Virus record (IMG/VR): IMGVR_UViG_3300035670_012130
Span: 1 to 64,000 of that record
Origin: a virus
Length of the DNA stretch: 64,000 bases
Direction: 5' to 3' (one strand)
Under the pieces are notes generated by a model that worked only from the letters and a program-made list of their open reading frames with translations, searched no databases and was not told where the DNA came from. Both the position numbers and the translations under genes were made by a program. This document shows, piece after piece, positions 1 through 64,000 of this stretch (positions are counted from its first letter, which is position 1; the number at the start of each line of letters is the position of its first letter).

Positions 1-867
1 GCTGGTCATACAATTTACCTCAATGGAGAGAAAATTGTTACACACCTTGTTCCTTGCGGCATTCTGCATGGTGTTCCTAGTGTCATCGGTAATGGTTGTG
101 TTATCAATACGCAAAAATTATTTGACGAACTTGAGTATCTTGAAGGATTTGGATTTGACACATCGATTCTAAAGATTGCAGAAAACGCCCATATAATTAC
201 CAAAGAACATATTGACGAAGATTCCAAAGATACAACTATTGGAACAACTCGCACTGGTAATGGCCCTTGTTATAGAGACAAAGTGGCCCGTACAGGAATT
301 CGTGCCAAAGATGTACCTGAGTTAGCACCCTATCTTGTCAATATGCACGATCTAATTCATTCAGAACCGAAGAAGTTTTTAGCTGAAGGTGCTCAAGGAT
401 ATTGGCTTGATGTTGACTTTGGTGATTATCCTTATGTCACTTCTTCAAACACTGGTGTAGGAGCAGTATTAAATAATGGTTTCAATTTTATGCAAGTACG
501 GGATGTTGTCGGGGTCATCAAGTGTTATTCTACCTATGTTGGAGCTAAAGGATACCAAAAAGATGACGAGCGATTTGAGCAACTCAGAGAAATTGGTCAA
601 GAGTACGGTGCAACAACAGGGCGACCAAGACAAATCGACTGGTTAAACATCCAAGAAGTTATAACTGCATGCCAAATGAATGGTGTTACAAAGCTTAAAG
701 TCAACAAAATGGATGTTCTTCGACAAGTTGACAGTGCTTGGAATTATTACGAAAATAATATGTTGATTTCTTGTGCAAATGAAGATACATTTGTTTCTAA
801 TATTTGGAAAGAAGTTGGAATGGTACTTCCTGGTGTACACATCCAATTCCAAGGGCAACTACATTGA
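1..867 (+). CDS. purA: Adenylosuccinate synthetase (5'-truncated by window edge)
   Basis: Frame 1 is open from base 1 (AGHTIYLNGEKIVTHLVPCG); contains IGTTRTGNGPCY, EGAQG..LDVDFGDYPYVTSSN, EYGATTGRPRQIDWL, NKMDVL. The ORF-track start at 283 is internal. Confidence 0.95.
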   Translation, partial: AGHTIYLNGEKIVTHLVPCGILHGVPSVIGNGCVINTQKLFDELEYLEGFGFDTSILKIAENAHIITKEHIDEDSKDTTIGTTRTGNGPCYRDKVARTGIRAKDVPELAPYLVNMHDLIHSEPKKFLAEGAQGYWLDVDFGDYPYVTSSNTGVGAVLNNGFNFMQVRDVVGVIKCYSTYVGAKGYQKDDERFEQLREIGQEYGATTGRPRQIDWLNIQEVITACQMNGVTKLKVNKMDVLRQVDSAWNYYENNMLISCANEDTFVSNIWKEVGMVLPGVHIQFQGQLH

Positions 868-1961
868 AATTTAAGTTGAATAAGGCAGAACATCTCTTAT
901 GTTTTGCCTTACTTAATAAAATTGAAAAATCTAAACTTTCGATGCGTGAAAACAAAACATCATCGAGTAGTCTTATTTTTCATTCTTCTGATGGCAAACT
1001 TTATGTTCAATCAGAGAACAATTTTTGCTGCTCTAAATTTTTATTAAAGAATGTCGAACCCACAGAAGATGGCACTTTTGGTTTAGACATTTCTTCTTTC
1101 TATAATGCAGTAAATAATTTTCCAACCGAAGAGATTCAATTTATCTACAATGCTGATGAAAATCTATTAATCTTTGGTAATAAAAAAACCAGAGTATCTT
1201 TGGCTTCTGCTCCTGTGGATAACTTCGCAGTAGATTTTTCAAATAATTTAGAACCATTGGATATAACTGTTGACGATTTTGTCCACAGTATAAAGATGAC
1301 TTCGTTTTCTTGTGCGCCTGATTTTGACGAACATCCTTATACTTCTATCCTATGGTTTATCGAAGATGGAAAAATTAATACTCAATCTTCTGATAAACAT
1401 AGAATTAGTGTATTTGGTAAGAAATATGAATTACAGCCATCATATCTAATTTCTAAAAATATTTCCGATATTGTTTTGTATTATGTTGAAAAAGTATCAG
1501 GTGTTGTTTTTTCTCTTCATAACAGCAAGCTTTATCTGACTTGGGATGGTGGAGAACTATTTTGCAATCTTGAGAAGAATACTTTTGAAAAAATATTCTC
1601 CAATTTCAATCAATTCTTTAGTGATGAATTTTTCTTATCTCTTGAGTTAGATAAAGATGCGCTAGTCAAGTCAGTGAAGTTTGTATCGAGCATTGCAAAT
1701 TCTCATATGATAAGCTTAAATTTGGATATCAATAAGCTTGTCATTTCAGGAAATAGTAATGAAAAGAATGCAGTGGTAGATACGATTGATATAGATAATT
1801 ATGAATTGTTCTCAGTATCGTATGTATCTTCACATTTGATTAGAGCTTTAGATTTACTTGATAGTAAGAAAATCAAAATAAATTTTATCAAGCATAACGA
1901 TTTTATTTTATTAATGTTAGAAGCTGAAAACTTTAAGCATTTATTGTTCCCAATGGATTAA
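864..1961 (+). CDS. dnaN: DNA polymerase III beta sliding clamp-like protein
   Basis: ~365 aa; MKFKLNK N-terminus from TTG at 864 overlapping the purA stop; SSDKHRIS resembles ATDGHRLA; C-terminal LLFPM. Confidence 0.8.
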   Translation: MKFKLNKAEHLLCFALLNKIEKSKLSMRENKTSSSSLIFHSSDGKLYVQSENNFCCSKFLLKNVEPTEDGTFGLDISSFYNAVNNFPTEEIQFIYNADENLLIFGNKKTRVSLASAPVDNFAVDFSNNLEPLDITVDDFVHSIKMTSFSCAPDFDEHPYTSILWFIEDGKINTQSSDKHRISVFGKKYELQPSYLISKNISDIVLYYVEKVSGVVFSLHNSKLYLTWDGGELFCNLEKNTFEKIFSNFNQFFSDEFFLSLELDKDALVKSVKFVSSIANSHMISLNLDINKLVISGNSNEKNAVVDTIDIDNYELFSVSYVSSHLIRALDLLDSKKIKINFIKHNDFILLMLEAENFKHLLFPMD

Positions 1962-1962
1962 T

Positions 1963-2964
1963 ATGTTTCCAAGAATTTACTACGGATCAACCACATTAGC
2001 ATTGAATAAGATCAAGGAAGAATTCCCTGGTCTTATTCTTTGTTTCGATAACAATGTTGAAAAAATTATCAATAACTATTCTAAATTCTTTGATACCAAC
2101 AATATATACATTCATACTAACATTTCTAACGAAGACATTAAGCTCATTCAAGAAAAAAGTGAAAAGCTTGGAATCAAACATATCATTTTGTACGAGGATG
2201 ATAGTTTCGACGGAAGATTGTCTCTTATTGCCAAAGCTAAAAAGAATAATTTGATTTTTGACTGCAGTTATCCACTTGCGGGAGATTCAAATTCGTTAAA
2301 GCGTCATATCAATAATTTTGTCATGAAGAACAATGCAAATATAAACGGTGAGACTTTGAATCATCTTGTTGAAATTTGCCCTATTTTACGTATCAAATCA
2401 AAACAGTCTGGCAGTAAGAAAGAAATCTTATGCTATGACATTGATATTTTGTTTAAAGAATTAGAAAAGATCATTTCCTACACAGACAAAATATTTTTGC
2501 GTGATATTTCAAATGCATCTTTCAATGAAGAATGCGACATATTCGAATTTATCGACAAACTGATGAATAAAGATCTAGATTATTGCTTGACAAAAATAAA
2601 TCTTCTTATTGATTCTATGGGTGAACAAGGCTTTTTGTTAGTTCTTTTGAGTCAACTGAATTTTATGTTGGTCATATCAGAAACCAACAAGACATTTCAT
2701 CCACTAACAGAAGTGCAAGAAATTGTTGAATTACGGGATCTTTTAGGCAAGTATTTAAATGATGAATACAAAGAGTCTACATTCACTATCAAAGCTCAAA
2801 ATCCGATAAGAATTCGTATTCAATTAAGCAAAGAGAATTTATATAATCCAGCCCAGTTTTCTAAAATGATTACTATGGTAGTAGACAACATAGTTGATTT
2901 ACGCACAAATGGTTCTGTAAATCATTCTATACCTATTCTAATTTCAAAACTGGCATCTGTATAA
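1963..2964 (+). CDS. holA: DNA polymerase III clamp-loader delta-like subunit
   Basis: 333 aa; KELEKIISY and DIFEFIDKL match the delta-subunit pattern; adjacent to the beta clamp. Confidence 0.7.
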   Translation: MFPRIYYGSTTLALNKIKEEFPGLILCFDNNVEKIINNYSKFFDTNNIYIHTNISNEDIKLIQEKSEKLGIKHIILYEDDSFDGRLSLIAKAKKNNLIFDCSYPLAGDSNSLKRHINNFVMKNNANINGETLNHLVEICPILRIKSKQSGSKKEILCYDIDILFKELEKIISYTDKIFLRDISNASFNEECDIFEFIDKLMNKDLDYCLTKINLLIDSMGEQGFLLVLLSQLNFMLVISETNKTFHPLTEVQEIVELRDLLGKYLNDEYKESTFTIKAQNPIRIRIQLSKENLYNPAQFSKMITMVVDNIVDLRTNGSVNHSIPILISKLASV

Positions 2965-2971
2965 TTTTTTT

Positions 2972-3538
2972 ATGGCCGATCAGAACTACGACGAAATTAA
3001 TAAATTACTATATAAGTACAAAGCTGGTAATGAATCGGCTTTATATGAATTATATGAATTTTACAAACCTTTATTTATATCCTCAGTAAAAAGAGTAATT
3101 TATAAAGAGCCAAGATTATCTCCTTACCGTGAAGATATCTTAAGCGATACTTTGTTTGTTTTTATCAAACTTGTAGACCAATATGATCCTAAACTTTCTT
3201 ATTTTTCTTACTTTTTATCCACTAGAATTGACATAAATTTATTTCGTTATATAACTGATAAATATTTTCCAAAAGAAGAGTTAGTTGAAGAAGTAGAATT
3301 TACCGAACAATATGATGATCCGTTTAACAAAATTGACAATGTCATTTGTATACATCAAGCTTTCAAAAAATTAAATGACAAAAGTAAAGAAGTGATACAA
3401 GTATATTTCTTTGAACAATTGGATCAAAAAGAAGCATCAGAAAAATTAGGAATTACTCAAGGTGCATTTTCTAAAAGATTATCTAAAGCATTGGAACAAA
3501 TGAAAAATATATTAGGTAAAGATTTCCTTTTTGATTAA
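2972..3538 (+). CDS. Sigma-70 family RNA polymerase sigma factor (regions 2 and 4)
   Basis: ALYELYEFYKPL, EDILSDT..FIKLVDQYDP, FSYFL (region 2); LNDKSKEVIQVYFFEQLDQKEASEKLGITQGAFSKRLSKAL (region 4 HTH). Confidence 0.9.
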   Translation: MADQNYDEINKLLYKYKAGNESALYELYEFYKPLFISSVKRVIYKEPRLSPYREDILSDTLFVFIKLVDQYDPKLSYFSYFLSTRIDINLFRYITDKYFPKEELVEEVEFTEQYDDPFNKIDNVICIHQAFKKLNDKSKEVIQVYFFEQLDQKEASEKLGITQGAFSKRLSKALEQMKNILGKDFLFD

Positions 3539-3584
3539 TGGAATATATTTTTTGATTTCTCGTATTATATAAATATGTTCCACA

Positions 3585-3622
3585 AAAACCTCTAAGACAT
3601 TATAAGTGCGTCTGGAGGTTTT
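3585..3622 (+). terminator. Hairpin with T-rich tail after the sigma gene (possible terminator)
   Basis: aaaacctct(a)agac pairs with gtctggaggtttt; followed by attattt. Confidence 0.45.
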
Positions 3623-3683
3623 ATTATTTAATTAAGTCCTTTTTTATTGGTGGGGATCAAAAAATCTAAGGGAGATTAGAGAA

Positions 3684-4397
3684 GTGTCTGAAAACAACAC
3701 AAATGACATGATTTACAACTGGCGCAACGAATTACGCTCACATCATGATGGAGTTCTCGTTGTAGCTAATAGTCAAGCTCAAAAATATAAAAATCAAGGT
3801 TTCGATAAGTCTGAAGTTGTAGAGTTGCTTGCAGCTGATAATTTTGATTTGGACATTGCTGTTAGAGTTGCTTCTAAGTTGTTTGATTCTACTGAAGAAG
3901 TTGAACAAAACACTGCTGTAGAAGTTGCTGTCGTTCCAACTAAGTATTCTGACTGTGCTCCTATTATTGAAAGATCATTGACTAAATTATCTGCAAAGGA
4001 ATTCGTTAAGAGACTTTGCACTGGTCCTCATTCAATTGTCAAAACAGATGAAAAGGGATTAGGATATTGGCTAAGGCTTACAGAGGCTGCTAAGAATAAC
4101 AATGCAGGTAAGAGCCATCTACATGCATCCTTGAAGCCTTTTATCGAAGAAACATTGTTAAATAATGTTCTTTTAGCACAATCCCAAGAAGCACAAATTA
4201 AGACTGCTTCTAAAAATAAATATGTTGTATCTATGAAGAAGGGATCTGCTGAAGTTGATTTATCAAAAGCAACTTCATCAAGCGACAAATTTATTGCTGG
4301 TAATTATGTTGATTTTGGACTTGCTGATGAATTTATGGTAAAGGCTGCTGATACAGTTTCTCCATATCAAAGATTAAAAAGAGCCCTAAAAGACTAA
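3684..4397 (+). CDS. Hypothetical protein (putative virion head protein)
   Basis: 237 aa; GTG start after AGGGAG; carries RVAS and KTAS motifs like other head-module proteins. Confidence 0.6.
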   Translation: MSENNTNDMIYNWRNELRSHHDGVLVVANSQAQKYKNQGFDKSEVVELLAADNFDLDIAVRVASKLFDSTEEVEQNTAVEVAVVPTKYSDCAPIIERSLTKLSAKEFVKRLCTGPHSIVKTDEKGLGYWLRLTEAAKNNNAGKSHLHASLKPFIEETLLNNVLLAQSQEAQIKTASKNKYVVSMKKGSAEVDLSKATSSSDKFIAGNYVDFGLADEFMVKAADTVSPYQRLKRALKD

Positions 4398-4416
4398 TTT
4401 TTACTCTTAACTTTTG

Positions 4417-4449
4417 AACAAGCCGCATTTATGCGGCTTGTTTGTTTTG
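4417..4449 (+). terminator. Intrinsic terminator
   Basis: aacaagccgcat-tt-atgcggcttgtt inverted repeat followed by tgttttg. Confidence 0.8.
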
Positions 4450-4462
4450 TATAACTAAAGAA

Positions 4463-5143
4463 ATGGAATCAAAAAAAGAAACTGTAGATGCACTAATTGT
4501 TCCCGATGAAGGGCCAAAAAAACCATCTAAAATGTTCAGGGATTTAAAAGAAGGCGATAAACCTTTAATGCCTCTTCCTCCTGACAATATGAGTGATATT
4601 TCGTATCCTCAATTTTTAGAACCAAGATGTGCCATTTGTACTTCACCTTTCAGAGATTTGGTAGAACACGTTTATCTTGATTCTGGTCGTAAAAATCAAT
4701 CAGTAATTAGATTTTTCCAACAGTATTTTGATGCACAGATGAACTGGATGCAAATTAATACACACATGGAACAACACTGTGATTTTAAAAAGATCTCGAC
4801 TTCGGGACTTAAGAATTACGAACAACGAGAAGAACTTATTGCTCCTTGGATTTTTCGTGAACATCATCTTGCTCTAACTGCTTTATTAGTAGAACTTGAC
4901 GATGTTAGAGGTATTGACTGCTCTAAAAACAATGATATGAAACTTAAGAGAGCAGCAATGGTAGAAAAATTAATTTCTAAAATTTTGCATCTCAAAGAAG
5001 TTAGAGATAATCAAGGCATTTACAACATTAACATTTTTGAAATCCTTGCTAAATTGCATGAAAAAATGGATTCTGAAAATGACAAAAGAATTATTAGGGA
5101 AGAAATTGTTGCCTTGAGAGAAAAGATTCAACAAGATAATTAA
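4463..5143 (+). CDS. Putative terminase small subunit (Zn-binding)
   Basis: Directly upstream of and translationally coupled to terL; CAIC...H..HC motif; helical C-terminus; ATG 4463 lies 7 nt after GTATAAC. Confidence 0.55.
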   Translation: MESKKETVDALIVPDEGPKKPSKMFRDLKEGDKPLMPLPPDNMSDISYPQFLEPRCAICTSPFRDLVEHVYLDSGRKNQSVIRFFQQYFDAQMNWMQINTHMEQHCDFKKISTSGLKNYEQREELIAPWIFREHHLALTALLVELDDVRGIDCSKNNDMKLKRAAMVEKLISKILHLKEVRDNQGIYNINIFEILAKLHEKMDSENDKRIIREEIVALREKIQQDN

Positions 5144-7254
5144 TGAGAAAACAAACCCAAGTTCCTAAATCTCCTACGGAATTAAGAAATCAATTACTTC
5201 AACAAGCTAATTCTGTCACTGCATTGTTTAAGGATACAGAGTATGCAGATGATTTTGTTGATGAAATTGCTCCTGCCACAAGATCAGAAGTTGCTCCTCC
5301 TCCCAAGCCTCCTAAGGATAGATTCAATCCTGATCAAATTGTAGATATCATCACTTTTATTGAACATCCATATTTTTGTAATCTTAAACCTTATCCTTGG
5401 CAAAAACTTATTCTTAAATGTTTTTATATGGGACAAGAAGGCAATACAAATCTTGTTATAGATGAATCTGACAACCAAGAAGATTGCAAAGGATGTGTTT
5501 GGCATTATATTCAGAAAAATGAAAACGATTTCTTAAAAGCTCGTTCAGAAGGTAGACAATTTAAGACAATTTTTAATGTTGTCAATTCACCTTGTCTCCA
5601 ATGTAAACGTCTTGATAATAAGGTCAGAGAAGAAAGATATAAATTTGCCAAAGATGAAGCTACAAACCCTGATGCTGAAAGACAAGTAGAAATATTAGAA
5701 TCAAGACCAATTATTGATGGTTTCCAAAGTGAATTTGATTTACTTTATTCTGAAGAATTTGATCCAAAATTAAGGATGCAAGTTCAAGAAAAATGCACCA
5801 AAAGATATAAATTTGAAGAATTAGTTTTAGTGCTTGGTAGACGTTCTGGAAAATCGTTCCTTGTTTCTGCTATGGCTCTTTACGAACTTTATAGATTAAT
5901 TTCTATGGGTCATCCTCAAGCAAGATATGGATTAATGGAATTTGATGAGGTTGTCCTTCTTAATGTTGCACGTAATGAAGAACAGGCTAAAAAAGCAATC
6001 TTCTCTAAAATCAAGCAAACAGTTTTAGCATCTCCTTTCTTTGCTCCTTATATTGGTAAAGATACAGAACTTGAAATGCGATTTTATACCGAACACGACA
6101 GAGAAGAGAATGTAAGAAGAAAAGAGCAGAATATCAATTTGTTTGCGGGTTCTTTGGTGCTGAGATGTGGTTCCAGTAATGCTTCTGGTCTTGTTGGTTT
6201 AACTTGTTGGTCAATCATCATGGACGAAGTTGCAGCTATGGCAGGAGACAATCCTGATTCTGGTGTTGATTATGCTCTTTATGATGATCTTAAACCATCT
6301 CTTGCTACATTCGGTAAAGATGGAAAAATGATGCTTCTTTCCAACCCTAAAGGTCCAATTGGGTTGCTTTACGATTTACATGAAAATAGACAAGAAGACC
6401 CTACCACTCTTGTTATGAGACTTCCAACTTGGCTTACTAATCCAAATATTGACAAAGAATGGTTAGATGGGCAAAAGAAAAAAGATCCTCAAGAATTTCA
6501 AATGCAATATGGAGCAGAATTTGGTGCTTCTTCATCTGATCCGATGTTTGTTTCTGATGATATAGATAGAATGTTCTCTTCTATGTCAATGGTAAAAAGA
6601 AAAGAAAGAGCTGAAGGCAATTTTGAGTATTTTTGTCATTTGGATCCAGCTCGAACTTCTGACTATTATGCTCTAGTAATTGCTCATACTGAAAATATGT
6701 ATGGACAAATTGGTCCTGATTTCAAACCATTAAAAAGAGTTGTAATTGACCATATACACTTTTGGAATCCTAAAACTAAAAATCAACCAGTTAAAGAAAG
6801 TGAAGTTGAAGATTATGTAATTGATTTACATAATAAATTTAGATTTAAACAAGTATCTATTGATCAATGGAATTCTCAATCATCTATCATAAAACTACAG
6901 TCTATGAGAGTTCCAATTGTAGAACGTCAATTCAATAAAGAATATAAAGAAAATATTTATGCAGAATTATCTCAATTAGTTCGTGATGATCGAATTGATA
7001 TATATGATATTTCTGGTGGTGAATATTATGATCAAGATAAAAAATTAATTTCTTTAAACGAAATTCAAGAAGCTAAAATACAGTTTTTGTTTTTACAAAA
7101 AAAATGGAAAGGTAAAAGATATTACATCGAAGCCCTTTCTGGATATAAAGATGATATTTGTGATGCTGTAGCTGCTGTAGCTTATGAATGCTTAACATCA
7201 AAAATTATGGTTCGATTACCTAAATCAAAAATGGTCAACCTGAATAGACGATAA
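5143..7254 (+). CDS. terL: Terminase large subunit
   Basis: PYPWQ Q-motif, Walker A LVLGRRSGKS, Walker B IIMDE, LLSNPKG coupling motif, nuclease HLDPARTSD...DDICDAVA. Confidence 0.95.
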   Translation: MRKQTQVPKSPTELRNQLLQQANSVTALFKDTEYADDFVDEIAPATRSEVAPPPKPPKDRFNPDQIVDIITFIEHPYFCNLKPYPWQKLILKCFYMGQEGNTNLVIDESDNQEDCKGCVWHYIQKNENDFLKARSEGRQFKTIFNVVNSPCLQCKRLDNKVREERYKFAKDEATNPDAERQVEILESRPIIDGFQSEFDLLYSEEFDPKLRMQVQEKCTKRYKFEELVLVLGRRSGKSFLVSAMALYELYRLISMGHPQARYGLMEFDEVVLLNVARNEEQAKKAIFSKIKQTVLASPFFAPYIGKDTELEMRFYTEHDREENVRRKEQNINLFAGSLVLRCGSSNASGLVGLTCWSIIMDEVAAMAGDNPDSGVDYALYDDLKPSLATFGKDGKMMLLSNPKGPIGLLYDLHENRQEDPTTLVMRLPTWLTNPNIDKEWLDGQKKKDPQEFQMQYGAEFGASSSDPMFVSDDIDRMFSSMSMVKRKERAEGNFEYFCHLDPARTSDYYALVIAHTENMYGQIGPDFKPLKRVVIDHIHFWNPKTKNQPVKESEVEDYVIDLHNKFRFKQVSIDQWNSQSSIIKLQSMRVPIVERQFNKEYKENIYAELSQLVRDDRIDIYDISGGEYYDQDKKLISLNEIQEAKIQFLFLQKKWKGKRYYIEALSGYKDDICDAVAAVAYECLTSKIMVRLPKSKMVNLNRR

Positions 7255-7280
7255 AGGTAAATTTTTTTATTTATAAGAAC
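7254..7280 (+). promoter_or_regulatory. Putative late promoter AAGGT-N17-AGAAC
   Basis: Same spaced motif recurs at 9671, 17351, 21601, 60338(-) and 63797. Confidence 0.65.
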
Positions 7281-7288
7281 AAATCATT

Positions 7289-8281
7289 ATGTCTAACAAT
7301 ATCAGAACAGCTCAATTTGGTGGTGTAGGCGGTGGAGGTAATGGGTCTCCCTATCAGCCTGGTGGAAGCCCTATTGGTCGTGGTGGATCAAATAGAGGTG
7401 GTCATGAGATTAATCTTTACGTAGATGAAGATGCTAGTTTTGATAAATTGCTTAGAAGAACTCATTTAGAACCAGACACAAGAGATGTTAATCTTGAGTC
7501 GAGGCTTACTCCTCAACATAAAAATTATGAAGATTTAATTCCTTATGAATTAACTCCTGAAGAAAGAATGAGAGCGAAATTTAGAGCTCAACTTCATAAT
7601 TATAAAAAATCACTCGAAAATGCTGCTTCTGACTTGATGAAAAATAGTCCAGCATATATAAAAGAACATTACAGACCTAAAGATGAACATATGATGACTA
7701 TGGAGCAATCTTTAGAAAATCGTCATAAATACAACAAAGATTATAAATATGACAGAGTTGATTACAAAGATCCTGATAAACCTTCAAGATTACATTTTGC
7801 TATATCTGACGAAGTAATTAATCGTGTTGCTGAAGATTATTCAGTAAGAAGAAGAAACAGAATTACTGATGAATATCCTGAAGAACGCAATCAATTTGAT
7901 GAAAAACAATTTTCATATGCTCCTATTGGTAAAACTCCAATATTAACTCATGGTGAAGATTTTGATGGATATATTCAGGACTTAATGACTGTTAACACTC
8001 CTGACCATGATGGTTTTATGGAGTACGAACTCAAGGATACTATTCTTACCTATCCTGATCCAGATGGTAAAGCAAATGTTCATGCACCAAAAGATATAGC
8101 TCCAAAGTCAGAAACATTAAAAGAATCAAATCCTTACATGACTACAGAACAGGCATTGAATCCCAAGAAAAAAGATACAACATATGCAGATTACATAGAT
8201 CCTACTAATAAAGAAGATAAAGGCATAGAAGAAGTTTATGATGGATCTGCTTTTTATGGAATTGGTGGACATAGCTTATAA
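7289..8281 (+). CDS. Hypothetical head-module protein
   Basis: 330 aa; N-terminal MSNNIRTAQ then Gly-rich; NLESRL/TMEQSL/TTEQAL repeats. Confidence 0.7.
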   Translation: MSNNIRTAQFGGVGGGGNGSPYQPGGSPIGRGGSNRGGHEINLYVDEDASFDKLLRRTHLEPDTRDVNLESRLTPQHKNYEDLIPYELTPEERMRAKFRAQLHNYKKSLENAASDLMKNSPAYIKEHYRPKDEHMMTMEQSLENRHKYNKDYKYDRVDYKDPDKPSRLHFAISDEVINRVAEDYSVRRRNRITDEYPEERNQFDEKQFSYAPIGKTPILTHGEDFDGYIQDLMTVNTPDHDGFMEYELKDTILTYPDPDGKANVHAPKDIAPKSETLKESNPYMTTEQALNPKKKDTTYADYIDPTNKEDKGIEEVYDGSAFYGIGGHSL

Positions 8282-8315
8282 AGGTAAGTTAAGGTTTATT
8301 TAATAAGAACAAATT

Positions 8316-8774
8316 ATGGATGCAAAATCAATTCAAACATTAATCAAAGTCTGTTCAAGATTAGACAAAACTGGGCATTATTCAAATGCAGATAGTTTGT
8401 TTGAAAAGATTGCTCAATATTACCCTCAGCAATCAGTAACACAGTCGCCTAATGTATCTTTAGTTCCATATGAGGAGCTTGAAGAAGAATACAAACAAAA
8501 TGATTTTTGGCGACAAAAAATCAATCCTAGAAAAAGAGTACCTGAGTATCGTGACTTAGGTGGCGAGGAAGATGGACAAAATATAGAGGGTCAATTACAT
8601 GGTCCAGATAATGTTCCAGGACCAGCTTACGTAGATCCAGGTAATCCAGCATCAAGTCCTTCAATGGCGATTCATAGCGGTGATGATTTGAACGATAAGT
8701 TTTCCTGGGAAGAAACATATCAGAAAAATGTTGATGAGGGAAATTCTTGGAAAAACAGAATACCAAACAGATAA
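8316..8774 (+). CDS. Hypothetical head-module protein
   Basis: 152 aa; N-terminal helix L..+.SRLDKTGHYSNAD.L..KIAQ; NIEGQL motif. Confidence 0.7.
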   Translation: MDAKSIQTLIKVCSRLDKTGHYSNADSLFEKIAQYYPQQSVTQSPNVSLVPYEELEEEYKQNDFWRQKINPRKRVPEYRDLGGEEDGQNIEGQLHGPDNVPGPAYVDPGNPASSPSMAIHSGDDLNDKFSWEETYQKNVDEGNSWKNRIPNR

Positions 8775-8785
8775 GGAATTAAATT

Positions 8786-9277
8786 ATGCCTATACCAATC
8801 AAACCAGTTCATTCTTTAGATTTACATGCAGAATTATTTGACGGACCATCAATGGAAGGTCTTGGACTTTCAGATATTCAAATTCAACTTCTTGGAGTCT
8901 CACAAGCGCCAAAGAAAATTGAAGCAGCAAAATTAAGTGAAAAGTACTTAGATATGCTTAAAACAATTGATGCCAACACTGATGAATTAGTTACTGCAGC
9001 TAGTTATGTTGCTTTACATAAAGACAGCAAAGTTTGTGGTGTACCTACTGAAATTTCTGACAATGATCTTTTAGCTCTTAAGACTGCAGGATTGCTTACT
9101 GGATATGGAAGATCTGTAGAATTAACTGAAAGAGCAAAATTAGCATTACGTGATCATTATTTAAGCACTGATAATGTTAATGAATTTAGAAAACAAAGAA
9201 CAAAAGATAGATTTGATCTTGAAGAAGCAAGAAGTGTAAAAGCATCTTCAAATAAATTTAGAAAAGTAGGTTCTTGA
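8786..9277 (+). CDS. Hypothetical protein, possibly extended by UGA readthrough
   Basis: 163 aa after AAGGA RBS; ends in TGA in frame with the DUF192 domain. Confidence 0.7.
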   Translation: MPIPIKPVHSLDLHAELFDGPSMEGLGLSDIQIQLLGVSQAPKKIEAAKLSEKYLDMLKTIDANTDELVTAASYVALHKDSKVCGVPTEISDNDLLALKTAGLLTGYGRSVELTERAKLALRDHYLSTDNVNEFRKQRTKDRFDLEEARSVKASSNKFRKVGS

Positions 9278-9658
9278 CTCACTAACAAAGAATTCCGTGA
9301 TGAATTCGATGTTAGGTTTGTAGCAGATACAGATAAATTACGTACTAAAGGTTTAATGGATGCCGAACCTTTGGATGATTATGAAGTAGCATTTTTTACT
9401 TTTGATTATCCAGATTGCTATTCATTTTGGAATAAAAATGTTTCTTTTCCACTTTCTCTAGCATTTTTGGATAAAAATTATAAGATTGTTGATATTAAAG
9501 ATATGGAAGCAGATGACCCTAAATCTGTATCTCCTGATTCGAACAGCGTTGTATTTGTTGTAGAAGCAAATAAAGGATTGTTCAAAAAATTAGGCATCGG
9601 TGTTGGAGATAAATTGTTTTTGAAGGGCAAGAAAGTAATTTTCAGTAAAAAAACATAA
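9278..9658 (+). CDS. DUF192-family domain (N-terminal motif has no start codon of its own)
   Basis: VRFVADTDKLRTKGLM..., FWNKNVSFPLSLAFLD, VVEANKG..KKLGIGVGD; the conserved N-terminal motif lies upstream of ATG 9356. Confidence 0.8.
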   Translation, partial: LTNKEFRDEFDVRFVADTDKLRTKGLMDAEPLDDYEVAFFTFDYPDCYSFWNKNVSFPLSLAFLDKNYKIVDIKDMEADDPKSVSPDSNSVVFVVEANKGLFKKLGIGVGDKLFLKGKKVIFSKKT

Positions 9659-9670
9659 ATGGATGCATTA

Positions 9671-9697
9671 AAGGAATTTGAGCATTAAATTTAGAAA
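9671..9697 (+). promoter_or_regulatory. Putative late promoter AAGGA-N17-AGAAA
   Basis: Matches the recurring spaced motif; intergenic, upstream of 9737. Confidence 0.6.
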
Positions 9698-9736
9698 TTT
9701 TCTTAATGTATTTTTTCTTGAGGAGAAAAATTAATT

Positions 9737-10825
9737 ATGGCAGATAGAATTTTCCCAAACAGATTTCAAGAAGATCCTCTTGATTCTGACTTGGTTTTCC
9801 AAGGAATTGACTGGGACAACTTTAACCAAAGATTAGCCGAGGCAAAAGAGCCAAAAGAGAACAAGGGTCTCAAAGCTCTTATTGATGCTATTGGTGATGA
9901 AGAAGTTGACAGATTGCAAGGCGAAGATCATGAAGATCATGAAGCTGCAATGGACCACAAGGCTGGTTGGAGCAAAGAAGCTAAGAAAGGTCTTCCAGAA
10001 GGTTTGAAAAAGTGGATGGAAGAAAACGGCAAGGGCAAGACAGCAGAATCTGATGATGAAGATTCTGAAAAGTGCCCAGATTGCGATTGTGATCCTTGCG
10101 AATGTGACGAAAAAGATAAAGGTCCTATGAAGAGAAAAGGCCCTAAGTCTAAGTCTGAAAAGAAAGCATTCCATTTCAATCATGCATCACAATTGTCTGC
10201 TGAAGCAGTAGAAGCTGCAATCGCTGCTGGCGATGAAGATCTCAAGGATGCTATTCTTGCTGCTCGCCATGAAAGAAGAGTAAGATTGGCTGGCAAGATT
10301 GAGCGCCAAGTTCAAGCACAACAAGAAACCAATTTAAAGCTTGCACAAAGAAGAGCTTACAGAGAAGCATTGGTTCAAAAAGTTGCTGCAAAGATGGAAG
10401 ATGATAAAGAAGCATCTATGGACAAAACTTGCGAAAAATGTGGCGAGAAGTATGCTGGCAAGGATTGCGAAGCATGTGGATATGCATCATCTGATTCAGA
10501 AATGAAAGAAGCTAAAGCATTCTCATCTGCTGCAAGACAAGCATTTGCTGCTAAGGCAATTGCAGAAGGTTTCCCAGTTGAATATGTAAATGCTAGATTA
10601 GGTGAAACATCAGCTCCTGCAGTTGACAAATTGTCCGATATCAAAAATGTTCTTGCTTCTGATCTTGAAACCAATGTAAAGGTTGCTGCAGCTTCTTCGA
10701 TGATCAAAGTTGCAACACTTTCAGACGCAGACTATTCCAGAATTATTGATTACTGGAAGAACGAACTCGGTTATGGTGATCAAGAGTGGATTGATGCACT
10801 CTTCACTAAGAAATACGACAAGTAA
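9737..10825 (+). CDS. Hypothetical Ala/Lys/Glu-rich head protein with Cys clusters
   Basis: 362 aa; GAGGAG RBS; CPDCDCDPCEC and CEKC..CEAC; several KVA/KEA motifs. Confidence 0.75.
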   Translation: MADRIFPNRFQEDPLDSDLVFQGIDWDNFNQRLAEAKEPKENKGLKALIDAIGDEEVDRLQGEDHEDHEAAMDHKAGWSKEAKKGLPEGLKKWMEENGKGKTAESDDEDSEKCPDCDCDPCECDEKDKGPMKRKGPKSKSEKKAFHFNHASQLSAEAVEAAIAAGDEDLKDAILAARHERRVRLAGKIERQVQAQQETNLKLAQRRAYREALVQKVAAKMEDDKEASMDKTCEKCGEKYAGKDCEACGYASSDSEMKEAKAFSSAARQAFAAKAIAEGFPVEYVNARLGETSAPAVDKLSDIKNVLASDLETNVKVAAASSMIKVATLSDADYSRIIDYWKNELGYGDQEWIDALFTKKYDK

Positions 10826-10837
10826 TAATTACACTCC

Positions 10838-10879
10838 TCAAGATGATGGTCCCAGGGCTCTGCCCTGGGACATTCTTGA
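10838..10879 (+). other. Strong intergenic hairpin without a U-tract
   Basis: gtcccagggc-tct-gccctgggac core extended by tcaaga/tcttga. Confidence 0.65.
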
Positions 10880-10903
10880 AAAGTAAGAGCAGGAAATACA
10901 AAC

Positions 10904-11719
10904 ATGAGCAGATTTAGAAAAGTATCAGAAATCGAAAACATTCCATCATTTTTGGAAAAGAGATTTATTGGCGCTCAAGTTGAAGTTGAAGAAGATCCAT
11001 ACGCTGAGTTAAAGAGAAATTCAACTGCAAATAGACAATCAATTTCTAAACAAAATATTGGTTTTACAAAAGAAGCTAACACAATCAACAAATCTTGGGA
11101 AAAGATTCAAGGTGCATCTACTTATCAAGATCTAAGAGACACCACAATTGAAGATAGAATTCTTTCACAAGATTTTGGTGCTATTAGAAGAGCTGGTTCA
11201 CAATTTGATCAAGGTGAAAATGCAAGAACAACTACAAGTGGATTAAAAGCATTTTCGGCAGATGAATATATGAATGCTATGCTTTCAAGGTCAGCATCTA
11301 TTTTCAACCCAGATATGATTGCAATTTCAGAAGAATTCTTAAATTCACAATCTTCAACTAGTGAACAATCAATTATTGAAAATCAAAGAGCAAGAGAAGC
11401 TAAAGCATCTCGTCATAAAGCTTGGGAAGAAAGCCAAATCAATAACTTGAGACAATCTTCAGTTGTTTCATCAAGAGCACATTCTATCTTAAGAACATCT
11501 TCAGACAATGAATTCAATTCAACATTTGGAATGATTGATCCATCTGCTCTGGACAATCGTGAGTCAATGAGAATTGCTAATCAAGAGAAGATTAGAAACG
11601 AAAGAATGGCAATCAAGAAAAATATACAAAGTGATATGAACAACAAAGCTCAATCAAGAGCAAAAACTATTAATGAAATTTATAATAGTATTGACATAAA
11701 CTTTGATGATATTGATTAA
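10904..11719 (+). CDS. Hypothetical head-module protein
   Basis: 271 aa; AGGA RBS; helical composition. Confidence 0.7.
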   Translation: MSRFRKVSEIENIPSFLEKRFIGAQVEVEEDPYAELKRNSTANRQSISKQNIGFTKEANTINKSWEKIQGASTYQDLRDTTIEDRILSQDFGAIRRAGSQFDQGENARTTTSGLKAFSADEYMNAMLSRSASIFNPDMIAISEEFLNSQSSTSEQSIIENQRAREAKASRHKAWEESQINNLRQSSVVSSRAHSILRTSSDNEFNSTFGMIDPSALDNRESMRIANQEKIRNERMAIKKNIQSDMNNKAQSRAKTINEIYNSIDINFDDID

Positions 11720-12705
11720 TGGATAAACTGTCTCAAATTCAACCGCCTTTAGCCTCGAATCCTGCCAATGGAATAAATAATATTCCATTAAACGGTGAGA
11801 ATGTTGAAGGTGTTACTAAAAACGAAATGAGGCAGTTGATGAATAAAATTAAATCTGCTAGTGAAAACTTTGCTGAATTTTCAAATGAAGTAACGTTGAT
11901 AGCAGACAGAGTGCAAGATAATAACTTGAGACATCAACTATATAAATTATCTAAAGCACTTATTATGTCCAATGACAATAGAACCAGAACAAAAGATCCA
12001 ATTACTCAAGAATTAGATCCAAGCTATATAGATATAGCAAATAAGATTGAACAAACTTATTTATCCGAGGCTAAGAACGTGTACAACAATTCCAAAACAG
12101 CACAGGTCAAAAAGAAAAAGAAAACTAGAGGCAATCCATTCCGTGTTTTAATGGGTAAAGTGGGTAAATTGCTTGATCACGGTGTCGAAAAAAACGATAT
12201 TGTAAGATACATTTCAAAGCTCAAGTATTGGAATAAAGAAACAATTGAACGTGCTGTTGATATTGTTAAAGAATATAACAAAAAATTAGAGCAAGGCAAA
12301 AATAAAGACGAAAAACCAGAAAAAAAAGCAAATGTTGTTGATCTAGATAAATTGGTAAAAAAAGATCAAGAAGTAAAAGAAGAAAAAGAAGATCTTAAGA
12401 AAACTGTTAAAAAAATCAATGACACAGGCGAAGTTGATGAAGCCAAAAAAGATGCCAAAGTCAAAACTGCTGCCTTGAATTACGATTCAAAACCAAACTT
12501 TGAAAAAAGATCTACCGCCGAATTAATTATGAGAGCTTGTTTCCTTATGGATTTACAAGATTATTCTAAAACAACTAAGCAAGGTGATTTTAAAGATGCT
12601 GCTGATAAGAAAGGCGTTAGCGAAGAATTAAAGCAAATTAGAGCAGCTCTTGCCGATAGAGGTTTTGATAAAGAAGAATTATCAAATTTAGGATTGGGTA
12701 AATAA
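11719..12705 (+). CDS. Hypothetical head-module protein (Lys-rich)
   Basis: 328 aa; translationally coupled; KSAS, KTAQ, KTAA motifs; possible internal GTG start at 12079. Confidence 0.7.
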   Translation: MDKLSQIQPPLASNPANGINNIPLNGENVEGVTKNEMRQLMNKIKSASENFAEFSNEVTLIADRVQDNNLRHQLYKLSKALIMSNDNRTRTKDPITQELDPSYIDIANKIEQTYLSEAKNVYNNSKTAQVKKKKKTRGNPFRVLMGKVGKLLDHGVEKNDIVRYISKLKYWNKETIERAVDIVKEYNKKLEQGKNKDEKPEKKANVVDLDKLVKKDQEVKEEKEDLKKTVKKINDTGEVDEAKKDAKVKTAALNYDSKPNFEKRSTAELIMRACFLMDLQDYSKTTKQGDFKDAADKKGVSEELKQIRAALADRGFDKEELSNLGLGK

Positions 12706-12707
12706 TT

Positions 12708-14369
12708 ATGGATAAAGGATATAAAATCAAAGCAACATACGAGACTCACGATCCTAATAAAATTCAAGAGATTATGGACAAAAAACCATTGATTGGCGGT
12801 ACAGGATTACTCAGCATGCTTCAAGATACCCTTTCTGGACTTGGAGATGGTGATTCTATGCCAATGTCTTCTCCTTTTCACGTTTTAGATATGAATGATT
12901 TTGGTGATGATCCAGTAATTTCAGCATTTAGAAATATGGGTGGCCCTGAACATATTGTCAAAGTTGTCGCTCTCCCTGAAAAAGAAGCACATCATCATTT
13001 ACATCACGCTTTTAGTAAACTCAATAATATCAAATTAGCAGAAGAAAGAAATACTCTTCGTTATGCCTATATGGCTTTACAAAACTTTTTAAATAAAGAT
13101 AATGAAGCAGCCAGATTAGAAAGAGTTGCATATAAAACTACAGATAAATCTGCTGGATATTGGCAAATTGAAGCCATCAATACTTTAGACAAGCTTGCAA
13201 AATTTACATCAACTTCATTGAGAATTGCCAAACTTGAAAAAGCTAGAAATGTTGTGTTGTCAGGTGATAAATTGCAAACAACCAAAGTTGCAAATTATTT
13301 ACACAACTGGTATTCAGAAGTTACACCAAAAGAAAACAGAAGAGTAGCATATACATCTTTATTTACTCAGGCAAATGAACCATTTTTACTTTGCCCTAAA
13401 GGTAAATTCCAAGGTTATAAAGCTCCAATTCCTATGGAAATTTCTAAGTGTCGTGAAAATTGTATTGACTCAAGAATTGATAAAGAAGGTCATGTCACTT
13501 GTGCATATCAAGATTGGCTCAAAGTAGCATTCCAATCTCATGATGAAGTTATGGCAAGATTAGATGTTCATAAGCATCCAGACAATGAAGCTAATGCCCT
13601 TGAACTCAAAGAAGGTGAAAGATCCAAAAAACTTACAGAAGGTGAAATTGGATTTGAAGCTAGATTTGATAATTCAGACAGAGGCGCAAATAAAATCAGA
13701 GGCAAACAAAATGTCGATGATTCTAGAGAAAAACAATTGTCCGATGCAAAACAATCTGCTTACGGTCATCAACAAGGCGATAAGCCAGTTATGCGCCCAA
13801 AACAAGCTCAAACTGACTCAAATAAAACAATAGATTCTCAATTACCAAGAAAAGATCAAAAGGGCACTGATTATCTTGAAATGCTTTTGAGAAGATTGAA
13901 CAATAAAGAATCTGAAACAGAAGAGACAAGAGAAGAACAGCTTGACTCTGATGGTCTTTACACTCATCGTGGCGAAATGGAAGAATCTTACGCTGATCAA
14001 TTAAACGTTGATGCCAAAAATCCCATCAATTACAGAGATGAATTGAACAAGGATAAAGATGAGCCAAAAGATTCAATTATTCATCAATTAGATAAAAACA
14101 TCACTGCTTCTAAAAAAGAAATGAATCAAGAACAAATCCTTTCTGAAACTAGAAAGAAAAATGTTGTTGATGTTTCTAGAGATGAACAATTAGAAGACAG
14201 AAGACATAATTCTAAAATCACAAAAAACATCGAAGCTCTTCTAGATGAAGATGATGAAGATAGCTTTGGACATCAATTTTCAGAAGAAGATCTCAAGAGA
14301 TTTGCTGAAGAACTCGGATTAGATTATGTAATGGAATCTAAAAGAGAAGAATACGACGATGTGGTATAA
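12708..14369 (+). CDS. Hypothetical head protein with Cys cluster and E-x-Q-L repeats
   Basis: 553 aa; CPKG..C..C..C; C-terminal half has SREKQL, TIDSQL, TREEQL, SYADQL, SIIHQL, SRDEQL. Confidence 0.75.
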   Translation: MDKGYKIKATYETHDPNKIQEIMDKKPLIGGTGLLSMLQDTLSGLGDGDSMPMSSPFHVLDMNDFGDDPVISAFRNMGGPEHIVKVVALPEKEAHHHLHHAFSKLNNIKLAEERNTLRYAYMALQNFLNKDNEAARLERVAYKTTDKSAGYWQIEAINTLDKLAKFTSTSLRIAKLEKARNVVLSGDKLQTTKVANYLHNWYSEVTPKENRRVAYTSLFTQANEPFLLCPKGKFQGYKAPIPMEISKCRENCIDSRIDKEGHVTCAYQDWLKVAFQSHDEVMARLDVHKHPDNEANALELKEGERSKKLTEGEIGFEARFDNSDRGANKIRGKQNVDDSREKQLSDAKQSAYGHQQGDKPVMRPKQAQTDSNKTIDSQLPRKDQKGTDYLEMLLRRLNNKESETEETREEQLDSDGLYTHRGEMEESYADQLNVDAKNPINYRDELNKDKDEPKDSIIHQLDKNITASKKEMNQEQILSETRKKNVVDVSRDEQLEDRRHNSKITKNIEALLDEDDEDSFGHQFSEEDLKRFAEELGLDYVMESKREEYDDVV

Positions 14370-14892
14370 GCAAGTTTTAGCCCAAGTTGGCGGTGGTGTA
14401 AATTTTACAGGAACAGATAATATTGATTCTGAAAATACTTTTGAAATTGACAAAATCAAAGATGTAGATGATAAGCCAGTAGGACTTTATGATGAGCTTG
14501 CTGGCATATTGGAAAAAATGGGCAAAACACTTGATGAATATTATAATATGAATCAAGAACAACAAAAAGAAGTTTGGGATCTTTTAGTCAATCGCCCACA
14601 TAGAATGAATATGGACAACAATGGTCAATTTATTGTTTCTCCTCAATCTGCATCTATTGAAGCACGTAGACATTCTCCGTATCATGATAGCCCTGAAGAA
14701 ACTTCTATGGAAAATCAATTAGAAGGATCTAGACAGCAAAATAATAACAGAGATCCTCAAAGTATGTCTTCCATAGAAAAAGGTAACAGTTTTCAGCATT
14801 TCAACAATGGCGAGGGTTATTATCAAGCAATTAAGGGCAAACAAGATCCAATTCTTTTTGGGAATAAACCTTCTAATCAAACTTGGTATTAA
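14359..14892 (+). CDS. Hypothetical head-module protein
   Basis: 177 aa; MWYKQVLAQ N-terminus; SMENQL motif. Confidence 0.65.
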   Translation: MWYKQVLAQVGGGVNFTGTDNIDSENTFEIDKIKDVDDKPVGLYDELAGILEKMGKTLDEYYNMNQEQQKEVWDLLVNRPHRMNMDNNGQFIVSPQSASIEARRHSPYHDSPEETSMENQLEGSRQQNNNRDPQSMSSIEKGNSFQHFNNGEGYYQAIKGKQDPILFGNKPSNQTWY

Positions 14893-14917
14893 TTTTTAGA
14901 ACGGTATAATATATGTT

Positions 14918-17290
14918 ATGGCAAATAGAACATCATTGGCTTCTGCTATCAGAACAGCAGCAACACAAGTATCAGGAGCAACAACCCCAACATCAACTGT
15001 AGACAAAAATTATGCTAGTAGCAGAATTGGTCTTGGCTTAGGACCCAGTGTTACAAGAACTGCAAGCATAAACACGGTAACTACATCACCAAATTTCTAT
15101 TCGCCTTTCTTAACTCCATCATCTTTTCAGATCCCAAATGCTCGTCGTGAAGTTTATCTTTGGGCAAACTGGTGGAGAAATAACGAGCCGAAAATTGCTG
15201 CAGCCATCAATTTCTATACTAATTATCCTTTCTCTGGTTGGAAATTAGAATGTTCTTCATCTTATGTCAAAGATTATTTTGAAAAGTTAGTAGAATCACT
15301 TAATTTTCAAAAGTGGCTTCCAGAGATTTCCAAAACTTATCATTTATTGGGCGACTCTTTTGTATTACTTTCACTTGATTGTCCTCATTGTCACGGTTCA
15401 AACTGGGATAACGACAAAAATCAAGAATGTGAGCATGATGGCGCCACATGGAAATCCATTTCAATTTTAAATCCAGATTCTGTGATTAAGAGTCCAGGAA
15501 TGATTGATCAGCCTGGTAGTTATGCTTATAGACCATCTGCAGAAGAAATCAGAATTGTCAACGAAAGACATCCAAAAGAAATCTACGACAAAATACCTGA
15601 TGATATTAAAAAAATGATTATGCAAGGTAATCCTATAAAGCTTAATCCAATTTCTATTCATCATTTTAAATATGGATCAAACCCATGGGAAGATTATGGA
15701 ATTTCTATGATCAGACCATTGTTCCCAATTTTGACCTATAAAGATAAATTACGCCAAGCTCAATATATGATTGCCGAACGTCTCATCTTGCCAATCAAGG
15801 TTGTAAAAATTGGTAGTGATACAAGACCGGCATCTCAAGAAGATATTGATAATGTCCAGGATGAATTAGCATCTATTGCAAATGACCCTAACTTGACTCT
15901 TGTTACTCACCACAACTTTGATCTCGAATGGTATGGAGCAACAGGTAAAATACACCCTCTTACTGGTGAGTTCGAATTAATTGAACAAGAAATTTTAGAT
16001 GGTGTAATGTTAAATAAAGCTCTTTTAAATGGCGAAGGTCCAACTTACGGAAACGCTCAAGTTGGTCTTCTTGCTATGGCTCAAAGATTGGAAACATTTA
16101 GAAGAGAAGTTGCACACTGGATTGAACAAAATGTTTTTATGCCAGTAGCTAAATGGAATGGCTTTGTAATTGAAGGTGAAAGAGGACAGGACGAATTAGT
16201 TTATCCTAAAATTAAATTCGATGATCTTCAATTGCGTGATGATACTGGTAAGTTGCAAATGCTTGTTACTGCAAATCAAAACGGTGTTATTTCTAATGTT
16301 TCTCTTATCGAAGCCTTTGGCTTAGATTCTGATCAAGAAATTGAAAGATTAAGATTCGAACAAGGTGCAAACTTTGTTAACGATCAATCTTTTGGCACCC
16401 CTAACATTTCTTTAAGTTTTCAAAGCGGAGGAGTTACAGGACAAGGTTTTGGAGCTGGATCTCCTGATGCAACTGGTGGTATGGGTGCTCCTCCTCCAGC
16501 AGATTTAGCAGTCGGTGGTGCTGCCACACCTCCTGCCGGTGGAGCAATTCCTCCAGCTCCAGCCCCTGGCGCAGCAGCCCCTACTGCTTCAGTTATGACA
16601 AAAAACTATAAATTAGCAAGCTCTGTCATAAATGAAATTTACGATGAAAGAATCAATGCTAAGAATTCTAGTGTTAGAACCGCAAGTAAAAGAATAAAGT
16701 CTGCAGCTCATGAAGGATTCTTAATGTCATTGACTCCAGTTACAGGAAGAGGCTCGCTTGGTCCACTACCTAGTGAATACGATGGTTTGTTTGGTTCATT
16801 ACAAATGCCTCTTTGTGGTGGAGATAATTCTCATCCACTAAACAATTATGCATTAGAAGAATTTTATCATTATGCAAATAATGAGAATGAATCTATCAAG
16901 AGATATGCCAAAAAGAAAATAGATGTCACTCAACAGCCAAAAATGTTTACTAGTTTAGAGAAAAAACTTTATGGTTTGACTATGTCGTTAAATATGCCAT
17001 TTCCACTTTATGCACAATATTCAGCTGGACCAACGATGGATTATCAATTAGATGCTGCTATTCCTAACCTTAAGATAGGAATTGAAGCTGATGGTGAAAT
17101 TTGGCATAACAACCCTGACAAAATAGCAAAAGATAAGCGAAGAGATTCAGAATTAGCTGCAAATGGATGGATTATTATCAGATTTACTGACAAAGAAATT
17201 AATGATCACCCTCAAGATTGTTTAAATGTTTTGATAAAAGCTATCAAAAAGCGAACAGGTATGGGTGATGGAAATTCGGAATATCTATAA
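14918..17290 (+). CDS. Portal protein with C-terminal DUF559 (PD-(D/E)xK-like) endonuclease domain
   Basis: Position between terminase and protease; portal-like IHHFKY..PWEDYGISMIRPLF and PIKVVKIG; C-terminal YQLDAAIPNLKIGIEADGEIWH...DKRRDSELAANGWIIIRF. Confidence 0.8.
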   Translation: MANRTSLASAIRTAATQVSGATTPTSTVDKNYASSRIGLGLGPSVTRTASINTVTTSPNFYSPFLTPSSFQIPNARREVYLWANWWRNNEPKIAAAINFYTNYPFSGWKLECSSSYVKDYFEKLVESLNFQKWLPEISKTYHLLGDSFVLLSLDCPHCHGSNWDNDKNQECEHDGATWKSISILNPDSVIKSPGMIDQPGSYAYRPSAEEIRIVNERHPKEIYDKIPDDIKKMIMQGNPIKLNPISIHHFKYGSNPWEDYGISMIRPLFPILTYKDKLRQAQYMIAERLILPIKVVKIGSDTRPASQEDIDNVQDELASIANDPNLTLVTHHNFDLEWYGATGKIHPLTGEFELIEQEILDGVMLNKALLNGEGPTYGNAQVGLLAMAQRLETFRREVAHWIEQNVFMPVAKWNGFVIEGERGQDELVYPKIKFDDLQLRDDTGKLQMLVTANQNGVISNVSLIEAFGLDSDQEIERLRFEQGANFVNDQSFGTPNISLSFQSGGVTGQGFGAGSPDATGGMGAPPPADLAVGGAATPPAGGAIPPAPAPGAAAPTASVMTKNYKLASSVINEIYDERINAKNSSVRTASKRIKSAAHEGFLMSLTPVTGRGSLGPLPSEYDGLFGSLQMPLCGGDNSHPLNNYALEEFYHYANNENESIKRYAKKKIDVTQQPKMFTSLEKKLYGLTMSLNMPFPLYAQYSAGPTMDYQLDAAIPNLKIGIEADGEIWHNNPDKIAKDKRRDSELAANGWIIIRFTDKEINDHPQDCLNVLIKAIKKRTGMGDGNSEYL

Positions 17291-17317
17291 TTGAATAATA
17301 GTTTGTCACTGTACAAT

Positions 17318-17348
17318 AAACCCGTCGATTTCGACGGGTTTAAATTTT
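17318..17348 (+). terminator. Intrinsic terminator
   Basis: aaacccgtcg-attt-cgacgggttt followed by aaatttt. Confidence 0.75.
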
Positions 17349-17350
17349 AC

Positions 17351-17376
17351 AGGTTTTAATATGTTAAAAATAGAAC
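17351..17376 (+). promoter_or_regulatory. Putative late promoter AGGT-N17-AGAAC
   Basis: Recurring spaced motif right after a terminator, upstream of the protease gene. Confidence 0.65.
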
Positions 17377-17415
17377 AAATCCTATTGATAACTTTATTTT
17401 TTAAGGATTGAAAAT

Positions 17416-20400
17416 ATGTACAAGGTTGCAAAAGGAGGAGCTATTACAATAAATAGTTTCCTCAACGAAAATGACCGAAATATAGCTAGAGATTATATTA
17501 TTAAGACTGCTTCATCAAATATGAGAGAAGCTGCAAAAATCGGTCTTCAATCTCTCTACGCTGATCCAAAAGAAGTCCTAGAAAAATACAAAGATTTCGA
17601 CATTGTTAAAGAAATGCAGGCTCGTAAAGGTGCAAAACTTTTATGGGTTAGAGCCAGAGCAATTGATGCTGACGTGGTTAATGCTAATGGTGACCTTTTC
17701 TCTAAAGAAGAATTACTTAAAGAAGTTGAAATTAAAGGCAAAAAAATCCCATCTTATAAAACATTTGAAGGTGTGCCAATTTATACAAACCACAAAAATG
17801 ATGATATTGAACAAGCAAAAGGAATGGTTGTATATGCTGAATGGGATGAAGAAGAAGACTGTGTTTATTGTACTTTCTTTGTAGATGAAGAGGCTTATCC
17901 AGATATTGCAAGAAATATTCGCACTGGTGTTATCCACGATGTTTCAATGGGCGCTAGTGTTGAATGGGGTGTTTGTTCAGTCTGTGGAAATAAAGCATAT
18001 ACCGAAAGAGATTATTGTGATCACCTCAAGAGATATAAAGGAAAAATTTACCCTGAATCTGGCAAAAAAGCATACGAAAAGAACTACGGTGTAAAGTTTA
18101 TTGAATTGAGCTGTGTGGGCGATGGTGCTTTTGAATCTTGCGAAATCCAAGAAATCTATGATGTAGACGATGTTCTTGATGCTGCAATGAATTTAGAAAA
18201 GAAAGCTAATGAAATTTCAGCTAATATAGTTTTAGCATTACAAGGATCTCCTCAAGAATCTTCATCTAGAACAGAATACGAAAATTGTCTAAGAGTAGCA
18301 AATTCTACAGCAAAAACTGCAGTAAGATTAGCACAACAAGCTGGTACTCTTGTAGGTGGTCCATTATTAGCTGGGGCTGGGGCAAATCAAAATTCAACTG
18401 TTCAAGCCGTTTTGACAGCACTTGGTATAGACCCTGCCTCTGGATTAAATATACTAGACTTGATTAATTTATCATTGAACTTCTTGGAAGTTGCAGTGAT
18501 GAATATGTTTGCAAGAAAAGACAATGTTGACTTAGGGCACGTAGGTAAAGTCACCAAATCAATGGCTGAACTCCAATCTACTATGCAAGATATGATCGAT
18601 GATGGAATTGATGTTGGTTCTGGACAAAGACCTCAACAAATCAATCAACCTCAAAATATGCAACAAGGACAAGCACCACAAGCTTCTCCAATGAATGCCA
18701 ATATTGGTTTGGCAAATTATGCGCCTACCGAATCTGTTGGAAAAATAATGGATCTTACTTATTCTGGAGATCAAGGCAGCCAAGTTGGAGGCGGTGTTGC
18801 ATTAGCCTCCAGCGTTCATAATTTGGTATGGGCTTCAAGAGATGGTAAAAGAGAAGTTTTTGCTAGTGCTCAAAACGGTTCATCTTCCAATAAAATTCTG
18901 AATTTGACACAAAGTATTTTAAATTTAAAAGAAAATTTAAATAATAGTACACAAATTCAAAAAAGTATTGATAATGTCATTAGAATTGCTAATGAAAGAA
19001 GCAAAAATATAAAAACAAATACGCCTTTCGTGGCGGGGAGCAGAAATCAAATGGATCACTTTGCAAAGATTGCATCAGAGCAAAGAAAAAAACTTGCTGC
19101 TGCAGTTACAATCGATTTTAAAGTCGAAGACAATGCAGGTAATAGAGTTGTTCTTTCTACTGATGGTTCAATCACAGGTTACACAAATGGAAAAAGAACT
19201 GCTTGGGAACCTATCCTTAATGAAAACCAACTTGGTTTGATGGAAAATGGACAAGGTACAAGAGTTGCTGCTGAATTGCTTAAAGATTATTCACAATTTG
19301 TCAAGACAGCTTTGCTTGATGTTAAAGAAAGACTTGATGACAGAGAAAAGCAACTTGATGAAGTTAGAAGTGGTGAATCATATGATAATTTACACGAAGG
19401 TGTTAAGTCAAAAAACACTGGGGTTGTCAATGAAGTTCGTGAAAAACAATTAGCACCAAAGCAAACTGGATCAAGCCAAGATGCAGTAACAGAAATTCTT
19501 CTCGGCGACGCTGGGCTTTATGGCAGAAGAGTTAAAGATGAAGAAGTACGTAAATCTTTGACCCAGCTTGTTGATGAAGTTACTCACGGAGTTCCAACTG
19601 AAGTTTTAGAAAAACAATTATCAAACCATCGTGCGGAAGGTTCTGCTAATGCAACTGAAATTATGACAGCAACAATAACTGCATTAGGCAAAGCTGTTAT
19701 CTCTTCATTGGAAACACCAAAGACAATTGTTAGAGTTGCTCAAACTTTAGCCCAAGAACCAATGCTTCCAGAAATGATTGGAACTGCTGCTGCAGGTACT
19801 GAAATGGAAGCAGACAAGGCAGAAAAGACAGACTTCTTTGGCGGAGACGCAACACCAGAAAATTCTGTGTCTGCTGTTCTTAAGCAATTAGGTGCTGCTG
19901 TTACTTCTGAAATTACTGCAAAAGATCTTGCTGATGCTCTTTCAGTTGCAGTTGAAGAAGGTGAAATGACCAAGGAAGGCGTTTCAAGAATTGCCGAACT
20001 TCTCATGGGTCAAGCAAACGTACCTGATGAAGGTTTAGATGTTGAGACTGCCCCTTCAAAGACTGAAGAACTAAAGTCTGCTCTTATGTCAGCTGTAGAT
20101 GCTGATGCTGATCTCATTTCTAAAGATGATCTTAAATCAGCAATTTCTGCTATGGCTATGTCTTCAAAAGAAACTGGAACTACTCCTGATGAAGTAGTTG
20201 ATTCTGTAGATGCTATGCCAGAAAAGCAATTGATGGCTGCTATTGATAGAGCAAAGACAGCTACTGCAACTGATGGAAGATTGAGAGCAAGAGCAAGAAG
20301 AGAATTCTGGGGTGTCAAGACTGCATCCACAAAGAACATTTCTGATAACGTTGTTGGCTGGTTAGCAGATTACTCAACAAACTTTGGAATTAGCACAAGA

Positions 20401-21552
20401 AGAATTGCAAAAGCTGCAAAGAGGCTTTGTGAAGAATTTGAAGTTGCTGAAAAGTTAGTTGCTAAGGCAGTAATTGCTTCTGAAAGAACAGCTGGAATGA
20501 CTGTTACTCAAAGTAAATCTGACTGTATTAGATTTATGTGTAGAGCTGAAGATTTAGATGGTGTACAACCTAGCGACAGCAATTTTGATGAATCATTTAA
20601 GCAAAAGGCAATTGAAGTTTTGCAAGGACATGGATTCCAAGTTGACCCAGGAACATTCTCATTTACAGACCTAATTGTTTCTGAAAATGGAGATGTTACT
20701 GCAACAGTTTCAACATCTTCTTCAAAAACATTCAAGACTGATGAAGAACATGGCGAAATGAATGCTGAAGAAGGCGTTGAAATGCCTGTTATTATGACCG
20801 AAGGTGCTAGAATTGCTAGAAAGAATAGAAGAGACAGTATTTTAGCAAAATATGCACAAGTTGCTCCAGGGATGGGTGCTCCTGCTCCTGCTGGACCTGC
20901 GGCTGGTCCAGTTGATCCAGGTTTAGGTGCTGGTGCCCCTGCTGGTGGTGATTTAGGAATTTCATCACTTACTGGTGGTGCTGATATGAATGAGTCAGCT
21001 GATATGGATGCTATTGCAGAACCAGGCGAAAAGAAGCCTTGGGGTTCAGTCTGCCCAGTTTGTGGCTCTGATGATGTTAATATTTCTGAGTCAAATGCTG
21101 ACTGTCAAAGCTGTGGTACTACTTACAAAATTCTTCAACAAATTGAACTAGTTTCAATGGGAGATAAGGGTAAGTCTTCACCTGAAGAAGAACCAATGGG
21201 ACTTGGACCAGATACAGGTTTAGGTGCAGCTACAGCTCCTACAGAAATGCCACCTGCTGCTCCTGCTGCCCCTGGAATGGGTCCTGTTGCTTCTGATATC
21301 AGAACAATGGTTAGATTATCAGCTACAGTCGATTCTGATGTTTATCTGAAGACTGCATTGCCTTCGTTTGACAGAACTGCAGAATCAATGCTTCCTGTGG
21401 GTATGGTTTGTCCATCTTGCGGAAATAGAGAAGCACATAAAGTCAAGAATAATACATTCTGCTATAAGTGTGGAAATTATTCAAGAACAACTGTACAAGC
21501 CTCAAAGAAAGATCCATCAAAGCTTGATGTGTCCATTACTTGGATAGATTAA
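17416..21552 (+). CDS. Prohead maturation protease fused to a long scaffold/core-like region with Zn ribbons
   Basis: N-terminal NANGDLFSKEEL..YKTFEGVPIYTNH..DIEQAKG..DVSMGASV..CSVCGN..FIELSCV (HK97/assemblin-like protease pattern); helical Ala-rich middle; CPVC/CQSC/CPSC/CYKC at the C-terminus. Confidence 0.75.
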   Translation: MYKVAKGGAITINSFLNENDRNIARDYIIKTASSNMREAAKIGLQSLYADPKEVLEKYKDFDIVKEMQARKGAKLLWVRARAIDADVVNANGDLFSKEELLKEVEIKGKKIPSYKTFEGVPIYTNHKNDDIEQAKGMVVYAEWDEEEDCVYCTFFVDEEAYPDIARNIRTGVIHDVSMGASVEWGVCSVCGNKAYTERDYCDHLKRYKGKIYPESGKKAYEKNYGVKFIELSCVGDGAFESCEIQEIYDVDDVLDAAMNLEKKANEISANIVLALQGSPQESSSRTEYENCLRVANSTAKTAVRLAQQAGTLVGGPLLAGAGANQNSTVQAVLTALGIDPASGLNILDLINLSLNFLEVAVMNMFARKDNVDLGHVGKVTKSMAELQSTMQDMIDDGIDVGSGQRPQQINQPQNMQQGQAPQASPMNANIGLANYAPTESVGKIMDLTYSGDQGSQVGGGVALASSVHNLVWASRDGKREVFASAQNGSSSNKILNLTQSILNLKENLNNSTQIQKSIDNVIRIANERSKNIKTNTPFVAGSRNQMDHFAKIASEQRKKLAAAVTIDFKVEDNAGNRVVLSTDGSITGYTNGKRTAWEPILNENQLGLMENGQGTRVAAELLKDYSQFVKTALLDVKERLDDREKQLDEVRSGESYDNLHEGVKSKNTGVVNEVREKQLAPKQTGSSQDAVTEILLGDAGLYGRRVKDEEVRKSLTQLVDEVTHGVPTEVLEKQLSNHRAEGSANATEIMTATITALGKAVISSLETPKTIVRVAQTLAQEPMLPEMIGTAAAGTEMEADKAEKTDFFGGDATPENSVSAVLKQLGAAVTSEITAKDLADALSVAVEEGEMTKEGVSRIAELLMGQANVPDEGLDVETAPSKTEELKSALMSAVDADADLISKDDLKSAISAMAMSSKETGTTPDEVVDSVDAMPEKQLMAAIDRAKTATATDGRLRARARREFWGVKTASTKNISDNVVGWLADYSTNFGISTRRIAKAAKRLCEEFEVAEKLVAKAVIASERTAGMTVTQSKSDCIRFMCRAEDLDGVQPSDSNFDESFKQKAIEVLQGHGFQVDPGTFSFTDLIVSENGDVTATVSTSSSKTFKTDEEHGEMNAEEGVEMPVIMTEGARIARKNRRDSILAKYAQVAPGMGAPAPAGPAAGPVDPGLGAGAPAGGDLGISSLTGGADMNESADMDAIAEPGEKKPWGSVCPVCGSDDVNISESNADCQSCGTTYKILQQIELVSMGDKGKSSPEEEPMGLGPDTGLGAATAPTEMPPAAPAAPGMGPVASDIRTMVRLSATVDSDVYLKTALPSFDRTAESMLPVGMVCPSCGNREAHKVKNNTFCYKCGNYSRTTVQASKKDPSKLDVSITWID

Positions 21553-21559
21553 TATTTAT

Positions 21560-21595
21560 AAATAGTGAGGGAAAAAATCCCTCACTATTTTCTTT
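21560..21595 (+). terminator. Intrinsic terminator
   Basis: aaatagtgaggga-aaaaa-tccctcactattt followed by tcttt. Confidence 0.85.
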
Positions 21596-21600
21596 AAAAA

Positions 21601-21626
21601 AGGTGTAAAAACAATTTATCTAGAAG
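21601..21626 (+). promoter_or_regulatory. Putative late promoter AGGT-N17-AGAAG
   Basis: Recurring spaced motif right after a terminator, upstream of the scaffold-capsid operon. Confidence 0.65.
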
Positions 21627-21706
21627 TTAAAAAAAAGTTTATAAATAACTAATTTATAGATTCTTTGATAAAAGATTTTATTTTTATTAAGGGAAGCAGC
21701 ATAAAA

Positions 21707-23377
21707 ATGAACAAAAATTCGAATAGAGCCAATCAGGAAAGATTTGCAGCAATGAAATTAGCTGAAATCAATGCAACTGATAAGGAAGATCTTATGAACT
21801 GCGCTTCCGACATGGAAAAGACAGCATCTTTGGATGCCAATGAAGCTGTCGTTGTCGCAAAAGCAATTAGAGCAAAATATCTTCCAAACATTGCAAGACA
21901 AGCTGGTCTTGATGTTTCAAATTTAGACCTTGATCATGGCAAAGAGACTGTTGACTTCGCAAACGATGAATCTGACGATGAAGACGATGATATGGAATTT
22001 CACCACTTTGAGAGTGATGAAGATTCAGAAGATGTAGATGATGATGACATGTCTGATGAAGACATGGATGACGAAGACGAAGTAGAAGATAGTGATGATG
22101 TCGCCACTTTTGAGATTGAAGTTCCCGCTGATATGGTTGACCAAGCACAAAAAGCTGTGCAAGAGGCGCTAGATAATCTTCTTGGCGGAGATGATGATTC
22201 TGACGAAGATGATGATGAAGATATCACCCATTTTAATGATGACGAAGATGATATGGATTCAGAAGATGAGTCAGATGATGACGAAGATGAAGAAACACAA
22301 TTTATGAAAAAAAGCAACGAGGTTAGATCAATGACTAAACAAGCATTGGCTGAGCGCAAGGCACAGAGAGAAGCTCTCTTGAGAAGAGCAGAAAGAGAAG
22401 AAATTCTCATGAAGATTGCTTCAGAAGAAGAGACTTATCCAGCGTCAGCCTCCTTTAAGTATAACGAAGATTTAGTTGATATGCACGGGGAAGTTGAATA
22501 TCCAAGCATGACTATGGAAAGCAGTGAAGGAAACTCACTCAAGGAACAAAACCCAACTTGGGCTGAACAAAAAGTTCCTACAATGAATCCTGATTCATTA
22601 GAATTTCCTTCAGTAACAAAGCCTAGCAAGTTTGAAGGTTCTGGAGATGGCTCATTAGAGTATACAGTTGATTGGAACAAATTAGAGAATCCTTCTGAAG
22701 GACTTGAAGATGCTGATCAACCTGAGATTCCAACACAAATGCCTTCAATGCCACATAAGACCACCAGAACAGTTGGTGCTTCTGCTGAACACGATGTTGA
22801 ATGCACCGCTTGCGGAACATCAATGAGAATGACAGAAGCAGCTATGGAAGATCCTAACACAAGATGTGCAAATAAGGAATGTCCTACAAATGCTGAATCT
22901 GAAGATCACAAAGAAGTTGAAGCACAAAATGTTGATACAAGACAACATGTTAACACTCAAAAGAAGATTAATGACACTCAAGTAGAATTGGATAATGCTT
23001 TCCAAACTGTAAATGAACTCAAAAAATCTTCTGTTGATGTAGCAAGAATTAAGACTTCTTACAGTTGTGCAACAAAATTAGCTTTAGCTGGAATTATTAC
23101 CTCTGATGAAGTTGATTCATATGCAGAACAAATGATCAATGATGGTCTCAAGTCTGATTCAATGATCAGACAAACCAAACTCTTACTTAAGTCCGCACAG
23201 TCTTCAACTGAAAGAGTTGCAGCAGCTGCAGCTGAAAGAATGAGCACTAGAACCGCTTCAACATTGGGCGTATCTACATCTCCTGCATTAAGTGGTGGTT
23301 TATCCGCTAATAGTGCAGCTCTTGACATTCAAGGCGCACTTAAGGGCACTTGGACAATGCCAAACATCGAAGACTAA
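21707..23377 (+). CDS. Putative acidic scaffolding/core protein
   Basis: ATG 21707 after AAGGGA; long Asp/Glu tracts; lies between protease and capsid genes; KTAS/KIAS/KSAQ/RTAS motifs. Confidence 0.6.
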   Translation: MNKNSNRANQERFAAMKLAEINATDKEDLMNCASDMEKTASLDANEAVVVAKAIRAKYLPNIARQAGLDVSNLDLDHGKETVDFANDESDDEDDDMEFHHFESDEDSEDVDDDDMSDEDMDDEDEVEDSDDVATFEIEVPADMVDQAQKAVQEALDNLLGGDDDSDEDDDEDITHFNDDEDDMDSEDESDDDEDEETQFMKKSNEVRSMTKQALAERKAQREALLRRAEREEILMKIASEEETYPASASFKYNEDLVDMHGEVEYPSMTMESSEGNSLKEQNPTWAEQKVPTMNPDSLEFPSVTKPSKFEGSGDGSLEYTVDWNKLENPSEGLEDADQPEIPTQMPSMPHKTTRTVGASAEHDVECTACGTSMRMTEAAMEDPNTRCANKECPTNAESEDHKEVEAQNVDTRQHVNTQKKINDTQVELDNAFQTVNELKKSSVDVARIKTSYSCATKLALAGIITSDEVDSYAEQMINDGLKSDSMIRQTKLLLKSAQSSTERVAAAAAERMSTRTASTLGVSTSPALSGGLSANSAALDIQGALKGTWTMPNIED

Positions 23378-23411
23378 TAGTCTTAAAAAATACTAAGGAG
23401 AAAATAATTAA

Positions 23412-24068
23412 ATGGCTATTCGTGCATTAAATACACTCGTAGTTGCAAACTACAATACAGCTGCTTCTGCTTCATGGCTTGCAGGTGATGCTCTTTACCT
23501 TCAATCTGATGGTACTGTTGCAGCAGCTTACAGAGCAGGTAGTGGTTTTACTACAATCACTCAACAATTAGGTAAATTTGTTGGTTTCTCTGCTGATGAT
23601 ACAGCAAGAACTGGCAATACTATGATCCTTGCCGATCCTGTTGGATCTTCATATACTGACGCTTCTGGCGTTCTTCAAGCAAATAACAACGGTTTTTACG
23701 TTGTTTCAAAGAGAGCAATTGGCGACTTTTTAGCTGAGAACGTAAATGGTGTAACCAACCCAACAGCTGGATCTTCTGGATATGAAGGCCCAAGAAGAGG
23801 CGTTGGTGTTTTCAACACCCCAGGTGCTCAATTCATCACTGATAGATTTGCTGGAACTGCTTCTTCAACCATCACCACCGACGGTGGTTCTTGGACTCCT
23901 GCTGTAGGAGATCTTCTTACAATTGCTGCTGCATCTGGTAATGCTGGCAAGCTTGTATTATTAGATCCTGCTGCATTAGGAACTGATGGTATTGTTGTTG
24001 GTAGAGTTGATTCTTATGATTCTGCTGCAGGCTTATTGTACTTTACTCAATTGAGTTCAACAGGCTAG
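23412..24068 (+). CDS. Putative head decoration/minor capsid protein, copy A
   Basis: 218 aa; Gly/Ala/Thr-rich, beta-type; AAGGAG RBS; upstream of the MCP. Confidence 0.6.
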   Translation: MAIRALNTLVVANYNTAASASWLAGDALYLQSDGTVAAAYRAGSGFTTITQQLGKFVGFSADDTARTGNTMILADPVGSSYTDASGVLQANNNGFYVVSKRAIGDFLAENVNGVTNPTAGSSGYEGPRRGVGVFNTPGAQFITDRFAGTASSTITTDGGSWTPAVGDLLTIAAASGNAGKLVLLDPAALGTDGIVVGRVDSYDSAAGLLYFTQLSSTG

Positions 24069-24257
24069 TAAACATCTTTAGTTAAAGATGTAATTGTCAA
24101 AATAGTACAAATGATCGTCAGAAATACATCAATTAAATGGTTCTTGGAAATCCTAATGGGTAAACAAGTTTTGGCATTATGTGTACTTTGAATGGCTTTC
24201 AATCAAAGTCAAAAACCGAGAAATAAATTTCTCAACAAATAATTAGGAGATAAAACA

Positions 24258-24911
24258 ATGGCTATTCGTGCATTAAACACACTCGTAGTTGCAAACTACA
24301 ATACAGCTTCAGATGCTTCGTTTTTAGCTGGTGACGCACTTTATGTTAAGTCTGACGGTACTGTTGCTGCAGCTTACAGATCATTGAGTGCTTTCAATAC
24401 CCTTGCAAAGCAATTAGGTACATTTGTTGGATTTTCAGCTGATGATACTGCAAGAACTGGCAATACCATGATTCTTGCCGATCCAGTTGGATCTTCATAC
24501 ACTGATGCATCTGGTGTTCTTCAAACAAATAACAACGGCTTTTACGTTGTTTCAAAGAGAGCAATTGGTGATTTCTTAGCTGAAAACGTCAATGGTGTAA
24601 CAAACCCAACTGCAGGTTCTTCTGGATATGAAGGACCAAGAAGAGGTGTTGGAGTTTTCAATACCCCTGGTGGTCAATTTGTAACTGATAGATGGGTATC
24701 TACTGGTTCCACATCGGTCACTTTAGACGGTGCTTCTGGTTCCTGGACCCCTGCTGCAGGTGATCTTCTTACAGTTGCTGGAGCTTCTGGCAATGCAGGT
24801 AAGCTTACCAGATTGGGTACTGTTGGAACTGATGGTGTTATCGTCGGTAGAGTAGATTCTTATGATTCTGCTTCTGGTCTTATTTACTTCACACAACTTA
24901 GTGGAGTCTAA
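24258..24911 (+). CDS. Putative head decoration/minor capsid protein, copy B (paralog of 23412-24068)
   Basis: 217 aa; alignable end to end with copy A; AGGAG RBS. Confidence 0.6.
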   Translation: MAIRALNTLVVANYNTASDASFLAGDALYVKSDGTVAAAYRSLSAFNTLAKQLGTFVGFSADDTARTGNTMILADPVGSSYTDASGVLQTNNNGFYVVSKRAIGDFLAENVNGVTNPTAGSSGYEGPRRGVGVFNTPGGQFVTDRWVSTGSTSVTLDGASGSWTPAAGDLLTVAGASGNAGKLTRLGTVGTDGVIVGRVDSYDSASGLIYFTQLSGV

Positions 24912-24945
24912 TCGGTTTGGAATGTTTTAAGGAGAATTAATTAAA

Positions 24946-25800
24946 ATGTCAATGATTAAAAGAAACACAAATGAGCAAAGAGAATCCATTATTGCAATGG
25001 CTCTCGAGACTCCAGAGGGACGCACAGCATTGGCTCAAGCTATGGTTGAGCCAATCAAGACCTCCCTCATGTACCAAGCCATCGGTCGCAAGCTTTTGAT
25101 GGTTGATGAGCTCCCACAAGGCGCTCTTGCTCGCTACGAGAGAGACGTTGCAGTTAAGTCATACGTCATTCCTAAGCGTGGTGCTGTTCCTACTGCAGAA
25201 GTTGAGGCTGAAGAGCTTCTCGTTCCTACAGTTGAATTAGCTGCACATCCACAAATTCGCTTGAACGAAATTCGCCAAAGAAGATTCTACATTGTCGATA
25301 GAGCTCAAGTTCGTGCTAAGGACTCCCTTCAAAGACAAGAAGATACCGAAGTCTTCAAGGTTATCAATGCTGGCGTTCCAACTGACCAAGCAATTTCCGT
25401 TTCCGGTACTCTCCAACCAGAGAACGTCAACCTTGCGTTGACCCTCATTGAAGAGCACGAGTTGATCGGTGCTAAGGTTGTTCTTCACCCACAACGCTAT
25501 AAGGATATCAGAAACTGGGGTAAGGAATTCTTCGATGAGGCAACTCAAAGAGACATCCTTATGACTGGTCTCTACGGACACATTTATTCCGCTGACATCC
25601 ACGTTTCCACAATGGTTCCTAAGAACAGCGTTTACGTTCTCGCACCTGCCCAATTCGTTGGTGCAATGCCAGTTCGCCAAGACATCACTGTCCTCCCAGC
25701 AGACGATCCAAAGAGACTTAGACTCGGATGGGTTGTTTACGAAGAGCTCGGTTTTGCTCTTATCAATGACTATGCAGTTTCAAGAATTACCGTAAGCTAA
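24946..25800 (+). CDS. Major capsid protein (HK97 fold, compact type)
   Basis: 284 aa; AAGGAG RBS; last gene of the head operon before a strong terminator; GRTALAQAMVEPI..GRKLLMVDELPQGA, C-terminal GWVVYEELGFALIN; strong C-ending codon bias. Confidence 0.85.
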   Translation: MSMIKRNTNEQRESIIAMALETPEGRTALAQAMVEPIKTSLMYQAIGRKLLMVDELPQGALARYERDVAVKSYVIPKRGAVPTAEVEAEELLVPTVELAAHPQIRLNEIRQRRFYIVDRAQVRAKDSLQRQEDTEVFKVINAGVPTDQAISVSGTLQPENVNLALTLIEEHELIGAKVVLHPQRYKDIRNWGKEFFDEATQRDILMTGLYGHIYSADIHVSTMVPKNSVYVLAPAQFVGAMPVRQDITVLPADDPKRLRLGWVVYEELGFALINDYAVSRITVS

Positions 25801-25816
25801 TTCTAAACTAGTCAGT

Positions 25817-25850
25817 AAAAAAGGAGAGTTGATTTCAACTCTCCTTTTTT
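25817..25850 (+). terminator. Intrinsic (bidirectional-type) terminator
   Basis: aaaaaaggagagttg-attt-caactctcctttttt. Confidence 0.9.
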
Positions 25851-25876
25851 CATTTAAATAATGGTAAAATTATTGT

Positions 25877-27190
25877 ATGACTAAAGAAGAATTACTAAAA
25901 TTAGTTGAAAATTATATTATAAGTGAACCAAGCAAAAAATGGAGACCTGGCAAAGATCATGTTCATTACGCTGGTCCTTATTTTGATCACACTGAAATTG
26001 TTAGATCAGTCTCTACATTATTGGATGGCTGGTTAGTATTGGGTGCTGAAGCTTACAAAGCTGAAAAGAAATTAGCGTCATTATTTGGCAAAAATCATGC
26101 GTTATTGACTAACTCAGGTAGTAGCAGCAACCTTCTCATGATGTCTGCACTTAAGTCAAAAAGATACCTCAATTTACCTGAAGGTACAAAGGTTTTGACA
26201 CCTATTGCTGGATTTCCTACAACTATTAATCCTATTTTTCAATGTGGATTCAAGCCTGTTTTTGTAGATATTACTTTAGATGGCTTGAATTTAAATTTAG
26301 ATGATGTTGAAGCTACATTACAAGCAGATCCAGAAATCAAAATTATTACATTTGCTCATGTTTTAGGAAATCCACCTGACATGTACAGATTATTAGATAT
26401 TATTGATCACTATGGTTTAATTTTATTAGAAGATTGTTGTGATGCTTTGGGTTCAACTTTTGACGGTAATCCTTTGGGCAGTTTTGGAACAATGGCTTCT
26501 TGTTCATTTTACCCAGCTCATCATATTACTTGTGGAGAAGGCGGACTGGTTGTTTGTAATGATGATAATTTAGAAAGAGTAATTCGTTCTATTCGTGATT
26601 GGGGACGTGGCTGTTTCTGCATTGGTAAGCAAAATATCACTGAGTGTGGTGCTTGTAATAAAAGATTTTCTGAATGGCTGCCTAGTATCCCGGGAGAAGT
26701 TTTTGATCACAAGTATGTCTATGAAGAAATTGGATACAACTTAAAGCCAATTGAAGTTCAAGCTAGTATGTTATTAGCTCAAATTGATAAACTCGGTGAA
26801 ATTAAAAAACTACGACAGAGAAATCATAGACTATTAACTGAAGTATTTGCAAAGTACGAAGAATATTTTGTTCTTCCAGTAGCTCAAAAAAACTCAGATG
26901 TAAACTGGTTTGCTTTTCCGATTACGGTTAAAGATAATGCGCCTTTTAAGAGAAGTGATCTTTGTCAATATTTTGAATCACATAAAATTCAAACTAGACC
27001 ATACTTTGCTGGCAATATTTTAATGCAACCAGCTTATAGTCATTTAGTAGGAGATATGGATCTTAGTGATTTCCCAGTAGCTAAAAAAATTACTACAGAC
27101 ACATTTTTCTTGGGCACTTCACCAGTAATAACTGAAGAGCAGATTGCATACATTGGTGAAGTTTTAGATAGCTTTATGAACAAAGATTAG
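25877..27190 (+). CDS. rfbH: CDP-4-keto-6-deoxyglucose 3-dehydratase (E1/DdhC/RfbH)
   Basis: NSGSSSNL, SFYPAHHITCGEGG (His in place of the PLP Lys), RDWGRGCFC..CGAC Fe-S motif, DHKYVYEEIGYNLKP. Confidence 0.92.
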   Translation: MTKEELLKLVENYIISEPSKKWRPGKDHVHYAGPYFDHTEIVRSVSTLLDGWLVLGAEAYKAEKKLASLFGKNHALLTNSGSSSNLLMMSALKSKRYLNLPEGTKVLTPIAGFPTTINPIFQCGFKPVFVDITLDGLNLNLDDVEATLQADPEIKIITFAHVLGNPPDMYRLLDIIDHYGLILLEDCCDALGSTFDGNPLGSFGTMASCSFYPAHHITCGEGGLVVCNDDNLERVIRSIRDWGRGCFCIGKQNITECGACNKRFSEWLPSIPGEVFDHKYVYEEIGYNLKPIEVQASMLLAQIDKLGEIKKLRQRNHRLLTEVFAKYEEYFVLPVAQKNSDVNWFAFPITVKDNAPFKRSDLCQYFESHKIQTRPYFAGNILMQPAYSHLVGDMDLSDFPVAKKITTDTFFLGTSPVITEEQIAYIGEVLDSFMNKD

Positions 27191-27222
27191 TGTTAAAGAA
27201 CTAATAGAGTATAAGAATTAGT

Positions 27223-29010
27223 ATGTCTATAGAGAATAATTATATAGTTTCAGATCACATCGCAGAGTGGTTGGAAAATCACGAAATATCTGTGGTATTT
27301 GGAATTATTGGATCTGCTAATTCTTATATTTTTGATTCAATAATAAGAAGAGGATACACTAAAATTATATATATGCATCACGAACAAGCTGTTGCTATGG
27401 CTGCTGGTGCATACTATCGTACAAGTGGAAAGATTTCAGTTGCTATTGTTACTGCTGGTGGTGGCGCCTCTAATGCTATCACTGGAGTATTGAGTAATTG
27501 GGCTGATTCAATACCTTGTATCGTTATGTCTGGACAAGAATCTACAAAATATATTGAACAACATGAACACCTAAGAATGTATGGTACTCAGGGTTTTGAT
27601 GTAGTAAATATGGTTCAAAAAATCACCAAATTTGCCCAGATAGTAGATAAGCCAAGCGAGATTATTCTTTCTCTTGATAAAGCATATAAAATAGCTTTAT
27701 CTGGTAGGCAGGGTCCAGTTTGGCTTGATCTGCCTATGGATGTGCAATCTACAAAAATAAACAAATCAGAATTATTACCCAGTGAAACAGAATATTCTGA
27801 AGATTCAGACATTGACCTGAACTATCTTATTGAATTGATGAACGTATCTGAAAAACCCGTAATTTTAGCTGGACATGGGATTCGATTATCAAAGTCAATA
27901 AATGAATTCAACTGTCTGGTTTCTAAGTTTCAAATTCCTATATTGCATTCTTGGTCAGCAATTGATGTCATTTCAAGTGATAATCCTCTTAATTTTGGGT
28001 GCCCGGGGATTTATGGGCAGAGAGTTGCTAATTTTATAATTCAAAATTGTGATTTATTAATTGTAATTGGAAGCCGTCTAGCATTACCTCAAACAAGTTA
28101 TAACATTGATAATTTTGCTCCTAATGCTAAAATTGTTATGATCAATAATGACGAAAATGAATTAAATAAACATTCTCGCTATGAAATTAAAATAAATTCT
28201 GATTGCAAAAAATTTATTGAATCTTTGATGCTTTATTCGCCTGATTCTTATAAACCTGAGTGGGTAGACAAATGCAATTTTTATAAGCAAGAATTCCCTT
28301 TGATTGAAGATTGCCATTTGAAAGACAATGAAAATTTTGACAATTCATATGTGTTTATTAATCAAATATCTCAGATTTTGGATGATGATCATATTATTGT
28401 CATAGGTCAAGGAACGCCTTTACCTTGTGCTCATCAAGCTCTTTTTCACAAAAGTAATCAAACAATATTTGCATCTAATGGATTAGGAGAAATGGGCAAT
28501 GGACTTCCTTCTGCTATTGGCGCTGCAATAGCTTCTCCTGAAAAGAAAATAATTCTTTTTGACGGTGATGGGAGCTCTATGATGAATTTACAAGAAATGC
28601 AAACTTTGATAGGGTACAACATTCCATTAAAAATTGTCATTTTTAATAATGATGGATATTTGTTTATCAAGCATACACAGAAGATGTTATTTGAAGGAAG
28701 ATACACTGGAGTTGATGCTGAAACTGGAGTATCTCTTCCTAAATTTTCTAAAATTGCTAATGCATTCGGAATTGAATATTTCAGCAGTGTTGACAATAAT
28801 GTTCAAGAATTTCTAAATTTTGAAAGATGCGCAATATACGAAATCTTCATGAACCCAGAACAAGATTTAGTTCCAAAAGTTAAAGGTATAATGACAGAGA
28901 GTGGATTTTTATCACCACCAATCGAAGATATGTCGCCACTATTACCTTTAGAAACTATACAAAAATGCATGACAAAGGTTAATAAAATTTCTTATGAGAT
29001 AAGATCATGA
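27223..29010 (+). CDS. ThDP-dependent acetolactate-synthase-like enzyme (YerE-like carboligase)
   Basis: HHEQAVAMAA, GRQGPVWLDLPMDVQ, GDGSSMMNLQE..NNDGY; follows the 3-dehydratase. Confidence 0.88.
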   Translation: MSIENNYIVSDHIAEWLENHEISVVFGIIGSANSYIFDSIIRRGYTKIIYMHHEQAVAMAAGAYYRTSGKISVAIVTAGGGASNAITGVLSNWADSIPCIVMSGQESTKYIEQHEHLRMYGTQGFDVVNMVQKITKFAQIVDKPSEIILSLDKAYKIALSGRQGPVWLDLPMDVQSTKINKSELLPSETEYSEDSDIDLNYLIELMNVSEKPVILAGHGIRLSKSINEFNCLVSKFQIPILHSWSAIDVISSDNPLNFGCPGIYGQRVANFIIQNCDLLIVIGSRLALPQTSYNIDNFAPNAKIVMINNDENELNKHSRYEIKINSDCKKFIESLMLYSPDSYKPEWVDKCNFYKQEFPLIEDCHLKDNENFDNSYVFINQISQILDDDHIIVIGQGTPLPCAHQALFHKSNQTIFASNGLGEMGNGLPSAIGAAIASPEKKIILFDGDGSSMMNLQEMQTLIGYNIPLKIVIFNNDGYLFIKHTQKMLFEGRYTGVDAETGVSLPKFSKIANAFGIEYFSSVDNNVQEFLNFERCAIYEIFMNPEQDLVPKVKGIMTESGFLSPPIEDMSPLLPLETIQKCMTKVNKISYEIRS

Positions 29011-29690
29011 ACTTAACTTTGCAAACCATTCCTTCACCTGTTATATCAGAAATACTTTCAGATTCAAAACTTGATGGTATCGTTTTAGATACCGAGCATG
29101 GATGTTTCAATAATGAAACACTCTATAGTTGTATTCAAGTTATAACTCTATCAAATAAAAAATGCTTTGTTAGATTGACAGATTTCAATAAACAATTAAT
29201 TAGGATGTGCCTTGATGCTGGAGTTGATGGATTAATTTTTTCAACAATAGAAGATGAAAGCATAGCTTATAAGATTATCTATTATTGTAATTTTCCATCA
29301 AAATATGGCCAAAGAGGTTGCGGATTAGTTAGAGATAATAAATGGGGAAAATTACCTTTAGATCAAAAAAAACCAATTATTATTGCTCAAATTGAAACAA
29401 GTCAGGCCGTAGAAAATCTTGATAGCTTATTGAATGTACCCTTCGATTATTTCATAATTGGTCCATATGATTTATCATCTTCATTGGGTAAAGCTGGTGA
29501 TTTTGAATTCAAAACTTTCAAGAATTATATCGATATTATTTATAATAAAATTTCTCTTGATAAGTTAGGTTTATTTCTCCCTACTTTTGAGAATATGCAG
29601 ACATTATCTTTAGAAAAAAGACCAAAGTTGCTTATTTGGGGGATGGATACAAATTTTATCATTGACAGTATTGAAAGGATAAAAATATGA
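29007..29690 (+). CDS. HpcH/HpaI class II aldolase family protein
   Basis: LDTEHG, LDAGVDG, QIET..AVENLD, IGPYDLSSSLG. Confidence 0.88.
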   Translation: MNLTLQTIPSPVISEILSDSKLDGIVLDTEHGCFNNETLYSCIQVITLSNKKCFVRLTDFNKQLIRMCLDAGVDGLIFSTIEDESIAYKIIYYCNFPSKYGQRGCGLVRDNKWGKLPLDQKKPIIIAQIETSQAVENLDSLLNVPFDYFIIGPYDLSSSLGKAGDFEFKTFKNYIDIIYNKISLDKLGLFLPTFENMQTLSLEKRPKLLIWGMDTNFIIDSIERIKI

Positions 29691-30430
29691 ATGATTTGTT
29701 AGATAAACTTCGAGAAATTTCTAATCTTTACGGAGTTATTGGTATCAAGCAATCTTTTGAAGATGAAGGTGCATTACTAGAAGATGTTATTTCTGTCAGG
29801 CGAATTACTGAACTTTGTAATCTTTTATCTTTTGTGAAAGTGGGAGGTTGTGAAGCTAATACAGATATATACAACTGCCTCAAAATAGGTATAAATGGAA
29901 TTATTGCGCCTATGGTTGAAACACCTTTTGCAGTATCGAAATTTATGGATTGTTATGATAAAAAAGCACAATATTTTGTTGTTATAGAATCAAAAACTGC
30001 TTATGAAAACATTGATGACATTTTATCTATAGCTCATAATAAGTTGACAGGAATCATAGTAGGAAGATCAGACTTATCCAAATCATACAACTTGAATAAA
30101 AGTGAAGCTGACAGTGATTTTATACTTTCAATTACAGAAAATATTTTTGTAAAAGCAAAAAAGTATAATCTTTTGACTACATTAGGTGGTAATGTTTCTG
30201 TAAAAAGTTCAAAATTTATTGAAAAAATGTATCACCTTAATTTATTAAACAGAGTTGAAACTCGTAATGTTGTTATAGATTTAAACAACAATAATGTTAA
30301 TAAAATTGATTCAGTTATTCAAGAAGCAATAAACTTTGAAATTTTGCTTTTGAGAAATAAACTTCAAAATAGTTCTGCATTGATTGAAGACTATAAACGA
30401 AGAATTGATTTATTGAGCTCTAGAAAATAA
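29687..30430 (+). CDS. HpcH/citrate-lyase-beta family protein
   Basis: KQSFEDEG, VKVGGCEA..D, IIAPMVETPFA, IESKTA, VGRSDL. Confidence 0.8.
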   Translation: MNDLLDKLREISNLYGVIGIKQSFEDEGALLEDVISVRRITELCNLLSFVKVGGCEANTDIYNCLKIGINGIIAPMVETPFAVSKFMDCYDKKAQYFVVIESKTAYENIDDILSIAHNKLTGIIVGRSDLSKSYNLNKSEADSDFILSITENIFVKAKKYNLLTTLGGNVSVKSSKFIEKMYHLNLLNRVETRNVVIDLNNNNVNKIDSVIQEAINFEILLLRNKLQNSSALIEDYKRRIDLLSSRK

Positions 30431-31602
30431 TGAATAGATTTGAGAATTTAAAAAAAATTATTCAAGGCCAAAATTGTTTTAAGATGATTTGTGGTGCTGG
30501 AAACGAAGATACAAAACAGGTCAAAAAACTTGCTTTTGTTTATACTTTAGCTGGTACAAAAATTTTAGATGTTTCAGCAAATGTAGATGTAGTTAAAGCT
30601 GCAGTAGAAGGAATTAATTTAGCTTTTGATTATAGCTCGATTTTAGGAATTACCTTAGACACTAAACCTTATATTATGGTGAGTATTGGTATGCCAGGAG
30701 ATCATCATGTAAGAAAATCTTATATTGATCCTTACAAATGTATAGGATGTACTTTGTGTATTCCTGTTTGTCCAACTGATGCTATACCAAAGAATTTTGT
30801 CAAAGAATTAGATGTTTTCAAGCAATTAAATGGTTCTTTTGACGAACCTGATAGCTCTAAAGAAATTGTAATCAAAGATTTGTGTATTGGTTGTGGTAAA
30901 TGCAGCAATATTTGTCCCAAAGATGACATTATTTCATATAGACATAGCTTTAGAGAACTTTCTATTTTATTACCTCAATGTATGGAAGCAGGAGCAGAAC
31001 TTTTTGAGCTTCATGCTGCTGTAGGTGAAGATGATATTACTCTTCAAGAATGGAAGTTGATTTCTGAGATAAACAAAGAAAACTATAACTCAATGTGTTT
31101 AGACAGATTGAATCTTGGAAATTTAAAACTTGAACATAGAATTGACGAAGCTAGAAAAATTTCTGGCGACAAAATCATGGTACAAGCAGATGGCTATCCA
31201 ATGAGTGGTGGAGAAGATGACTATAACACTACTTTGCAAGCTGTTTCTTGTGCAGATGTTATAAACAAAAAATTCAACATGAAATTGAATAAGAAAAGAG
31301 AGATTGATATTTTAGGTAAAGAAAAAATCTCTGCTAAAAAAATCTACAAGTCTGCATCTGATCAATCAGTAATTCCAATCTTAATTTCTGGCGGGACAAA
31401 CTCATATTCTAAAGAATTAGCAAATTTATCAGGAGTAAGAATAAACGGTGTATCCATTGGTACATATGCTAGAGATCTTGTTGAAAAGTTTATTATAGAA
31501 GAGAATTTTTGGGATGATCATGATTTAATCAAATCCGCTTATTTAGCTGCTAGTGAATTAGTGATTAAGAGTAATAGGGTTTATGATGAAGAAAAAAGAT
31601 AG
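30430..31602 (+). CDS. ldpA: LdpA-like protein with two [4Fe-4S] motifs
   Basis: FKMICGAG, YTLAG..LDVSA, MVSIG..GDHHVRK, two CxxCxxCxxxCP motifs, QADGYPMSG, SGGTN, GTYAR. Confidence 0.8.
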   Translation: MNRFENLKKIIQGQNCFKMICGAGNEDTKQVKKLAFVYTLAGTKILDVSANVDVVKAAVEGINLAFDYSSILGITLDTKPYIMVSIGMPGDHHVRKSYIDPYKCIGCTLCIPVCPTDAIPKNFVKELDVFKQLNGSFDEPDSSKEIVIKDLCIGCGKCSNICPKDDIISYRHSFRELSILLPQCMEAGAELFELHAAVGEDDITLQEWKLISEINKENYNSMCLDRLNLGNLKLEHRIDEARKISGDKIMVQADGYPMSGGEDDYNTTLQAVSCADVINKKFNMKLNKKREIDILGKEKISAKKIYKSASDQSVIPILISGGTNSYSKELANLSGVRINGVSIGTYARDLVEKFIIEENFWDDHDLIKSAYLAASELVIKSNRVYDEEKR

Positions 31603-31966
31603 TTATGTTATTGCTGTAGATTTTGATGGAACTCTCTGTGAATACGCTTTTCCTAAAATTGGAGAGCAAAAGCAACATCACAAAGAACTTTTGAATTTAT
31701 TAATTGCAATGAGACAAAAAGGTCATAAACTAATTCTTTGGACTTGTCGTGGTGATAATGACGAATATCCTTGTTTAACAGAAGCCATCATGTGGTGTAA
31801 AAATCAAGGACTCGAGTTTGATGCAATAAATGAAAATATTATTGGAACTAAAAAACTTTCTGGTCCTAGTCCAAAAGTTGTAGCTGATTTTTATTTAGAC
31901 GACAAAGCATTAGTTTTTAATGATGAAAGTTTTATAAACACAATAAAATTTATTGAATCTATATAA
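31583..31966 (+). CDS. Small HAD-superfamily hydrolase
   Basis: IAVDFDGTL, LILWTCR, KVVADFYLDDKA. Confidence 0.85.
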   Translation: MMKKKDSYVIAVDFDGTLCEYAFPKIGEQKQHHKELLNLLIAMRQKGHKLILWTCRGDNDEYPCLTEAIMWCKNQGLEFDAINENIIGTKKLSGPSPKVVADFYLDDKALVFNDESFINTIKFIESI

Positions 31967-31992
31967 AAAAGATGCCATTTGGCCTCTTTTTT
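31965..31992. terminator. Bidirectional terminator between convergent operons
   Basis: aaaaaaga-t-gcc-attt-ggc-c-tctttttt. Confidence 0.6.
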
Positions 31993-31994
31993 AT

Positions 31995-32285
31995 TTAAAA
32001 TGGAACTTTACCTCTAAGTATATCCCACAGCATTATCCAATCACTAATTTTTGCTTTCACTGGATCTTTGAATGCAGCTGGTTGATTTTTTTCAAAGAAA
32101 TAATGACCAGACCATGCAAAAGGGTAAACAACAAATGGTGTTAGCAATAAGAACCAATAATATCCAAACTTCAAACAAAAAACAACCCACAAAATAGTCA
32201 TGAATTGTCCTAATACATGTAATCTTCTGCAAATCTTATTTTGATGCAGAGTAAGATACATCTCATAATATTCTTTCATATTCAT
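31995..32285 (-). CDS. DUF962/Mpo1-like small membrane protein
   Basis: YLTLHQNKICRRLHVLG..YPFAWSGHYFFEKNQPAAF; ATGA overlap at 32285 gives the likely start. Confidence 0.85.
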   Translation of the reverse strand: MNMKEYYEMYLTLHQNKICRRLHVLGQFMTILWVVFCLKFGYYWFLLLTPFVVYPFAWSGHYFFEKNQPAAFKDPVKAKISDWIMLWDILRGKVPF

Positions 32286-33052
32286 ATAGTACAAACTCCT
32301 AATTTTTGAACAACTTTGGTAGCACATTCTTGAGCAAATTTAATTGCTAAGTCAATGTCATTAGTTCTTGAAAATTCACATGTCAATGCAGAGATGAATG
32401 TATCTCCAGCGCCAGACATATCTTTGCAGTTGACTCTTTCAACTGGAAACATTTTACCTTGAAATTCACATCCTTTATCAGAATGAGTTATTATCAACTT
32501 GTTATATAGATTTAAATTATCAATAGTGTGTTTGGTTTTATCGAATTCAACATGGTTTATCTTAATAAAATCACAAGAAGTGCACCATGTTCCTAAAATT
32601 TTCTTAGTATCAAGAAAAACATTTTTATTATGATGACTGATTTCCCAAATATGATCTTCTGACAAAAACCCCTTACAATAATCACTTATTATTATAGAAT
32701 CGTAATGTACTCCATCATAAAAATTGTCAATAATTTCTTCAATAACTTCAAAATTTAATGCAGAGACTTTTTGTTCTTCATCCACTCTTATCAGGAGACT
32801 ATTAGTACGCTCATCTACTAATCTGGTCTTAACAATATTTTCTGGTTGAGTTATAAGAGTTACTTTTGCACCAATAGCTTCAATATTTGCTTTTACATTC
32901 AGTGCCATACCACCATTTAATTTTGTTTCAATAGGATTGAATACTGGAGCTGGACCTTCTGGAGCTAATCTAGGTACATGTCCATATGTAAAAACATCAG
33001 TACAAGAATCTCCTATCACTAGAATGTTGATATGATTATATAATTCTTTCAT
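32282..33052 (-). CDS. PfkB-family sugar kinase, RfaE/HldE domain I-like (heptose-7-phosphate kinase)
   Basis: LVIGDSCTD..YG...RLAPEGPAPV, ISDYCKG, DMSGAGDTF. Confidence 0.85.
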   Translation of the reverse strand: MKELYNHINILVIGDSCTDVFTYGHVPRLAPEGPAPVFNPIETKLNGGMALNVKANIEAIGAKVTLITQPENIVKTRLVDERTNSLLIRVDEEQKVSALNFEVIEEIIDNFYDGVHYDSIIISDYCKGFLSEDHIWEISHHNKNVFLDTKKILGTWCTSCDFIKINHVEFDKTKHTIDNLNLYNKLIITHSDKGCEFQGKMFPVERVNCKDMSGAGDTFISALTCEFSRTNDIDLAIKFAQECATKVVQKLGVCTI

Positions 33053-33558
33053 AATAATAGTGTATTTTTATCTCTTTCAGATAAAATTGGATTATCTGAT
33101 ATCCAATTTATACCTATTTTGGGATCAGACCAATAAACAGATTTTTGATCTTTCACATCAGGATAATCACCATCATAACTCCACTTATAGTGAAAAATAG
33201 CTTTATCACTCAGAACTAAATGGCCATTCAAAAATCCTGGAGGAACAAGTACGCTCAATTTTTCCTTACTATCAGCATCTAAAATAAAATCAGTCCAAGA
33301 TAAATATTCAGAACATTCTTTGTCAAAATTTACAATAACTAATTGAATTTTTCCATATAAACAAGTAATTAATTTCCACGATTTATCAGTATGCAAACCT
33401 CTCAATACATTTTTATTAGAAGTAGCTACCTTGTCATGATTGAAATTCAATGAAGCAGTGTCGCTGTCTTTCCATATGGTAAACAATTCACCACGTTCAT
33501 CAATAAATGAATCTTTGGTAAAAACTGTCACTCCGGAAAGACAATCAACTCTAGCCAT
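33049..33558 (-). CDS. rfbC: dTDP-4-dehydrorhamnose 3,5-epimerase family
   Basis: DERGELF, NVLRGLH, VPPGFLNGH, WSDPKIGINW..PILSERD. Confidence 0.88.
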   Translation of the reverse strand: MARVDCLSGVTVFTKDSFIDERGELFTIWKDSDTASLNFNHDKVATSNKNVLRGLHTDKSWKLITCLYGKIQLVIVNFDKECSEYLSWTDFILDADSKEKLSVLVPPGFLNGHLVLSDKAIFHYKWSYDGDYPDVKDQKSVYWSDPKIGINWISDNPILSERDKNTLLL

Positions 33559-34720
33559 TTAATACCTCAAGAAGTTTGGTAATTTTTTCTTTTTCAAGCC
33601 CTGGATAATTGCCTATGTACCAAGAAAAATTATGTAAATGTTCAATATTTGGAAAGTTAGAAAAATCATTATAAATAGACTTGAAAAATGGTTGCCTCAT
33701 TTGATTTCCACCACCAGAAAGTCCACGTCTAAATTCAATTCCATTATTTCTAAGCTTTCTTTCAACTTCATTACGTTTTGTAAAATCAGCGTCTTTCAAG
33801 ATTACAATAAAAGCGTAGTTACAATTTCCTTCAGTATTTAAGGCGATATGATACTTTTCAGGATCTAAATTCGAGATAAATATATCAAAATTTTCTCTTC
33901 TTTCTTGATTTTTATTATCTAGTTTTTTGAGCTGTGAAAGTCCAATTACAGCATTAATTTCTGTGCTTCTAAAATTGTGTGCTGGACGTAAGAAAATAAA
34001 GTCAGGATTTAAATCAGGATTGTCCATTGCTATTGAAATCTTCATGGAATCACTAGTCATTTCTCTAGTCATTCCATGTGATCGTAATGCCCTGCAAATT
34101 TGATAAAACTCCCAATTATTAGTAGAAATCATCCCGCCTTCAATTGTGGACATATGGTGAGCAAAATAAAAACTGAAATTACTTGCGAATCCAAAATTAC
34201 CCACTTTACATCCTTGGAAAGTTGTGCCGTGAGATTCGCATACATCTTCAATTAGTAGAATATTTTTTTGTTCACAGATTTCTAAAAGCTCATCTGTAAG
34301 ACCATTGATACCTAACACATGTGTAAGAAAAATAGCTTTAGTATTTTCAGTAATTGCATCTTTCAACTTATCAATATCAAATGACAAATTGGTAAAATTA
34401 ACGTCAACAAAAACTAATTTATGACCAGCAAATAAGACGGAAGAAATGTCTGAAATCCAAGTTAAAGGTGGAACAATAATTTCACCTTCACCAATTAAAT
34501 GTGATATGGCAAGCATTGTTAATTCATTAGCTGATGCTCCTGAATTTACAAATAAATTATATTTTGTTCCAAGCCATTCGCCCCAAGACTTTTCAAATTC
34601 GGCAACCTTAGGTCCATTTGTCAATTTTGGAATTGCGTCTTGAGACAAAAAATCTATTACAGAATTTATATCTTCTTTGTCAATATTATCATTCATCAAT
34701 GGCAAGAAAAATTTATTCAT
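33551..34720 (-). CDS. DegT/DnrJ-family PLP enzyme, ColD-like 3-dehydratase
   Basis: VNSGASAN, EDVCESHG, FSFYFAHHMSTIEGGM (His at the PLP-Lys position, no Fe-S motif). Confidence 0.8.
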   Translation of the reverse strand: MNKFFLPLMNDNIDKEDINSVIDFLSQDAIPKLTNGPKVAEFEKSWGEWLGTKYNLFVNSGASANELTMLAISHLIGEGEIIVPPLTWISDISSVLFAGHKLVFVDVNFTNLSFDIDKLKDAITENTKAIFLTHVLGINGLTDELLEICEQKNILLIEDVCESHGTTFQGCKVGNFGFASNFSFYFAHHMSTIEGGMISTNNWEFYQICRALRSHGMTREMTSDSMKISIAMDNPDLNPDFIFLRPAHNFRSTEINAVIGLSQLKKLDNKNQERRENFDIFISNLDPEKYHIALNTEGNCNYAFIVILKDADFTKRNEVERKLRNNGIEFRRGLSGGGNQMRQPFFKSIYNDFSNFPNIEHLHNFSWYIGNYPGLEKEKITKLLEVLNG

Positions 34721-34721
34721 T

Positions 34722-35258
34722 TTATTTCTCGTTATAAAAATCGCCCCATTCAACTAAAATTGTCGGCCTATTGTCTGTACGCAAATATGCATATTGATAA
34801 GCTTCAAATATTTGATTAGGCTCATCCAATCTAATTATATCTACAAAATCACACATTGCTTTGAAACCACCTGTAAAATCAGCAATATGTTGATGTTGAG
34901 GATGTAATGGTCTTTGAGATCCAATCGATGTTCTTATGATGATTTTAGGCGTGTATCCACCATCAGACATAACTTTGATTTTATCTACATGATTTACAAG
35001 TTGATTAGCAGCAAGTAATAGAAAATTCCAACGAGGATATAGCGAAACTGGAACAGTGCCATTAAGTGCTATTCCCAATGTAATTCCCATTTGCATATCT
35101 TCATTTACAGGCATTTCTAAAAGTTTGCTTTTATCAATACCGCTAAGAGTATTTGTCATTGCAGTACCTGGATATTCAACAGCTTGACCAAGAAACAATG
35201 TGTCTTGTTGAGCACCAAGCCATTCCATAGATCTTTTTAATTCATCGAAATATTTCAT
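34722..35258 (-). CDS. Transketolase/PDH E1-beta pyrimidine-binding domain protein (short)
   Basis: FLGQAV, EMPVNEDMQMGITLGIALNG, NQLVNH, QH; only 178 aa. Confidence 0.85.
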   Translation of the reverse strand: MKYFDELKRSMEWLGAQQDTLFLGQAVEYPGTAMTNTLSGIDKSKLLEMPVNEDMQMGITLGIALNGTVPVSLYPRWNFLLLAANQLVNHVDKIKVMSDGGYTPKIIIRTSIGSQRPLHPQHQHIADFTGGFKAMCDFVDIIRLDEPNQIFEAYQYAYLRTDNRPTILVEWGDFYNEK

Positions 35259-35863
35259 TAAAATTGGATCCTTTTTCCAGCTCCAGCATGTGGATATTTA
35301 GATTGATAACTGTAATAAATAATCTTTTTTTCGTTGCAATTGAATGCCAAAGTGTCAGAATTCCAAACTTTTCTAGTATCTGTGCAAACTGACTTGTTAT
35401 TGTCTTCAACTACAAATGTGATTGGTAAATCATGATTCAAGGCATATTTATAATTTTCAAAAAATGTACCTGTTTCTGAAGCCATATCACCAACAAAACA
35501 CCAAACATGATTTGTTTGATTTTTTCTTTTTATATCAAGTGCGACACCAGTGGCAATTGGGATGCTTCCAGTTACAATAGCTGAAGAATAAATGTTGTAA
35601 TCAGGATAGCAAAGTGTAATTGATTTTCCGCTAACTATATCTGCCATAAGGCGTTCTTGAGGAACGCCTTTGAGCAAACACTGGTAATGAGATCGCCAAG
35701 TGCAAAAAATCCAATCTTCATCTTTGACATTATTGAAAACTTCAATAATTTGCTTTTCATTACCATCGTAAAGATGAACTGGCGACTTGATTACTCCACT
35801 GTTGAATGTTTCAGCAACTTTTGTTTCAAAATCTACGAGTTCTTCGGGCGTATATTTTTTCAT
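35258..35863 (-). CDS. PDH E1-alpha-like ThDP-binding subunit (short)
   Basis: PVHLYDGNE, TWRSHY, SSAIVTGSIPIATG, GDMASETG..VVEDNN; 201 aa. Confidence 0.85.
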   Translation of the reverse strand: MKKYTPEELVDFETKVAETFNSGVIKSPVHLYDGNEKQIIEVFNNVKDEDWIFCTWRSHYQCLLKGVPQERLMADIVSGKSITLCYPDYNIYSSAIVTGSIPIATGVALDIKRKNQTNHVWCFVGDMASETGTFFENYKYALNHDLPITFVVEDNNKSVCTDTRKVWNSDTLAFNCNEKKIIYYSYQSKYPHAGAGKRIQF

Positions 35864-36819
35864 TTATTTAAGTAATTCTCTTGATACCATGCAACAGTTT
35901 TTTCAATACCTTCTTGAAAGGTAAATTGAGGCTGAAAACCCAATTCAGTTGTAATTCTTTCAGTGCTAACCATTCTAAAAGGAATGGTTGTAGGTTTAGA
36001 ATTATCCCAAACAATTTCAGGTGTTTTACCAGTAGCTAATAAAATCGAGTCTAAAATTTCACCAATTGTGATTGTTTTGCCCATTCCAACATTGTATGGT
36101 CTCATTGGAGTGCCTTTTTCAAGTACCAACAAAGCTGCATTAACAACATCTTCAACATACAAGAAATCTCTTACAACATCAGGACTACCCCAAGCTGTAA
36201 ATGGGTTTTCATCTGTAAGCACTCTGTTGATTAAAGCTGGAACAACATGACAGGTTTTGGTATCAAAATTATCATAAGGTCCAAAAATTGCTGTACCTCT
36301 AGTGAGCATAATTTCTAAGTCAGAAAATTTTGAAACATGCTCCATAAGCTTTTCACGGTATCTACGCATCCATCCATAGCCGTAATATGCTTTGTAAGGC
36401 TCATCGTCCCAATATTCTTCTTCAGTGATTGGATAACGTCTGTCTGGATATCCTGTTGAACTATTTAAGTCAAGGAATCTTTTTACGCCAGTCTTATTAC
36501 AAGCATCAAGCACATTTCCCAAAACATTAATGTTTTGAATAGAAATTTGTATATCAGTAGGGACAGTAGAAGGATGAGCAATATTTCCTCCACTGTGAAT
36601 GACATAATCAGCACCATCAACTAACTTGATACAATCATCCAAGTTTGTCAAATCACAAAATGGCATGACAGTAATATTTTCAACTTTTGTTTGCAAAGGT
36701 TTGTGATGAATGTGAGTAAAAACATTTGCACCACGCTTCACAAGCCCCTCAATATAATTGCTGCCTAAAAATCCACTACCACCAGTTACAACTACTTTTT
36801 TACCTTCAAAAAAACTCAT
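35860..36819 (-). CDS. NAD(P)-dependent nucleotide-sugar epimerase/reductase (GDP-fucose synthase-like)
   Basis: TGGSGFLG, FGPYDNF...HVVPALI, WGSPDVVRDFLYVED. Confidence 0.85.
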   Translation of the reverse strand: MSFFEGKKVVVTGGSGFLGSNYIEGLVKRGANVFTHIHHKPLQTKVENITVMPFCDLTNLDDCIKLVDGADYVIHSGGNIAHPSTVPTDIQISIQNINVLGNVLDACNKTGVKRFLDLNSSTGYPDRRYPITEEEYWDDEPYKAYYGYGWMRRYREKLMEHVSKFSDLEIMLTRGTAIFGPYDNFDTKTCHVVPALINRVLTDENPFTAWGSPDVVRDFLYVEDVVNAALLVLEKGTPMRPYNVGMGKTITIGEILDSILLATGKTPEIVWDNSKPTTIPFRMVSTERITTELGFQPQFTFQEGIEKTVAWYQENYLNK

Positions 36820-36828
36820 TTTTTAACC

Positions 36829-37800
36829 TCAATGATTTACAAATACATTATAGCGCTGATCGATAGAATTTTTATTATTCTTAAACCATTCAGTTACTAT
36901 TTGAATTCCATCCGATAAAGATGTGCGAGACTTGATACCATAACTTTCTGCTCTTTCAGTAGACATGATTCTGATAGCATCTCCATTTGGTTTATCTGAC
37001 ATCCATTTGACTTCTAAATTTTTTCCTGAGTGTTTCACAACCATTTCAACCACCTCTTTGATTGTAAATCCTTTGCCAGATCCAAGATTAATAGGCTCAG
37101 TGACTCGTTTTTCAACACATTGAATCATAGCACTAGCTACGTCATCAGCAAAGATAAAATCTCTAATTGGAGTTCCATCTCCCCAAACTTCCAAAACATC
37201 ATTTTCTTGAGCTTTTCTAATTAGTGAAGGAACAACCATGGAATTAACTGGGTTGAAATTATCGTATTTTCCAAAAATATTAGCTGGTCTTACGATAGAA
37301 ATATTATTAGATCCATATTGAATTGCATATGCTTCAGCTTGCAATTCTCCTATTCTTTTAGCCCAGCCAGCAAACTTATCGTTTGGTGATGGAAAAGTTT
37401 TCCAAACGTCATCTTCGTAAAAAACATCTGCTGGAGAATACACACCAACCGAACTTGTATACAAATACCACTTTACATTAGTTTTTCTAGCAGCTTCCAT
37501 CATATTTGTGTTAAATTGAAGCATTGGAACCATAAAATCTGCTGGTTGCTCTGCGCAAGCTTTGGGTGATCCTTTGACTCCGATAATATTAAAAACATAA
37601 TCTTTATCTTTGCAAATTTCTTCACAAACATCCAAATATCTCAAGTCTCCTTTGGTGTACTTCACTTCAGGCTCAAGATCTGCAGGTTTATGCAAATCAG
37701 CAATTTCAACTTCTGCCCCAAGACTTAAGAGCTTTGAAACTAAAGCTCTTCCTACCATACCTGCTCCGCCAGTCACTAAAACTTTTTGGTTATTAAACAT
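36829..37800 (-). CDS. NAD(P)-dependent nucleotide-sugar epimerase/reductase
   Basis: TGGAGMVG, RPANIFGKYDNF, WGDGTPIRDFIFADD. Confidence 0.85.
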   Translation of the reverse strand: MFNNQKVLVTGGAGMVGRALVSKLLSLGAEVEIADLHKPADLEPEVKYTKGDLRYLDVCEEICKDKDYVFNIIGVKGSPKACAEQPADFMVPMLQFNTNMMEAARKTNVKWYLYTSSVGVYSPADVFYEDDVWKTFPSPNDKFAGWAKRIGELQAEAYAIQYGSNNISIVRPANIFGKYDNFNPVNSMVVPSLIRKAQENDVLEVWGDGTPIRDFIFADDVASAMIQCVEKRVTEPINLGSGKGFTIKEVVEMVVKHSGKNLEVKWMSDKPNGDAIRIMSTERAESYGIKSRTSLSDGIQIVTEWFKNNKNSIDQRYNVFVNH

Positions 37801-37808
37801 TTTATTTC

Positions 37809-38747
37809 CTATAAATTGGTGAAATCTTTATTTTTGAAATTCGAAATCATTTTGTATGCGCTTAGAAGTTCTTGTATTCCAGCATCTAATGAATAATCGC
37901 AATACCATCCTGTTTTTTCAATCTTTTCATTTGAAACAATATAATTACGTTTATCAAAATCTTCTTTAAACTGTTCCTCAATGATAACTAAATTAGGAAC
38001 GTACTCTTTGACTTTTTGAGCGAGTTGAAGCTTTGACATATTTGCAGAAGTAAGGCCTACATTGAAAGCATTGTTGTTGCAAGTTTCATAATTTTCTATC
38101 AAATGAAGAAAAGCTTTTGCCACATCCCTGACATGAACATAGTTTCTCAAAAAATGTGATTCAAAAAGAACTAAAAATTCATCAGTGAAAGCTCTGTAAA
38201 CAAAGTCATTGACAAGTAGATCCATTCTTTGTCTGTAGGAAACTCCAAATACTGTAGCAAGTCTTAATGAAATTCCATTACCTGATTCTAAAACACGCTT
38301 TTCAGCATCGCATTTTGTTTTTGCATAAAGAGAAAGAGGATTGAATGGACTTTCTTCTGTGATGATTGTTTCAGAACTTCCATATTGAGAATTTGTATTA
38401 GGAACTAACAATTTCTGACTTGGCTGAATTATCTCAAGGATGTTTTTAATTTGTTGATAATTTACAGCAACTGTTAGATCTGGATCTTTTTTACACGCTG
38501 GCATTCCTACAATAGCAGCTAAAGGAATAACGATGTCATGAGTTTCTACCAGACCACTAAGAAGTTTGGTATCTCGCACATCGCCAACAATAAGATTGAA
38601 ATTTTTATTATGACAAAACTGAGTTAAGGATAACTGTTTGTATGTCAAGTTGTCTAAAACAGTAACTGAATAGTCTTTAGACAGTAAAACTTCAGTAAGA
38701 ATAGAACCAAGGTATCCAGCTCCACCTGTTATTAATACTTTTTTCAT
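37809..38747 (-). CDS. NAD-dependent epimerase/dehydratase
   Basis: TGGAGYLG, LAAIVGMPAC, YAKTK, LRLATVFG. Confidence 0.88.
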   Translation of the reverse strand: MKKVLITGGAGYLGSILTEVLLSKDYSVTVLDNLTYKQLSLTQFCHNKNFNLIVGDVRDTKLLSGLVETHDIVIPLAAIVGMPACKKDPDLTVAVNYQQIKNILEIIQPSQKLLVPNTNSQYGSSETIITEESPFNPLSLYAKTKCDAEKRVLESGNGISLRLATVFGVSYRQRMDLLVNDFVYRAFTDEFLVLFESHFLRNYVHVRDVAKAFLHLIENYETCNNNAFNVGLTSANMSKLQLAQKVKEYVPNLVIIEEQFKEDFDKRNYIVSNEKIEKTGWYCDYSLDAGIQELLSAYKMISNFKNKDFTNL

Positions 38748-38810
38748 ATAAGATAATTATACCAACGATTGATTTGCGATATAGTTTTATTTTGATGGTA
38801 TAAATTAGAT
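38748..38810. promoter_or_regulatory. Back-to-back divergent leaderless-type promoters
   Basis: (-) TGGTATAAT 8 nt before ATG 38747; (+) TGGTATAAA 6 nt before ATG 38811. Confidence 0.65.
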
Positions 38811-39599
38811 ATGAATGTGATAGTAAATTACAATTGGGGTGATAAACATACATTTTCTTTGTCCCACAAACTATATCTTGAAGGCCTTGCAAAGATCAAT
38901 TGTTATAAACTTATTATAGTTTATGATATGAGTGAAGAGACGATTGATAAACTAAAGACTATTTACGACCATGTTGAAGTCATACCAAAACCAGATTCAC
39001 ATTTCACTTCATTTTACACAATTTACAAAACTGTAGAAAAATATTGCTCTCATTGTGATTTGTTTTTATATACTGATTCACATGATGTTATTTTTCAATC
39101 AGATCCTTTTGAATATCTTTCTAAATTTGATGAAGAAATTTTCTTAACTTCTCCAGGTTTTAAAGTAAAGGATCAATGGCCAGACCGAAATTGGCATGAA
39201 TATTTTAATAAATCAACTAGCAAAAAAGTAGATTTCTGGGAAGATAAAGTTTTGAATGGTGGAATAACTGCTGGAAAAGTTCAAGCAATACTCAATTTCT
39301 ATGCATTTGCAACTGCTAATTTAAACAGAAATGGTTGTCATATTGTAGATCAAACCGTATATTTATATTTTTATCATCTGATGAAAGACAGAGGTAATGT
39401 TAGAATTTTTGATACCAGAAATGATAATTTTGTGTATCACTGTCAAAATGAGCATTTTTTTGATCGCCCAGAAAATCCCAATGTTATAAACGGAAAAATA
39501 TACACTGAGTCTGGTGAGTTATATTGTATTTGGCATCAATGGGATGATATTGGATACTCGGCTAATTTAGATGAGAAAGGTAATGTTTACATTAAATGA
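38811..39599 (+). CDS. Putative GT-A-fold glycosyltransferase
   Basis: TDSHDVIFQSDPF, LNGGITAG, VDQ, WHQWD; located in the sugar island. Confidence 0.65.
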   Translation: MNVIVNYNWGDKHTFSLSHKLYLEGLAKINCYKLIIVYDMSEETIDKLKTIYDHVEVIPKPDSHFTSFYTIYKTVEKYCSHCDLFLYTDSHDVIFQSDPFEYLSKFDEEIFLTSPGFKVKDQWPDRNWHEYFNKSTSKKVDFWEDKVLNGGITAGKVQAILNFYAFATANLNRNGCHIVDQTVYLYFYHLMKDRGNVRIFDTRNDNFVYHCQNEHFFDRPENPNVINGKIYTESGELYCIWHQWDDIGYSANLDEKGNVYIK

Positions 39600-40309
39600 A
39601 TATAATATTTGCGGTTATAAGAAATCCAGAATTTGTGATAAATAATAAATATACCTCATTCATTAATTCACTTAAAAATTTGTCTGAGACATCTAAAATT
39701 GTTTTAATAAATGCAAGTTCAAAAGAAATTAAACTAGATCGTGCTAATATTGAAGTTTTGAATACTACTGCAATGGCTTCAGATTTAAACATTTATGGAG
39801 CAATTTCAGGATACTTGAATCAGTACCAAAATGACGAAAATGATTATGTTGCGATCTGTAACGTAGAAAATATATTGTTTACTCGTGATCCTTTATTGTT
39901 TCTAAAGCATTTTGATAAAGATCTATATTTTTATAGTTTGAGCCATATCAATAACGAAAGTACTCAAATAAAATCAGATTATGAGAATTTTGTAAAAACC
40001 TGTAATTTTTATATGGGAAATGATTTCGATTCTTTATCAATTGGTACTCATTTCTTTGGCGGTAAATTATCAGCTATGAAAGCATTGTTATTAACATTGT
40101 TTTTGAATGTCAACAGAAACTCAGCCAATACAATTACCTCTCAAGCTGTTTTGTCTTATGTTCACAAGCACTTTTATAATTTATTCAAAGTTCAAATGTT
40201 TACAAATCAATTTTGCATGCTTGTAGATGATAAAAGCAAGGCTGAGTCTATTTTAGACGATGAAGAATTATCTAAAAAACAATATGCAGTAATATACTTT
40301 ACCAGCTAA
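39596..40309 (+). CDS. Degenerate paralog of the GT-like proteins
   Basis: CNVENILFTRDPL aligns with xDxxDV.FQ.DPF; FFGG; SQ replaces DQ. Confidence 0.5.
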   Translation: MNIIFAVIRNPEFVINNKYTSFINSLKNLSETSKIVLINASSKEIKLDRANIEVLNTTAMASDLNIYGAISGYLNQYQNDENDYVAICNVENILFTRDPLLFLKHFDKDLYFYSLSHINNESTQIKSDYENFVKTCNFYMGNDFDSLSIGTHFFGGKLSAMKALLLTLFLNVNRNSANTITSQAVLSYVHKHFYNLFKVQMFTNQFCMLVDDKSKAESILDDEELSKKQYAVIYFTS

Positions 40310-40700
40310 TTTCCCAATCTTTGAAATCAGCTGCTAAACAATCAATTTTATAATCTTTTCTACCGCCAACGACTTCTTGAATTTTGTTTTTGGCGGTATT
40401 TCTTATTCCATTTAATCCATGTGTCAATTCGAGATTATTCCCATCTTTAATGCCTTTGCGATAATTGGTTTCATTATGCCAAATATGTAAATTCATCTGA
40501 GAAAGAACTACTATAGCTCTAATTACTTGAGCATCAACTATTGCGTTATTTTCGTCTAAATGTGCTTGTATATCATGAACTATAGATGCTATTTCTTCAG
40601 CATATTCACTTTTATGATCTGTAATAAAAACTTCCTTAAGTTGAACTATAGAAAGTCTGTCAATTAATTCCGAAAGAGTTGGTAAATATTTGCGATTCAT
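40299..40700 (-). CDS. DUF6165/DUF4254-like helical protein
   Basis: LSELIDRLSIVQLK..NLHIWHNE..NGIRNTAKNKI. Confidence 0.55.
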   Translation of the reverse strand: MNRKYLPTLSELIDRLSIVQLKEVFITDHKSEYAEEIASIVHDIQAHLDENNAIVDAQVIRAIVVLSQMNLHIWHNETNYRKGIKDGNNLELTHGLNGIRNTAKNKIQEVVGGRKDYKIDCLAADFKDWEISW

Positions 40701-40741
40701 ATCTTGAATTATACCTTGCTAAATGCACGTATAATATTTTT
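40701..40741. promoter_or_regulatory. Back-to-back divergent leaderless-type promoters in 41 bp
   Basis: (-) GGTATAAT 7 nt before ATG 40700; (+) CGTATAAT 6 nt before ATG 40742. Confidence 0.7.
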
Positions 40742-41695
40742 ATGAAAATTGTATACATAACAGGTTGTTTAGGATTTATTGGAAGACATGTGGCTCTATC
40801 TTGTCTGGAAAAGGGGTGGTATGTATATGGAATTGACAAATGTACTTACGCATCTGACATTAATTTATTGAGTGAATTTAATAAATATAAAAATTTCAAC
40901 TTTCAGCAAATTGATATCTGTTCTTTAGATAGGTTGGTAGATTGTGATTATTTCATAAACGTAGCAGCAGAAACGCATGTAGATAATTCTATTAGAAAAA
41001 GTGATGATTTTATTCATTCAAATATTAATGGAGTTTACAATATATTAGAATTACTTAAAAACTACAAAAAAGAAGGCTATGTAACACCTACATTTTTACA
41101 TTTTAGCACTGATGAAGTTTATGGTGATATTACTGATGGAGCGCATATAGAAACTGATTTATTAAGGCCTTCTAATCCTTATTCAGCTACCAAAGCAGCA
41201 GCTGATCAACTCATCACTGCTTGGTCTAGAACTTATGATTTGCCATATGTTATTGTTAGACCCACTAATAATTATGGATGCGGTCAATATGTTGAAAAGC
41301 TAATTCCCAAAGCCTGTAAATTTTTATCATTAGGAAGGAAAATTCCATTACACAACAATGGAACACCAACCCGAAATTGGCTGCATGCTAAAGATACAGC
41401 TAAAGCAGTAATGACTATAGTTGAATCAGATGTAAAAAATGAAATTTATAATATTGCTGGTGGATTTGAACAATCTAACCTTGATACTGTTCACAAAATT
41501 ATCAAAGAGTTTTACCCAGGCAGTGTCTTTGAAACAGAAGATTACATAAATTTCAATGTTCATAGACCAGGACAAGATGTAAGATATGCTCTTGATGATT
41601 CGAAGATAAGAGCATTGGGTTGGAAGCCTGAATGTGTGTTTGATGAAGAAATTAAAGAAATAGTAAAATACTATAAAGAAAATTTTGTATGGTAA
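40742..41695 (+). CDS. rfbB: dTDP-glucose 4,6-dehydratase
   Basis: TGCLGFIG, DKCTYA, AAETHVDNSI, STDEVYG, PSNPYSATKAA, RPGQDVRYALD. Confidence 0.92.
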   Translation: MKIVYITGCLGFIGRHVALSCLEKGWYVYGIDKCTYASDINLLSEFNKYKNFNFQQIDICSLDRLVDCDYFINVAAETHVDNSIRKSDDFIHSNINGVYNILELLKNYKKEGYVTPTFLHFSTDEVYGDITDGAHIETDLLRPSNPYSATKAAADQLITAWSRTYDLPYVIVRPTNNYGCGQYVEKLIPKACKFLSLGRKIPLHNNGTPTRNWLHAKDTAKAVMTIVESDVKNEIYNIAGGFEQSNLDTVHKIIKEFYPGSVFETEDYINFNVHRPGQDVRYALDDSKIRALGWKPECVFDEEIKEIVKYYKENFVW

Positions 41696-41702
41696 TTATC
41701 AA

Positions 41703-42719
41703 ATGAAAGTAAATGATTACATTGCTGAAAGATTGTATCAAGAGGGTATTAGACACGTTTTTGGCATAATGGGTGGTGGAGCTGCTGGTATAAATGATGG
41801 TTTTATCAGAAGCAAAATTGAATACATTTGTTTTCATCATGAACAAGGTGCTTCGAATGCAGCTTTGGCTTATAGCAAGTCCAAAAATCAGATTTCAGTT
41901 GTTAACCCTACCACTGGATGCGGAGGATTAAATTGTGTAACTTCTCTAGTGTCAGCCTTTCAAGATAGTGTGCCTTTATTATTTATATCAGGTAATTATC
42001 GACTTCAAGAGACTACCAGATATCTTAATAAAACTAAAAACATAAGCTTGAGAAAATTTGGTTTACAAGAGCATGATATTATTGAACATGTCAAGTATGC
42101 TACAAAGTTTTTTGCATTTATAGAAGACAAGAACGATGTTCCAATGGTCCTTGAAAAAGCAATTCAAAAATGTGTTAATGACAGACCTGGACCTTGCTGG
42201 ATTGATATTCCTTCTGATATTCAAACCCAAGAAATCGATAATAGTTTTTTATTTCCAAATATTGAAACTGAAAAAAAAATTTTAAACAAAACTTATATTG
42301 AAGAATTTTTCAGTATTTTAAATAATAGCAAGAGACCATTGATTTTGTTAGGTTCAGGGATAAATATTTCTGATTGTAAACAAGAAGTAATTGATTTTAT
42401 TGAATTGAATCAAATTCCAACAGTCAGTACATTTTCTGCAAAAAATATTTTGCCTTTTGATCACAAATTAAGTATTGGCACTATTGGAATAAAAGGAAGT
42501 AGAGCTGGAAATTTTGCTTTACAAAATTGTGATCTGTTAATTGCTTTAGGTTGTTCATTAAATTCATCACATACGGGATATGATAAAAAACTATTCTCAC
42601 CAAAATCCAAAAAAATCTTGGTAAATATTGATGAGAATGATTATTTGAAAAATAATGTAGATTTTGATCTATTTATAAAAAAAGACTTAAAAGGCTTCTT
42701 AAATGACATCAAGAATTGA
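41703..42719 (+). CDS. ThDP-dependent ALS-like enzyme, N-terminal and middle domains (split gene, part 1)
   Basis: HHEQGASNAA, TTGCGGLN, RPGPCWIDIPSDIQ, GSRAGNFALQNCDLLI. Confidence 0.85.
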   Translation: MKVNDYIAERLYQEGIRHVFGIMGGGAAGINDGFIRSKIEYICFHHEQGASNAALAYSKSKNQISVVNPTTGCGGLNCVTSLVSAFQDSVPLLFISGNYRLQETTRYLNKTKNISLRKFGLQEHDIIEHVKYATKFFAFIEDKNDVPMVLEKAIQKCVNDRPGPCWIDIPSDIQTQEIDNSFLFPNIETEKKILNKTYIEEFFSILNNSKRPLILLGSGINISDCKQEVIDFIELNQIPTVSTFSAKNILPFDHKLSIGTIGIKGSRAGNFALQNCDLLIALGCSLNSSHTGYDKKLFSPKSKKILVNIDENDYLKNNVDFDLFIKKDLKGFLNDIKN

Positions 42720-43458
42720 CTGGATTGAAAAGTGTAATTATTGGAAAGAAAAATGGCCTTTGTATACAGATTGTTTCATTGATGACAATGATGGAATAAA
42801 TTTATATACAATAATTGAGACTATAAATAATTGCTCTAACACCAAAGACATTTTGATGACTGACGCTGGTTCTGCAAATTATGTTTGTTGCCAAAATTTA
42901 AAATTAAAAAAAGATCAAAAATTTATTTTTCCTGCAGCTCAAGGTGATATGGGATTTTGTATACCTGCTTGTGTTGGAGCCCAATTGGCAAATCCTGACC
43001 ATAATATAATTGCAATTATTGGAGATGGCAGTTTTCAAACAAATATTCAGGAACTTGCTTCTATAAAAGCAATAAAATCTAATTCTAAAATTGTAGTTTT
43101 GAACAATGAAGGCTATCTAAGTATTAGAAACACACAAAGTAAATTTTTTAATGGAAATGTCTATGGTGAATCTAAAAGTACAGGCTTATGGTTTCCTGAT
43201 CTTAAAAAAATTGCTACAGCATATGAATTCGAATATTTCAGAATCGAAAGTAATAAAGATTTAGTTGATATTTTTGAAAACGAACTTCACAGTGAAAAAC
43301 CAATTATTTTTGACATCAAATGCAAATATTCTCAAGATGTAATACCAACTTCAGCTTTAAAAATAGATAAAAATTCAGGTAAAAAAATTCAATGTGGCTT
43401 AGATGACATGTATCCTTTCATGAGCGATGAAGAGCATTCAAAAGAGATGTTATATTGA
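42703..43458 (+). CDS. ThDP-dependent ALS-like enzyme, C-terminal ThDP-binding domain (split gene, part 2)
   Basis: QGDMGFCIPACVGA, GDGSFQTNIQEL..NNEGYLSIRNTQ. Confidence 0.85.
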   Translation: MTSRIDWIEKCNYWKEKWPLYTDCFIDDNDGINLYTIIETINNCSNTKDILMTDAGSANYVCCQNLKLKKDQKFIFPAAQGDMGFCIPACVGAQLANPDHNIIAIIGDGSFQTNIQELASIKAIKSNSKIVVLNNEGYLSIRNTQSKFFNGNVYGESKSTGLWFPDLKKIATAYEFEYFRIESNKDLVDIFENELHSEKPIIFDIKCKYSQDVIPTSALKIDKNSGKKIQCGLDDMYPFMSDEEHSKEMLY

Positions 43459-44249
43459 TGAATATACTAATTACTGGTGGAGAAGGCTATGTTGCCTCAA
43501 ACTTATATAAGAACCTTGAATCAAGTTATAATTTAACTACAATTTCAAGAAAAGATTTAGATTTGACTATTTCTTCAGAGGTAAATGCTTTTTTTGAAAA
43601 TAAATTTTTCGACATTGTTTTTCATTGTGCTGTATGTGGAGGTAGCAGGTTAAAATTAGATAGTTATTATGAAATGGATAATAATTTGAAAATGTATTAT
43701 AATCTACATCAATTAAAAGATAAGCATTTCAAAAAATTTATCACATTTGGTTCAGGTGCAGAAACACACTCATCTCATACTCCTTATGGATTGAGCAAAC
43801 ATGTAATAGCTCAATCCATCTCTGAAACTGAGAACTTTTATAATCTTGTAATTTTTGCTCTTTTTGATTCAAGTGAATGGGAATCTAGATTTATAAAAGC
43901 AAATATTTTACGTTACATAAATAAAGATTCTATAATTATTCACCAAGATAAATACATGGATTTTTTTTACATGAATGATTTTATAAAAGTAATAAAATAC
44001 TATATTGAAAATCAAAGCTGCCCAAAATCAATTAATTTTTCATACGGTGAATCAACAAAACTTTCAGACATTGCAAAAAAAATCAACAATCTAAATAATT
44101 ATAAAGTTGATATTTGTATAGAAAATCAAGAAATTGCACCAAGCTATTGTGGAGATTATAATTTGGATGCATTGAATATTAATTTCGATGGCTTATACAA
44201 TGGCATTGAAAAAGTTTTTGATGAAATAAATTCTGCAAATTACAAATAA
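43458..44249 (+). CDS. NAD-dependent epimerase/dehydratase
   Basis: ILITGGEGYVA, FGSGAE, YGLSK. Confidence 0.82.
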   Translation: MNILITGGEGYVASNLYKNLESSYNLTTISRKDLDLTISSEVNAFFENKFFDIVFHCAVCGGSRLKLDSYYEMDNNLKMYYNLHQLKDKHFKKFITFGSGAETHSSHTPYGLSKHVIAQSISETENFYNLVIFALFDSSEWESRFIKANILRYINKDSIIIHQDKYMDFFYMNDFIKVIKYYIENQSCPKSINFSYGESTKLSDIAKKINNLNNYKVDICIENQEIAPSYCGDYNLDALNINFDGLYNGIEKVFDEINSANYK

Positions 44250-44271
44250 TAAAAATAAGTATAATGTAAAT

Positions 44272-44928
44272 ATGTCTAGATTTGATACAGATTTAATTTT
44301 CAAGATTGATGAAAAATGGTTTTGGCGTAAAGATGATTACAATTTGAAGACCTACAATGGCCTTTCAAGTGAGACAGATCTACTCAAAGTTGTTCAACCC
44401 TATCTCAAAGGTAAAAAAGTCGTAGTTCAAGCTGGTGGAAATTGTGGTATGCAAGTTGTTAAATTTGCAGAATTTTTTGATACAGTTTACACTTTTGAAC
44501 CTGATCCTATTAATTTTCATTGTTTAGTTAACAATTTGCCATATGATAATGTAATAAAATTCCAGTGTTGTCTGGGCGATTCTCATAAAATGGTTTCAAT
44601 GACTACTTTGCCCAATGAAATAGGTGGTTTTTATGTCAATGAAAATTTGGGTACAACTCCTACACTTAGAGTTGATGATTTGAATTTAACTTACTGTGAT
44701 TTTTTACAGCTTGATGTTGAGGGTTATCAACTTTATGCACTTAAAGGTGCTATAAACACAATCAAGAAATTCCATCCAGTTATTAGTGTTGAATTTGATT
44801 GGGCTTTTAGATATAATCACAGCACATCTGATATTAGAAATTTTTTAGCAAGCTTAGGCTACGAAAAAGTCGAGTCTTACACAACTGATCATATTTATAT
44901 TTATAAAAATCTTTCATTTAGTTTATGA
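44272..44928 (+). CDS. FkbM-family SAM-dependent methyltransferase
   Basis: VVQAGGNCG, YTFEPDP.NF, LQLDVEGYQ..ALKGA..TI...PVI. Confidence 0.88.
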   Translation: MSRFDTDLIFKIDEKWFWRKDDYNLKTYNGLSSETDLLKVVQPYLKGKKVVVQAGGNCGMQVVKFAEFFDTVYTFEPDPINFHCLVNNLPYDNVIKFQCCLGDSHKMVSMTTLPNEIGGFYVNENLGTTPTLRVDDLNLTYCDFLQLDVEGYQLYALKGAINTIKKFHPVISVEFDWAFRYNHSTSDIRNFLASLGYEKVESYTTDHIYIYKNLSFSL

Positions 44929-45821
44929 AAATATTAATTACAGGTGCTGGTGGTTTTTTAGGATCAAATATTTGCAATTTGCTATCTAAAAAGCATGAAA
45001 TTTTAGCTATATCTAGAAATTTTGAAAAACTAAATAGAGAAAGTAATATAATCTGTCATAAATTAGATATGGCAGATTATAATCTTTTAAAAGAACAAGT
45101 GCAAAATTTTATTCCAGAAGTAGTAATTCATTGCGCATGGATGGGCGGAAATTCTTCTAGAGACATTAATGAACTGTGGCAAGCAGATAACATCATTTAC
45201 AGCAATGAACTTCTTAAGTTTTGCTCATCTCTAGGGATTAGACATTTTATAGGATTTGGATCTTCTGCTGAGTATGGAAATCATTTATGCAAACTAAATG
45301 AACTCACAGTTTGTAAACCTACAACCATGTACGGTATTACTAAGAATTCATTTAGACACATAGCAGAGAATTATTGTGAATCTAATAATATCAATTTCAG
45401 TTGGGTAAGACCAGTTTTTACTTATGGTCCAAGAGATGTTGAGACAAGACTAATTCCTAAAGCTATTATATCTTTTTTGAAAAACCAAGATCTTGTATTG
45501 AATAAATGTTCAGCCGTAGTAGATTATTTATTTGTTGAAGATTTTTGTAAAGCCATACAATGCATTGTTGAACAAGAAATAATTGGAGATTTTACCATAT
45601 CTTCTGATGATGAAATTAATATAAAAAAATTAGTTGAAATGATTTATGAAAAAATTAATTCTAAATCTAATTTAATTTTTGATGAAAGTAAACCTGATTA
45701 CAGCCATCAATATGTTTGTGGTTCATCAGAAAAATTAAAATCTTTGTCTGATTGGCGCCCGCTGATTTCTTTAGAGAATGGTTTAGATAAAACCATTTCC
45801 TACTTTGAAAAGTTCGTATAA
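44925..45821 (+). CDS. NAD-dependent epimerase/dehydratase (reductase-like)
   Basis: ITGAGGFLG, GSSAEYG, YGITK, RPVFTYGP. Confidence 0.88.
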   Translation: MKILITGAGGFLGSNICNLLSKKHEILAISRNFEKLNRESNIICHKLDMADYNLLKEQVQNFIPEVVIHCAWMGGNSSRDINELWQADNIIYSNELLKFCSSLGIRHFIGFGSSAEYGNHLCKLNELTVCKPTTMYGITKNSFRHIAENYCESNNINFSWVRPVFTYGPRDVETRLIPKAIISFLKNQDLVLNKCSAVVDYLFVEDFCKAIQCIVEQEIIGDFTISSDDEINIKKLVEMIYEKINSKSNLIFDESKPDYSHQYVCGSSEKLKSLSDWRPLISLENGLDKTISYFEKFV

Positions 45822-45828
45822 TATTTTT

Positions 45829-46638
45829 ATGAATAATCTTTTGCTAAATTTTCTAGATGGTAATCGCATACTCGAATCAATTGATGCAGATATATACCTT
45901 GCATCATTATCAAAACACAAAACATTTAAAAAACTTGTATGTGTTTACAATGTTGATTCCGAGCAAATCAAAAAACTTGAGAAGTATTATGATTATGTAA
46001 TACCAGTTGAAAAAGGATTAACACCAATAAACTTTTGCTATTTAGCTTATTATAATTGGCTTTGTGAAAATGGCAAAGATTTCAAGTATGTAATGCATTG
46101 CGATATGCGTGATGTTGTAATTCAAAAAGATCCATTTGAATTTATGGAAAATCATCCAGATAAAGAACTATTTTTAGTTTGTGAAGGAATGAAAATTAAA
46201 GAGAATGATTGCAACAAAATGTGGCATGACTGGGTTTTAAATACAATAATTTACAATAAAGAAACCTACGATGATTCTTATGTTTTGAATGGAGGAACAT
46301 ATGGTGGGAAAACAAATGCTTTTCTAAATTACTGTACATTGATACTCACAGCAATGAATAGAAAGTTCCATTATATTATTCCAGATCAAGCTATGTTGGG
46401 TTATTTATATAGACAATTAAGTCAAAATCCAAATGTTATGCTAACTCATCCTATGACAGATACTTTTTGTGCAACTGGCGAGGCAATAAAAAGAGATAAC
46501 GTTGATGTTTATTTTGACGGTACAAATGTCTGCAATCAATTAGGGGAAAAGTATTGTTTATTCCATCAATGGGATAGAACTGAGGTGGCTGAACTGTTAA
46601 GAAATAAGTTTAAAAATACTTTGTCATTCAGCCTTTAA
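45829..46638 (+). CDS. Putative GT-A-fold glycosyltransferase (paralog of 38811)
   Basis: CDMRDVVIQKDPF, LNGGTYGG, PDQA, FHQWDR; ATG 45829 lies 6 nt after GTATAAT. Confidence 0.65.
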   Translation: MNNLLLNFLDGNRILESIDADIYLASLSKHKTFKKLVCVYNVDSEQIKKLEKYYDYVIPVEKGLTPINFCYLAYYNWLCENGKDFKYVMHCDMRDVVIQKDPFEFMENHPDKELFLVCEGMKIKENDCNKMWHDWVLNTIIYNKETYDDSYVLNGGTYGGKTNAFLNYCTLILTAMNRKFHYIIPDQAMLGYLYRQLSQNPNVMLTHPMTDTFCATGEAIKRDNVDVYFDGTNVCNQLGEKYCLFHQWDRTEVAELLRNKFKNTLSFSL

Positions 46639-47222
46639 CCTAATTCTCGTTCTATATCAATATCAAGATCTGCAGCTGTTTCAGGTTTAGCTTCATTTTT
46701 AGTAGCTAAAATAAGTTGAATAGTTTCAAACTCTTTCATACTCAAGTTAGAAAATTCATCTTTACTCATAGAAACTAAACCTCGTGTCATATAGTCTATT
46801 TCAACAACTAGTGGTGGCACGGGGTAAGTTTCTGTATCATTTGGGTTGTAATATTTTTTTGTCGCAACATAATAAAAGTTAGCTTCATCAGCATTCAAAT
46901 ATAGATAATTCTGATATTCAACCCACAACTTTTCTACAATCTGATAGTCTAGCTTTTCTAATAATGAGATTTCGAATTCAGGCATATAATCTATGTTAGT
47001 ACTTGTGTCATACGCTCTTAATATTGCTAAATTTAAAATCTCTCTTTTTTCAAATTCAGAATTTTGATAAACTATATTATCTTTTTTTCTAAATGATTTG
47101 GCATCTATCAACAAGCCTTCTTTCCAAGTTATTTCTCTAACTATAAACTTTACAGTATCTATCGTGATGATATGAGTTCTGTTTGATTTAATTTTATCGT
47201 AAAATTCAATAAATTCTTTCAT
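46635..47222 (-). CDS. Putative tail assembly chaperone-like protein
   Basis: 195 aa; IVREITWKE pattern; follows a tube-like gene. Confidence 0.4.
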   Translation of the reverse strand: MKEFIEFYDKIKSNRTHIITIDTVKFIVREITWKEGLLIDAKSFRKKDNIVYQNSEFEKREILNLAILRAYDTSTNIDYMPEFEISLLEKLDYQIVEKLWVEYQNYLYLNADEANFYYVATKKYYNPNDTETYPVPPLVVEIDYMTRGLVSMSKDEFSNLSMKEFETIQLILATKNEAKPETAADLDIDIERELG

Positions 47223-48463
47223 TATAAAAATTCTGATACTCTAGTATTTGATAAACCATTAAAAGCTGTAAATTCTGTCAATCTTGCAGTAAAATTATAT
47301 TCAATAAAATATCCAGAACCAGGACTAATTGTTATTGTAGGTTGTTGCCAATCTACATTTTTCATACTGTAGAAAAATACACTTCCAAAGTACAAGGTCA
47401 AAGCAGATGCATTTGTTTGAATAAATCCATAATTTTGAGGACTAAATAGTTTTAATGATCCAGTAACTCTTCTATTGCTTAATGATGCAAATCTTGGTCC
47501 AGCAATATCATAAAATTCGTACAAATTATTTCCAAATGAGTAACCAGGATAGGTGAACGTAAAGTCTATAGATTGTTGAATTGACAAAGACATGTTGACG
47601 ATTTTATGCACTGGCATACTATTTGAATTGTAGGAATTTTGAACAGCTTTGGCAAAATCTTTAAAAGCATTATTTCCTGTAAATAAGCCTGGATAAAAGG
47701 CGCAATCAGAAAGATTTATTGCTCTATACTTGTCTTGAAAATTATTTGATTCATCAGTATTTAGTTGATTATCCAATTCGTTTATTGTCTTCATTTTTAT
47801 ATAATTGTTATTTAAAAATGGTCTATAAACAGTAATATTATCTGGAGATATGACAGATCTACCTCCGACTAACGAGCATGAAATTTCTACATCACCAAGT
47901 TGATTTAAGCCATCTACGCTTATTTGAAAATTACTTACAAAAGCAGGCCCAAAAGATTTGTGTGTTGGAATACTTGAGCAAAAAAGTAACGGATAAAGCG
48001 GTATATAAGAAGCTCTATACATTATAATTTCTGCAGAATATTGTTGATTTACATTAGTAGATAATATTGGGTTAAAAGAAAAGTTTCCTGAATATTGATA
48101 ATTTGTAAATGTTGGATGATTTAATGCAGCTAGACCTGAAAAATTTTGAATTGGTTGATATACATTGTCGCCAGCATTATCAGTGAAATTAGAACAATAT
48201 AATGGTTTATATTCGTTAGAAAATCTTTTAGTAAAATAAAACCCTTGTGAAGCTCGATTTGACATATTTGCGCTTAGCAAATATAAATCCCATAAATGAG
48301 ATCTTGAACCAGTGGTGTTTTTGGCAACTCTGTATCCACCAAATGATTTTAACTGTTGAGTATATAAACCTGTCGATGAAAAAGGAGCCAGTTCGCAAAC
48401 ATATATATTATGTCCTGATGCTGGGTAAACTCCATTTATGACATTGTTTATAATATCTGGCAT
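47222..48463 (-). CDS. Putative tail tube-like structural protein 2
   Basis: 413 aa, beta-rich; NMSLSIQQSI..NRRVTGSLKL..IEYNFTA parallels the 48850 gene. Confidence 0.45.
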   Translation of the reverse strand: MPDIINNVINGVYPASGHNIYVCELAPFSSTGLYTQQLKSFGGYRVAKNTTGSRSHLWDLYLLSANMSNRASQGFYFTKRFSNEYKPLYCSNFTDNAGDNVYQPIQNFSGLAALNHPTFTNYQYSGNFSFNPILSTNVNQQYSAEIIMYRASYIPLYPLLFCSSIPTHKSFGPAFVSNFQISVDGLNQLGDVEISCSLVGGRSVISPDNITVYRPFLNNNYIKMKTINELDNQLNTDESNNFQDKYRAINLSDCAFYPGLFTGNNAFKDFAKAVQNSYNSNSMPVHKIVNMSLSIQQSIDFTFTYPGYSFGNNLYEFYDIAGPRFASLSNRRVTGSLKLFSPQNYGFIQTNASALTLYFGSVFFYSMKNVDWQQPTITISPGSGYFIEYNFTARLTEFTAFNGLSNTRVSEFL

Positions 48464-48850
48464 TTATTTTCCGCCTGTCATTTCCAACCATTTTTTTGAT
48501 AAGGCTTTCACTAATTCGTATCTAATCATATTTACATTATGGGGATCTGGATAATAAGTTTCTACATTTTCCCCTTCTATAATCTTAATTACAGAAAAGA
48601 AATTTGTAATGATGTTTTTGCAAAGCACTGATGTTCGCAATAAAGGATTACCAGTTACAGAATTGATAATTGTAGCTTCTTCTATAATATTCGACATATC
48701 GGAAAAGTTTCTTCCTTTGACATCACAAGAAATCAAACATTTTCCGTTCGGATCAATCTTATAACAAAGTATTTCACCATCTTCGTTTTTAATGATGTTA
48801 CAATTTAATTTTAATTCAAATCTTTTTCCAGCGTCTACAAAAATACTCAT
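48464..48850 (-). CDS. Small protein, possible tail chaperone
   Basis: 128 aa between two tube-like genes. Confidence 0.4.
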   Translation of the reverse strand: MSIFVDAGKRFELKLNCNIIKNEDGEILCYKIDPNGKCLISCDVKGRNFSDMSNIIEEATIINSVTGNPLLRTSVLCKNIITNFFSVIKIIEGENVETYYPDPHNVNMIRYELVKALSKKWLEMTGGK

Positions 48851-50322
48851 TAATAAATTCCTGTTGATTTCAATACTGGGTCAAATGTATAATTCTGAGT
48901 AGCAACTGAAAAATTTACTTTATTTTTTTGGTATTCCATTCTAGAGTGTTCTTGAGAATCAGTTGACCATACAACTTCAGGTAGTTCTAACTTTATTGGC
49001 CCCATATCAAAAGTTATACCGTCATTATTGATGCTACTTGGTCCAGACAGAAATTCAACCATCGCCCAAGGTTTAATAGGACCTGTGTATGTAAGTGACC
49101 CTGATATTTTACGTCCTTCTGAATAGTACCCATATGGTAAAGAATTTTTAAAGAAGTTTTGTTTTGAATCACTACTTTTTGAATTTAATGTAAAAATAGG
49201 TTTCAAATTATTTTCTATACTTATATCCATCTCAGTGACATATATACTATCTAATTTTGATTGTTGAAATCCTCTGAATAACTTTGAGTCAATCATGGTT
49301 CCAAGACCAAACAACCCGTATTCTGGAGCACTTTTATAAACTCTTGTATTGAAACCATTTAATATATAACTTGGTTTTTTCTTAAAATAACTTTCAACGA
49401 TTGAAGTAAAATTATTATATAGTTGAACTTGATATGTTCGGTCAACATTCAAAACTTTCAAGTCAATGTAAGCTATTATTTGTTCTCCAGGCTTAAAATT
49501 AATAGCAAACTTATCAACAAGACAACCACTTAATAATCCTTGTTTCAATGTAAATAACGAAAATGATGCTTCTCTGCCAGTAGATTGAGGATAAGCTGAA
49601 ATATATGATGTATCTCTATTAAAAGAAGTATTTATTCCAGCCCCTATGGTAAGTAATCTATTTGTTTTATCAATACCAGTTATTTCGATTAAGTCATAAT
49701 ATGAATTATTGTCAGATTTAATTTTTGCTTCAAATGGTAAATCTAAACCCATAAATTCAGCTATATTATCAATATACAACTGCGTTGATCCAACTCCTAT
49801 AACTGAGGAGTTGTCTGTAGTAAATCTTCCTATAAATGAAGTTGGTGAACCCTTGAATGCTTGAATACAATAATCAAAAAAAGCAGCAAGAGAAAAATCT
49901 AAATATCCCCAACTATCTACTTTAAAAGGATAGGTAAAACTTACATTATATTCTTTGGGGCCTAATTGAAATGTATTAGGGTTTGCTCCTTCACCAGCAT
50001 ATCTCTGACCAGCATCTGCTTCTTGCGCTCCACGTATATTAAAGTTGTCAATTGAAAAAAGATAATTTGAATTTATATTACTGAAAGATAAATTAAAATC
50101 TGGATCTTCAGAATACTCTCTGGACAAAACAAACAAATCATAATAACCTGTTTCAAAAGCTGGAGCGTATAATTGCGAACTAAAGTTATTGTATGCTTCT
50201 TTATATAAATACTGGTTCGGAACAGATTCTGAGCTTCCAATACTAGAGGCTAATATTGTTTGATCAACAGCAAAAGAATTAACATTTGATTTTATTGAAC
50301 TTGCACGAATACTTTTTCTCAT
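48850..50322 (-). CDS. Putative tail tube-like structural protein 1
   Basis: GCLVDKFAINFKPGE, EMDISIENNL..GRKISGSLTY..KVNFSVA; likely ATG at 50322. Confidence 0.5.
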   Translation of the reverse strand: MRKSIRASSIKSNVNSFAVDQTILASSIGSSESVPNQYLYKEAYNNFSSQLYAPAFETGYYDLFVLSREYSEDPDFNLSFSNINSNYLFSIDNFNIRGAQEADAGQRYAGEGANPNTFQLGPKEYNVSFTYPFKVDSWGYLDFSLAAFFDYCIQAFKGSPTSFIGRFTTDNSSVIGVGSTQLYIDNIAEFMGLDLPFEAKIKSDNNSYYDLIEITGIDKTNRLLTIGAGINTSFNRDTSYISAYPQSTGREASFSLFTLKQGLLSGCLVDKFAINFKPGEQIIAYIDLKVLNVDRTYQVQLYNNFTSIVESYFKKKPSYILNGFNTRVYKSAPEYGLFGLGTMIDSKLFRGFQQSKLDSIYVTEMDISIENNLKPIFTLNSKSSDSKQNFFKNSLPYGYYSEGRKISGSLTYTGPIKPWAMVEFLSGPSSINNDGITFDMGPIKLELPEVVWSTDSQEHSRMEYQKNKVNFSVATQNYTFDPVLKSTGIY

Positions 50323-50329
50323 ATAAAAC

Positions 50330-52780
50330 CTATGGCGTAGTTTCAATAGTTATAAGATCATAAATATCCCATAAAATTGGACCGTTATTAATTCTTGTTA
50401 AGTTTGTACCTGGAGTGACATAAGCATCAATGACTCTATCAAATAACTGTAAATCATTTCCTAAGGCGAATCTTTGATTTCTAGAAGTTCCTTTTGGCAC
50501 TGTAGTCGTTAATGTTGTAGGTTCTCCATTTTCACCATTTTGTGCGATTACAGTTACTACCAAATCATTCTTTATAGTTTGATCGTCAGTTGTGGCAATT
50601 CCAGTGGTTGATCCGTTAAAAACTACATTAGAAGTAGATAAATCTTCAACATAAGGGACATATGCTGAAATTCTACTAGGCTGTAAAGCTATTCTGTTGG
50701 TTAACTTTATTCCACGTCTTAATATTTCGCCTGATATATTGCCATCATCAAGATAACCTCTAAATTTATAAAAAGCGGTTCCACCTGTTCCAGTCCAAGA
50801 TGTTCCATTATTGATGGATGTTAATCCTTGACCAGAACTGCCTGAAATTATTCTGGTATATAAACTTGTGGACCCAAGACCTGTAGTGAAATCTGATGGC
50901 TTGTCTATTACTAGCCAGTAGGATGAACCTTGTTCTAAGTTAGCTCCTGTTCTAAATTTTATAGTATATTCGTTAGTGCCTTGTTGTATATCAGAATTTC
51001 TTATAACTGATGCGCTAGTGAGCATTCCATTAGGAGTTGGTGTTGAGCCTGTTGCTGAAAATATTGATATAGATATGCCTGTTGTACCTGAGCCTGTTGT
51101 TTGACCTCCAGCAGTATACTTAAATTTAAGTGTTACTCCTCCGATGAAACAATCTTCATTAGGTGTAATTTTAAAAGCTGTAAGTCCATTATTTAATATC
51201 AAATCAGTATCATCTGTAACTGTTGTCATCGTGTTGTAAGATGGATATTGTATTTCGTTTATATTAGTTAATTTTCTTTCAATTATATCACTACTTAGTT
51301 GCGGTTTTTTGTAAACATTATAAAAAAGTGGATTTGTAATTCCTGCGCCAGTCCAAGTTAACTCTACAAGATAATTGTTTGATGTAAAATTAGATGATAC
51401 TAAATTACTGTAAACTGGTATACTTTCTACATACTCATCTGTAGATATATTGTAAACTATTGTCACTCCATAAATTTGAGTGCCCGATGAAAGCGAAGAT
51501 ATATAGTTAGAACAAGGTATGACTTGATTCGTTAATCCTGTGGCAGCTACTGAATTATCACTTCCTATAGCTGCATTGTAAGTTATCAAGTCTCCTCTAA
51601 AAATTGCAAATGTATGTTGAGTATCAGAACCTATTGTTTGATAGTAAGCTTTTGCGAAATTATATGGTAGCTCAAATCTTTCAAGTCCACTAAATGATGT
51701 GCCTTTAGAATAAAATTCAGTTTTTCTGAAAGGTTGTGTTGCTAAAAGCTCTCTATTTGTCAATCCTGAATTTGAAGATTCCGTGCTCAAGTATCTGTAA
51801 ACTGCAGAAACAGTATTTCTTATGTAATCATTTGATTTATATGTTGATAATGCGTCATTTGCTTCATTACAACTTTGAATTATCAAGCTTTTATCAGAAG
51901 AATCTCCTAGTATTTGATACGTTGATATATCAGTTGGCATATCTACAATCGTTCTGGTCAATCCCGTACCAGAATCTACTACTACTGGGTCTTCAGGGTT
52001 TTTAACCATTACTTTACTGATTGGCAACCAGCTTTGTGGTAATGGAGGAAAATAATCAAATGTATTGACATTTTCTGAACTTTCTAAAACTGGAAAACCA
52101 GTTATATATTTTACTCTTGGTTGAAAAAGAAATGTTACTGGATTGTCTAGATAGTATGTAGCTGGTAATGTTCCAAAAGAAGATCCATTGTAATATGATG
52201 GATCTACCACTAAACCTGTGAGATCATCAGTAACATTTGAAAAAGTAATTAAGTAATTTCCTACAAAAGCTTGTAGAGGAAATCCAAGATTTACAGCAAT
52301 TGATGCATCTTTTACTAGCAATATTGAAGTTCCAGCTAAGCAAGTGTCGCTAACTGTAGTTGCCCAAGTTTGAGTAGCTTTTTGTGCTTCTGAAATAGGC
52401 AATCCTAAAGTAACGCCATATTTATAACTTGCTCCAAAGCCTCCAGTAGAATAGTTTTTTGACCATTCTTTCCTTAGGGGTATTTTTTGTGGCTGTAAAC
52501 TAATTACTGATCCATTGTAAGCTAATTGTCCACTTCTTACAGTTACATAATAAGGGTCATATGTTATATCATAAGTTGTTTCGCAGCCTAATGGAGCTGT
52601 TTCTAAGATTCCAAAATATGGCAATCCTGTATTAGCCATAGATAGCAAGTTATTAATTTCAAAAATAGAAGAGCCAGGAGTTTCCACGTCTCCAATGCCA
52701 TAACTTAAAGCATCGTAAATATTGCCCACTGTTTTTGTTAATTCAAGAACTATTTCTTCTACTTTTGATGAAATTGCCAT
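50330..52780 (-). CDS. Virion structural protein (tail/baseplate) with a beta-sandwich domain
   Basis: 816 aa, Thr/Ser/Gly-rich; AFKITPNE...YWLVI domain shared with 53636. Confidence 0.55.
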   Translation of the reverse strand: MAISSKVEEIVLELTKTVGNIYDALSYGIGDVETPGSSIFEINNLLSMANTGLPYFGILETAPLGCETTYDITYDPYYVTVRSGQLAYNGSVISLQPQKIPLRKEWSKNYSTGGFGASYKYGVTLGLPISEAQKATQTWATTVSDTCLAGTSILLVKDASIAVNLGFPLQAFVGNYLITFSNVTDDLTGLVVDPSYYNGSSFGTLPATYYLDNPVTFLFQPRVKYITGFPVLESSENVNTFDYFPPLPQSWLPISKVMVKNPEDPVVVDSGTGLTRTIVDMPTDISTYQILGDSSDKSLIIQSCNEANDALSTYKSNDYIRNTVSAVYRYLSTESSNSGLTNRELLATQPFRKTEFYSKGTSFSGLERFELPYNFAKAYYQTIGSDTQHTFAIFRGDLITYNAAIGSDNSVAATGLTNQVIPCSNYISSLSSGTQIYGVTIVYNISTDEYVESIPVYSNLVSSNFTSNNYLVELTWTGAGITNPLFYNVYKKPQLSSDIIERKLTNINEIQYPSYNTMTTVTDDTDLILNNGLTAFKITPNEDCFIGGVTLKFKYTAGGQTTGSGTTGISISIFSATGSTPTPNGMLTSASVIRNSDIQQGTNEYTIKFRTGANLEQGSSYWLVIDKPSDFTTGLGSTSLYTRIISGSSGQGLTSINNGTSWTGTGGTAFYKFRGYLDDGNISGEILRRGIKLTNRIALQPSRISAYVPYVEDLSTSNVVFNGSTTGIATTDDQTIKNDLVVTVIAQNGENGEPTTLTTTVPKGTSRNQRFALGNDLQLFDRVIDAYVTPGTNLTRINNGPILWDIYDLITIETTP

Positions 52781-52781
52781 T

Positions 52782-53636
52782 TTATATATTTATACTCAAC
52801 TCTGTTGTTAGATAAGATAAAAGTCTGGTTGGTAATAAAATGCCCGTGCTTTGCCAATATGATGTAAAATCAGGCTCCCAAGTTGAACTACCAACCCAAT
52901 TTGAAATAATATCTTTGGTTAAATTTTTCTGTGTATTATATTGTTCTGAAATTAATGCATAATTTCTTATGATTGATGAAACTACTATTCTTGAAATATT
53001 CTCTTCTGTGTAGCCAAAATAACCTCTTGGCAATCTTTCGTCTATCAATTTGAAAAACACTCTTGAGTTTTTAATTGTCTGATCATAGTAAGAAACATCT
53101 GCAATAAATTTATATAATTCTAAATCATAAGTTTTATCTGTTGTGAAAGATAATTCTTGTGAAGTTCTAATAATTTCCTCAGCAGTATCGATATCTATGT
53201 CCTTACTGATAATCAAAGGGCTGCCATTTGGGTCATTTATGGGTCTAGCTAATGAAAAGATTAGTTCTTCTCCATCAACACTGTCCGAGGATAAAAATAC
53301 TTTTCCAAATATGTATCCATCAGACATTGTGTCAATATTTCCCAATACTTCTTGGACTGTATATCCTTGTTCATTTCCGGTGGGAAGCTCAACATTAGTA
53401 GTTGATAAAACTGTTTTAACTAATCCTTTCCCAAAACTCAAAACATCAAGAACCATATTGTAATTTTGAGATTTTATTGCTGATAGTCCGTAAAGCAATT
53501 GCAAATTACGTTCTACAGTATTATATGACAAAGCATATTCTTGTGAAGCTAATGCCATATCAACTGTTTTTTCTGTTTGATCAAGAGCAAGCACTAAATT
53601 ATTCATTGTGACTGCTGACGCATAATTCATTGCCAT
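52782..53636 (-). CDS. Hypothetical tail-module protein
   Basis: 284 aa ORF translationally coupled within the minus-strand operon. Confidence 0.6.
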   Translation of the reverse strand: MAMNYASAVTMNNLVLALDQTEKTVDMALASQEYALSYNTVERNLQLLYGLSAIKSQNYNMVLDVLSFGKGLVKTVLSTTNVELPTGNEQGYTVQEVLGNIDTMSDGYIFGKVFLSSDSVDGEELIFSLARPINDPNGSPLIISKDIDIDTAEEIIRTSQELSFTTDKTYDLELYKFIADVSYYDQTIKNSRVFFKLIDERLPRGYFGYTEENISRIVVSSIIRNYALISEQYNTQKNLTKDIISNWVGSSTWEPDFTSYWQSTGILLPTRLLSYLTTELSINI

Positions 53637-56600
53637 TATTTGTTCCTAATCACAATCTTGTCAGTAATGGGGAAACCATAATATTGATCATTGATTTCTT
53701 CCAGAGATTTACCAACAACTAAGTATGTTATATTTTCAATTTTTTCACTATCAATAAGTATTGGGCTTACTGATACATCTTGATAGAAAGAATTATCAAC
53801 TTCTTGCCATGATGACGTACCAGTCTTTCTCCATTCTAATTTCAAATTGTGTAAATTTTGATAATTGTTAAATTGTAATTCTAATGTTATTGGCTGTGAA
53901 CTTCCTGTAGCAACGTAAGATGTTGTGAATGAAGTAGAAGAAGTATTATTCCAATCGCTTATGTATGGATTATCTTCATTATTTATATAAAATTTTACAC
54001 CACCATTTGTAGTCACTCTAAAGTCAAAAGTTGCGCCTAATGAGGAAAGGGCTGTAAAATCTCCGACTGAATACCCATTGAAATAATTTGTCTGTCCTAA
54101 TCCGCCAAAATTATCGAAATCAAGATTATGATGAGCTGATGTTAAATCACTCATTTCATTGCTGTCTAATTCGAGATAATTCCAGGAAGATTTCTTATAC
54201 CATTGAGTAATCCAAGTGGGCGATTTATCAAGCTTTATATAAGTAGTTTGAAGCTGATTGTCAACATTATATTTAAGATACAAGTGGATATCATTTGCTC
54301 TCTTGATAAATCTATTAGTGTTATCACCAAAGTAATGAGTATTAGCTGAACCTGACAAATTATTACTTAGATAAACTTTATATAAGCCATTTGTTGAATC
54401 ATATGTCAAATTAGTTATGGCTGTACCGCTTGATAAAACGCTTGAAGTAACTGCTATACCAACCATAACAGAAGGGTCAAAGTTTTCTTCTGGTATATAA
54501 AGTAAATTTGTTCCAGAAGTTCCAGTAGCTCCAACTGCAACCACTCTAGATACAAATGATCTAGGATAAATATAGAGTTGAGATGGAGTAAATAAATTTT
54601 GATTATTTACTGTCCAAAATTCATCTAAATAGTAATCAGTATCGTTTGATCTGGTTTTATTAGGTGCTGGCATAATAAGAGAAGAATAATTAAAATCTCT
54701 ATTGAATCCAGCATAAATTTCACTATCTAACCCGAAGAATTCTACAAATGGTGTGCCTGTAGAAGCAGTCCAAGAATATCCATCGTAAAAAGCCATATTG
54801 GATGCAGTTGGAGTGGAGGACTCTTGTATCTGCAATCTTAGGTCATATTTGATTACATAACTTTGATTATCACTTGTTCCAGCGCTTCCAGATAATGTCA
54901 TCACGGAAGAAGAACCTATAGAAGCAATCTCATACCAAGTAGAAATATCACCAGATAAAGTACTACCAAATCCTATAGAAGCATACTTTTGATATTTATT
55001 GAAATCAGCCATTGTATCTGTAGATGGATTGTAAAGTCCACTTACTGCTGTTCCACTTACACTAACTAATCCAAGTGTTTTAGCATCATAATTAGGTGGA
55101 TTTGTATTTGATTCAAACACAATCCAGTATGTTCTGTCTTTTGTAAGTGAATAGTTCACATAAAAATAAACATCATCTAGAACGTTCTTTATAGTTGTAT
55201 AGAAAACTTTAGAACCAGTAATGAGCTTTGCATTTGGAAGGCTATTGTAATTGTCCCAAATACTTATTTGAATATAAGCATCAGGATTATTGCAAATAGC
55301 TAAACTTTGTAATCTAATTTTTAAAGATTTTATATCTTGATATTCGTTTGGTGTAATTTTAAAAGCAAATTTATTGTAATTTAAACTCTTATAATTACCC
55401 TTAGTAGTTTGGTTTATATTTGTAGCATCAACTATTGATATTTGTTGTTTGTAGATGTTTTCAAGACTATTGATTGAAGAGTCTGAAGTTGAATATCCGG
55501 CAATTGAAACAACGAAAGAATCAGACCTTAAATCTAAAATATTTTGCGCTGTGAAAATTTTGTTATCTTTTTCAGCTCCAACTACTTCATCGTAATTAGA
55601 AATCCAATGTTTACTTCTGCTGTATGCATAATTAGAAACAGTCATACCCATTTCTTTGATAGTGGAGAATGTGTTTGGAAATTGACTAGAATCTGGAGTA
55701 TAGAAAGATTTAGTTAATTCATAATCACTAACACTGTCTTGAATTTCCGCTTCTGTGATATTAGGATTTGTTGATTTTAAGTTAGTTATAAAGTCTGATT
55801 TAGTTTGTTTTGTAGAATCTGTAGGCTGAACTTGCTTTGTTAATATTGCTCTGCTTTCGCCCATTTGCATATTAGGAATGATTGCAGCACTTCCATAAAG
55901 TCTGTATTCTTCCATTGAGTTGAAAGTACCAGGCGCATAATTATCTCTTTCTGTTTGTGTACCTTGCTTAAAATATCCAGAAGTTGTTAAATTTTTGTTT
56001 TGTCTGTTCAAATATTCGTCATCTGTAATTAAGAATTTTGAAGAATTTAACTTTATATTTTTAATTAATTTATCACTATTAGCATTTTGAAACACAATTG
56101 AAAAAGCATAATCTTTTGTCAATTTTGTTCCTGTTGTTTCTTGATCTAATAAATCTGGAATGTTTGACACTTCTTGGTAAAACTCAAATTCTGTATCACT
56201 TTCAAAATTGATGTCATTAAGTTTCATTCCATTTTCATCATATTTAAAAACGATTTTTGTTGGAGGAGTTGATAGCCAAGAAATCATTGCATTTGCGCCA
56301 GATTCTTCAACTTCAATATTGATAGGTTCAGTTTCTAATGGACTATTTTTAATACCATATGTTTGACTATCTACTGCAGCTTTATAATTTTCCTCAAGAG
56401 TCAAATAAGTATCTGTAATGATTGAAAGCACTTGACCATATAAAATTGTGCCATCAGAGCTATAAAGATAATCGCCCTCAGTTATTTCTTTTGTGAACTT
56501 AGAAGAACTACCAATTACAACATTATTACCTGAAGATATAGTAATTTTTCCAGAACCTTTTGTTGTTTGATAATTAGATTTTAATGCTGGAGCTATTGGA

Positions 56601-58339
56601 TATTTTAATAAATTATGTAGTAGCTTTGTTTTCTTGAAGCTATTGTTCTTGATATCTGCATAGCTACTTGTTCCATATGATTTGAAATTTGAGAATGGAG
56701 CAACTAAATCTGCACCTAATTTATCGTAAATATTTTTGTATTCATCGCTTCTGGTAAATGTAGTCATTGAAATAACATCTTGCAAGGTGTCATTGATCAA
56801 ATTACTATCACCTATTGGAGGAACAGCAAAATTATCCGCACTTCTTTTTATGTAAACAATAGATGCGCTGTTCAAATTGTATGTTGTATTTGATTTACTC
56901 TTTATTGTCCCAGAAGTTTTGAATGATGGATAAGAAAGAATCATCTTAGCAACAATGTCATAATCCTTGTCGATTGTTGGATAATTCTTGAAATCTTCCC
57001 AATCTACGGGAACAGATTCTTGAGGCATAGCTTTTCCAAAAAATAAATAAAAGTCTATGTCCCCGTTTTCATATTGATTCCCAGAAATAATGTTCTTAGT
57101 AGCTAATAAAACAGGCAGATACTCAAAAGAACTCAAAGACACATAGTTTGCTAAAGAATTTGTATCTCCGTATGCACTAAATGTTTCTGGATACAAATAT
57201 CTAAATGGCTCTACTGTTGTTATGTAATCACCATCATAATATTTCTGATTAGTCTTGCTTCTTGAAAAAAGATAAATATTAGTATCATTTACACCTGTTT
57301 TTTCAAATGCAATATAATTTTGAATATCTTTTTGTAAATAGGTCTTTCTTGGATAAATATTCCAATCAGATGACAAATTACTTGAGTTGAAAGTGATTGC
57401 AGTTCCAGAAGTATATGTTGGGTAAGATGTGAAGAAATTTGTATCGTGAGTATCCCAATAAAAGGCTAAATGATACCAATAATCTGCAGTCCAAGATGCT
57501 GGTGTTTTTACTTTAAATAAATAATGATCTTTGATTGTGTCTGTTGTTGAACCAGTAGAAGATACTTCAGATACATCATAAGCAAGGTAAGTAAGAGCTA
57601 ATCCTGCCATACTTCCTCCAAGTGAGAAAGTGGATCCTATACCTTGTGTTTTTAAGTAAATGTGAGAAGCAATACCAAGATCTTTTGGTGTGTTTGAAAG
57701 TGGATTTATAAATTGTGCGCCTTCAAAATAAGACTTTGGAATTAGGATATGCGCTTCGTTGTTTGATACTGTTCCTGTATTTTTGACAGAAATCCATCTT
57801 GAAGAATTAAATAAATTAACTCTTTGATATAAACTACCATCCCATCTTACAGGATAGTCGTAGTTTGTTCTTTCCGATCCATCCCCAGGCTCAGAATTGA
57901 TATTATAAATTATGTAAGATGTATTAGCATTACCAGCAGCATTGTAAGGAGGGACGAAATATTGCCAAGCATTGTAATCCCAAACGCCCCAACCTTCAGT
58001 CGATGGTGGGTTGTAATATTGAGGAGTCCAACCACCAGTATTGGCAAAACTGGCAACTTTTTGATCTACTATATATTGACCACCTTGAAAACCAAATGAA
58101 ATATTCTCTATAGCATCAAAAGTTTGATAAGGCTTGGTTGTTAATCCTTGCGGTGTTTTTCCAGCTAAATCATAATCGTGAAAAATTGTTGAGCCTCTAA
58201 ACTTGACAGCTATTCTTTCATAATCCAAATAATAACCGTGTTTCAGAGACAAATCACCAACCAAATCTTTGTAGGCATATTTAGCTTTGCCGATTTGATT
58301 GATGATAAATTCGAGACCTTTTTTGGATACGAGACTCAT
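53636..58339 (-). CDS. Large virion protein (tail fibre/baseplate) with C-terminal PA14-like domain
   Basis: 1567 aa; GKITISSGNNVVIGSSSKFT fibre-like segment; FRVTTNGGVKFYIN...ITLELQF...LKLEW (PA14-like). Confidence 0.6.
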   Translation of the reverse strand: MSLVSKKGLEFIINQIGKAKYAYKDLVGDLSLKHGYYLDYERIAVKFRGSTIFHDYDLAGKTPQGLTTKPYQTFDAIENISFGFQGGQYIVDQKVASFANTGGWTPQYYNPPSTEGWGVWDYNAWQYFVPPYNAAGNANTSYIIYNINSEPGDGSERTNYDYPVRWDGSLYQRVNLFNSSRWISVKNTGTVSNNEAHILIPKSYFEGAQFINPLSNTPKDLGIASHIYLKTQGIGSTFSLGGSMAGLALTYLAYDVSEVSSTGSTTDTIKDHYLFKVKTPASWTADYWYHLAFYWDTHDTNFFTSYPTYTSGTAITFNSSNLSSDWNIYPRKTYLQKDIQNYIAFEKTGVNDTNIYLFSRSKTNQKYYDGDYITTVEPFRYLYPETFSAYGDTNSLANYVSLSSFEYLPVLLATKNIISGNQYENGDIDFYLFFGKAMPQESVPVDWEDFKNYPTIDKDYDIVAKMILSYPSFKTSGTIKSKSNTTYNLNSASIVYIKRSADNFAVPPIGDSNLINDTLQDVISMTTFTRSDEYKNIYDKLGADLVAPFSNFKSYGTSSYADIKNNSFKKTKLLHNLLKYPIAPALKSNYQTTKGSGKITISSGNNVVIGSSSKFTKEITEGDYLYSSDGTILYGQVLSIITDTYLTLEENYKAAVDSQTYGIKNSPLETEPINIEVEESGANAMISWLSTPPTKIVFKYDENGMKLNDINFESDTEFEFYQEVSNIPDLLDQETTGTKLTKDYAFSIVFQNANSDKLIKNIKLNSSKFLITDDEYLNRQNKNLTTSGYFKQGTQTERDNYAPGTFNSMEEYRLYGSAAIIPNMQMGESRAILTKQVQPTDSTKQTKSDFITNLKSTNPNITEAEIQDSVSDYELTKSFYTPDSSQFPNTFSTIKEMGMTVSNYAYSRSKHWISNYDEVVGAEKDNKIFTAQNILDLRSDSFVVSIAGYSTSDSSINSLENIYKQQISIVDATNINQTTKGNYKSLNYNKFAFKITPNEYQDIKSLKIRLQSLAICNNPDAYIQISIWDNYNSLPNAKLITGSKVFYTTIKNVLDDVYFYVNYSLTKDRTYWIVFESNTNPPNYDAKTLGLVSVSGTAVSGLYNPSTDTMADFNKYQKYASIGFGSTLSGDISTWYEIASIGSSSVMTLSGSAGTSDNQSYVIKYDLRLQIQESSTPTASNMAFYDGYSWTASTGTPFVEFFGLDSEIYAGFNRDFNYSSLIMPAPNKTRSNDTDYYLDEFWTVNNQNLFTPSQLYIYPRSFVSRVVAVGATGTSGTNLLYIPEENFDPSVMVGIAVTSSVLSSGTAITNLTYDSTNGLYKVYLSNNLSGSANTHYFGDNTNRFIKRANDIHLYLKYNVDNQLQTTYIKLDKSPTWITQWYKKSSWNYLELDSNEMSDLTSAHHNLDFDNFGGLGQTNYFNGYSVGDFTALSSLGATFDFRVTTNGGVKFYINNEDNPYISDWNNTSSTSFTTSYVATGSSQPITLELQFNNYQNLHNLKLEWRKTGTSSWQEVDNSFYQDVSVSPILIDSEKIENITYLVVGKSLEEINDQYYGFPITDKIVIRNK

Positions 58340-58341
58340 TT

Positions 58342-59118
58342 TTAATATGCAGTTGTTGGTACATTATCTGGACCAAAATAAATTTGTCTAACTAATTCTT
58401 TAGCACTAATTGTAATGGTGCCACTTCTGAAAAGTTGTTTTCCTGTAGCATCATCTGAAGATTTATTGTCATTGCAAAGTACATCGTAAAGCATTCTTAC
58501 GGGTTCTACATTATCTGCTTGCATTCTTAAAATGTTATTTTTTGCTTTAGTTGGTAAATTTGCAATAGTTGTGCCAGCTCCAACATCGTTATACATTCTG
58601 ATAAACGCTTCTGCTGCTTTACCTGAATCTGGTAAAGATGGGGCTGCCAAGTTTGCTGGATGAGTTTCTGACCAAAGGGTATTAAACTCATTTGTTACTG
58701 TTGATGCGTAAGAACTCAATATATCATTATGATCTACAGTAAAATGTGCTGGAGAAAGTGTAAACTTTTCGCAAATAGGGCAAATATCAACTACCCATAT
58801 TCTTCTATGCTTTCTCAATATTGATAAAATTATTCTTGTTGCTTCTTGCGTGACTCTCTCGGTAGTTTCTATATTATCAGCACCTACATTAATTTCTATA
58901 TTAACATTGTGTTCGAATTCTTGTAATCCAAAAGATATATCTTTGAGTGGAGAGCTTGCACCTTTAAAAACTATTGATATTGCATTAGGTCTTACAGCAG
59001 CTTCTCCAATAAAAAATCCAGTAACAGGTCTATCAAAAATTACTGCTTCACCTTTAGCATTTTTAGGCAACTCGTAGAATAAAATGCCTCTTAAGGTATC
59101 GTAAACTCGTTCAAGCAT
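58342..59118 (-). CDS. Putative tail-completion/neck protein
   Basis: 258 aa; follows the head-tail connector; CPIC insertion. Confidence 0.4.
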   Translation of the reverse strand: MLERVYDTLRGILFYELPKNAKGEAVIFDRPVTGFFIGEAAVRPNAISIVFKGASSPLKDISFGLQEFEHNVNIEINVGADNIETTERVTQEATRIILSILRKHRRIWVVDICPICEKFTLSPAHFTVDHNDILSSYASTVTNEFNTLWSETHPANLAAPSLPDSGKAAEAFIRMYNDVGAGTTIANLPTKAKNNILRMQADNVEPVRMLYDVLCNDNKSSDDATGKQLFRSGTITISAKELVRQIYFGPDNVPTTAY

Positions 59119-59127
59119 TTATTTCAC

Positions 59128-59622
59128 CTATTGACTTTGGCCTTTTGAACGCTTGCCTTCTGTTGGGTTATTTACCACTCCACGTAAGGTAGATCTAACA
59201 AATCTATCTCCACGAGTGTTTCTCTGACCGAATAATCTAATTTCACCATTTTGAATTCTTACAATTTCATTTTGAGCAAAATCAAATCTTACTTTTTGAG
59301 CTTCAGAATATTGTGGGTCTGCTCCTTGAAGTGCTTGCATGTAATACATTTGAGCAGCAAGAATAGCGCAAATTACAGGTACAGGGTGTGGATATGAAAC
59401 ATCACCACCAATATTTACTTGTTTCAAAGGAACATCATACATAGTGGCAAGATTAGCATCAATTTCAGCTGATGCTTGTTGAATGAAGAAGTCTAAGTTT
59501 ATATTTGAAGCTGATTCTGGAGTAGGATTTCTGAAGTTAGGAATAGGATTGTCACCCTCAGTTACAACGTTGGGCGGAAGATATTGCTTGACATCATTTG
59601 TTGTGCAGTAAGAACGTGGCAT
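59128..59622 (-). CDS. Head-tail connector, Mu gp36/DUF1320-like
   Basis: YCTTNDVKQYL..IQQASAEIDANLATMYDVPL..PV.CA.LAA. Confidence 0.75.
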   Translation of the reverse strand: MPRSYCTTNDVKQYLPPNVVTEGDNPIPNFRNPTPESASNINLDFFIQQASAEIDANLATMYDVPLKQVNIGGDVSYPHPVPVICAILAAQMYYMQALQGADPQYSEAQKVRFDFAQNEIVRIQNGEIRLFGQRNTRGDRFVRSTLRGVVNNPTEGKRSKGQSQ

Positions 59623-60302
59623 TATACTACTCCTGTGTTTGGCTTTAAATATTTTGGTGTATATTCGACACCTTGATCACCTTGTATCAATCCCATTTCT
59701 TGTGCGTCTTGTCTTCGAACTAGAGTAAAAACATTAGAATTATCAAGATCATTTGCTGAAGTTGCACCTGAGTTTACAAATCTTGGAAAGTCAATATCTA
59801 CATCTCTGTATCCACCTGATTTAGCATTGAAAATTTCAACACCATCAGGAGCAAATTTACTTCCTTGTAATCTGTTTAATGTTTGAGCTAATTTTGAGTT
59901 TACATTAGTTGCTAAAACAAAACCATTATTATCATGAACAAATCCACAAGCTTTATCAATGGATAAATTTCTAGGCACAGGTTTGGACAGATTATAGATA
60001 TACAACTCTTCTTTACCAGTACAAATATAAGTCTGACCAGAAGCAACAACAATATCCATTTGTTGCTCTTGAGCCATTTGTTTAGCCCTTAATCCGACAA
60101 CTGGAGTATCAGGTGAAAGAATTCCAACGATATCCAAACCGTTAATGATAGCTGATGTGAGAATTGATTTGATAGTAGAGTTTAAATAATCTTCGTTTGA
60201 AAAAGCTTCTTCTTTGTCAATAAAAACGCACAAATCTATCCTTAACACATTTTTTCTTAGAGCTGTGCATTCTTTTGCTATGTGATACCAAGAGCGTTCC
60301 AT
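59622..60302 (-). CDS. PHP-domain-like protein with metal ligands lost
   Basis: LRIDLCVF, AIINGLDIVGI, NGFVLA, DGVEIFNA follow the PHP motif order but lack the His/Asp ligands. Confidence 0.6.
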   Translation of the reverse strand: MERSWYHIAKECTALRKNVLRIDLCVFIDKEEAFSNEDYLNSTIKSILTSAIINGLDIVGILSPDTPVVGLRAKQMAQEQQMDIVVASGQTYICTGKEELYIYNLSKPVPRNLSIDKACGFVHDNNGFVLATNVNSKLAQTLNRLQGSKFAPDGVEIFNAKSGGYRDVDIDFPRFVNSGATSANDLDNSNVFTLVRRQDAQEMGLIQGDQGVEYTPKYLKPNTGVV

Positions 60303-60313
60303 AATAAAGAAAA

Positions 60314-60338
60314 TACTAGGTATCGAGCTTCTTTACCT
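60314..60338 (-). promoter_or_regulatory. Putative late promoter AGGT-N17-AGTA
   Basis: Variant of the recurring spaced motif just upstream of the neck/tail operon. Confidence 0.5.
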
Positions 60339-60873
60339 ATCTTTTGTTTCCGCAGTCAGGGCAGAACTTTTCCAATCCAAGGAACTTGAAGCCACATTCA
60401 ATACAGAATTTTGCTAGTTGTGCTGTTCCACACTTGAGACAAAATTTAGCATCAAGTGGCAAAACATATAAGCATTCAGAATTAGAACATTCTTTGTGAT
60501 GCTTTTCAATTCTATTACGTTCAGTGGTGCCATCCATTTCATCAAGCTCAGAGATTAAGTTTGCAATATTAACTGCGTTGGGGGTAACTGATGGCTGATG
60601 TTGTACTTCCTCTTGCATTTCAGGTTCAGATGGCTTCAATATAGGTTGTTTTTCTGCCCATTTTTGAAATTCTGGGCTATCGAAAAGACTTTGCTTTGGT
60701 TCTGCGCTAACATCCCCAAATTCATTGATTTTTAGGTCAATTTCACGTTCAGTCATTTCCATCTCATCCCCAAGCACTGTATGTCCAAACTTATTGACTT
60801 TTGGCTTGGGGAGATCTTCACGATGGGGATTGGTGAAAGAATGTCGTAAAGCTTTGATCTGATCGTCGTCCAT
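60337..60873 (-). CDS. Double zinc-ribbon protein
   Basis: C-terminal CSNSEC..AKFCLKCG..FCIECG..KFCPDCG. Confidence 0.8.
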   Translation of the reverse strand: MDDDQIKALRHSFTNPHREDLPKPKVNKFGHTVLGDEMEMTEREIDLKINEFGDVSAEPKQSLFDSPEFQKWAEKQPILKPSEPEMQEEVQHQPSVTPNAVNIANLISELDEMDGTTERNRIEKHHKECSNSECLYVLPLDAKFCLKCGTAQLAKFCIECGFKFLGLEKFCPDCGNKR

Positions 60874-60889
60874 AAACTAATTTTACAGT

Positions 60890-61345
60890 CTATTGCTTCT
60901 TTTTGTCATCTCTTCTTTCGTATTTGAAGCTAACAACCTCGAATGAATTTGATTCTGGTTCGTCTCCAGCAGCAAATTCTTTAGCGGTGTCTGAATGATT
61001 TTCAATTGCTTGTAAGATCTTGCTCATCAATTGTGTGTCTGGAATTGGTCCATTGTGCTTAGCCTTAATTTCCACCGCAAAGCTGTGTACTGTTCCATCA
61101 TCGCTTACTACATTTACGTTTGGACGTGGTTTTGCAAATGTTTCTATTTTTGGATGCATTCCGTTGTCGATGGTTGAATTCTCTGATTCCATAGGTGTAC
61201 TACTTCCCATATCAAAAACAGCATCGTTAATTTTTTCTCCCATCTCTGGGTTTATTTGTGCTACTTTAGTCCTAATGTCGTCCAAAACTCTTATCACTCT
61301 GTTCATTTCTTTCATCCTTCTAGCTTTCTCTTTTTTTACACCCAT
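60890..61345 (-). CDS. Hypothetical protein (true start may be 61315 or 61306)
   Basis: 151 aa ORF; TKVAQ motif; GGGT-N18-AGAAG promoter-like element overlaps the first codons. Confidence 0.55.
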   Translation of the reverse strand: MGVKKEKARRMKEMNRVIRVLDDIRTKVAQINPEMGEKINDAVFDMGSSTPMESENSTIDNGMHPKIETFAKPRPNVNVVSDDGTVHSFAVEIKAKHNGPIPDTQLMSKILQAIENHSDTAKEFAAGDEPESNSFEVVSFKYERRDDKKKQ

Positions 61346-61461
61346 TAATAATGGGAATTAATATTTAATATTAAAATGATTATTAACGTTAATCTTTAAA
61401 AGAAAATTATTAATTTTAAAATTTTAAGTTTAATTGTTGCTTTATTAAGCAGCAGAACAAT

Positions 61462-62571
61462 TTATCCTCCAGTACCAATATTCCAGATATATCTGAAAAA
61501 TCTACTTCTTCCTCCAGGCATGTTAAATTCTGGTACAACTACTGATCTAATTCCAGGATAAGTAGCAATTGGTAATTTTTCTAACATTTTTTCAAAATCT
61601 TCTTTGTACATGGTTGCTGATTGTCTTATATCATCTGTAATTCTTGCATCTGGATCTTCAATAAGTAGTCTTCTTTGTCTATTTGTAAGACTTGTAAGCA
61701 AGCTTCTGAGAATGTAATATGCAGCACCGTACACTAATGCAGGATCATAATAGTAAGGAGCTGAGGAAACCGTTTGATATTTACTTGCACCAGGTTGAGA
61801 ATTTATTGTTTGTAATGCCATGTACAAACTGCTATTCATATGGTCATTTGTAATCATTTTTATGCTGTAAGATACTAAAACATTATCATAACTATGAATT
61901 TCAACAGGATCACCATTATTATCAATAAAATAGATATTTCCCATAAAATCATATTTCACCATTAAACCATCTGGATAGTTGTTTCCATCTGTGTATTGCG
62001 ACTCATAGCCATCTCTATTTTTGATAATTGGATCATATGTGGTATTGATGGTTGAATAAATAGGAACGGTTTCTGACAATTGAATTAATGGATCTCTATC
62101 TCCTTGATTAGATGGACCTGAAATTCTCACTTCTGGTTTTGGTACAGAATTCCAAAAAGAAAATGCTACAGAACCCACACTTCTATTTCTTCTAAAAATA
62201 ACTTCTTCGTCGTAAATAGGAATGTTCAAAAGATGCTCTAATTCATATCTTAAACTGCTTTTTACAAGTAATTCATCCCCTAGCATTGGAGATGAAGTAT
62301 TTAGTACATTTCCGTTCGAATCTACTTCTTGAATCCTATAGTAGTCTGAAGGAGACCCATTACCATCAACGCCTTCATTTGTTGGAAATGGCACTGTTGC
62401 TATAGTTGTGTAAGTGCCTTCAAAATTAGAGCTTTTTTGAATTTTATAAAAGGCAACATTTTGTGCTCCAGATCTTTCCCATTCAATAAAGATTCCTGGA
62501 TATGATGGCTGAGTATTGTAATAAACTAAAGTACTATTAGTAAAAGATTGAGCTGAAAAATCGTTTGCCAT
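61462..62571 (-). CDS. Putative neck/head-tail adaptor protein with N-terminal Ig/Fn3-like domain
   Basis: IEWERS..FYKIQKS..YYRIQEVDSNG; helical C-terminal part (ALVYGAAYYIL); GGGGAG RBS. Confidence 0.5.
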   Translation of the reverse strand: MANDFSAQSFTNSTLVYYNTQPSYPGIFIEWERSGAQNVAFYKIQKSSNFEGTYTTIATVPFPTNEGVDGNGSPSDYYRIQEVDSNGNVLNTSSPMLGDELLVKSSLRYELEHLLNIPIYDEEVIFRRNRSVGSVAFSFWNSVPKPEVRISGPSNQGDRDPLIQLSETVPIYSTINTTYDPIIKNRDGYESQYTDGNNYPDGLMVKYDFMGNIYFIDNNGDPVEIHSYDNVLVSYSIKMITNDHMNSSLYMALQTINSQPGASKYQTVSSAPYYYDPALVYGAAYYILRSLLTSLTNRQRRLLIEDPDARITDDIRQSATMYKEDFEKMLEKLPIATYPGIRSVVVPEFNMPGGRSRFFRYIWNIGTGG

Positions 62572-62582
62572 ATTTTCTCCCC

Positions 62583-62619
62583 AAAAAAATAAAGGCCACC
62601 CGACTGGATAGCCTTTATT
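62583..62619 (-). terminator. Intrinsic terminator
   Basis: Minus strand aataaaggctatcc-agtc-gggtggcctttatt (two G-U pairs) followed by ttttt. Confidence 0.7.
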
Positions 62620-62637
62620 CAGTCTAGATTAAACTTT

Positions 62638-63420
62638 CTAAACTCTTCTAATTGAGCCCTCTTCTCCATCACCCATATCAGCTTCTAAATCAATTGCATC
62701 GGCAATTGCATCATAGCCATCATCACCATTATCATCATAATTGAAGTCTGCCCCTGCTACTCTTCTATCACGATTATAATTTGTCATTTCAACTTCTCTG
62801 ACTGAGGATCCCTTGATTGCATCACTTGGAGGTTCTGCTACGAATGCTCTTCCTCTTGTTTCTACGCCAGATACTGAACTATTTGCATCAAGATTTTTTT
62901 GTTGAGCTAGCAACTGATTGATAATTCCTGGGTTTCTCTGCACTCTTTCAGCAAATTGCTCTACTGATAAGTCTTCACCTTGTAATTCTGCTTGTGTTTG
63001 AGCAATATCCAAAGCCATTGCGTAAGAGAGTGAATCATTAGCATATCCAGCTGTTGTTACGTTATTTTTATTCGAATAAGCTTTTTCGGCATCAATACTT
63101 TCAGCTTCAATAGTCTTTCCTTCAACATCTACAGTTCGAAGATTGTTAGTGCTTTGTTGTTTGAGTAGCTCTTTTTTGCCCTTAATAGCTGCTCTTTCTT
63201 CAATAGAATCAAATTGGTCTGGAGTTATTTTTCTTAACAAGCCAAGTCTGAGAGAATTTCTTAAGTCTTTTGATGCTTTAACAACTTTAGGATCTTCCCA
63301 AGTTAAGTCAATAGCTTGAAGAGGACCAAAGTTCAATCTAATATCGCTTACATAATGTGGTCCAAGAGTAACATTTTGCACGATAAATGATTCTGGTTCT
63401 TGATTTACACTTTCATTCAT
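62638..63420 (-). CDS. Hypothetical protein
   Basis: 260 aa; AAGGA RBS; acidic C-terminus. Confidence 0.7.
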   Translation of the reverse strand: MNESVNQEPESFIVQNVTLGPHYVSDIRLNFGPLQAIDLTWEDPKVVKASKDLRNSLRLGLLRKITPDQFDSIEERAAIKGKKELLKQQSTNNLRTVDVEGKTIEAESIDAEKAYSNKNNVTTAGYANDSLSYAMALDIAQTQAELQGEDLSVEQFAERVQRNPGIINQLLAQQKNLDANSSVSGVETRGRAFVAEPPSDAIKGSSVREVEMTNYNRDRRVAGADFNYDDNGDDGYDAIADAIDLEADMGDGEEGSIRRV

Positions 63421-63423
63421 ATT

Positions 63424-63768
63424 TTAATCCTTTTTATTCACAGGTAAAGATGTTATACCGTCCAATCCTTCTTTTCCGGTCCAATACTCGTTTGATTTAG
63501 CTTCTCTTGAATTTGGATCATAAGAATTTTTCCTAACAGATTTTTGATCTTTGACAAATTCTGTCATTTGTTTTCTTTTGACTGTGGTGCCAAATTGTTT
63601 TTCTTTTGCAGTTAGTCCCTCTTGAACATTAAAACTGTTAAAAACTCTTTTAGCTTCTCCTACACCACAAGGGCAAGGAATTTTAGGTTGATATTCACTA
63701 AAAGAAAGAGATATTGTGAATGTTTTAGGTTCAGATGAGCATTCACATAAGTATTCGTATCTAGGCAT
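63424..63768 (-). CDS. FmdB-family zinc-ribbon protein
   Basis: MPRYEYLCEC...CPCG...KRVF. Confidence 0.8.
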   Translation of the reverse strand: MPRYEYLCECSSEPKTFTISLSFSEYQPKIPCPCGVGEAKRVFNSFNVQEGLTAKEKQFGTTVKRKQMTEFVKDQKSVRKNSYDPNSREAKSNEYWTGKEGLDGITSLPVNKKD

Positions 63769-63796
63769 ATTTTATTTTTAATTGGTTGAGATATAC

Positions 63797-63822
63797 AGGT
63801 ATTTGTACAATATCTTACGAAA
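63797..63822 (+). promoter_or_regulatory. Putative late promoter AGGT-N17-CGAAA
   Basis: Variant of the recurring motif upstream of AAGGAG and ATG 63847. Confidence 0.45.
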
Positions 63823-63846
63823 TCTTATAAAAGGAGTACTCAAAAA

Positions 63847-64000
63847 ATGAGTTCAGAAATTACAGACGCAGGAACAACCCATCATATGTATTGTGTTAAG
63901 TGCAGAACTATGGTTATGGTTTCCGCTCCTAAAAAAATTGTTATGAAGAGTAGCAGACACGCACTTCAAGGCAAATGTCCTCACTGTTCAACATCTACTT
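63847..64000 (+). CDS. DUF5679-like small zinc-ribbon protein (3'-truncated; not in the ORF track)
   Basis: MSSEITDAGTTHHMYCVKCRTMVMVSAPKKIVMKSSRHALQGKCPHCSTST after an AAGGAG RBS. Confidence 0.7.
   Translation, partial: MSSEITDAGTTHHMYCVKCRTMVMVSAPKKIVMKSSRHALQGKCPHCSTST

Follow-up and report, generated by a model that had tools for sequence, protein, structure and literature searches.

How does a large phage load dozens of internal proteins into its prohead? To our knowledge, this is understood only for the N-terminal targeting peptide of T4; prohead loading by the propeptides of phiKZ-like phages is partly understood. The window analyzed here, 64,000 nucleotides of the IMG/VR record IMGVR_UViG_3300035670_012130, comes from an uncultured freshwater jumbo phage. 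Six of its internal head proteins, unrelated to one another, carry the same short motif in 1 to ~10 copies each. The clade to which this phage belongs is abundant and uncultured, and its head modules are syntenic in contigs of ~100 to ~480 kb. Its head proteins bear two separable short codes, of which one behaves like the protease site and the other like a docking helix. Genes are designated below by their start positions.

Definition and conservation of the motif

The original prediction described the motif as [ST]-x-E-x-Q-L. All the peptides it listed were found in the genes given, but the pattern did not hold as written: its strict form has only three matches in the head module (SREKQL and TREEQL in 12708, SMENQL in 14359), and Ser or Thr at -2 and Gln at +2 are preferred, not obligatory. 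Drawn from ~90 contigs of related viruses and, for the 553-aa protein, 104 distant homologues, the consensus is [T/S/N]-[I/L/M]-E-x-x-L-[E/D]-x-x-[R/H/K], constrained to a hydrophobic residue at -1, Glu at 0, Leu at +3, an acidic residue at +4 and Arg, His or Lys at +7. Over 15 orthologous sites, position 0 is Glu in 77%, +3 is Leu in 78%, -1 is Ile, Leu or Met in 67%, -2 is Thr, Ser or Asn in 71% and +7 is Arg, His or Lys in 57%, with Asp, Gln or Asn tolerated at position 0 at several sites. Of the constrained positions, -1, +3 and +7 are spaced as i, i+4 and i+8, and position -2 shows the preferences of a helix N-cap.

A lack of conservation in orthologues had been named as one result that would refute the idea, and the motif proved to be conserved: it occupies orthologous positions, kept down to ~25% identity, in six families (7289, 8316, 10904, 12708, 14359 and the middle of the protease fusion 17416). 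Mean conservation across orthologues is 0.56 for the motif instances of the window vs 0.13-0.39 for 11 control patterns of similar composition. The copies form conserved islands in otherwise divergent, disordered sequence and turn over, as befits a short linear motif, their number differing among the disordered tails.

Within the head module, E-x-Q-L is found 9 times (one match in 8316, two in 12708, one in 14359 and five in 17416) vs 1.17 expected from within-protein shuffles, at least 9 matches being reached in 0 of 1000 shuffles, and EKQL 5 times vs 0.11. Outside the head module of this 106-kb genome, E-x-Q-L is at chance (4 vs 4.55 expected). When every gapped pattern of three residues in the head module was scanned without bias, E.QL came out near the top, below zinc-ribbon patterns of the C..CG type and level with KTA and RTA; since its Bonferroni-corrected p is only ~0.2 in this one genome, the weight of the evidence rests on conservation. 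Across 19 diverse related loci, the six carrier families contain the generalized motif 146 times vs 30.5 expected, other head proteins have about as many matches as expected (27 vs 28.6) and the acidic scaffold-like protein 21665 has 3 vs 5.5, although z-scores overstate the significance because the carrier families were picked after the motif had been seen there and the related loci are not independent. The motif is restricted to head-internal proteins, which supports the original prediction, and to a subset of them.

The carrier proteins

The main carrier is the product of 12708. Its conserved N-domain (residues 1 to ~300) consists of a four-helix bundle and a small four-Cys subdomain; its tail (~310-553) is disordered, holds ~10 copies of the motif and ends in a conserved C-terminal helix-turn-helix.

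12708-14369 (+): gene of the 553-aa main carrier, aligned with 104 diverse homologues
13650-13667 (+): GFEARF, directly past the N-domain; E317 at least 90% conserved in 68 family members; predicted helix 316-322
13722-13739 (+): SREKQL (E341), best-conserved copy; Glu in 62/66 and Leu in 58/66 homologues, to ~20% identity
13827-13844 (+): TIDSQL; K-[TV]-[ILV]-[EDN]-x-Q-L-P-R in nearer homologues; predicted helix 375-378
13872-13889 (+): YLEMLL, looser; Y-L-E-x-L-L kept in close orthologues; predicted helix 388-398
13926-13943 (+): TREEQL; E-x-Q-L invariant in relatives at 57-91% identity; predicted helix 408-412
13986-14003 (+): SYADQL, degenerate; Y-x-x-Q-L kept in close orthologues
14073-14090 (+): SIIHQL, degenerate, then a K-x-A-S-type site, ITASKK; homologues have LNKTA[KS]K here
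14124-14141 (+): NQEQIL, looser; predicted helix 474-484
14175-14192 (+): SRDEQL, then EDRRH; predicted helix 491-496; in a 72% DNA repeat with the SREKQL unit
14226-14243 (+): NIEALL; Glu in 55/66 and Leu in 54/66 homologues; predicted helix 508-513

The AF2 model, based on a 68-sequence alignment, gives a pLDDT of 80-96 for the N-domain and 45-67 for the tail, and places a short helix at each copy, beginning directly past the Ser, Thr or Asn (316-322, 340-346, 375-378, 408-412, 474-484, 491-496 and 508-513); that of SREKQL, 340-346, starts past S339. These helices score above the linkers 349-353, 362-369, 416-425, 464-472 and 514-523, where pLDDT is <50. In agreement with the original prediction, the motif occurs in multiple copies, in disordered regions, and its predicted structure is helical. 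Among the 104 homologues, copy number and spacing vary while the motif itself is retained, and the +7 position of NIEALL is His or Arg in 34/59. The copies had been said not to be DNA repeats, which is mostly correct; the exception is one 46-nt pair (13693-13738 and 14146-14191, 72% identity), which points to an old internal duplication.

The other carriers hold fewer copies. Two sites extend the original list, TIEDRI in 10904 and, past the coordinates first given, MPEKQL at 20215-20232.

7289-8281 (+): gene of a 330-aa, mostly disordered head protein; 22 orthologues aligned, 24-63% identity
7436-7453 (+): SFDKLL (7289 site 50), then RRTH; position 0 is E10/D9/N2, +7 is H14/R6
7490-7507 (+): NLESRL, then TPQH; Glu 21/21, Leu 21/21, His at +7 21/21
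7697-7714 (+): TMEQSL, then ENRH; Thr 19/21, Glu 21/21, Leu 21/22, Arg, His or Lys at +7 22/22
8141-8158 (+): TTEQAL; Glu 18/22, Leu, Met or Ile 20/22
8580-8597 (+): NIEGQL in a 152-aa protein (gene 8316-8774); N-Phi-E-G-x-L-H-G-P-D, 24 orthologues aligned
11144-11161 (+): TIEDRI in a 271-aa protein (gene 10904-11719); orthologues have S-x-E-x-R-L here
14704-14721 (+): SMENQL, then EGSR, in a 177-aa protein (gene 14359-14892); Leu 15/15, Arg at +7 15/15, Glu 13/15
17416-21552 (+): gene of a 1378-aa prohead-protease fusion (phrog_18299, phrog_2774; alignment)
19339-19356 (+): DREKQL (17416 site 642), then DEVR; Leu or Val 23/23, Arg, His or Lys at +7 23/23, position 0 is E12/D5/Q4/N2
19435-19452 (+): VREKQL in 17416 (alignment)
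19603-19620 (+): VLEKQL in 17416, then SNHR; Glu 21/23, Leu or Ile 23/23, Arg at +7 16/23
20215-20232 (+): MPEKQL in 17416, in an invariant stretch

The conserved islands of 7289 are four motif copies, an N-terminal RTA-Q site and a Gly-rich stretch, and the 14359 protein is divergent apart from its SMENQL site. Lying in an invariant stretch, MPEKQL may just belong to a folded domain. VTEILL, SIIHQL, YLEMLL and NQEQIL are weaker copies; NLESRL, TMEQSL and TTEQAL of 7289, together with NIEGQL, NIEALL and SRDEQL, are looser, yet positionally conserved in distant orthologues. The protease domain of 17416 spans residues ~34-268, with H126 and S177 as putative catalytic residues.

Docking helix, local helix start or cleavage site

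The documented enrichment, deep positional conservation, copy turnover, predicted helicity and restriction to a subset of head proteins favor a role in docking, and a multivalent docking or assembly motif has, in our estimate, about an even chance of being the right description. The motif would be a short linear motif that folds as an amphipathic helix, N-capped and two to three turns long, which most likely would dock onto a common partner inside the assembling prohead; the carriers could thereby be brought into the prohead and kept there, or be cross-linked to one another to form an internal core. Both the binding and the partner are what we infer from these observations, which bear out the original interpretation in part. 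Some of them pull the other way: part of the repetition in 12708 stems from internal duplication, its tail has the low pLDDT given above, and the Gly/Pro context of the 8316 copy (N-I-E-G-Q-L-H-G-P-D) fits a helix poorly, appearing better suited to an extended peptide.

Clade-specific proteins are the candidate partners, e.g., the main carrier with its four-helix bundle or the protease fusion with its scaffold part. The major capsid protein alone is less likely. It is encoded at 24946-25800 and is an HK97-type protein that lacks a delta domain, as had been stated (284 aa; phrog_2522, E 3.6e-68), and that aligns end to end with gp27 of phage G at 48-49% identity. It is not clearly the partner because phage G, despite its 49%-identical capsid protein, shows no enrichment of the motif, and no homologues of the carrier proteins were found in it.

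Alternatively, there may be no shared partner, the motif being a helix-start sequence that recurs in disordered, acidic regions owing to internal duplication and similar composition; its roles would then be local, e.g., to form transient helices, set spacing or pattern charge in the DNA-filled head. The 46-nt repeat joining two units of 12708, the acidic and low-complexity flanks, the general helix-capping preference for Ser, Thr or Asn at -2 and Glu near the start, and the fact that a loose pattern also hits an unrelated helix in the portal DUF559 domain are consistent with this. We nevertheless hold it to be unlikely: neither the enrichment nor the conservation is reproduced by composition-matched shuffles or by the 11 control patterns, six unrelated families share one extended consensus down to the Arg, His or Lys at +7, and in 7289 and 14359 the copies stand out from divergent surroundings.

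A further reading is that the copies are cleavage sites of the prohead protease, cut past Glu as in T4 and phiKZ/SPN3US, in which case maturation would break the disordered tails and the 330-aa protein down to small peptides. The T4 site is L/I-x-E and that of phiKZ/SPN3US [S/A/G]-x-E, and such Glu motifs are repeated in many head proteins, sometimes as arrays in propeptides (PMC10052503). The present motif is likewise short, Glu-bearing, repeated in many head proteins and sometimes arrayed, with copies 15-35 aa apart in disordered regions; its [S/T/N]-x-E resembles the phiKZ-type [S/A/G]-x-E (PMC7411985, PMC10052503), a likeness that also counts against docking. Moreover, the 8316 copy has Gly at +1 in its Pro/Gly context, and the protease is annotated as T4 gp21-like in distant relatives, hhalign pairing H126 and S177 with the NH and S motifs present in T4 gp21 and HK97 gp4, a weak match with probabilities <2%. 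On the other hand, the constraints at +3 (Leu), +4 and +7 (Arg, His or Lys) misfit a site with Glu at P1, and a strict requirement for Glu fails, the Asp, Gln or Asn seen at position 0 being unacceptable to a Glu-specific protease. Enrichment is confined to the six carrier families and is lacking in the scaffold-like protein 21665 and the other head proteins.

Furthermore, a second motif, [K/R]-[T/V/I]-A-[S/A/G], is by its sequence distribution a better candidate for the prohead-protease site than the E-x-x-L motif. It is enriched in every group of head-internal proteins (235 vs 61, 54 vs 8 and 177 vs 55) and lies near N-termini (residues 6-9 of 7289; 12-15 and 47-50 of the portal). In every lineage, and in gp19 of phage G too, it flanks the protease domain. 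The E-x-x-L motif does not travel with the protease family: in phage G and mycobacteriophage Cali, which both share the protease (39% identity over 158 aa for that of phage G), it is not enriched, and a K/R-T-A-type motif is instead the top or among the top enriched. A cultured relative with the carrier proteins was not found in the phage collection. The motif probably serves as a tag for assembly or docking and not as a place where a protease cuts; we judge the cleavage reading to be improbable.

Very improbable is an action after infection, with the carriers as ejection proteins whose motif binds a host target, the portal or the tail channel at exit: the carrier genes lie between terminase and portal, which by analogy with internal/ejection proteins of other large phages might suggest it, and multicopy short motifs may be common in effector-like proteins, but the motif is also present in the protease-scaffold fusion, an assembly protein, and is kept across phages with probably different hosts (contigs from many metagenomes).

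Returning to docking, a tentative and rather doubtful extension is that the copies act as stickers in a multivalent internal network, their receptor being either a clade-specific domain (e.g., the four-helix bundle of the main carrier) or the inner face of the capsid. Such a network would form a core that scaffolds the delta-less HK97-type capsid of 100-480 kb jumbo phages, and the ~10-residue helix would be a portable encapsidation tag. Should the docking reading be true, it would provide a testable rule of cargo recruitment for capsids whose major protein has no scaffold domain and a small tag to package foreign proteins into phage heads.

Comparison with known targeting systems

In T4, the capsid targeting sequence (CTS) is a short peptide common to unrelated internal head proteins (IPI-III and Alt), and its binding to the core leads to entry into the prohead (PMC7411985, PMC3012670). 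The present motif resembles it in being short and common to internal head proteins that are otherwise unrelated. However, the CTS occurs once, as an N-terminal propeptide of 10-20 aa with the protease site at its end, and is removed, whereas the motif is internal or C-terminal, occurs in up to ~10 copies, has another sequence and does not adjoin the candidate cleavage sites; no copy was found in the first 45 residues of any carrier.

Encapsulin cargo-loading peptides, to which the motif had been likened, are usually single, terminal, Gly/Ser/Leu-rich and extended, and dock inside an HK97-fold shell. The analogy stands at the level of function only, with a short tag on unrelated proteins and a shell of HK97 fold without a delta domain; in sequence, position and copy number the motif differs, being acidic, multicopy, mostly non-terminal and predicted to be helical. 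Finally, the P22 gp8, staphylococcal 80alpha and SaPI1 CpmB scaffolds contact the capsid protein through a short amphipathic C-terminal helix, which unrelated proteins can share. The 553-aa protein similarly ends in a conserved helix-turn-helix, but while the scaffold helices are single and C-terminal, and basic in P22, the units described here are repeated, acidic and scattered through disordered regions.

Distribution of the motif in the head module

The window spans the initial 64 kb of one 106-kb contig from an uncultured phage, and its head module comprises the following genes (bare numbers are gene start coordinates):

5143, + strand: large terminase, first listed gene of the head module
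7289, 8316, 8786, 9356 (DUF192), 9737, 10904, 11719, 12708, + strand: eight proteins without known function
14359, + strand: protein listed alongside these eight
14918, + strand: portal fused to a DUF559 domain
17416, + strand: prohead-protease fusion, 1378 aa
21665, + strand: acidic, scaffold-like protein, 570 aa
23412 and 24258, + strand: two paralogous proteins, 217-218 aa
HK97-type capsid protein, + strand: 284 aa, 48-49% identical to phage G gp27

All peptides listed in the original prediction are present in the genes to which it assigned them. The strict pattern that it derived from them, [ST]-x-E-x-Q-L, did not hold as the true one: it has only three matches in the head module, the Gln at +2 (the Glu being position 0) is specific to certain sites, and the Ser or Thr at -2 is missing from the copies of the protease fusion. 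Its core, E-x-Q-L, has nine matches in the module against 1.17 expected, all within four head proteins, and none of 1000 within-protein shuffles reached nine; EKQL alone occurs five times (0.11 expected). Chance or composition as the source of the motif was rejected on these shuffles together with control patterns. When all gapped three-residue patterns were scanned without bias, E.QL came near the top, beside KTA and RTA, with a corrected significance that is borderline on this genome alone. Across the genome's remaining 65 ORFs, E-x-Q-L is at chance level (4 against 4.55 expected), and the single matches found in each of two large proteins encoded beyond the window and outside the head module (63975-66833 and 67497-71417; LEKQLD and NEEQLS) fit chance. 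A portal copy, SLEKKL at residue 679, was set aside as it probably belongs to the N-terminal part of a DUF559/Vsr-like domain, the Pfam match in the portal beginning downstream, at residue 706.

Conservation and predicted structure of the motif

Among 27 close relatives (57-91% identity), the E, Q and L are kept and the intervening positions vary. A full HMMER search with the 553-aa protein (12708) recovered 104 cluster representatives, down to about 20% identity, every one of which has a disordered tail behind the conserved N-domain. Each tail has between two and eight copies of [S/N/T]-hydrophobic-E-x-x-[L/M], variable in number and spacing, and E317 and E341, the motif Glu of copies one and two in 12708, are among only 12 positions at least 90% conserved in the family. 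Furthermore, an alignment-based scan identified 71 loci that keep the head-gene order, in phages reaching 479 kb. Orthologous positions in 27 diverse loci carry the motif, namely in 7289 (four sites), 8316, 10904, 12708, 14359 and the central part of the protease fusion, and the consensus of 15 orthologous sites is T/S/N at -2 (71%), I/L/M at -1 (67%), E at 0 (77%), L at +3 (78%), E/D at +4 (39%) and R/H/K at +7 (57%), Q at +2 being tied to particular sites and not to the genome. The instances in the window have a mean conservation of 0.56; for eleven control patterns the figure is 0.13-0.39. Over 19 non-redundant loci, the motif occurs 146 times in the six carrier families (7289, 8316, 10904, 12708, 14359 and 17416) where 30.5 are expected, a 4.8-fold enrichment; counts in other head proteins (27 against 28.6) and the 21665 family (3 against 5.5) do not depart from expectation. 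Since the loci are related to one another and the carriers were chosen post hoc, these ratios weigh more than z-scores.

Viral contigs of about 100 kb up to 479 kb (L029-L093) share the gene order terminase, internal proteins, portal, protease fusion, acidic protein, continued by proteins of the 23412/24258 type wherever the flank reaches; one and the same head-assembly system therefore extends over a wide range of genome sizes. No cultured relative with carrier proteins was found in the phage collection.

In the AF2 model of 12708 built on a 68-sequence alignment, the N-domain (about residues 1-300) has a pLDDT of 80-96, the tail 45-67 and the linkers between motif helices less than 50; the single-sequence model, at a pLDDT of 40, is uninformative. 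Short predicted helices coincide with the motif copies, each beginning directly behind the S/T/N; the spacing of the constrained positions (-1, +3 and +7) is helical, with helix N-cap preferences at -2. The copy in the 152-aa protein 8316, followed by H-G-P-D, is a poor fit to a helix; it is part of a conserved Pro/Gly-rich island, N-Phi-E-G-x-L-H-G-P-D-x-V-P-G-P-A-Y-V-D-P-G (window 8580-8640). For the function of the 12708 N-domain (window 12708-13610), Pfam, PHROGs, a PDB sequence search, the ESM Atlas and Foldseek against PDB and BFVD returned nothing, and VIA-align gave only generic four-helix bundles, FliS and HPt, matched by residues 100-207 at a Z of about 11, which is under the meaningful level for helical bundles. 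Cys 229, 248, 252 and 265 of this domain are at least 90% conserved.

Helix-start sequences of this kind could also have been spread by duplication, with no common partner, a reading that we consider unlikely. It draws on a 46-nt direct repeat in 12708 (13693-13738 and 14146-14191, 72% identity), whose two copies encode paralogous units of 15 residues each, R-x-K-x-N-V-x-D-x-S-R-[E/D]-x-Q-L, so that the tail grew partly by internal duplication. The earlier statement that the copies are not DNA repeats is thus correct save for this one pair, and DNA repeats were rejected as the source of the motif, this single weak pair being all that was found.

A second motif and the prohead protease

Prohead proteases of T4 and phiKZ/SPN3US cleave at Glu-specific sites (PMC7411985, PMC10052503), and E-x-x-L might be such a site; several observations make this quite improbable. 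Another motif, [K/R]-[T/V/I/S/K]-A-[S/A/Q/G/N], is three- to six-fold enriched in all head-internal protein groups, most of all in the scaffold-like 21665 (54 against 8.3). It sits near N-termini (7289, residues 6-9; portal, residues 12-15 and 47-50) and, in all lineages, stands on both sides of the protease domain, as KTA-S at residues 30-33 and, directly behind the domain, as KKA-N (IK[ST]A in distant lineages); phage G gp19 has the same arrangement. Phage G (L028), whose homologues of the window's head proteins are the portal, protease and capsid protein only, and mycobacteriophage Cali (L096), with a homologous protease and capsid protein, are likewise enriched in this second motif. In phage G it ranks first in the unbiased three-residue pattern scan (KTA, 11 against 1.9; K.AS, 12 against 2.4), and Cali has RTA at 9 against 1.9 and TAG at 12 against 3.4. 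E-x-x-L is enriched in neither phage. Moreover, E-x-x-L is constrained at +3, +4 and +7, on the would-be primed side, and tolerates D, Q or N in place of the Glu at several sites.

Three lineages with a common protease and capsid protein (window 3684-23377, L028 and L096) have head modules enriched in [K/R]-[T/V/I]-A-[S/A/G/Q], which is probably the prohead-protease cleavage site; the Ala-Ser sites of herpesvirus assemblin resemble it. A further motif specific to phage G, E..HF, was examined and is not convincing. The 330-aa protein 7289 starts with a conserved N-I-[K/R]-T-A-Q, then F-G-G-V-G-G-G-G (window 7289-7400), where cleavage would give a glycine-rich new N-terminus.

Within the protease domain of 17416 (about residues 34-268), the putative catalytic H126 and S177 align with motifs of T4 gp21 and of HK97 gp4 alike (hhalign against single sequences), with statistics too weak for either to bear on protease specificity; a profile search of the protease against PDB sequences gave no match. 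In some lineages the fusion reaches 1780-1869 aa (L029:14901-20324, L087:15326-20935, L089:13765-19107) and the alignment breaks at an insertion right behind the catalytic-serine motif DVSMGC; the insertion may be an intein. Cali gp93 (L096:15352-19212) has an N-terminal domain homologous to the prohead protease (33.5% identity, residues 52-241) followed, as in 17416, by a long extension, and its annotation as a tape measure looks wrong.

Proposed docking role and known systems

A role of the motif after ejection is very improbable. A multivalent docking or assembly motif is the reading of E-x-x-L that we retain, to which we attach an even chance. Its partner is more likely clade-specific than the capsid protein alone, because phage G, although its capsid protein is 49% identical, lacks both enrichment of the motif and homologues of the carriers; candidate partners are the 553-aa protein, through its four-helix bundle, or portions of the protease fusion. 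The original prediction placed the docking surface in the capsid interior or core, by analogy with encapsulin cargo loading. The analogy would hold as a likeness in working and fails in detail, and the capsid protein alone has become a less likely partner. Indeed, the motif would work like the capsid targeting sequence of T4, the cargo-loading peptides of encapsulins and the C-terminal coat-binding helices of scaffolds, but its position, copy number and sequence, the defining features tested, set it apart from each of them.

Follow-up and report, generated by a model that had tools for sequence, protein, structure and literature searches.

A probable branched-deoxysugar island with its own glycosyltransferases between the capsid and tail genes of an uncultured phage-G-like jumbo phage

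Introduction

Gene clusters for acyl-branched 3,6-dideoxyhexoses of LPS or LOS have been described for yersiniose (ddhABCD-yerE-yerF), erwiniose (ErwE/F/I/J), caryophyllose (MMAR_2331-2333) and gastriose, and the characterised acyl-branched sugars all occur in LPS, LOS or antibiotics (PMC9306805). Pelagimyophages and cyanomyophages carry hypervariable islands of sugar and glycosyltransferase (GT) genes in their structural regions (PMC7029224; P-SSM2, S-SCSM1, S-SCSM2R and S-H68-type clusters). Glycosylation of capsid and tail tube is known for mycobacteriophages, as far as the summary of Freeman 2023 in PMC12619734 describes it.

The window analysed here is a stretch of 64,000 nucleotides from an uncultured phage-G-like jumbo phage, and it holds an island of sugar synthesis and attachment genes. 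Like the LPS/LOS clusters, the island combines a 4,6-dehydratase, an E1-type 3-dehydrase, a YerE-like ThDP carboligase (ALS1, nearest to JanthE) and an NAD(P)H reductase with a pyruvate aldolase for longer keto-acid donors, a SAM methyltransferase and a GT. Unlike them, it is phage-borne, lacks a nucleotidyltransferase (DdhA) and an E3 (DdhD), has an RmlB-type and not a CDP-type dehydratase, adds a ColD-type route, and carries three ThDP systems, including a split YerE-like one, with no Wzx/Wzy link. A short E1alpha and E1beta pair beside deoxysugar genes is shared with the avilamycin/everninomicin type, but the phage subunits are very short (about 201 and 178 aa).

The pelagimyophage and cyanomyophage islands are likewise non-syntenic, lie within the virion module and hold GT8-type GTs with rfaE-like and deoxysugar genes; in cultured Synechococcus phages, a cluster of this type that follows a baseplate gene includes an E1-type dehydrase that is 41% identical. 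The present phage differs in lineage (phage-G-like MCP and T5-like tube), in having no tail-fibre genes inside the island, and in its ThDP branch-adding enzymes and aldolases; ALS1 had no match above 33% identity among GenBank phages. In mycobacteriophages Che8, Corndog and Myrna, phage GTs act on capsid and tail-tube subunits, going by the summary account, and the island here lies exactly between capsid and tube genes. Those phages use host sugars, whereas the present island encodes long predicted rare-sugar pathways. Mycobacteriophage virion glycosylation reportedly also involves methyltransferases. Giant viruses are said to glycosylate virion proteins autonomously (chlorovirus capsid glycans, mimivirus fibril sugars). 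They share with the island virus-encoded rare-sugar pathways, GT-A/GT8-like transferases with a matching fold and methyltransferases, but their hosts are eukaryotes, their sugars are different ones (rhamnose, viosamine, bacillosamine), and homology is limited to the fold.

Position and composition of the island

A total of 25 ORFs were found at 25877-46638, bounded on the left by the major capsid protein (MCP) gene and its terminator and on the right by genes that include one with a tail-tube fold. The flanking features are as follows.

24946-25800, + strand: MCP, left anchor (PHROG 2522 major head protein, E 3.6e-68)
about 25818-25850, + strand: strong terminator 3' of MCP, hairpin and T-run read directly in the sequence
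46635-47222, - strand: right anchor, 195-aa protein with a tail-assembly-chaperone lead only (atlas 0.84-0.86)
47222-48463, - strand: right anchor, 413-aa tail-tube-fold protein (AF2 model, pLDDT 66, and Foldseek)

The MCP was 48% identical to gp27 of Bacillus phage G, 25% identical to its distant homologue in Myrna and 94-100% identical across about 30 IMG/VR relatives. The 413-aa protein matched the T5 pb6, p140 and DT57C tube proteins in Foldseek (E 1e-8). Downstream of the MCP terminator, a -10-like box, TGGTAAAAT, was read 6 nt upstream of the RfbH ATG, and the same layout was present at the portal gene. The GC content was 26-35% in the island, 46% in the MCP gene and 29-31% in the tail genes on the other flank. 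Pfam and NCBIfam searches of the island ORFs gave the following family calls.

25877-27190, + strand: RfbH, E1/RfbH/DdhC-type PMP and [2Fe-2S] NDP-4-keto-6-deoxyhexose 3-dehydrase (NCBIfam RfbH)
27223-29010, + strand: ALS1, YerE/JanthE-like ThDP carboligase, predicted branch-adding (three TPP_enzyme domains)
29007-29690, + strand: HpcH/HpaI class II pyruvate aldolase 1 (Pfam PF03328; PDB matches YfaU, HpaI)
29687-30430, + strand: HpcH-fold protein 2, HpcH2 (Pfam PF03328, 35.5 bits)
30430-31602, + strand: LdpA-like protein, two [4Fe-4S] clusters (NCBIfam LdpA, 130 bits, below cut-off; Fer4 domains)
31583-31966, + strand: small HAD phosphatase, BT0820-like (NCBIfam NF046079, 80.6 bits, below cut-off)
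31995-32327, - strand: Mpo1/DUF962-like protein (Pfam PF06127, E 7.5e-29)
32282-33052, - strand: PfkB kinase, RfaE-domain-I-like, N-terminally short (TIGR02198, 119 bits, below cut-off)
33049-33558, - strand: RmlC-type 3,5-epimerase (PF00908, E 6e-34)
33551-34753, - strand: ColD-type His 3-dehydrase, second DegT protein (best PDB match ColD, 182 bits)
34722-35258, - strand: short E1beta, ThDP pair member (Pfam Transket_pyr/E1_dh search)
35258-35863, - strand: short E1alpha, ThDP pair member (same search)
35860-36819, - strand: extended SDR, GDP-fucose-synthase-like (Pfam, NCBIfam)
36829-37800, - strand: extended SDR, GDP-fucose-synthase-like (Pfam, NCBIfam)
37809-38747, - strand: extended SDR, GalE/dehydratase-like (Pfam, NCBIfam)
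38811-39599, + strand: GTa, GT-A paralogue (28% identity to the terminal GT, aligns in GT family alignment A1; weak GT_PLOD match)
39596-40309, + strand: GTb, degenerate GT-A paralogue (hhalign probability 97.8% against the A1 profile)
40299-40700, - strand: 133-aa ORF (no family match in Pfam or NCBIfam)
40679-41695, + strand: RmlB-type NDP-glucose 4,6-dehydratase (TIGR01181, 301 bits)
41685-43458, + strand: split ALS/YerE-like ThDP carboligase (Pfam; N and middle domains 41685-42719, C domain 42703-43458)
43455-44249, + strand: SDR4, candidate YerF-like side-chain reductase (Pfam Epimerase)
44272-44928, + strand: FkbM-type methyltransferase (PF05050, E 4.5e-13)
44925-45821, + strand: SDR5 (Pfam Epimerase, E 2e-38)
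45805-46638, + strand: terminal GT-A (GT8/GT6-like), unnamed family (AF2 model, pLDDT 90)

The initial annotation had placed about 23 genes between the MCP terminator and the end of the tail operon. The location stood, with the hairpin and T-run on the left and the T5 pb6-like tail-tube fold on the right, and each enzyme class it listed was recovered in its place by Pfam and NCBIfam; the count did not stand, and the LdpA-like, Mpo1/DUF962 and 133-aa ORFs were missing from its list. The 133-aa ORF was 82-100% conserved in relatives, where it directly followed the homologue of the 37809-38747 SDR gene, and showed no relation to the island GT family.

A hydropathy scan of all island ORFs found none with more than one hydrophobic segment, and the Mpo1/DUF962 protein was the sole one with a clear segment. 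No flippase, Wzy, priming transferase, polymerase, ligase or Gtr-type protein was found in the island. In the whole 106-kb record there was no GT2 or NTP_transferase domain; a phage-encoded nucleotidyltransferase appears to be absent, with the starting NDP-sugar presumably drawn from the host.

Predicted sugar biosynthesis

RfbH scored 440.9 bits against the NCBIfam curated cut-off of 423 and 321 bits against Yersinia E1 (3BCX), and it kept the CxC...C Fe-S cysteines as well as a His where E1 has H220. No E3-type reductase partner for E1 was identified. The LdpA-like protein is a possible redox partner; its gene was missing from most RfbH-bearing loci and travelled together with the HpcH2 and HAD genes, the three co-occurring in relatives L097 and L137. 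In the second DegT protein, a His aligned to ColD H188, a residue with PDB entries for its N and K mutants. RmlB scored 301 bits with TIGR01181 compared to 63 bits with the CDP-type model. The carrier nucleotide (dTDP or CDP) is a prediction, and so is every sugar product.

The best PDB match of ALS1 was the YerE-like enzyme JanthE (8RPH, 501 bits; AHAS, 257 bits), and the GDG..NN motif was present. JanthE was also the top match of the split ALS-like enzyme, by a small margin. This enzyme was two-part in relatives L097 and L098 as well (49-60% identity) and fused in three more distant homologues (L141, L157 and L158), so a frameshift error was rejected as the source of the split, which the initial annotation had read correctly. 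The E1alpha/E1beta pair (34722-35863) is a candidate two-carbon branch donor and may resemble AviB1/B2 of avilamycin/everninomicin-type branched sugars. The subunit lengths (178 aa and about 200-201 aa) were conserved in 17-18 loci. About 40 viral contigs shared a core of RfbH-RmlB-(ALS-type or E1ab-type)-SDR4. Either of the two ThDP types could fill the single position between RmlB and SDR4, and in many contigs the E1 pair stood there instead of the ALS-type enzyme. SDR4 followed the ThDP enzyme in more than 20 contigs.

The pathway order was drawn from family membership and the published acyl-branched sugar scheme. Starting from host NDP-glucose or another NDP-hexose, RmlB would give a 4-keto-6-deoxy sugar, from which the 3-OH would be removed by the E1/RfbH-type (Fe-S, PMP) or the ColD-type His dehydrase. 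The ThDP carboligases (intact YerE/JanthE-like, heritably split, and short E1alpha/beta pair) would add a carbon branch at C-4, and the two HpcH pyruvate aldolases may provide longer keto-acid donors, a step in which the LdpA-like Fe-S protein and the HAD phosphatase possibly take part. The product would be reduced or epimerised by SDRs, O-methylated by FkbM and transferred by soluble GT-A (GT8-like) enzymes, the terminal one being fixed beside the tail genes. The gene set fits the scheme that has been published for yersiniose, erwiniose, caryophyllose and other acyl-branched 3,6-dideoxy sugars (PMC9306805); by analogy with that scheme, HpcH aldolase 1 would supply the keto-acid donor. The agreement with these clusters supports the earlier proposal that the phage can make more than one kind of branched, deoxy and methylated sugar.

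Glycosyltransferases

The three island GTs are mutually paralogous, GT-A and GT8/GT6-like. Three GT-like proteins had been proposed before, and all three are GT-A paralogues, but in GTb the D..D (DxxD) motif is replaced by N..N (columns CNVEN vs CDMRD in the profile). The terminal GT model matched glycogenin and GT6 enzymes in Foldseek (E about 1e-8), several of its best BFVD fold matches were giant-virus GT8-like proteins, and D100, D103 and H254-Q-W-D257 were invariant in the family alignment. Homologues of this family are so far known from metagenomic contigs only, with none among GenBank phages. In more than 20 loci the island ended with a gene of the family, adjoining the homologue of 46635-47222, and GT identity followed the sugar cassette, not the adjacent tail genes.

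Island variation among relatives

More than 20 independent IMG/VR assemblies (MCP 94-100% identical) had the same site, and its content ranged from no sugar genes (L026) through a lone GT (L015) to 8-22 kb of different sugar chemistry elsewhere. In L169 a recombination breakpoint lay inside the island. Genome G003 had neither the island nor any GT of the terminal family; the complete genome G005 had no GT of that family but a GT4 at its place, and its site also held homing endonuclease, TnpB, ART and RusA genes. Island ORFs were intact and kept 60-100% identity. The variable content among assemblies with near-identical MCPs, together with the internal breakpoint, shows that the island is phage-owned, accessory and swappable, and not a chimera.

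It is extremely improbable that an assembly chimera or host contamination has wrongly joined a bacterial O-antigen cluster to the phage DNA. Island GC below that of the head genes would fit such an origin, but the tail genes on the other side share the low GC, the island has the phage-type -10-before-ATG layout common to the portal gene, and more than 20 assemblies made independently from different samples share both junctions, which effectively refutes it. The synteny comparison suggested in the initial annotation, with the site between the same MCP and tail junctions throughout, thus excluded the chimeric host insertion it had raised.

Discussion

It is very probable that the locus is a branched-deoxysugar island which belongs to the phage and brings GTs of its own, while the whole reading with a virion-protein acceptor is tentative, a little short of even. 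The best guess for the acceptor would be a protein exposed on the virion, whether of the capsid, its decoration or the tail tube, which we regard as possible with somewhat less than even confidence. It draws on position and precedent: the locus is fixed between MCP and tube genes even in minimal form, the island lacks membrane machinery, its -10-box layout is common to the portal gene, and mycobacteriophages offer a precedent for glycosylated capsids and tail tubes. Against it, no acceptor motif tracking GT presence was found in the MCP or decoration proteins, and GT identity goes with the sugar cassette and not with the adjacent tail genes. The missing membrane machinery had earlier been taken to indicate a virion acceptor; the absence was confirmed but does not settle the target, because soluble GTs could act on host lipid-linked glycans. 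Such GTs may put phage-made sugars on host O-antigen, capsule or S-layer intermediates, using host flippase and ligase during a long jumbo-phage infection, and this host-surface remodelling is a substantial alternative, only slightly less likely than the virion. The GT8-like fold and RfaE-like kinase favour it, both being characteristic of LPS pathways, and so do the dispensability of the island (G003, G005), the reliance on host NDP-sugar and the fact that characterised acyl-branched dideoxy sugars are all in LPS or LOS (PMC9306805). Pelagimyophage and cyanomyophage structural-region islands with GT8, rfaE and deoxysugar genes have also been read as putative host-surface modifiers. Against it, a priming transferase, flippase, polymerase, ligase and Gtr-type protein are all missing from the island, none of its ORFs has more than one hydrophobic segment, and it keeps its place between capsid and tail-tube genes even at one-GT size.

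It is improbable that the products are free or lipid-linked metabolites, or that a recombination hotspot carries the island as selfish cargo lacking any consistent function. Acyl-branched sugars occur in antibiotics too, and the homing endonuclease, TnpB, ART and RusA genes of G005 indicate a general insertion hotspot; yet most relatives have glycan genes at the site, of widely differing chemistry, ORFs are intact at 60-100% identity, and the recurrent last-gene GT (terminal family in more than 20 loci, GT4 in G005) argues for selection on a glycosylation function. Less probable still, and very unlikely, is hypermodification of phage bases against restriction, as in T4-type glucosylation and newer glycan-hypermodified DNAs. 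Jumbo phages often carry modified DNA, and phage GTs commonly act on DNA. However, five related records, among them one genome that is 100% complete and one that is 89% complete, had no ThyA-family (dNMP hydroxymethylase) gene; the island GTs are GT-A/GT8-like, whereas T4 DNA glucosyltransferases have the GT-B fold; and the locus belongs to the virion module and not to that for replication, with island-less relatives existing.

What is new is that close relatives with a near-identical capsid differ in, or lack, the sugar genes at this site. If the acceptor is the virion, each phage strain would have its own glycan coat. If host-surface remodelling holds, receptors would be masked from superinfecting phages or grazers, and the cassette diversity would mirror host serotype diversity and phage-phage competition.

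Phage backbone and flanking genes

The record is an IMG/VR virus of 106 kb, the initial 64 kb of which make up the window. Its major capsid protein (MCP) was 48% identical to gp27 of Bacillus phage G, and the near-complete relatives had genomes of 300-379 kb, which indicates that the record covers part of the genome of a phage-G-like jumbo phage. A strong terminator was located directly after the MCP gene. Phage G has only small genes of unknown function after its MCP. The genes flanking the sugar island (25877-46638) are listed below.

Genes flanking the island
14918-17290: portal gene, upstream
17416-21552: 1378-aa protein containing a protease, upstream
24946-25800: MCP (PHROG 2522, E 3.6e-68), upstream
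46635-47222: 195-aa protein, downstream
47222-48463: 413-aa tube-fold protein, downstream

The structural model of the 413-aa protein, of moderate quality (pLDDT 66), resembled in fold the duplicated tube domain found in T5 pb6, p140 and the DT57C tube (Foldseek E 1e-8), and its 195-aa neighbour gave a weak lead to a tail chaperone. No match in GenBank phages was found with tblastn for the tail proteins at 47222-48463 and 48850-50346 or with a 10-kb megablast, and no link to the published 'moraphage' jumbo-phage lineage was found.

Several other features of the backbone were also identified. A decoration-like protein is encoded by two tandem paralogues (23412-24068 and 24258-24911) just upstream of the MCP gene; they differ mainly in S/T/G-rich loops, and the gene was single-copy at this place in all relatives examined. 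In two more distant relatives, the MCP gene was followed after a few kb by the gene of a second, very diverged MCP paralogue, which was 27% identical, had long insertions and was extended at its C-terminus (L030:12766-13836; L038 near 16024). Very large plus-strand ORFs of 952, 1306, 3461, 960, 1221, 1450, 988 and 1282 aa followed the tail module from window position 63975 to contig position 102317 and presumably encode baseplate or fibre proteins. Beyond them, outside the window, approximately 3.2 kb of the 106-kb contig (102317-105513) had no ORF of at least 70 aa, and no tRNA was found there with ARAGORN.

Gene content of the island

The island contains 25 ORFs in three strand blocks. The initial annotation had counted about 23 genes; its enzyme classes were borne out by family searches and the number was corrected.

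Gene blocks of the island
Block 1 (plus strand): RfbH/E1 (from 25877); intact ALS-like ThDP enzyme, ALS1 (27223-29010); two HpcH-fold proteins, HpcH1 (29007-29690) and HpcH2 (29687-30430); LdpA-like protein with two [4Fe-4S] (30430-31602); small HAD (31583-31966)
Block 2 (minus strand): three SDRs, including SDR3 (37809-38747); short E1alpha/E1beta pair (34722-35863); second DegT protein; RmlC; PfkB kinase; Mpo1-like protein
Between blocks 2 and 3: GT-like gene pair, GTa (38811-39599) and GTb (39596-40309), plus strand; 133-aa ORF, minus strand
Block 3 (plus strand): RmlB; split ALS-like enzyme (41685-43458); SDR4 (43455-44249); FkbM; a further SDR; terminal GT-like protein (45805-46638)

No structural ORF was found inside the island with Pfam and NCBIfam, and its GC content equalled that of the tail genes. 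The reported lack of flippase, Wzy or Gtr-type machinery held: none of the 25 proteins was polytopic, a clear hydrophobic segment was present in the Mpo1-like protein only, and GtrA, GtrB, membrane Gtr(type), a Wzx/Wzy module and GT2 were absent. NTP_transferase and GT2 domains were not found across the whole 106 kb, and no nucleotidyltransferase was found in the phage.

Deoxysugar and branched-sugar enzymes

RfbH scored 440.9 bits with NF011936 and so exceeded the curated equivalog threshold of 423. Alignment to wild-type 3BCX and to 3BB8 (H220K) placed a His at the E1 H220 position, where the PLP lysine would be, and the [2Fe-2S] cysteines (CxC...C) aligned with those of Yersinia E1 with a 4-residue insert. 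For the second DegT protein, the closest structural relative was ColD (182 bits); it has a His at ColD H188, its AHH aligning with wild-type SHH and with the mutants SNH and SKH. The CDP-glucose pathway genes DdhA/DdhB were not represented, there being no NTP_transferase match and an RmlB-type dehydratase instead. No E3 (DdhD)-type reductase was detected in the island or the record with Fer2 or FAD_binding_6. The LdpA-like protein was considered as the missing E3 and rejected: among approximately 100 RfbH-bearing loci it occurred only alongside HpcH2 and the HAD (L097/L016, L137), so it is not a general partner of E1. It may still have a local role.

ALS1 is a three-domain ThDP enzyme whose best solved relative was JanthE (8RPH; 501 bits, against 257 bits for a true AHAS), a characterised YerE-like aldehyde-ketone carboligase. 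The margin for the split enzyme was small (153 bits for JanthE and 144 for AHAS). From sequence, a candidate YerE-like activity is predicted, in which a keto acid would be joined to an NDP-4-keto-3,6-dideoxyhexose. Two relatives (343+245 aa and 340+250 aa) also had the second ALS-like enzyme in two pieces, and in three more distant ones it was a single fused protein; the split form is inherited. The order RfbH-RmlB-ThDP enzyme-SDR4 was found about 40 times across other IMG/VR contigs, and its ThDP position was filled by either an ALS-type enzyme or a short E1alpha/beta pair, an exchange that speaks for functional equivalence of the two as branch donors.

A unifying scheme for acyl-branched sugars was published in 2022 (PMC9306805). 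Its cluster starts with genes for CDP-4-keto-3,6-dideoxyglucose, and a C4-C8 keto-acid donor is built by a pyruvate aldolase, which in M. marinum is an aldolase/citrate-lyase family protein; further parts are a YerE-like ThDP enzyme, an NAD(P)H reductase, a GT and sometimes a SAM methyltransferase. The island holds deoxy-keto-sugar genes, ThDP enzyme, reductase, pyruvate aldolase, SAM methyltransferase and GT within 21 kb. The aldolase of the scheme gives a role to the two HpcH proteins, to which the initial annotation had assigned none: HpcH1 resembles YfaU and HpaI, and the HpcH aldolases may supply longer keto-acid donors to the ThDP carboligases. The ColD-like protein, E1alpha/E1beta pair, RmlC and two GDP-fucose-synthase-like SDRs look like a second, colitose-like branched route.

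Glycosyltransferases

The terminal GT belongs to a family of proteins of approximately 266-270 aa, found in metagenomes only and without a Pfam domain; clusters containing its members were all named 'hypothetical', and no homologue was found in GenBank phages. Its AlphaFold model (pLDDT 90, 34-sequence alignment) matched with Foldseek the retaining GT-A enzymes glycogenin (GT8) and the blood-group and alpha-1,3-galactosyltransferases (GT6) at E ~1e-8, and BFVD matches were uncharacterised phage proteins and giant-virus GT8-like proteins. D100, D103 and H254-Q-W-D257 were invariant in the family. GTa is a 28% identical paralogue and GTb a distant one (hhalign 97.8%) with both Asp changed to Asn, while the 133-aa ORF was unrelated. 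The C-terminal KN(T)LSFSL shared by FkbM and the terminal GT was rejected as a docking signal: L-x-F-[STVF]-[LI] is a common C-terminus within the GT family and the FkbM homologues of other loci end differently, so there is no conserved shared tag.

Variability of the site among relatives

IMG/VR was searched by alignment from the MCP and from the GT, with extra sequence of four larger records, and the interval from the MCP gene to the 195-aa tail-side gene was compared among relatives with MCPs 90-100% identical.

Versions of the interval between the MCP gene and the 195-aa gene in the window and in related loci (L) and larger records (G)
Window; 20.8 kb; the 25 ORFs
G004 (MCP 100%); 22.4 kb; content different in part
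G001; 17.7 kb; without RfbH
L019; ~8 kb; RfbH, RmlB, split ThDP enzyme, SDR4, GT
L020 (MCP 97%); 7.7 kb; nucleotidyltransferases, methyltransferase, RuBisCO-like, GT92/GT2, GHMP kinase, same-family GT, NlpC/P60
L015; 0.9 kb; GT alone
L026; 0.9 kb; without GT
G005 (MCP 90%); ~11 kb; homing endonuclease, TnpB, ART, RusA, polysaccharide pyruvyl transferase, GT4

The interval is a hotspot. Synteny across the related contigs showed a single site holding variable cassettes, and this comparison excludes an assembly chimera, so the chimeric host insertion considered in the initial annotation was not borne out. The content of L019 is effectively a minimal yersiniose-type cassette, and the sugar chemistry of L020 is unrelated to that of the window. 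L169 matched the window at 97-100% identity over the left part of the island and at 44-82% from FkbM rightwards, including the tail genes, which places a recombination breakpoint inside the island. The terminal GT gene invariably closed the island on the tail side, and its similarity varied with whether FkbM and SDR5 were present and not with the tail genes. No member of the GT family was found anywhere in G003 (84% complete) or G005 (100% complete), which makes it an accessory function.

The RuBisCO-large-subunit-like protein of L020 (12641-13816; PF00016, E 6e-33) adjoins a HAD-nucleotidyltransferase fusion, a GHMP kinase and a GT92/GT2 protein, a neighbourhood that places it in a phage sugar pathway. 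The G005 site (L028:11059-16044) carried a LAGLIDADG endonuclease, a ParB-like nuclease, an ART-PolyVal ADP-ribosyltransferase, an IS605 OrfB/TnpB and RusA, and after these came the polysaccharide pyruvyl transferase and GT4; with its endonuclease, TnpB, ART and RusA genes, the site is a general insertion hotspot. MAG contigs searched with RfbH gave a few short matches only, apparently mis-binned phage DNA. One of them (L196, JBBARF010000157.1, 7.4 kb) had phage protease, decoration and MCP (99% identical) genes with RfbH in a Bacteriovoracaceae bin, which is either a weak indication of the host or an error in binning; another (L193), in a Terrimicrobiaceae bin, had a GC content of 35% and the phage-like order RfbH-RmlB-HpcH2-ALS1-SDR4.

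Promoters and translation signals

Boxes and Shine-Dalgarno sites were read directly from the sequence. A (G)GTATAAT-like box was located 6-8 nt before the ATG of the operon-first island genes (25877, 37809, 38811, 40299 and 44272), and the same arrangement was found ahead of two genes outside the island, those of the portal (14918) and of the 816-aa tail protein (50330).

Regions containing the boxes
14905-14917: portal gene
25860-25876: RfbH
38748-38810: SDR3 and GTa
40701-40716: 133-aa ORF
44258-44271: FkbM
52781-52797: 816-aa tail protein

The genes of the abundant head proteins, MCP and decoration, had AAGGAG Shine-Dalgarno sites instead. This pattern is suggestive of transcription from sigma-70-type promoters of the phage or host that yields leaderless mRNAs; a consensus scan for sigma-70 promoters and terminators showed no enrichment.

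Acceptor of the sugars

A virion protein, as proposed in the initial annotation, is the acceptor that we tentatively prefer, given the position of the locus between capsid and tail genes and the absence of membrane machinery. Virion glycosylation has a precedent in giant viruses. Another is described in mycobacteriophages, as summarised in PMC12619734. Among the relatives, no MCP or decoration position and no acceptor motif tracked the presence of the GT: the MCP was almost invariant, and the decoration protein varied in its S/T/G-rich loops with no clear correlation. The sugars might alternatively be attached to a host envelope glycan, a somewhat more doubtful reading against which the same lack of membrane machinery speaks. 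The characterised acyl-branched sugars all occur in LPS, LOS or antibiotics (PMC9306805), GT8 and RfaE-like enzymes are typical of LPS, and comparable pelagi- and cyanomyophage islands were interpreted as host-surface modifiers (PMC7029224).

Phage DNA is a very unlikely acceptor, since five related records had no match to a ThyA-family (PF00303) hydroxymethylase and the GT fold is GT-A/GT8-like, not T4-like. Some other target, or no fixed target, is improbable. With a virion protein as acceptor, the phage might possibly bear a strain-specific capsid and tail glycan coat of self-made acyl-branched dideoxy sugars, with recombination at the hotspot swapping cassettes and giving rise to phage 'serotypes'.

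Comparison with known systems and significance

For two decades, sugar/GT islands have been reported in large aquatic phages, and phage sugar islands as such are already known. We know of none in large aquatic phages with a proven target. The present island resembles those of aquatic myophages in being non-syntenic in close relatives, inside the structural module and equipped with GT8-like, rfaE-like and deoxysugar genes (PMC7029224); unlike them, it has no tail-fibre or host-recognition genes inside, and the MCP is phage-G-like, not of a T4-like backbone. It also differs from seroconverting Gtr/O-antigen modules in having no GtrA, GtrB, Gtr(type) or Wzx/Wzy. In cultured Synechococcus phages, an E1-type dehydrase (41% identical) lies in a cluster of dehydratase, RmlC, SDR and GT genes after a baseplate gene.

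Three aspects appear to be new: the occurrence in a phage of branch-adding ThDP enzymes together with aldolases, a GT-A family without a GenBank phage homologue, and a sharply resolved polymorphism of cassettes at a single site next to a capsid protein that hardly varies. ALS1 had no match above 33% identity in GenBank phages, and titles and abstracts of literature joining yersiniose and phage reported no phage-encoded pathway.

These findings extend ThDP-dependent acyl-branched sugar chemistry to phages, beyond bacterial LPS, LOS and antibiotics. They also supply compact enzyme variants (the split YerE-like enzyme, E1 subunits of 200 aa and 178 aa and the new GT-A family) that could serve biocatalysis groups working on YerE and JanthE. 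The site is an unusually clean natural experiment, with dozens of genomes sharing a near-invariant capsid protein and one fixed site that is free of glycan genes, has just one transferase or carries different rare-sugar cassettes of 8-22 kb. If the acceptor is a virion protein, phage surfaces would be seen to diversify in a serotype-like manner, and cassette swapping would produce phage 'serotypes' comparable to bacterial O-antigen diversity. The glycan coat, if true, would be the first virion glycome of a tailed phage to come with rare-sugar biosynthesis of its own, and the phage surface would then be under strong diversifying selection, for instance by capsid-sensing host defences, adsorption traps or grazers.

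Follow-up and report, generated by a model that had tools for sequence, protein, structure and literature searches.

Introduction

Little is understood of how the separate enzymes in a viral glycosylation pathway locate one another and their acceptor, and the known cases of coupling involve either fusion or large interaction domains. In the E. coli O9a O-antigen system, WbdD, which puts the methyl group on the terminal sugar, brings in the glycosyltransferase WbdA via a non-catalytic C-terminal region and thereby couples transfer to capping (PMC3482155). In the chlorovirus PBCV-1, the protein A064R carries two glycosyltransferase domains and a methyltransferase domain in one chain, and the methyltransferase acts on the terminal sugar that the adjacent transferase domain has just added (PMC9614988). 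A C-terminus may also serve the enzyme that carries it: the loop Thr358–Val368 of bovine alpha-1,3-galactosyltransferase (alpha3GalT) is required for catalysis and takes on an ordered form when the donor binds (PMC13476921), and BoGT6a has a C-terminal lid (residues 228–236), a basic-hydrophobic-basic region being found at the C-terminus of bacterial GT6 enzymes (PMC3516806).

The window analysed here, a stretch of 64,000 nucleotides of viral DNA, encodes a methyltransferase (FkbM) and a glycosyltransferase-like protein (GT3) that end in the same short peptide, referred to below as the tail. We propose that the two are coupled through these tails, much as WbdD recruits WbdA through its own C-terminal region; WbdD, however, is bacterial and not viral, has a long coiled-coil and a membrane-binding region, and shares no common peptide with its partner. 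With A064R the locus has in common a viral glycan pathway and the logic of the FkbM–GT17 and methyltransferase–GT3-like fusions described below, but the coupling in A064R is covalent, whereas FkbM and GT3 are separate proteins with a common tail. Clamp client tails follow QL[SD]LF or QLxLxL in bacteria, and in phage T4 gp43, gp33 and gp55 bind gp45 through C-terminal tails. The arrangement proposed here would resemble that of the clamp clients, with one short hydrophobic C-terminal peptide on unrelated proteins and one docking hub, but FkbM and GT3 belong to a sugar pathway and not to DNA metabolism.

Results

Two enzymes of unrelated fold share a C-terminal peptide

The tailed genes and the gene between them are arranged as follows.

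44272–44928, + strand: FkbM-family SAM methyltransferase, 218 aa (PF05050 and structure match)
44905–44925, + strand: codons of the FkbM tail, K-N-L-S-F-S-L; the stop codon (44926–44928) overlaps the ATG of the next gene
44925–45821, + strand: NAD-dependent epimerase/dehydratase (SDR) between both tailed genes (PF01370, E 2.2e-38); C-terminus ...YFEKFV, tail absent
45805–46638, + strand: GT3, GT-A-fold glycosyltransferase-like protein, last gene of the + strand sugar operon (fold matches, AF2)
46612–46635, + strand: codons of the GT3 tail, K-N-T-L-S-F-S-L; the stop codon (46636–46638) overlaps the stop of the convergent gene

A first-pass annotation of this DNA had reported the same LSFSL end on both enzymes, and direct reading of the two ORFs bears this out. 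FkbM ends in KNLSFSL followed by TGA (44926–44928); the range given earlier, 44905–44928, comprises this peptide and the stop but begins one codon short of the Y quoted with it, which lies at 44902–44904. The range for GT3 was correct, KNTLSFSL extending from K at 46612–46614 to TAA at 46636–46638. The codons of the shared pentapeptide differ, again as annotated (ctt tca ttt agt tta in FkbM, ttg tca ttc agc ctt in GT3), and vary synonymously across orthologues, which rules out a DNA repeat as the origin of the shared tail. Coding overlap was ruled out as its cause, since GT3 and the convergent gene overlap at their stop codons only.

The annotation had also taken the two folds to be unrelated, and the fold matches agree: FkbM is a class-I SAM methyltransferase and GT3 a GT-A glycosyltransferase. 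FkbM matched PF05050 (Methyltransf_21) over residues 71–198 with an E-value of 4.5e-13 and 50.1 bits (cut-off 22.7). Its AF2 model (pLDDT 93.1) had 2py6 (FkbM) as best PDB match, with Z 14.2 and an rmsd of 2.4 over 158 residues at 22% identity (model residues 33–210). The true start of GT3 is probably the ATG at 45829, giving a product of 269 aa, because the homologues are 269 aa long and M9 is nearly invariant. The AF2 model of GT3 (pLDDT 91.7) matched the LH3 GT domain (Z 16.1) and bovine alpha3GalT (Z 16.0) with about 218 residues aligned, and further GTA/GTB and BoGT6a; a Foldseek search also supported the GT-A fold (E 1e-8). In Pfam, no GT family scored above threshold and there was only a weak match to DUF7780 (E 0.009); the identity to GT6 structures was 10–15%, and by sequence GT3 does not belong to CAZy GT6 or a curated GT family. 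D100 and D103 (D-M-R-D) and E226 were invariant in 52 sequences and are candidates for the DXD motif and the catalytic Glu, respectively.

The tail is a conserved add-on

Of the 106 cluster representatives of GT3, 98 end in the motif [LM]-x-F-x-[LI]-COOH, and 100/106 have F at position −2. The motif also ends 41/56 close FkbM representatives, so that the tail is kept among orthologues, a check that the first-pass annotation had suggested. Among distant FkbM representatives it was found in only 1 of 60, where the match is a core strand. The consensus is [NS]-[TK]-L-[SR]-F-[SV]-[IL] for GT3 and [KQ]-x-L-S-F-[SN]-L for FkbM, and the hydrophobic positions are retained over many synonymous codon changes in both families. 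The GT3 clade ends 20–21 residues past HQWD, the wider GT family mostly 13–14; the tailed FkbM clade ends 9 residues past the D-x-I-[FY] strand, distant FkbMs mostly 3–5. Judged by these sequence ends, the tail has been added on in GT3 as in FkbM, since wider relatives of each stop 5–7 residues sooner. In some close FkbMs F is replaced by S or G and in others the tail is lost altogether; one sub-clade beside GT3 has F replaced by S (L236, ending LTSVL), and the constraint is therefore weaker on the methyltransferase side.

In the AF2 models both tails are coil with a mean pLDDT of 67, in contrast to cores that score above 91. That of FkbM lies beyond the last strand (206–211), the fold ending at about residue 210–213, and that of GT3 (residues 271–277) follows a helix (262–271). 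The alternating L-x-F-x-L pattern suits an amphipathic strand, as far as sequence can tell. These properties are those of a short linear motif (SLiM): the site is flexible and outside the fold, the key positions are conserved while neighbours and codons vary, and the same motif occurs on unrelated proteins of one process, in two families only. Overall, two unrelated enzymes carry a C-terminal add-on that is flexible and conserved at the level of the protein.

A flexible C-terminus could also act in cis, as a mobile lid or substrate contact, with an extended GT6-type lid in GT3 and an FkbM tail that contacts the same unusual sugar; the likeness of the tails would then reflect a shared ligand and not a shared protein partner. 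GT3 residues about 256–259 (the HQWD motif) align with alpha3GalT 357–360, at the start of the Thr358–Val368 loop, and the C-terminus of BoGT6a behaves like this loop (PMC3516806). The C-terminal segment of GT3 thus sits at the position of the GT6 mobile lid, and a cis role is therefore possible. GT3 and the GT6 lid enzymes (alpha3GalT, GTA/GTB, BoGT6a) have in common the fold (Z 16), a flexible C-terminus after a Trp-containing motif and basic residues ahead of it, here the conserved R266 and K268; both tails are flexible in the ligand-free models, and each GT paralogue has its own conserved C-terminus (see below). Unlike the GT6 lid, however, LSFSL is a further hydrophobic extension, six extra residues past the helix where most of the GT family ends, and it occurs on a methyltransferase too, which would not be expected of a lid as such. 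Beyond its last antiparallel strand, the chain of a class-I methyltransferase leaves the sheet on the face that points away from the SAM-binding site, and the 7-residue FkbM tail would for this reason be poorly placed as a lid. Moreover, an identical linear peptide is not expected to arise in two unrelated active sites for one small ligand. We consider a cis role unlikely.

The tail is not a general feature of the pathway

Two paralogues of GT3 are encoded upstream, and the convergent gene downstream.

38811–39599, + strand: GT1, paralogue of GT3 without tail, ending ...GNVYIK (BLASTP E 7e-31, 30% identity over 256 aa)
39596–40309, + strand: GT2, remoter paralogue of GT3 without tail, ending ...KKQYAVIYFTS (BLASTP E 5e-8)
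46635–47222, − strand: last gene of the convergent tail module, 195 aa, adjoining GT3 in 12/14 loci

Each GT paralogue retains a conserved C-terminus of its own, which in GT1 orthologues is G-x-V-Y-I-K. None of the precursor-synthesis enzymes ends in the tail, as the first-pass annotation had noted. Its proposal of a tag for acceptor-modifying enzymes held in so far as two unrelated enzymes carry the peptide, but GT1 and GT2 do not. A general tag was ruled out on these grounds, with GT3 and FkbM the only carriers as families.

The same distribution bears on a placement of both enzymes at the inner membrane, near lipid-linked glycan acceptors, by a basic-then-hydrophobic patch. The GT3 tail is directly preceded by R-N-K-F-K, and bacterial GT6 enzymes have a C-terminal membrane-association region (PMC3516806). 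The tail, however, contains three hydrophobic residues only, its alternating pattern looks like a strand and not like an amphipathic helix, FkbM has a single lysine ahead of it, and it is missing from GT1 and GT2, which belong to the same pathway. A role in membrane placement is quite improbable.

A survey of C-termini, which the first-pass annotation had recommended, took in all those of the 106-kb contig, of three related genomes (169, 316 and 358 kb) and of about 190 related loci (33+80+80). Ends of the type [LMF]xFx[LIV] occurred on 2/76 ORFs of the contig, FkbM and GT3 only; among these 76 ORFs about 0.003 pairs with an identical C-terminal pentapeptide are expected by chance. No family other than GT3 and FkbM had the tail as a family feature in the related loci (33+80+80) or in the sugar clusters of the three genomes. 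Other C-terminal 4- or 5-mers in common within the three genomes were limited to neighbouring ORFs of similar length, which are probably paralogues.

A few isolated single ORFs in the scan matched the tail as well. One genome (G002) encodes a protein of ~320 aa outside the sugar cluster that ends in FQFDFSI; its counterparts end in EIDFSL (G003) and FQFDFQLL (G000).

Candidate receptors were sought in five related genomes, where no PDZ domain was found and TPR matches were sub-threshold only, on the pair of 218-aa proteins (23412–24911 in the window) whose genes precede that of the capsid protein (24946–25800). To our knowledge the tails bear no resemblance to encapsulin-type cargo peptides or peroxisomal SKL-type signals, and neither a shell nor a receptor of these kinds was seen. 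In 12/14 loci of diverse origin GT3 is the last + strand gene and converges on the tail module (here 46635–58339). The adjoining 195-aa protein is a candidate partner of the tail, on grounds of position only. This protein had no PHROG or Pfam match, the tail-assembly-chaperone-like leads being weak (score 0.84–0.86); the neighbouring tail-module genes had no match in PHROGs, and BLASTN of the region against the phage collection gave none.

Comparison with sliding-clamp motifs

The hydrophobic spacing of the tail (x-L-x-hydrophobic-x-L) resembles the hexapeptide clamp motif, like QLxLxL, and a bacterial-type beta clamp is encoded in the window (804–1961), so that both enzymes might be tethered to the clamp and glycosylate and methylate DNA. 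The DnaE proteins of G002 and G003 end, however, in LLSDELFD and the sigma-70-type factor, whose gene lies near the clamp gene, in ...DFLFD; these tails are acidic and different, and the clamp-type tail of this phage group appears to be acidic-LFD, on DnaE and the sigma factor. No replication protein ends in LxFxL in two relatives that are 88–89% complete. Instead of Gln at position 1 of the motif, GT3 has N or T and FkbM has N, E or S; the genes of both enzymes lie within the virion module, and the GT-A enzymes that GT3 resembles are directed to glycans and proteins. Given the acidic-LFD ends of DnaE and the sigma factor and the lack of Gln, a clamp motif was rejected as the main reading, and we regard it as a very remote prospect.

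The FkbM tail tracks GT3

GT3 was nearby for 8/8 distinct F-tailed FkbMs with readable context versus 1/97 other FkbMs, a count behind which stand 2–3 independent contrasts only. Three phylogenetically independent contrasts were obtained, two in the same direction and one a tie (sign test p 0.5). In three loci (L240, L243 and L246) the capsid protein is 97–99% identical, the sugar cassettes are other ones, FkbM lacks the F tail and there is no GT3. In the tree of the FkbM core the F tail occurs in two separated, well-supported clades, and joining only the tailed rows was rejected in an AU test (p 0.001, 56 rows). The tail-less clade of close FkbMs (P0032, P0039, P0042–P0045, P0048, P0053) was absent from IMG/VR and prokaryote genomes; it was represented by one metagenome contig (L224), which ends 61 bases past the gene. 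The GT3 tail is retained in genomes without FkbM, and FkbM is therefore not the receptor of the GT3 tail.

These observations also weigh on a coincidental match of two short terminal strands, a copied 3' end or a shared history without function, including a tail kept for folding or stability or as a C-terminal degron. Consistent with such an origin, the tag occurs in two families only, FkbM can have S or G in place of F or do without the tail, and the independent contrasts are few. Against it stand the very low chance expectation for identical ends, the retention of the hydrophobic positions over many synonymous changes in both families, the position of the tail outside the folded cores, and the way in which, among near-identical phages with swapped cassettes, the tail state of FkbM goes with the presence of GT3. 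An origin of this kind has a small chance of being correct.

Methyltransferases and glycosyltransferases are fused in relatives

An exhaustive search yielded methyltransferase–glycosyltransferase and TPR–glycosyltransferase fusions among distant relatives; a word search for fused long forms of GT3 gave none. In the FkbM–GT17 fusion proteins (L302, L278) the junction lies 5–15 residues past the FkbM core, where the FkbM tail sits. The fusions of a class-I methyltransferase to a GT3-like protein (P0241, P0245, P0275, P0323, P0348) lack the tail. The fusions show that methyltransferases and glycosyltransferases of this kind work physically coupled.

Discussion

Our proposal, to which we give about an even chance, is that the tail serves as a short docking peptide and links the methyltransferase either to the terminal transferase or to the acceptor that the two enzymes share. 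It draws on the sequence conservation of the tail, its status as an add-on, its flexibility in the models, the co-occurrence with GT3 and the fusions, and from these we infer binding, the identity of a receptor and the order of the reactions. The first-pass annotation had suggested a C-terminal beta-strand docking peptide; the conserved, flexible and amphipathic add-on, the association of the FkbM tail with GT3 and the fusions favour docking, but not the general tag for acceptor enzymes that was part of that suggestion.

The tail would be a flexible, amphipathic, strand-type linear motif of 6–7 residues whose carboxyl end is free, and it would have been added at the C-termini of two unrelated enzymes that serve a single phage glycan pathway. 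Within a sugar cassette that varies greatly, GT3 is the last transferase and is conserved, with the tail in the phages of this group that have GT3 (strict motif 98/106); FkbM, where its context is readable, has the F tail only when the gene adjoins GT3. The FkbM tail would bring the methyltransferase to a surface that is also bound by the GT3 tail; candidates are GT3 itself (self- or hetero-association), an acceptor common to both enzymes or some other protein of the phage. O-methylation of the sugar could then follow at once on its placement by GT3, and the shared tail would be the non-covalent counterpart of the covalent methyltransferase–glycosyltransferase fusions in relatives. In a narrower version, which we put forward tentatively and hold to be rather doubtful, the tail would be an address tag that docks the terminal glycosyltransferase, and thereby the capping methyltransferase, on the glycan acceptor, which would be a structural protein of the phage.

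Should the tail act in cis, it would be an ordinary enzyme feature. As a docking peptide, the tail would allow tailoring steps to be coupled by a minimal, portable element of six residues that both a transferase and a methyltransferase have acquired, and it offers an experimental handle towards the acceptor or hub of an uncharacterised phage sugar system. The sugar cassette is swapped between near-identical phages in the group of this large lake phage. If the address-tag reading is true, the swappable cassettes would plug into one conserved docking site, and the tail would be the first described peptide-tag recruitment system for viral glycan-tailoring enzymes.

Genomic setting of the FkbM and GT3 genes

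The 106-kb IMG/VR virus contig, whose initial 64 kb form the window, has a G+C content of 33%; the related phages are large (169–358 kb) and come chiefly from environmental metagenomes of JGI and ENA. A nucleotide-sugar cluster of ∼20 kb separates the major capsid gene from a convergent tail module. It encodes SDR enzymes (a 4,6-dehydratase type and others), a 3,5-epimerase, two DegT-type aminotransferase-fold enzymes, thiamine-diphosphate enzymes, HpcH-type aldolases and a sugar kinase. The FkbM methyltransferase and the glycosyltransferase-like protein GT3 are encoded toward the cluster's end.

Genes referred to in the sugar-cluster region
24946-25800, major capsid gene (PHROG major head protein, E 3.6e-68)
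44272-44928, FkbM methyltransferase, toward the cluster end
44925-45821, SDR between FkbM and GT3, toward the cluster end
45805-46638, GT3, GT-like protein, toward the cluster end; start probably ATG 45829

GT3 was in every case the final gene of the plus-strand sugar operon, and in 12 of 14 diverse loci it directly adjoined the tail module, with variable sugar genes upstream. One thiamine-diphosphate enzyme occupies two overlapping ORFs (41685-42719, +, N and M domains; 42703-43458, +, C domain); the same split occurs in two relatives (L240 and L242), and it therefore appears to be a genuine two-gene form. Immediately upstream of the capsid gene are two paralogous proteins of 217–218 residues (23412-24068, + and 24258-24911, +), which have a C-terminal ...YFTQLS... 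in common and whose N-termini match TPR_16 below threshold (E 0.005, ∼14 bits); as a weak lead, they are candidates for a decoration or peptide-binding protein.

The shared tail and its conservation

The first-pass annotation had reported an identical C-terminal tail on FkbM and GT3, and reading the sequence confirmed it: the last residues of both are L-S-F-S-L, with K-N before them in FkbM and K-N-T in GT3, and the codons differ. The two proteins have unrelated folds, FkbM that of a class-I SAM methyltransferase (PF05050; PDB 2py6, Z 14.2) and GT3 that of a GT-A glycosyltransferase; the structures nearest to GT3 are the glycosyltransferase domain of LH3 (Z 16.1) and the GT6 enzymes bovine alpha-1,3-galactosyltransferase (Z 16.0), GTA/GTB and BoGT6a. 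Endings of the form [LMF]xFx[LIV] were found in 2 of the 76 ORFs of the contig, FkbM and GT3 only, and the chance expectation is ∼0.003 identical C-terminal pentapeptide pairs in 76 ORFs. Other common ends of 4 or 5 residues in three related genomes belong to neighbouring ORFs of similar length, which are probably paralogues. Coincidence, like membrane association or a degron, is a minor option.

The tail is kept in orthologs, the check that the first-pass annotation had named. Among 106 near-full-length GT3 cluster representatives (down to ∼41% identity), the ending [LMF]-x-F-x-[LIV] occurs in 98 and F at position −2 in 100; the motif is present in 41 of the 56 FkbM representatives with 52% identity or more, and in 1 of 60 more distant ones, there through a core strand only. 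Synonymous sites of the tail codons vary freely in both families, so selection acts on the peptide and not on DNA or RNA. In each family the tail is an added element. Most of the wider GT family (2047 representatives; exhaustive profile search, E up to 0.001) has 13–14 residues after the conserved HQWD motif, versus 20–21 in the GT3 clade, and most distant FkbMs have 3–5 residues past the last D-x-I-[FY] strand, versus 9 in the tailed clade. The AlphaFold2 cores are confident (pLDDT 91.7 for GT3 and 93.1 for FkbM); the last 7–8 residues are modelled as coil (mean pLDDT 67), starting after helix 262-271 in GT3 and strand 206-211 in FkbM.

The C-terminal segment of GT3 starts at the position of the donor-induced lid of alpha-1,3-galactosyltransferase, Thr358-Val368 (PMC13476921), and BoGT6a has a comparable C-terminal lid (PMC3516806). 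A role in cis, in which the GT3 tail would extend the lid and the FkbM tail would touch the same sugar, is nonetheless rather unlikely, as the extension is absent from most of the GT family. In the class-I fold, moreover, the FkbM chain presumably ends on the face opposite the SAM site, which also counts against such a role.

Distribution of the tail

The cluster contains two paralogues of GT3, at 38811-39599 (30% identity) and at 39596-40309 (25%), and the C-terminus of each is conserved in a form of its own, different from the tail. Among the 585 ORFs of 33 loci surrounding GT3 homologues, the strict motif occurred in GT3 and FkbM only, and in three whole related genomes in GT3 and, in G002 only, one protein of ∼320 residues.

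The ∼320-residue protein and its counterparts
G002 337966-338928, outside the sugar cluster, ends FQFDFSI
G003 182875-183822, counterpart, ends EIDFSL
G000 88621-89586, counterpart outside the window, ends FQFDFQLL

This protein sits among giant proteins; the alternating aromatic strand at its end is probably of the ordinary terminal kind. The C-terminus scan thus upheld the tail on FkbM and GT3 but not as general to the cluster's GTs: the tail-less paralogues and the near-exclusive occurrence in GT3 and FkbM among relatives rule out a general tag. Five large relatives carry a tailed GT3 without FkbM, so the GT3 tail is independent of FkbM.

A bacterial-type beta clamp is encoded in the window, and docking of the LSFSL tail to it was considered; this is very improbable, because the DnaE of relatives and a sigma-70-type protein near the clamp gene carry a different common tail.

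Clamp-related genes
804-1961, +, bacterial-type beta sliding clamp
2972-3538, +, sigma-70 region-4 protein, 188 aa, ends ...DFLFD, ∼1 kb downstream of the clamp gene
G002 93580-96846, −, DnaE-type polymerase, ends ...LLSDELFD
G003 90459-93713, +, DnaE-type polymerase, ends ...LLSDELFD

By analogy, the polymerase-like tail on the sigma factor suggests clamp-coupled transcription, similar to that of T4 gp55/gp33-gp45, although the phage here uses bacterial-type parts.

Association of the FkbM tail with GT3

For the 105 distinct FkbM homologues whose context could be read, GT3 was nearby in 8 of 8 F-tailed FkbMs versus 1 of 97 without the F tail (Fisher p 3e-11); the sole exception, L236, has the tail LTSVL. 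The sugar cassette is exchanged among phages with 97–99% identical capsid proteins: in L243, FkbM ends LQGNI, with a different terminal 270-aa protein and no GT3, and L240 and L246 have a tail-less FkbM and no GT3 in the 10 kb read per side. On an FkbM tree from which the tail columns were left out, the F-tailed proteins fall in two separated, well-supported clades, and the AU test rejects grouping the tailed rows alone (p 0.001); a single gain may have been followed by several losses. The raw association overstates the evidence, because there are only three phylogenetically independent contrasts, two in the same direction and one a tie.

Compared with L240, L243, L246 and L236, the window has at 25877-46638 a quite different sugar cassette between capsid gene and tail module, and the adjoining tail-module proteins are only 37–68% identical. 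In these comparisons, the region has the character of a hypervariable glycan-plus-tail-tip island.

Natural fusions and a model for the tail

FkbM relatives (50–52% identity) are fused C-terminally to a GT17 domain; a linker of only 5–15 residues follows the FkbM core, so that the glycosyltransferase begins at the site of the tail in the window's FkbM.

FkbM-GT17 fusions on metagenome contigs
L302:9881-11473, +
L278:1-1389, +

Five distant GT3-family members (P0241, P0245, P0275, P0323, P0348) have an N-terminal class-I methyltransferase; these fusions are without the tail. Since natural fusions occur, physical coupling of a methyltransferase to a GT3-kind transferase is a recurring solution. 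Two further distant members (P0333, P0360) are TPR-GT fusions, a hint that this uncurated GT-A family may have proteins as substrates or partners.

The tail is most economically read as a docking peptide whose hydrophobic residues alternate and whose carboxyl end is free. The first-pass annotation had proposed docking of acceptor-modifying enzymes to a shared scaffold or the assembling virion; a general tag of such enzymes fell away, and the conserved, flexible add-on and an FkbM tail that tracks GT3 speak for docking. With roughly even chances, we infer that the methyltransferase tail would dock on the surface bound by the tail of GT3, the candidates being GT3 itself, a common acceptor or another conserved phage protein, and would thereby couple sugar transfer with O-methylation. 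PBCV-1 A064R likewise couples transfer and methylation, there covalently (PMC9614988), and WbdD similarly recruits a partner, WbdA, through its C-terminal region (PMC3482155). Short docking tails common to the enzymes of one process are an already known kind, of which the FkbM/GT3 pair would be a new variant.
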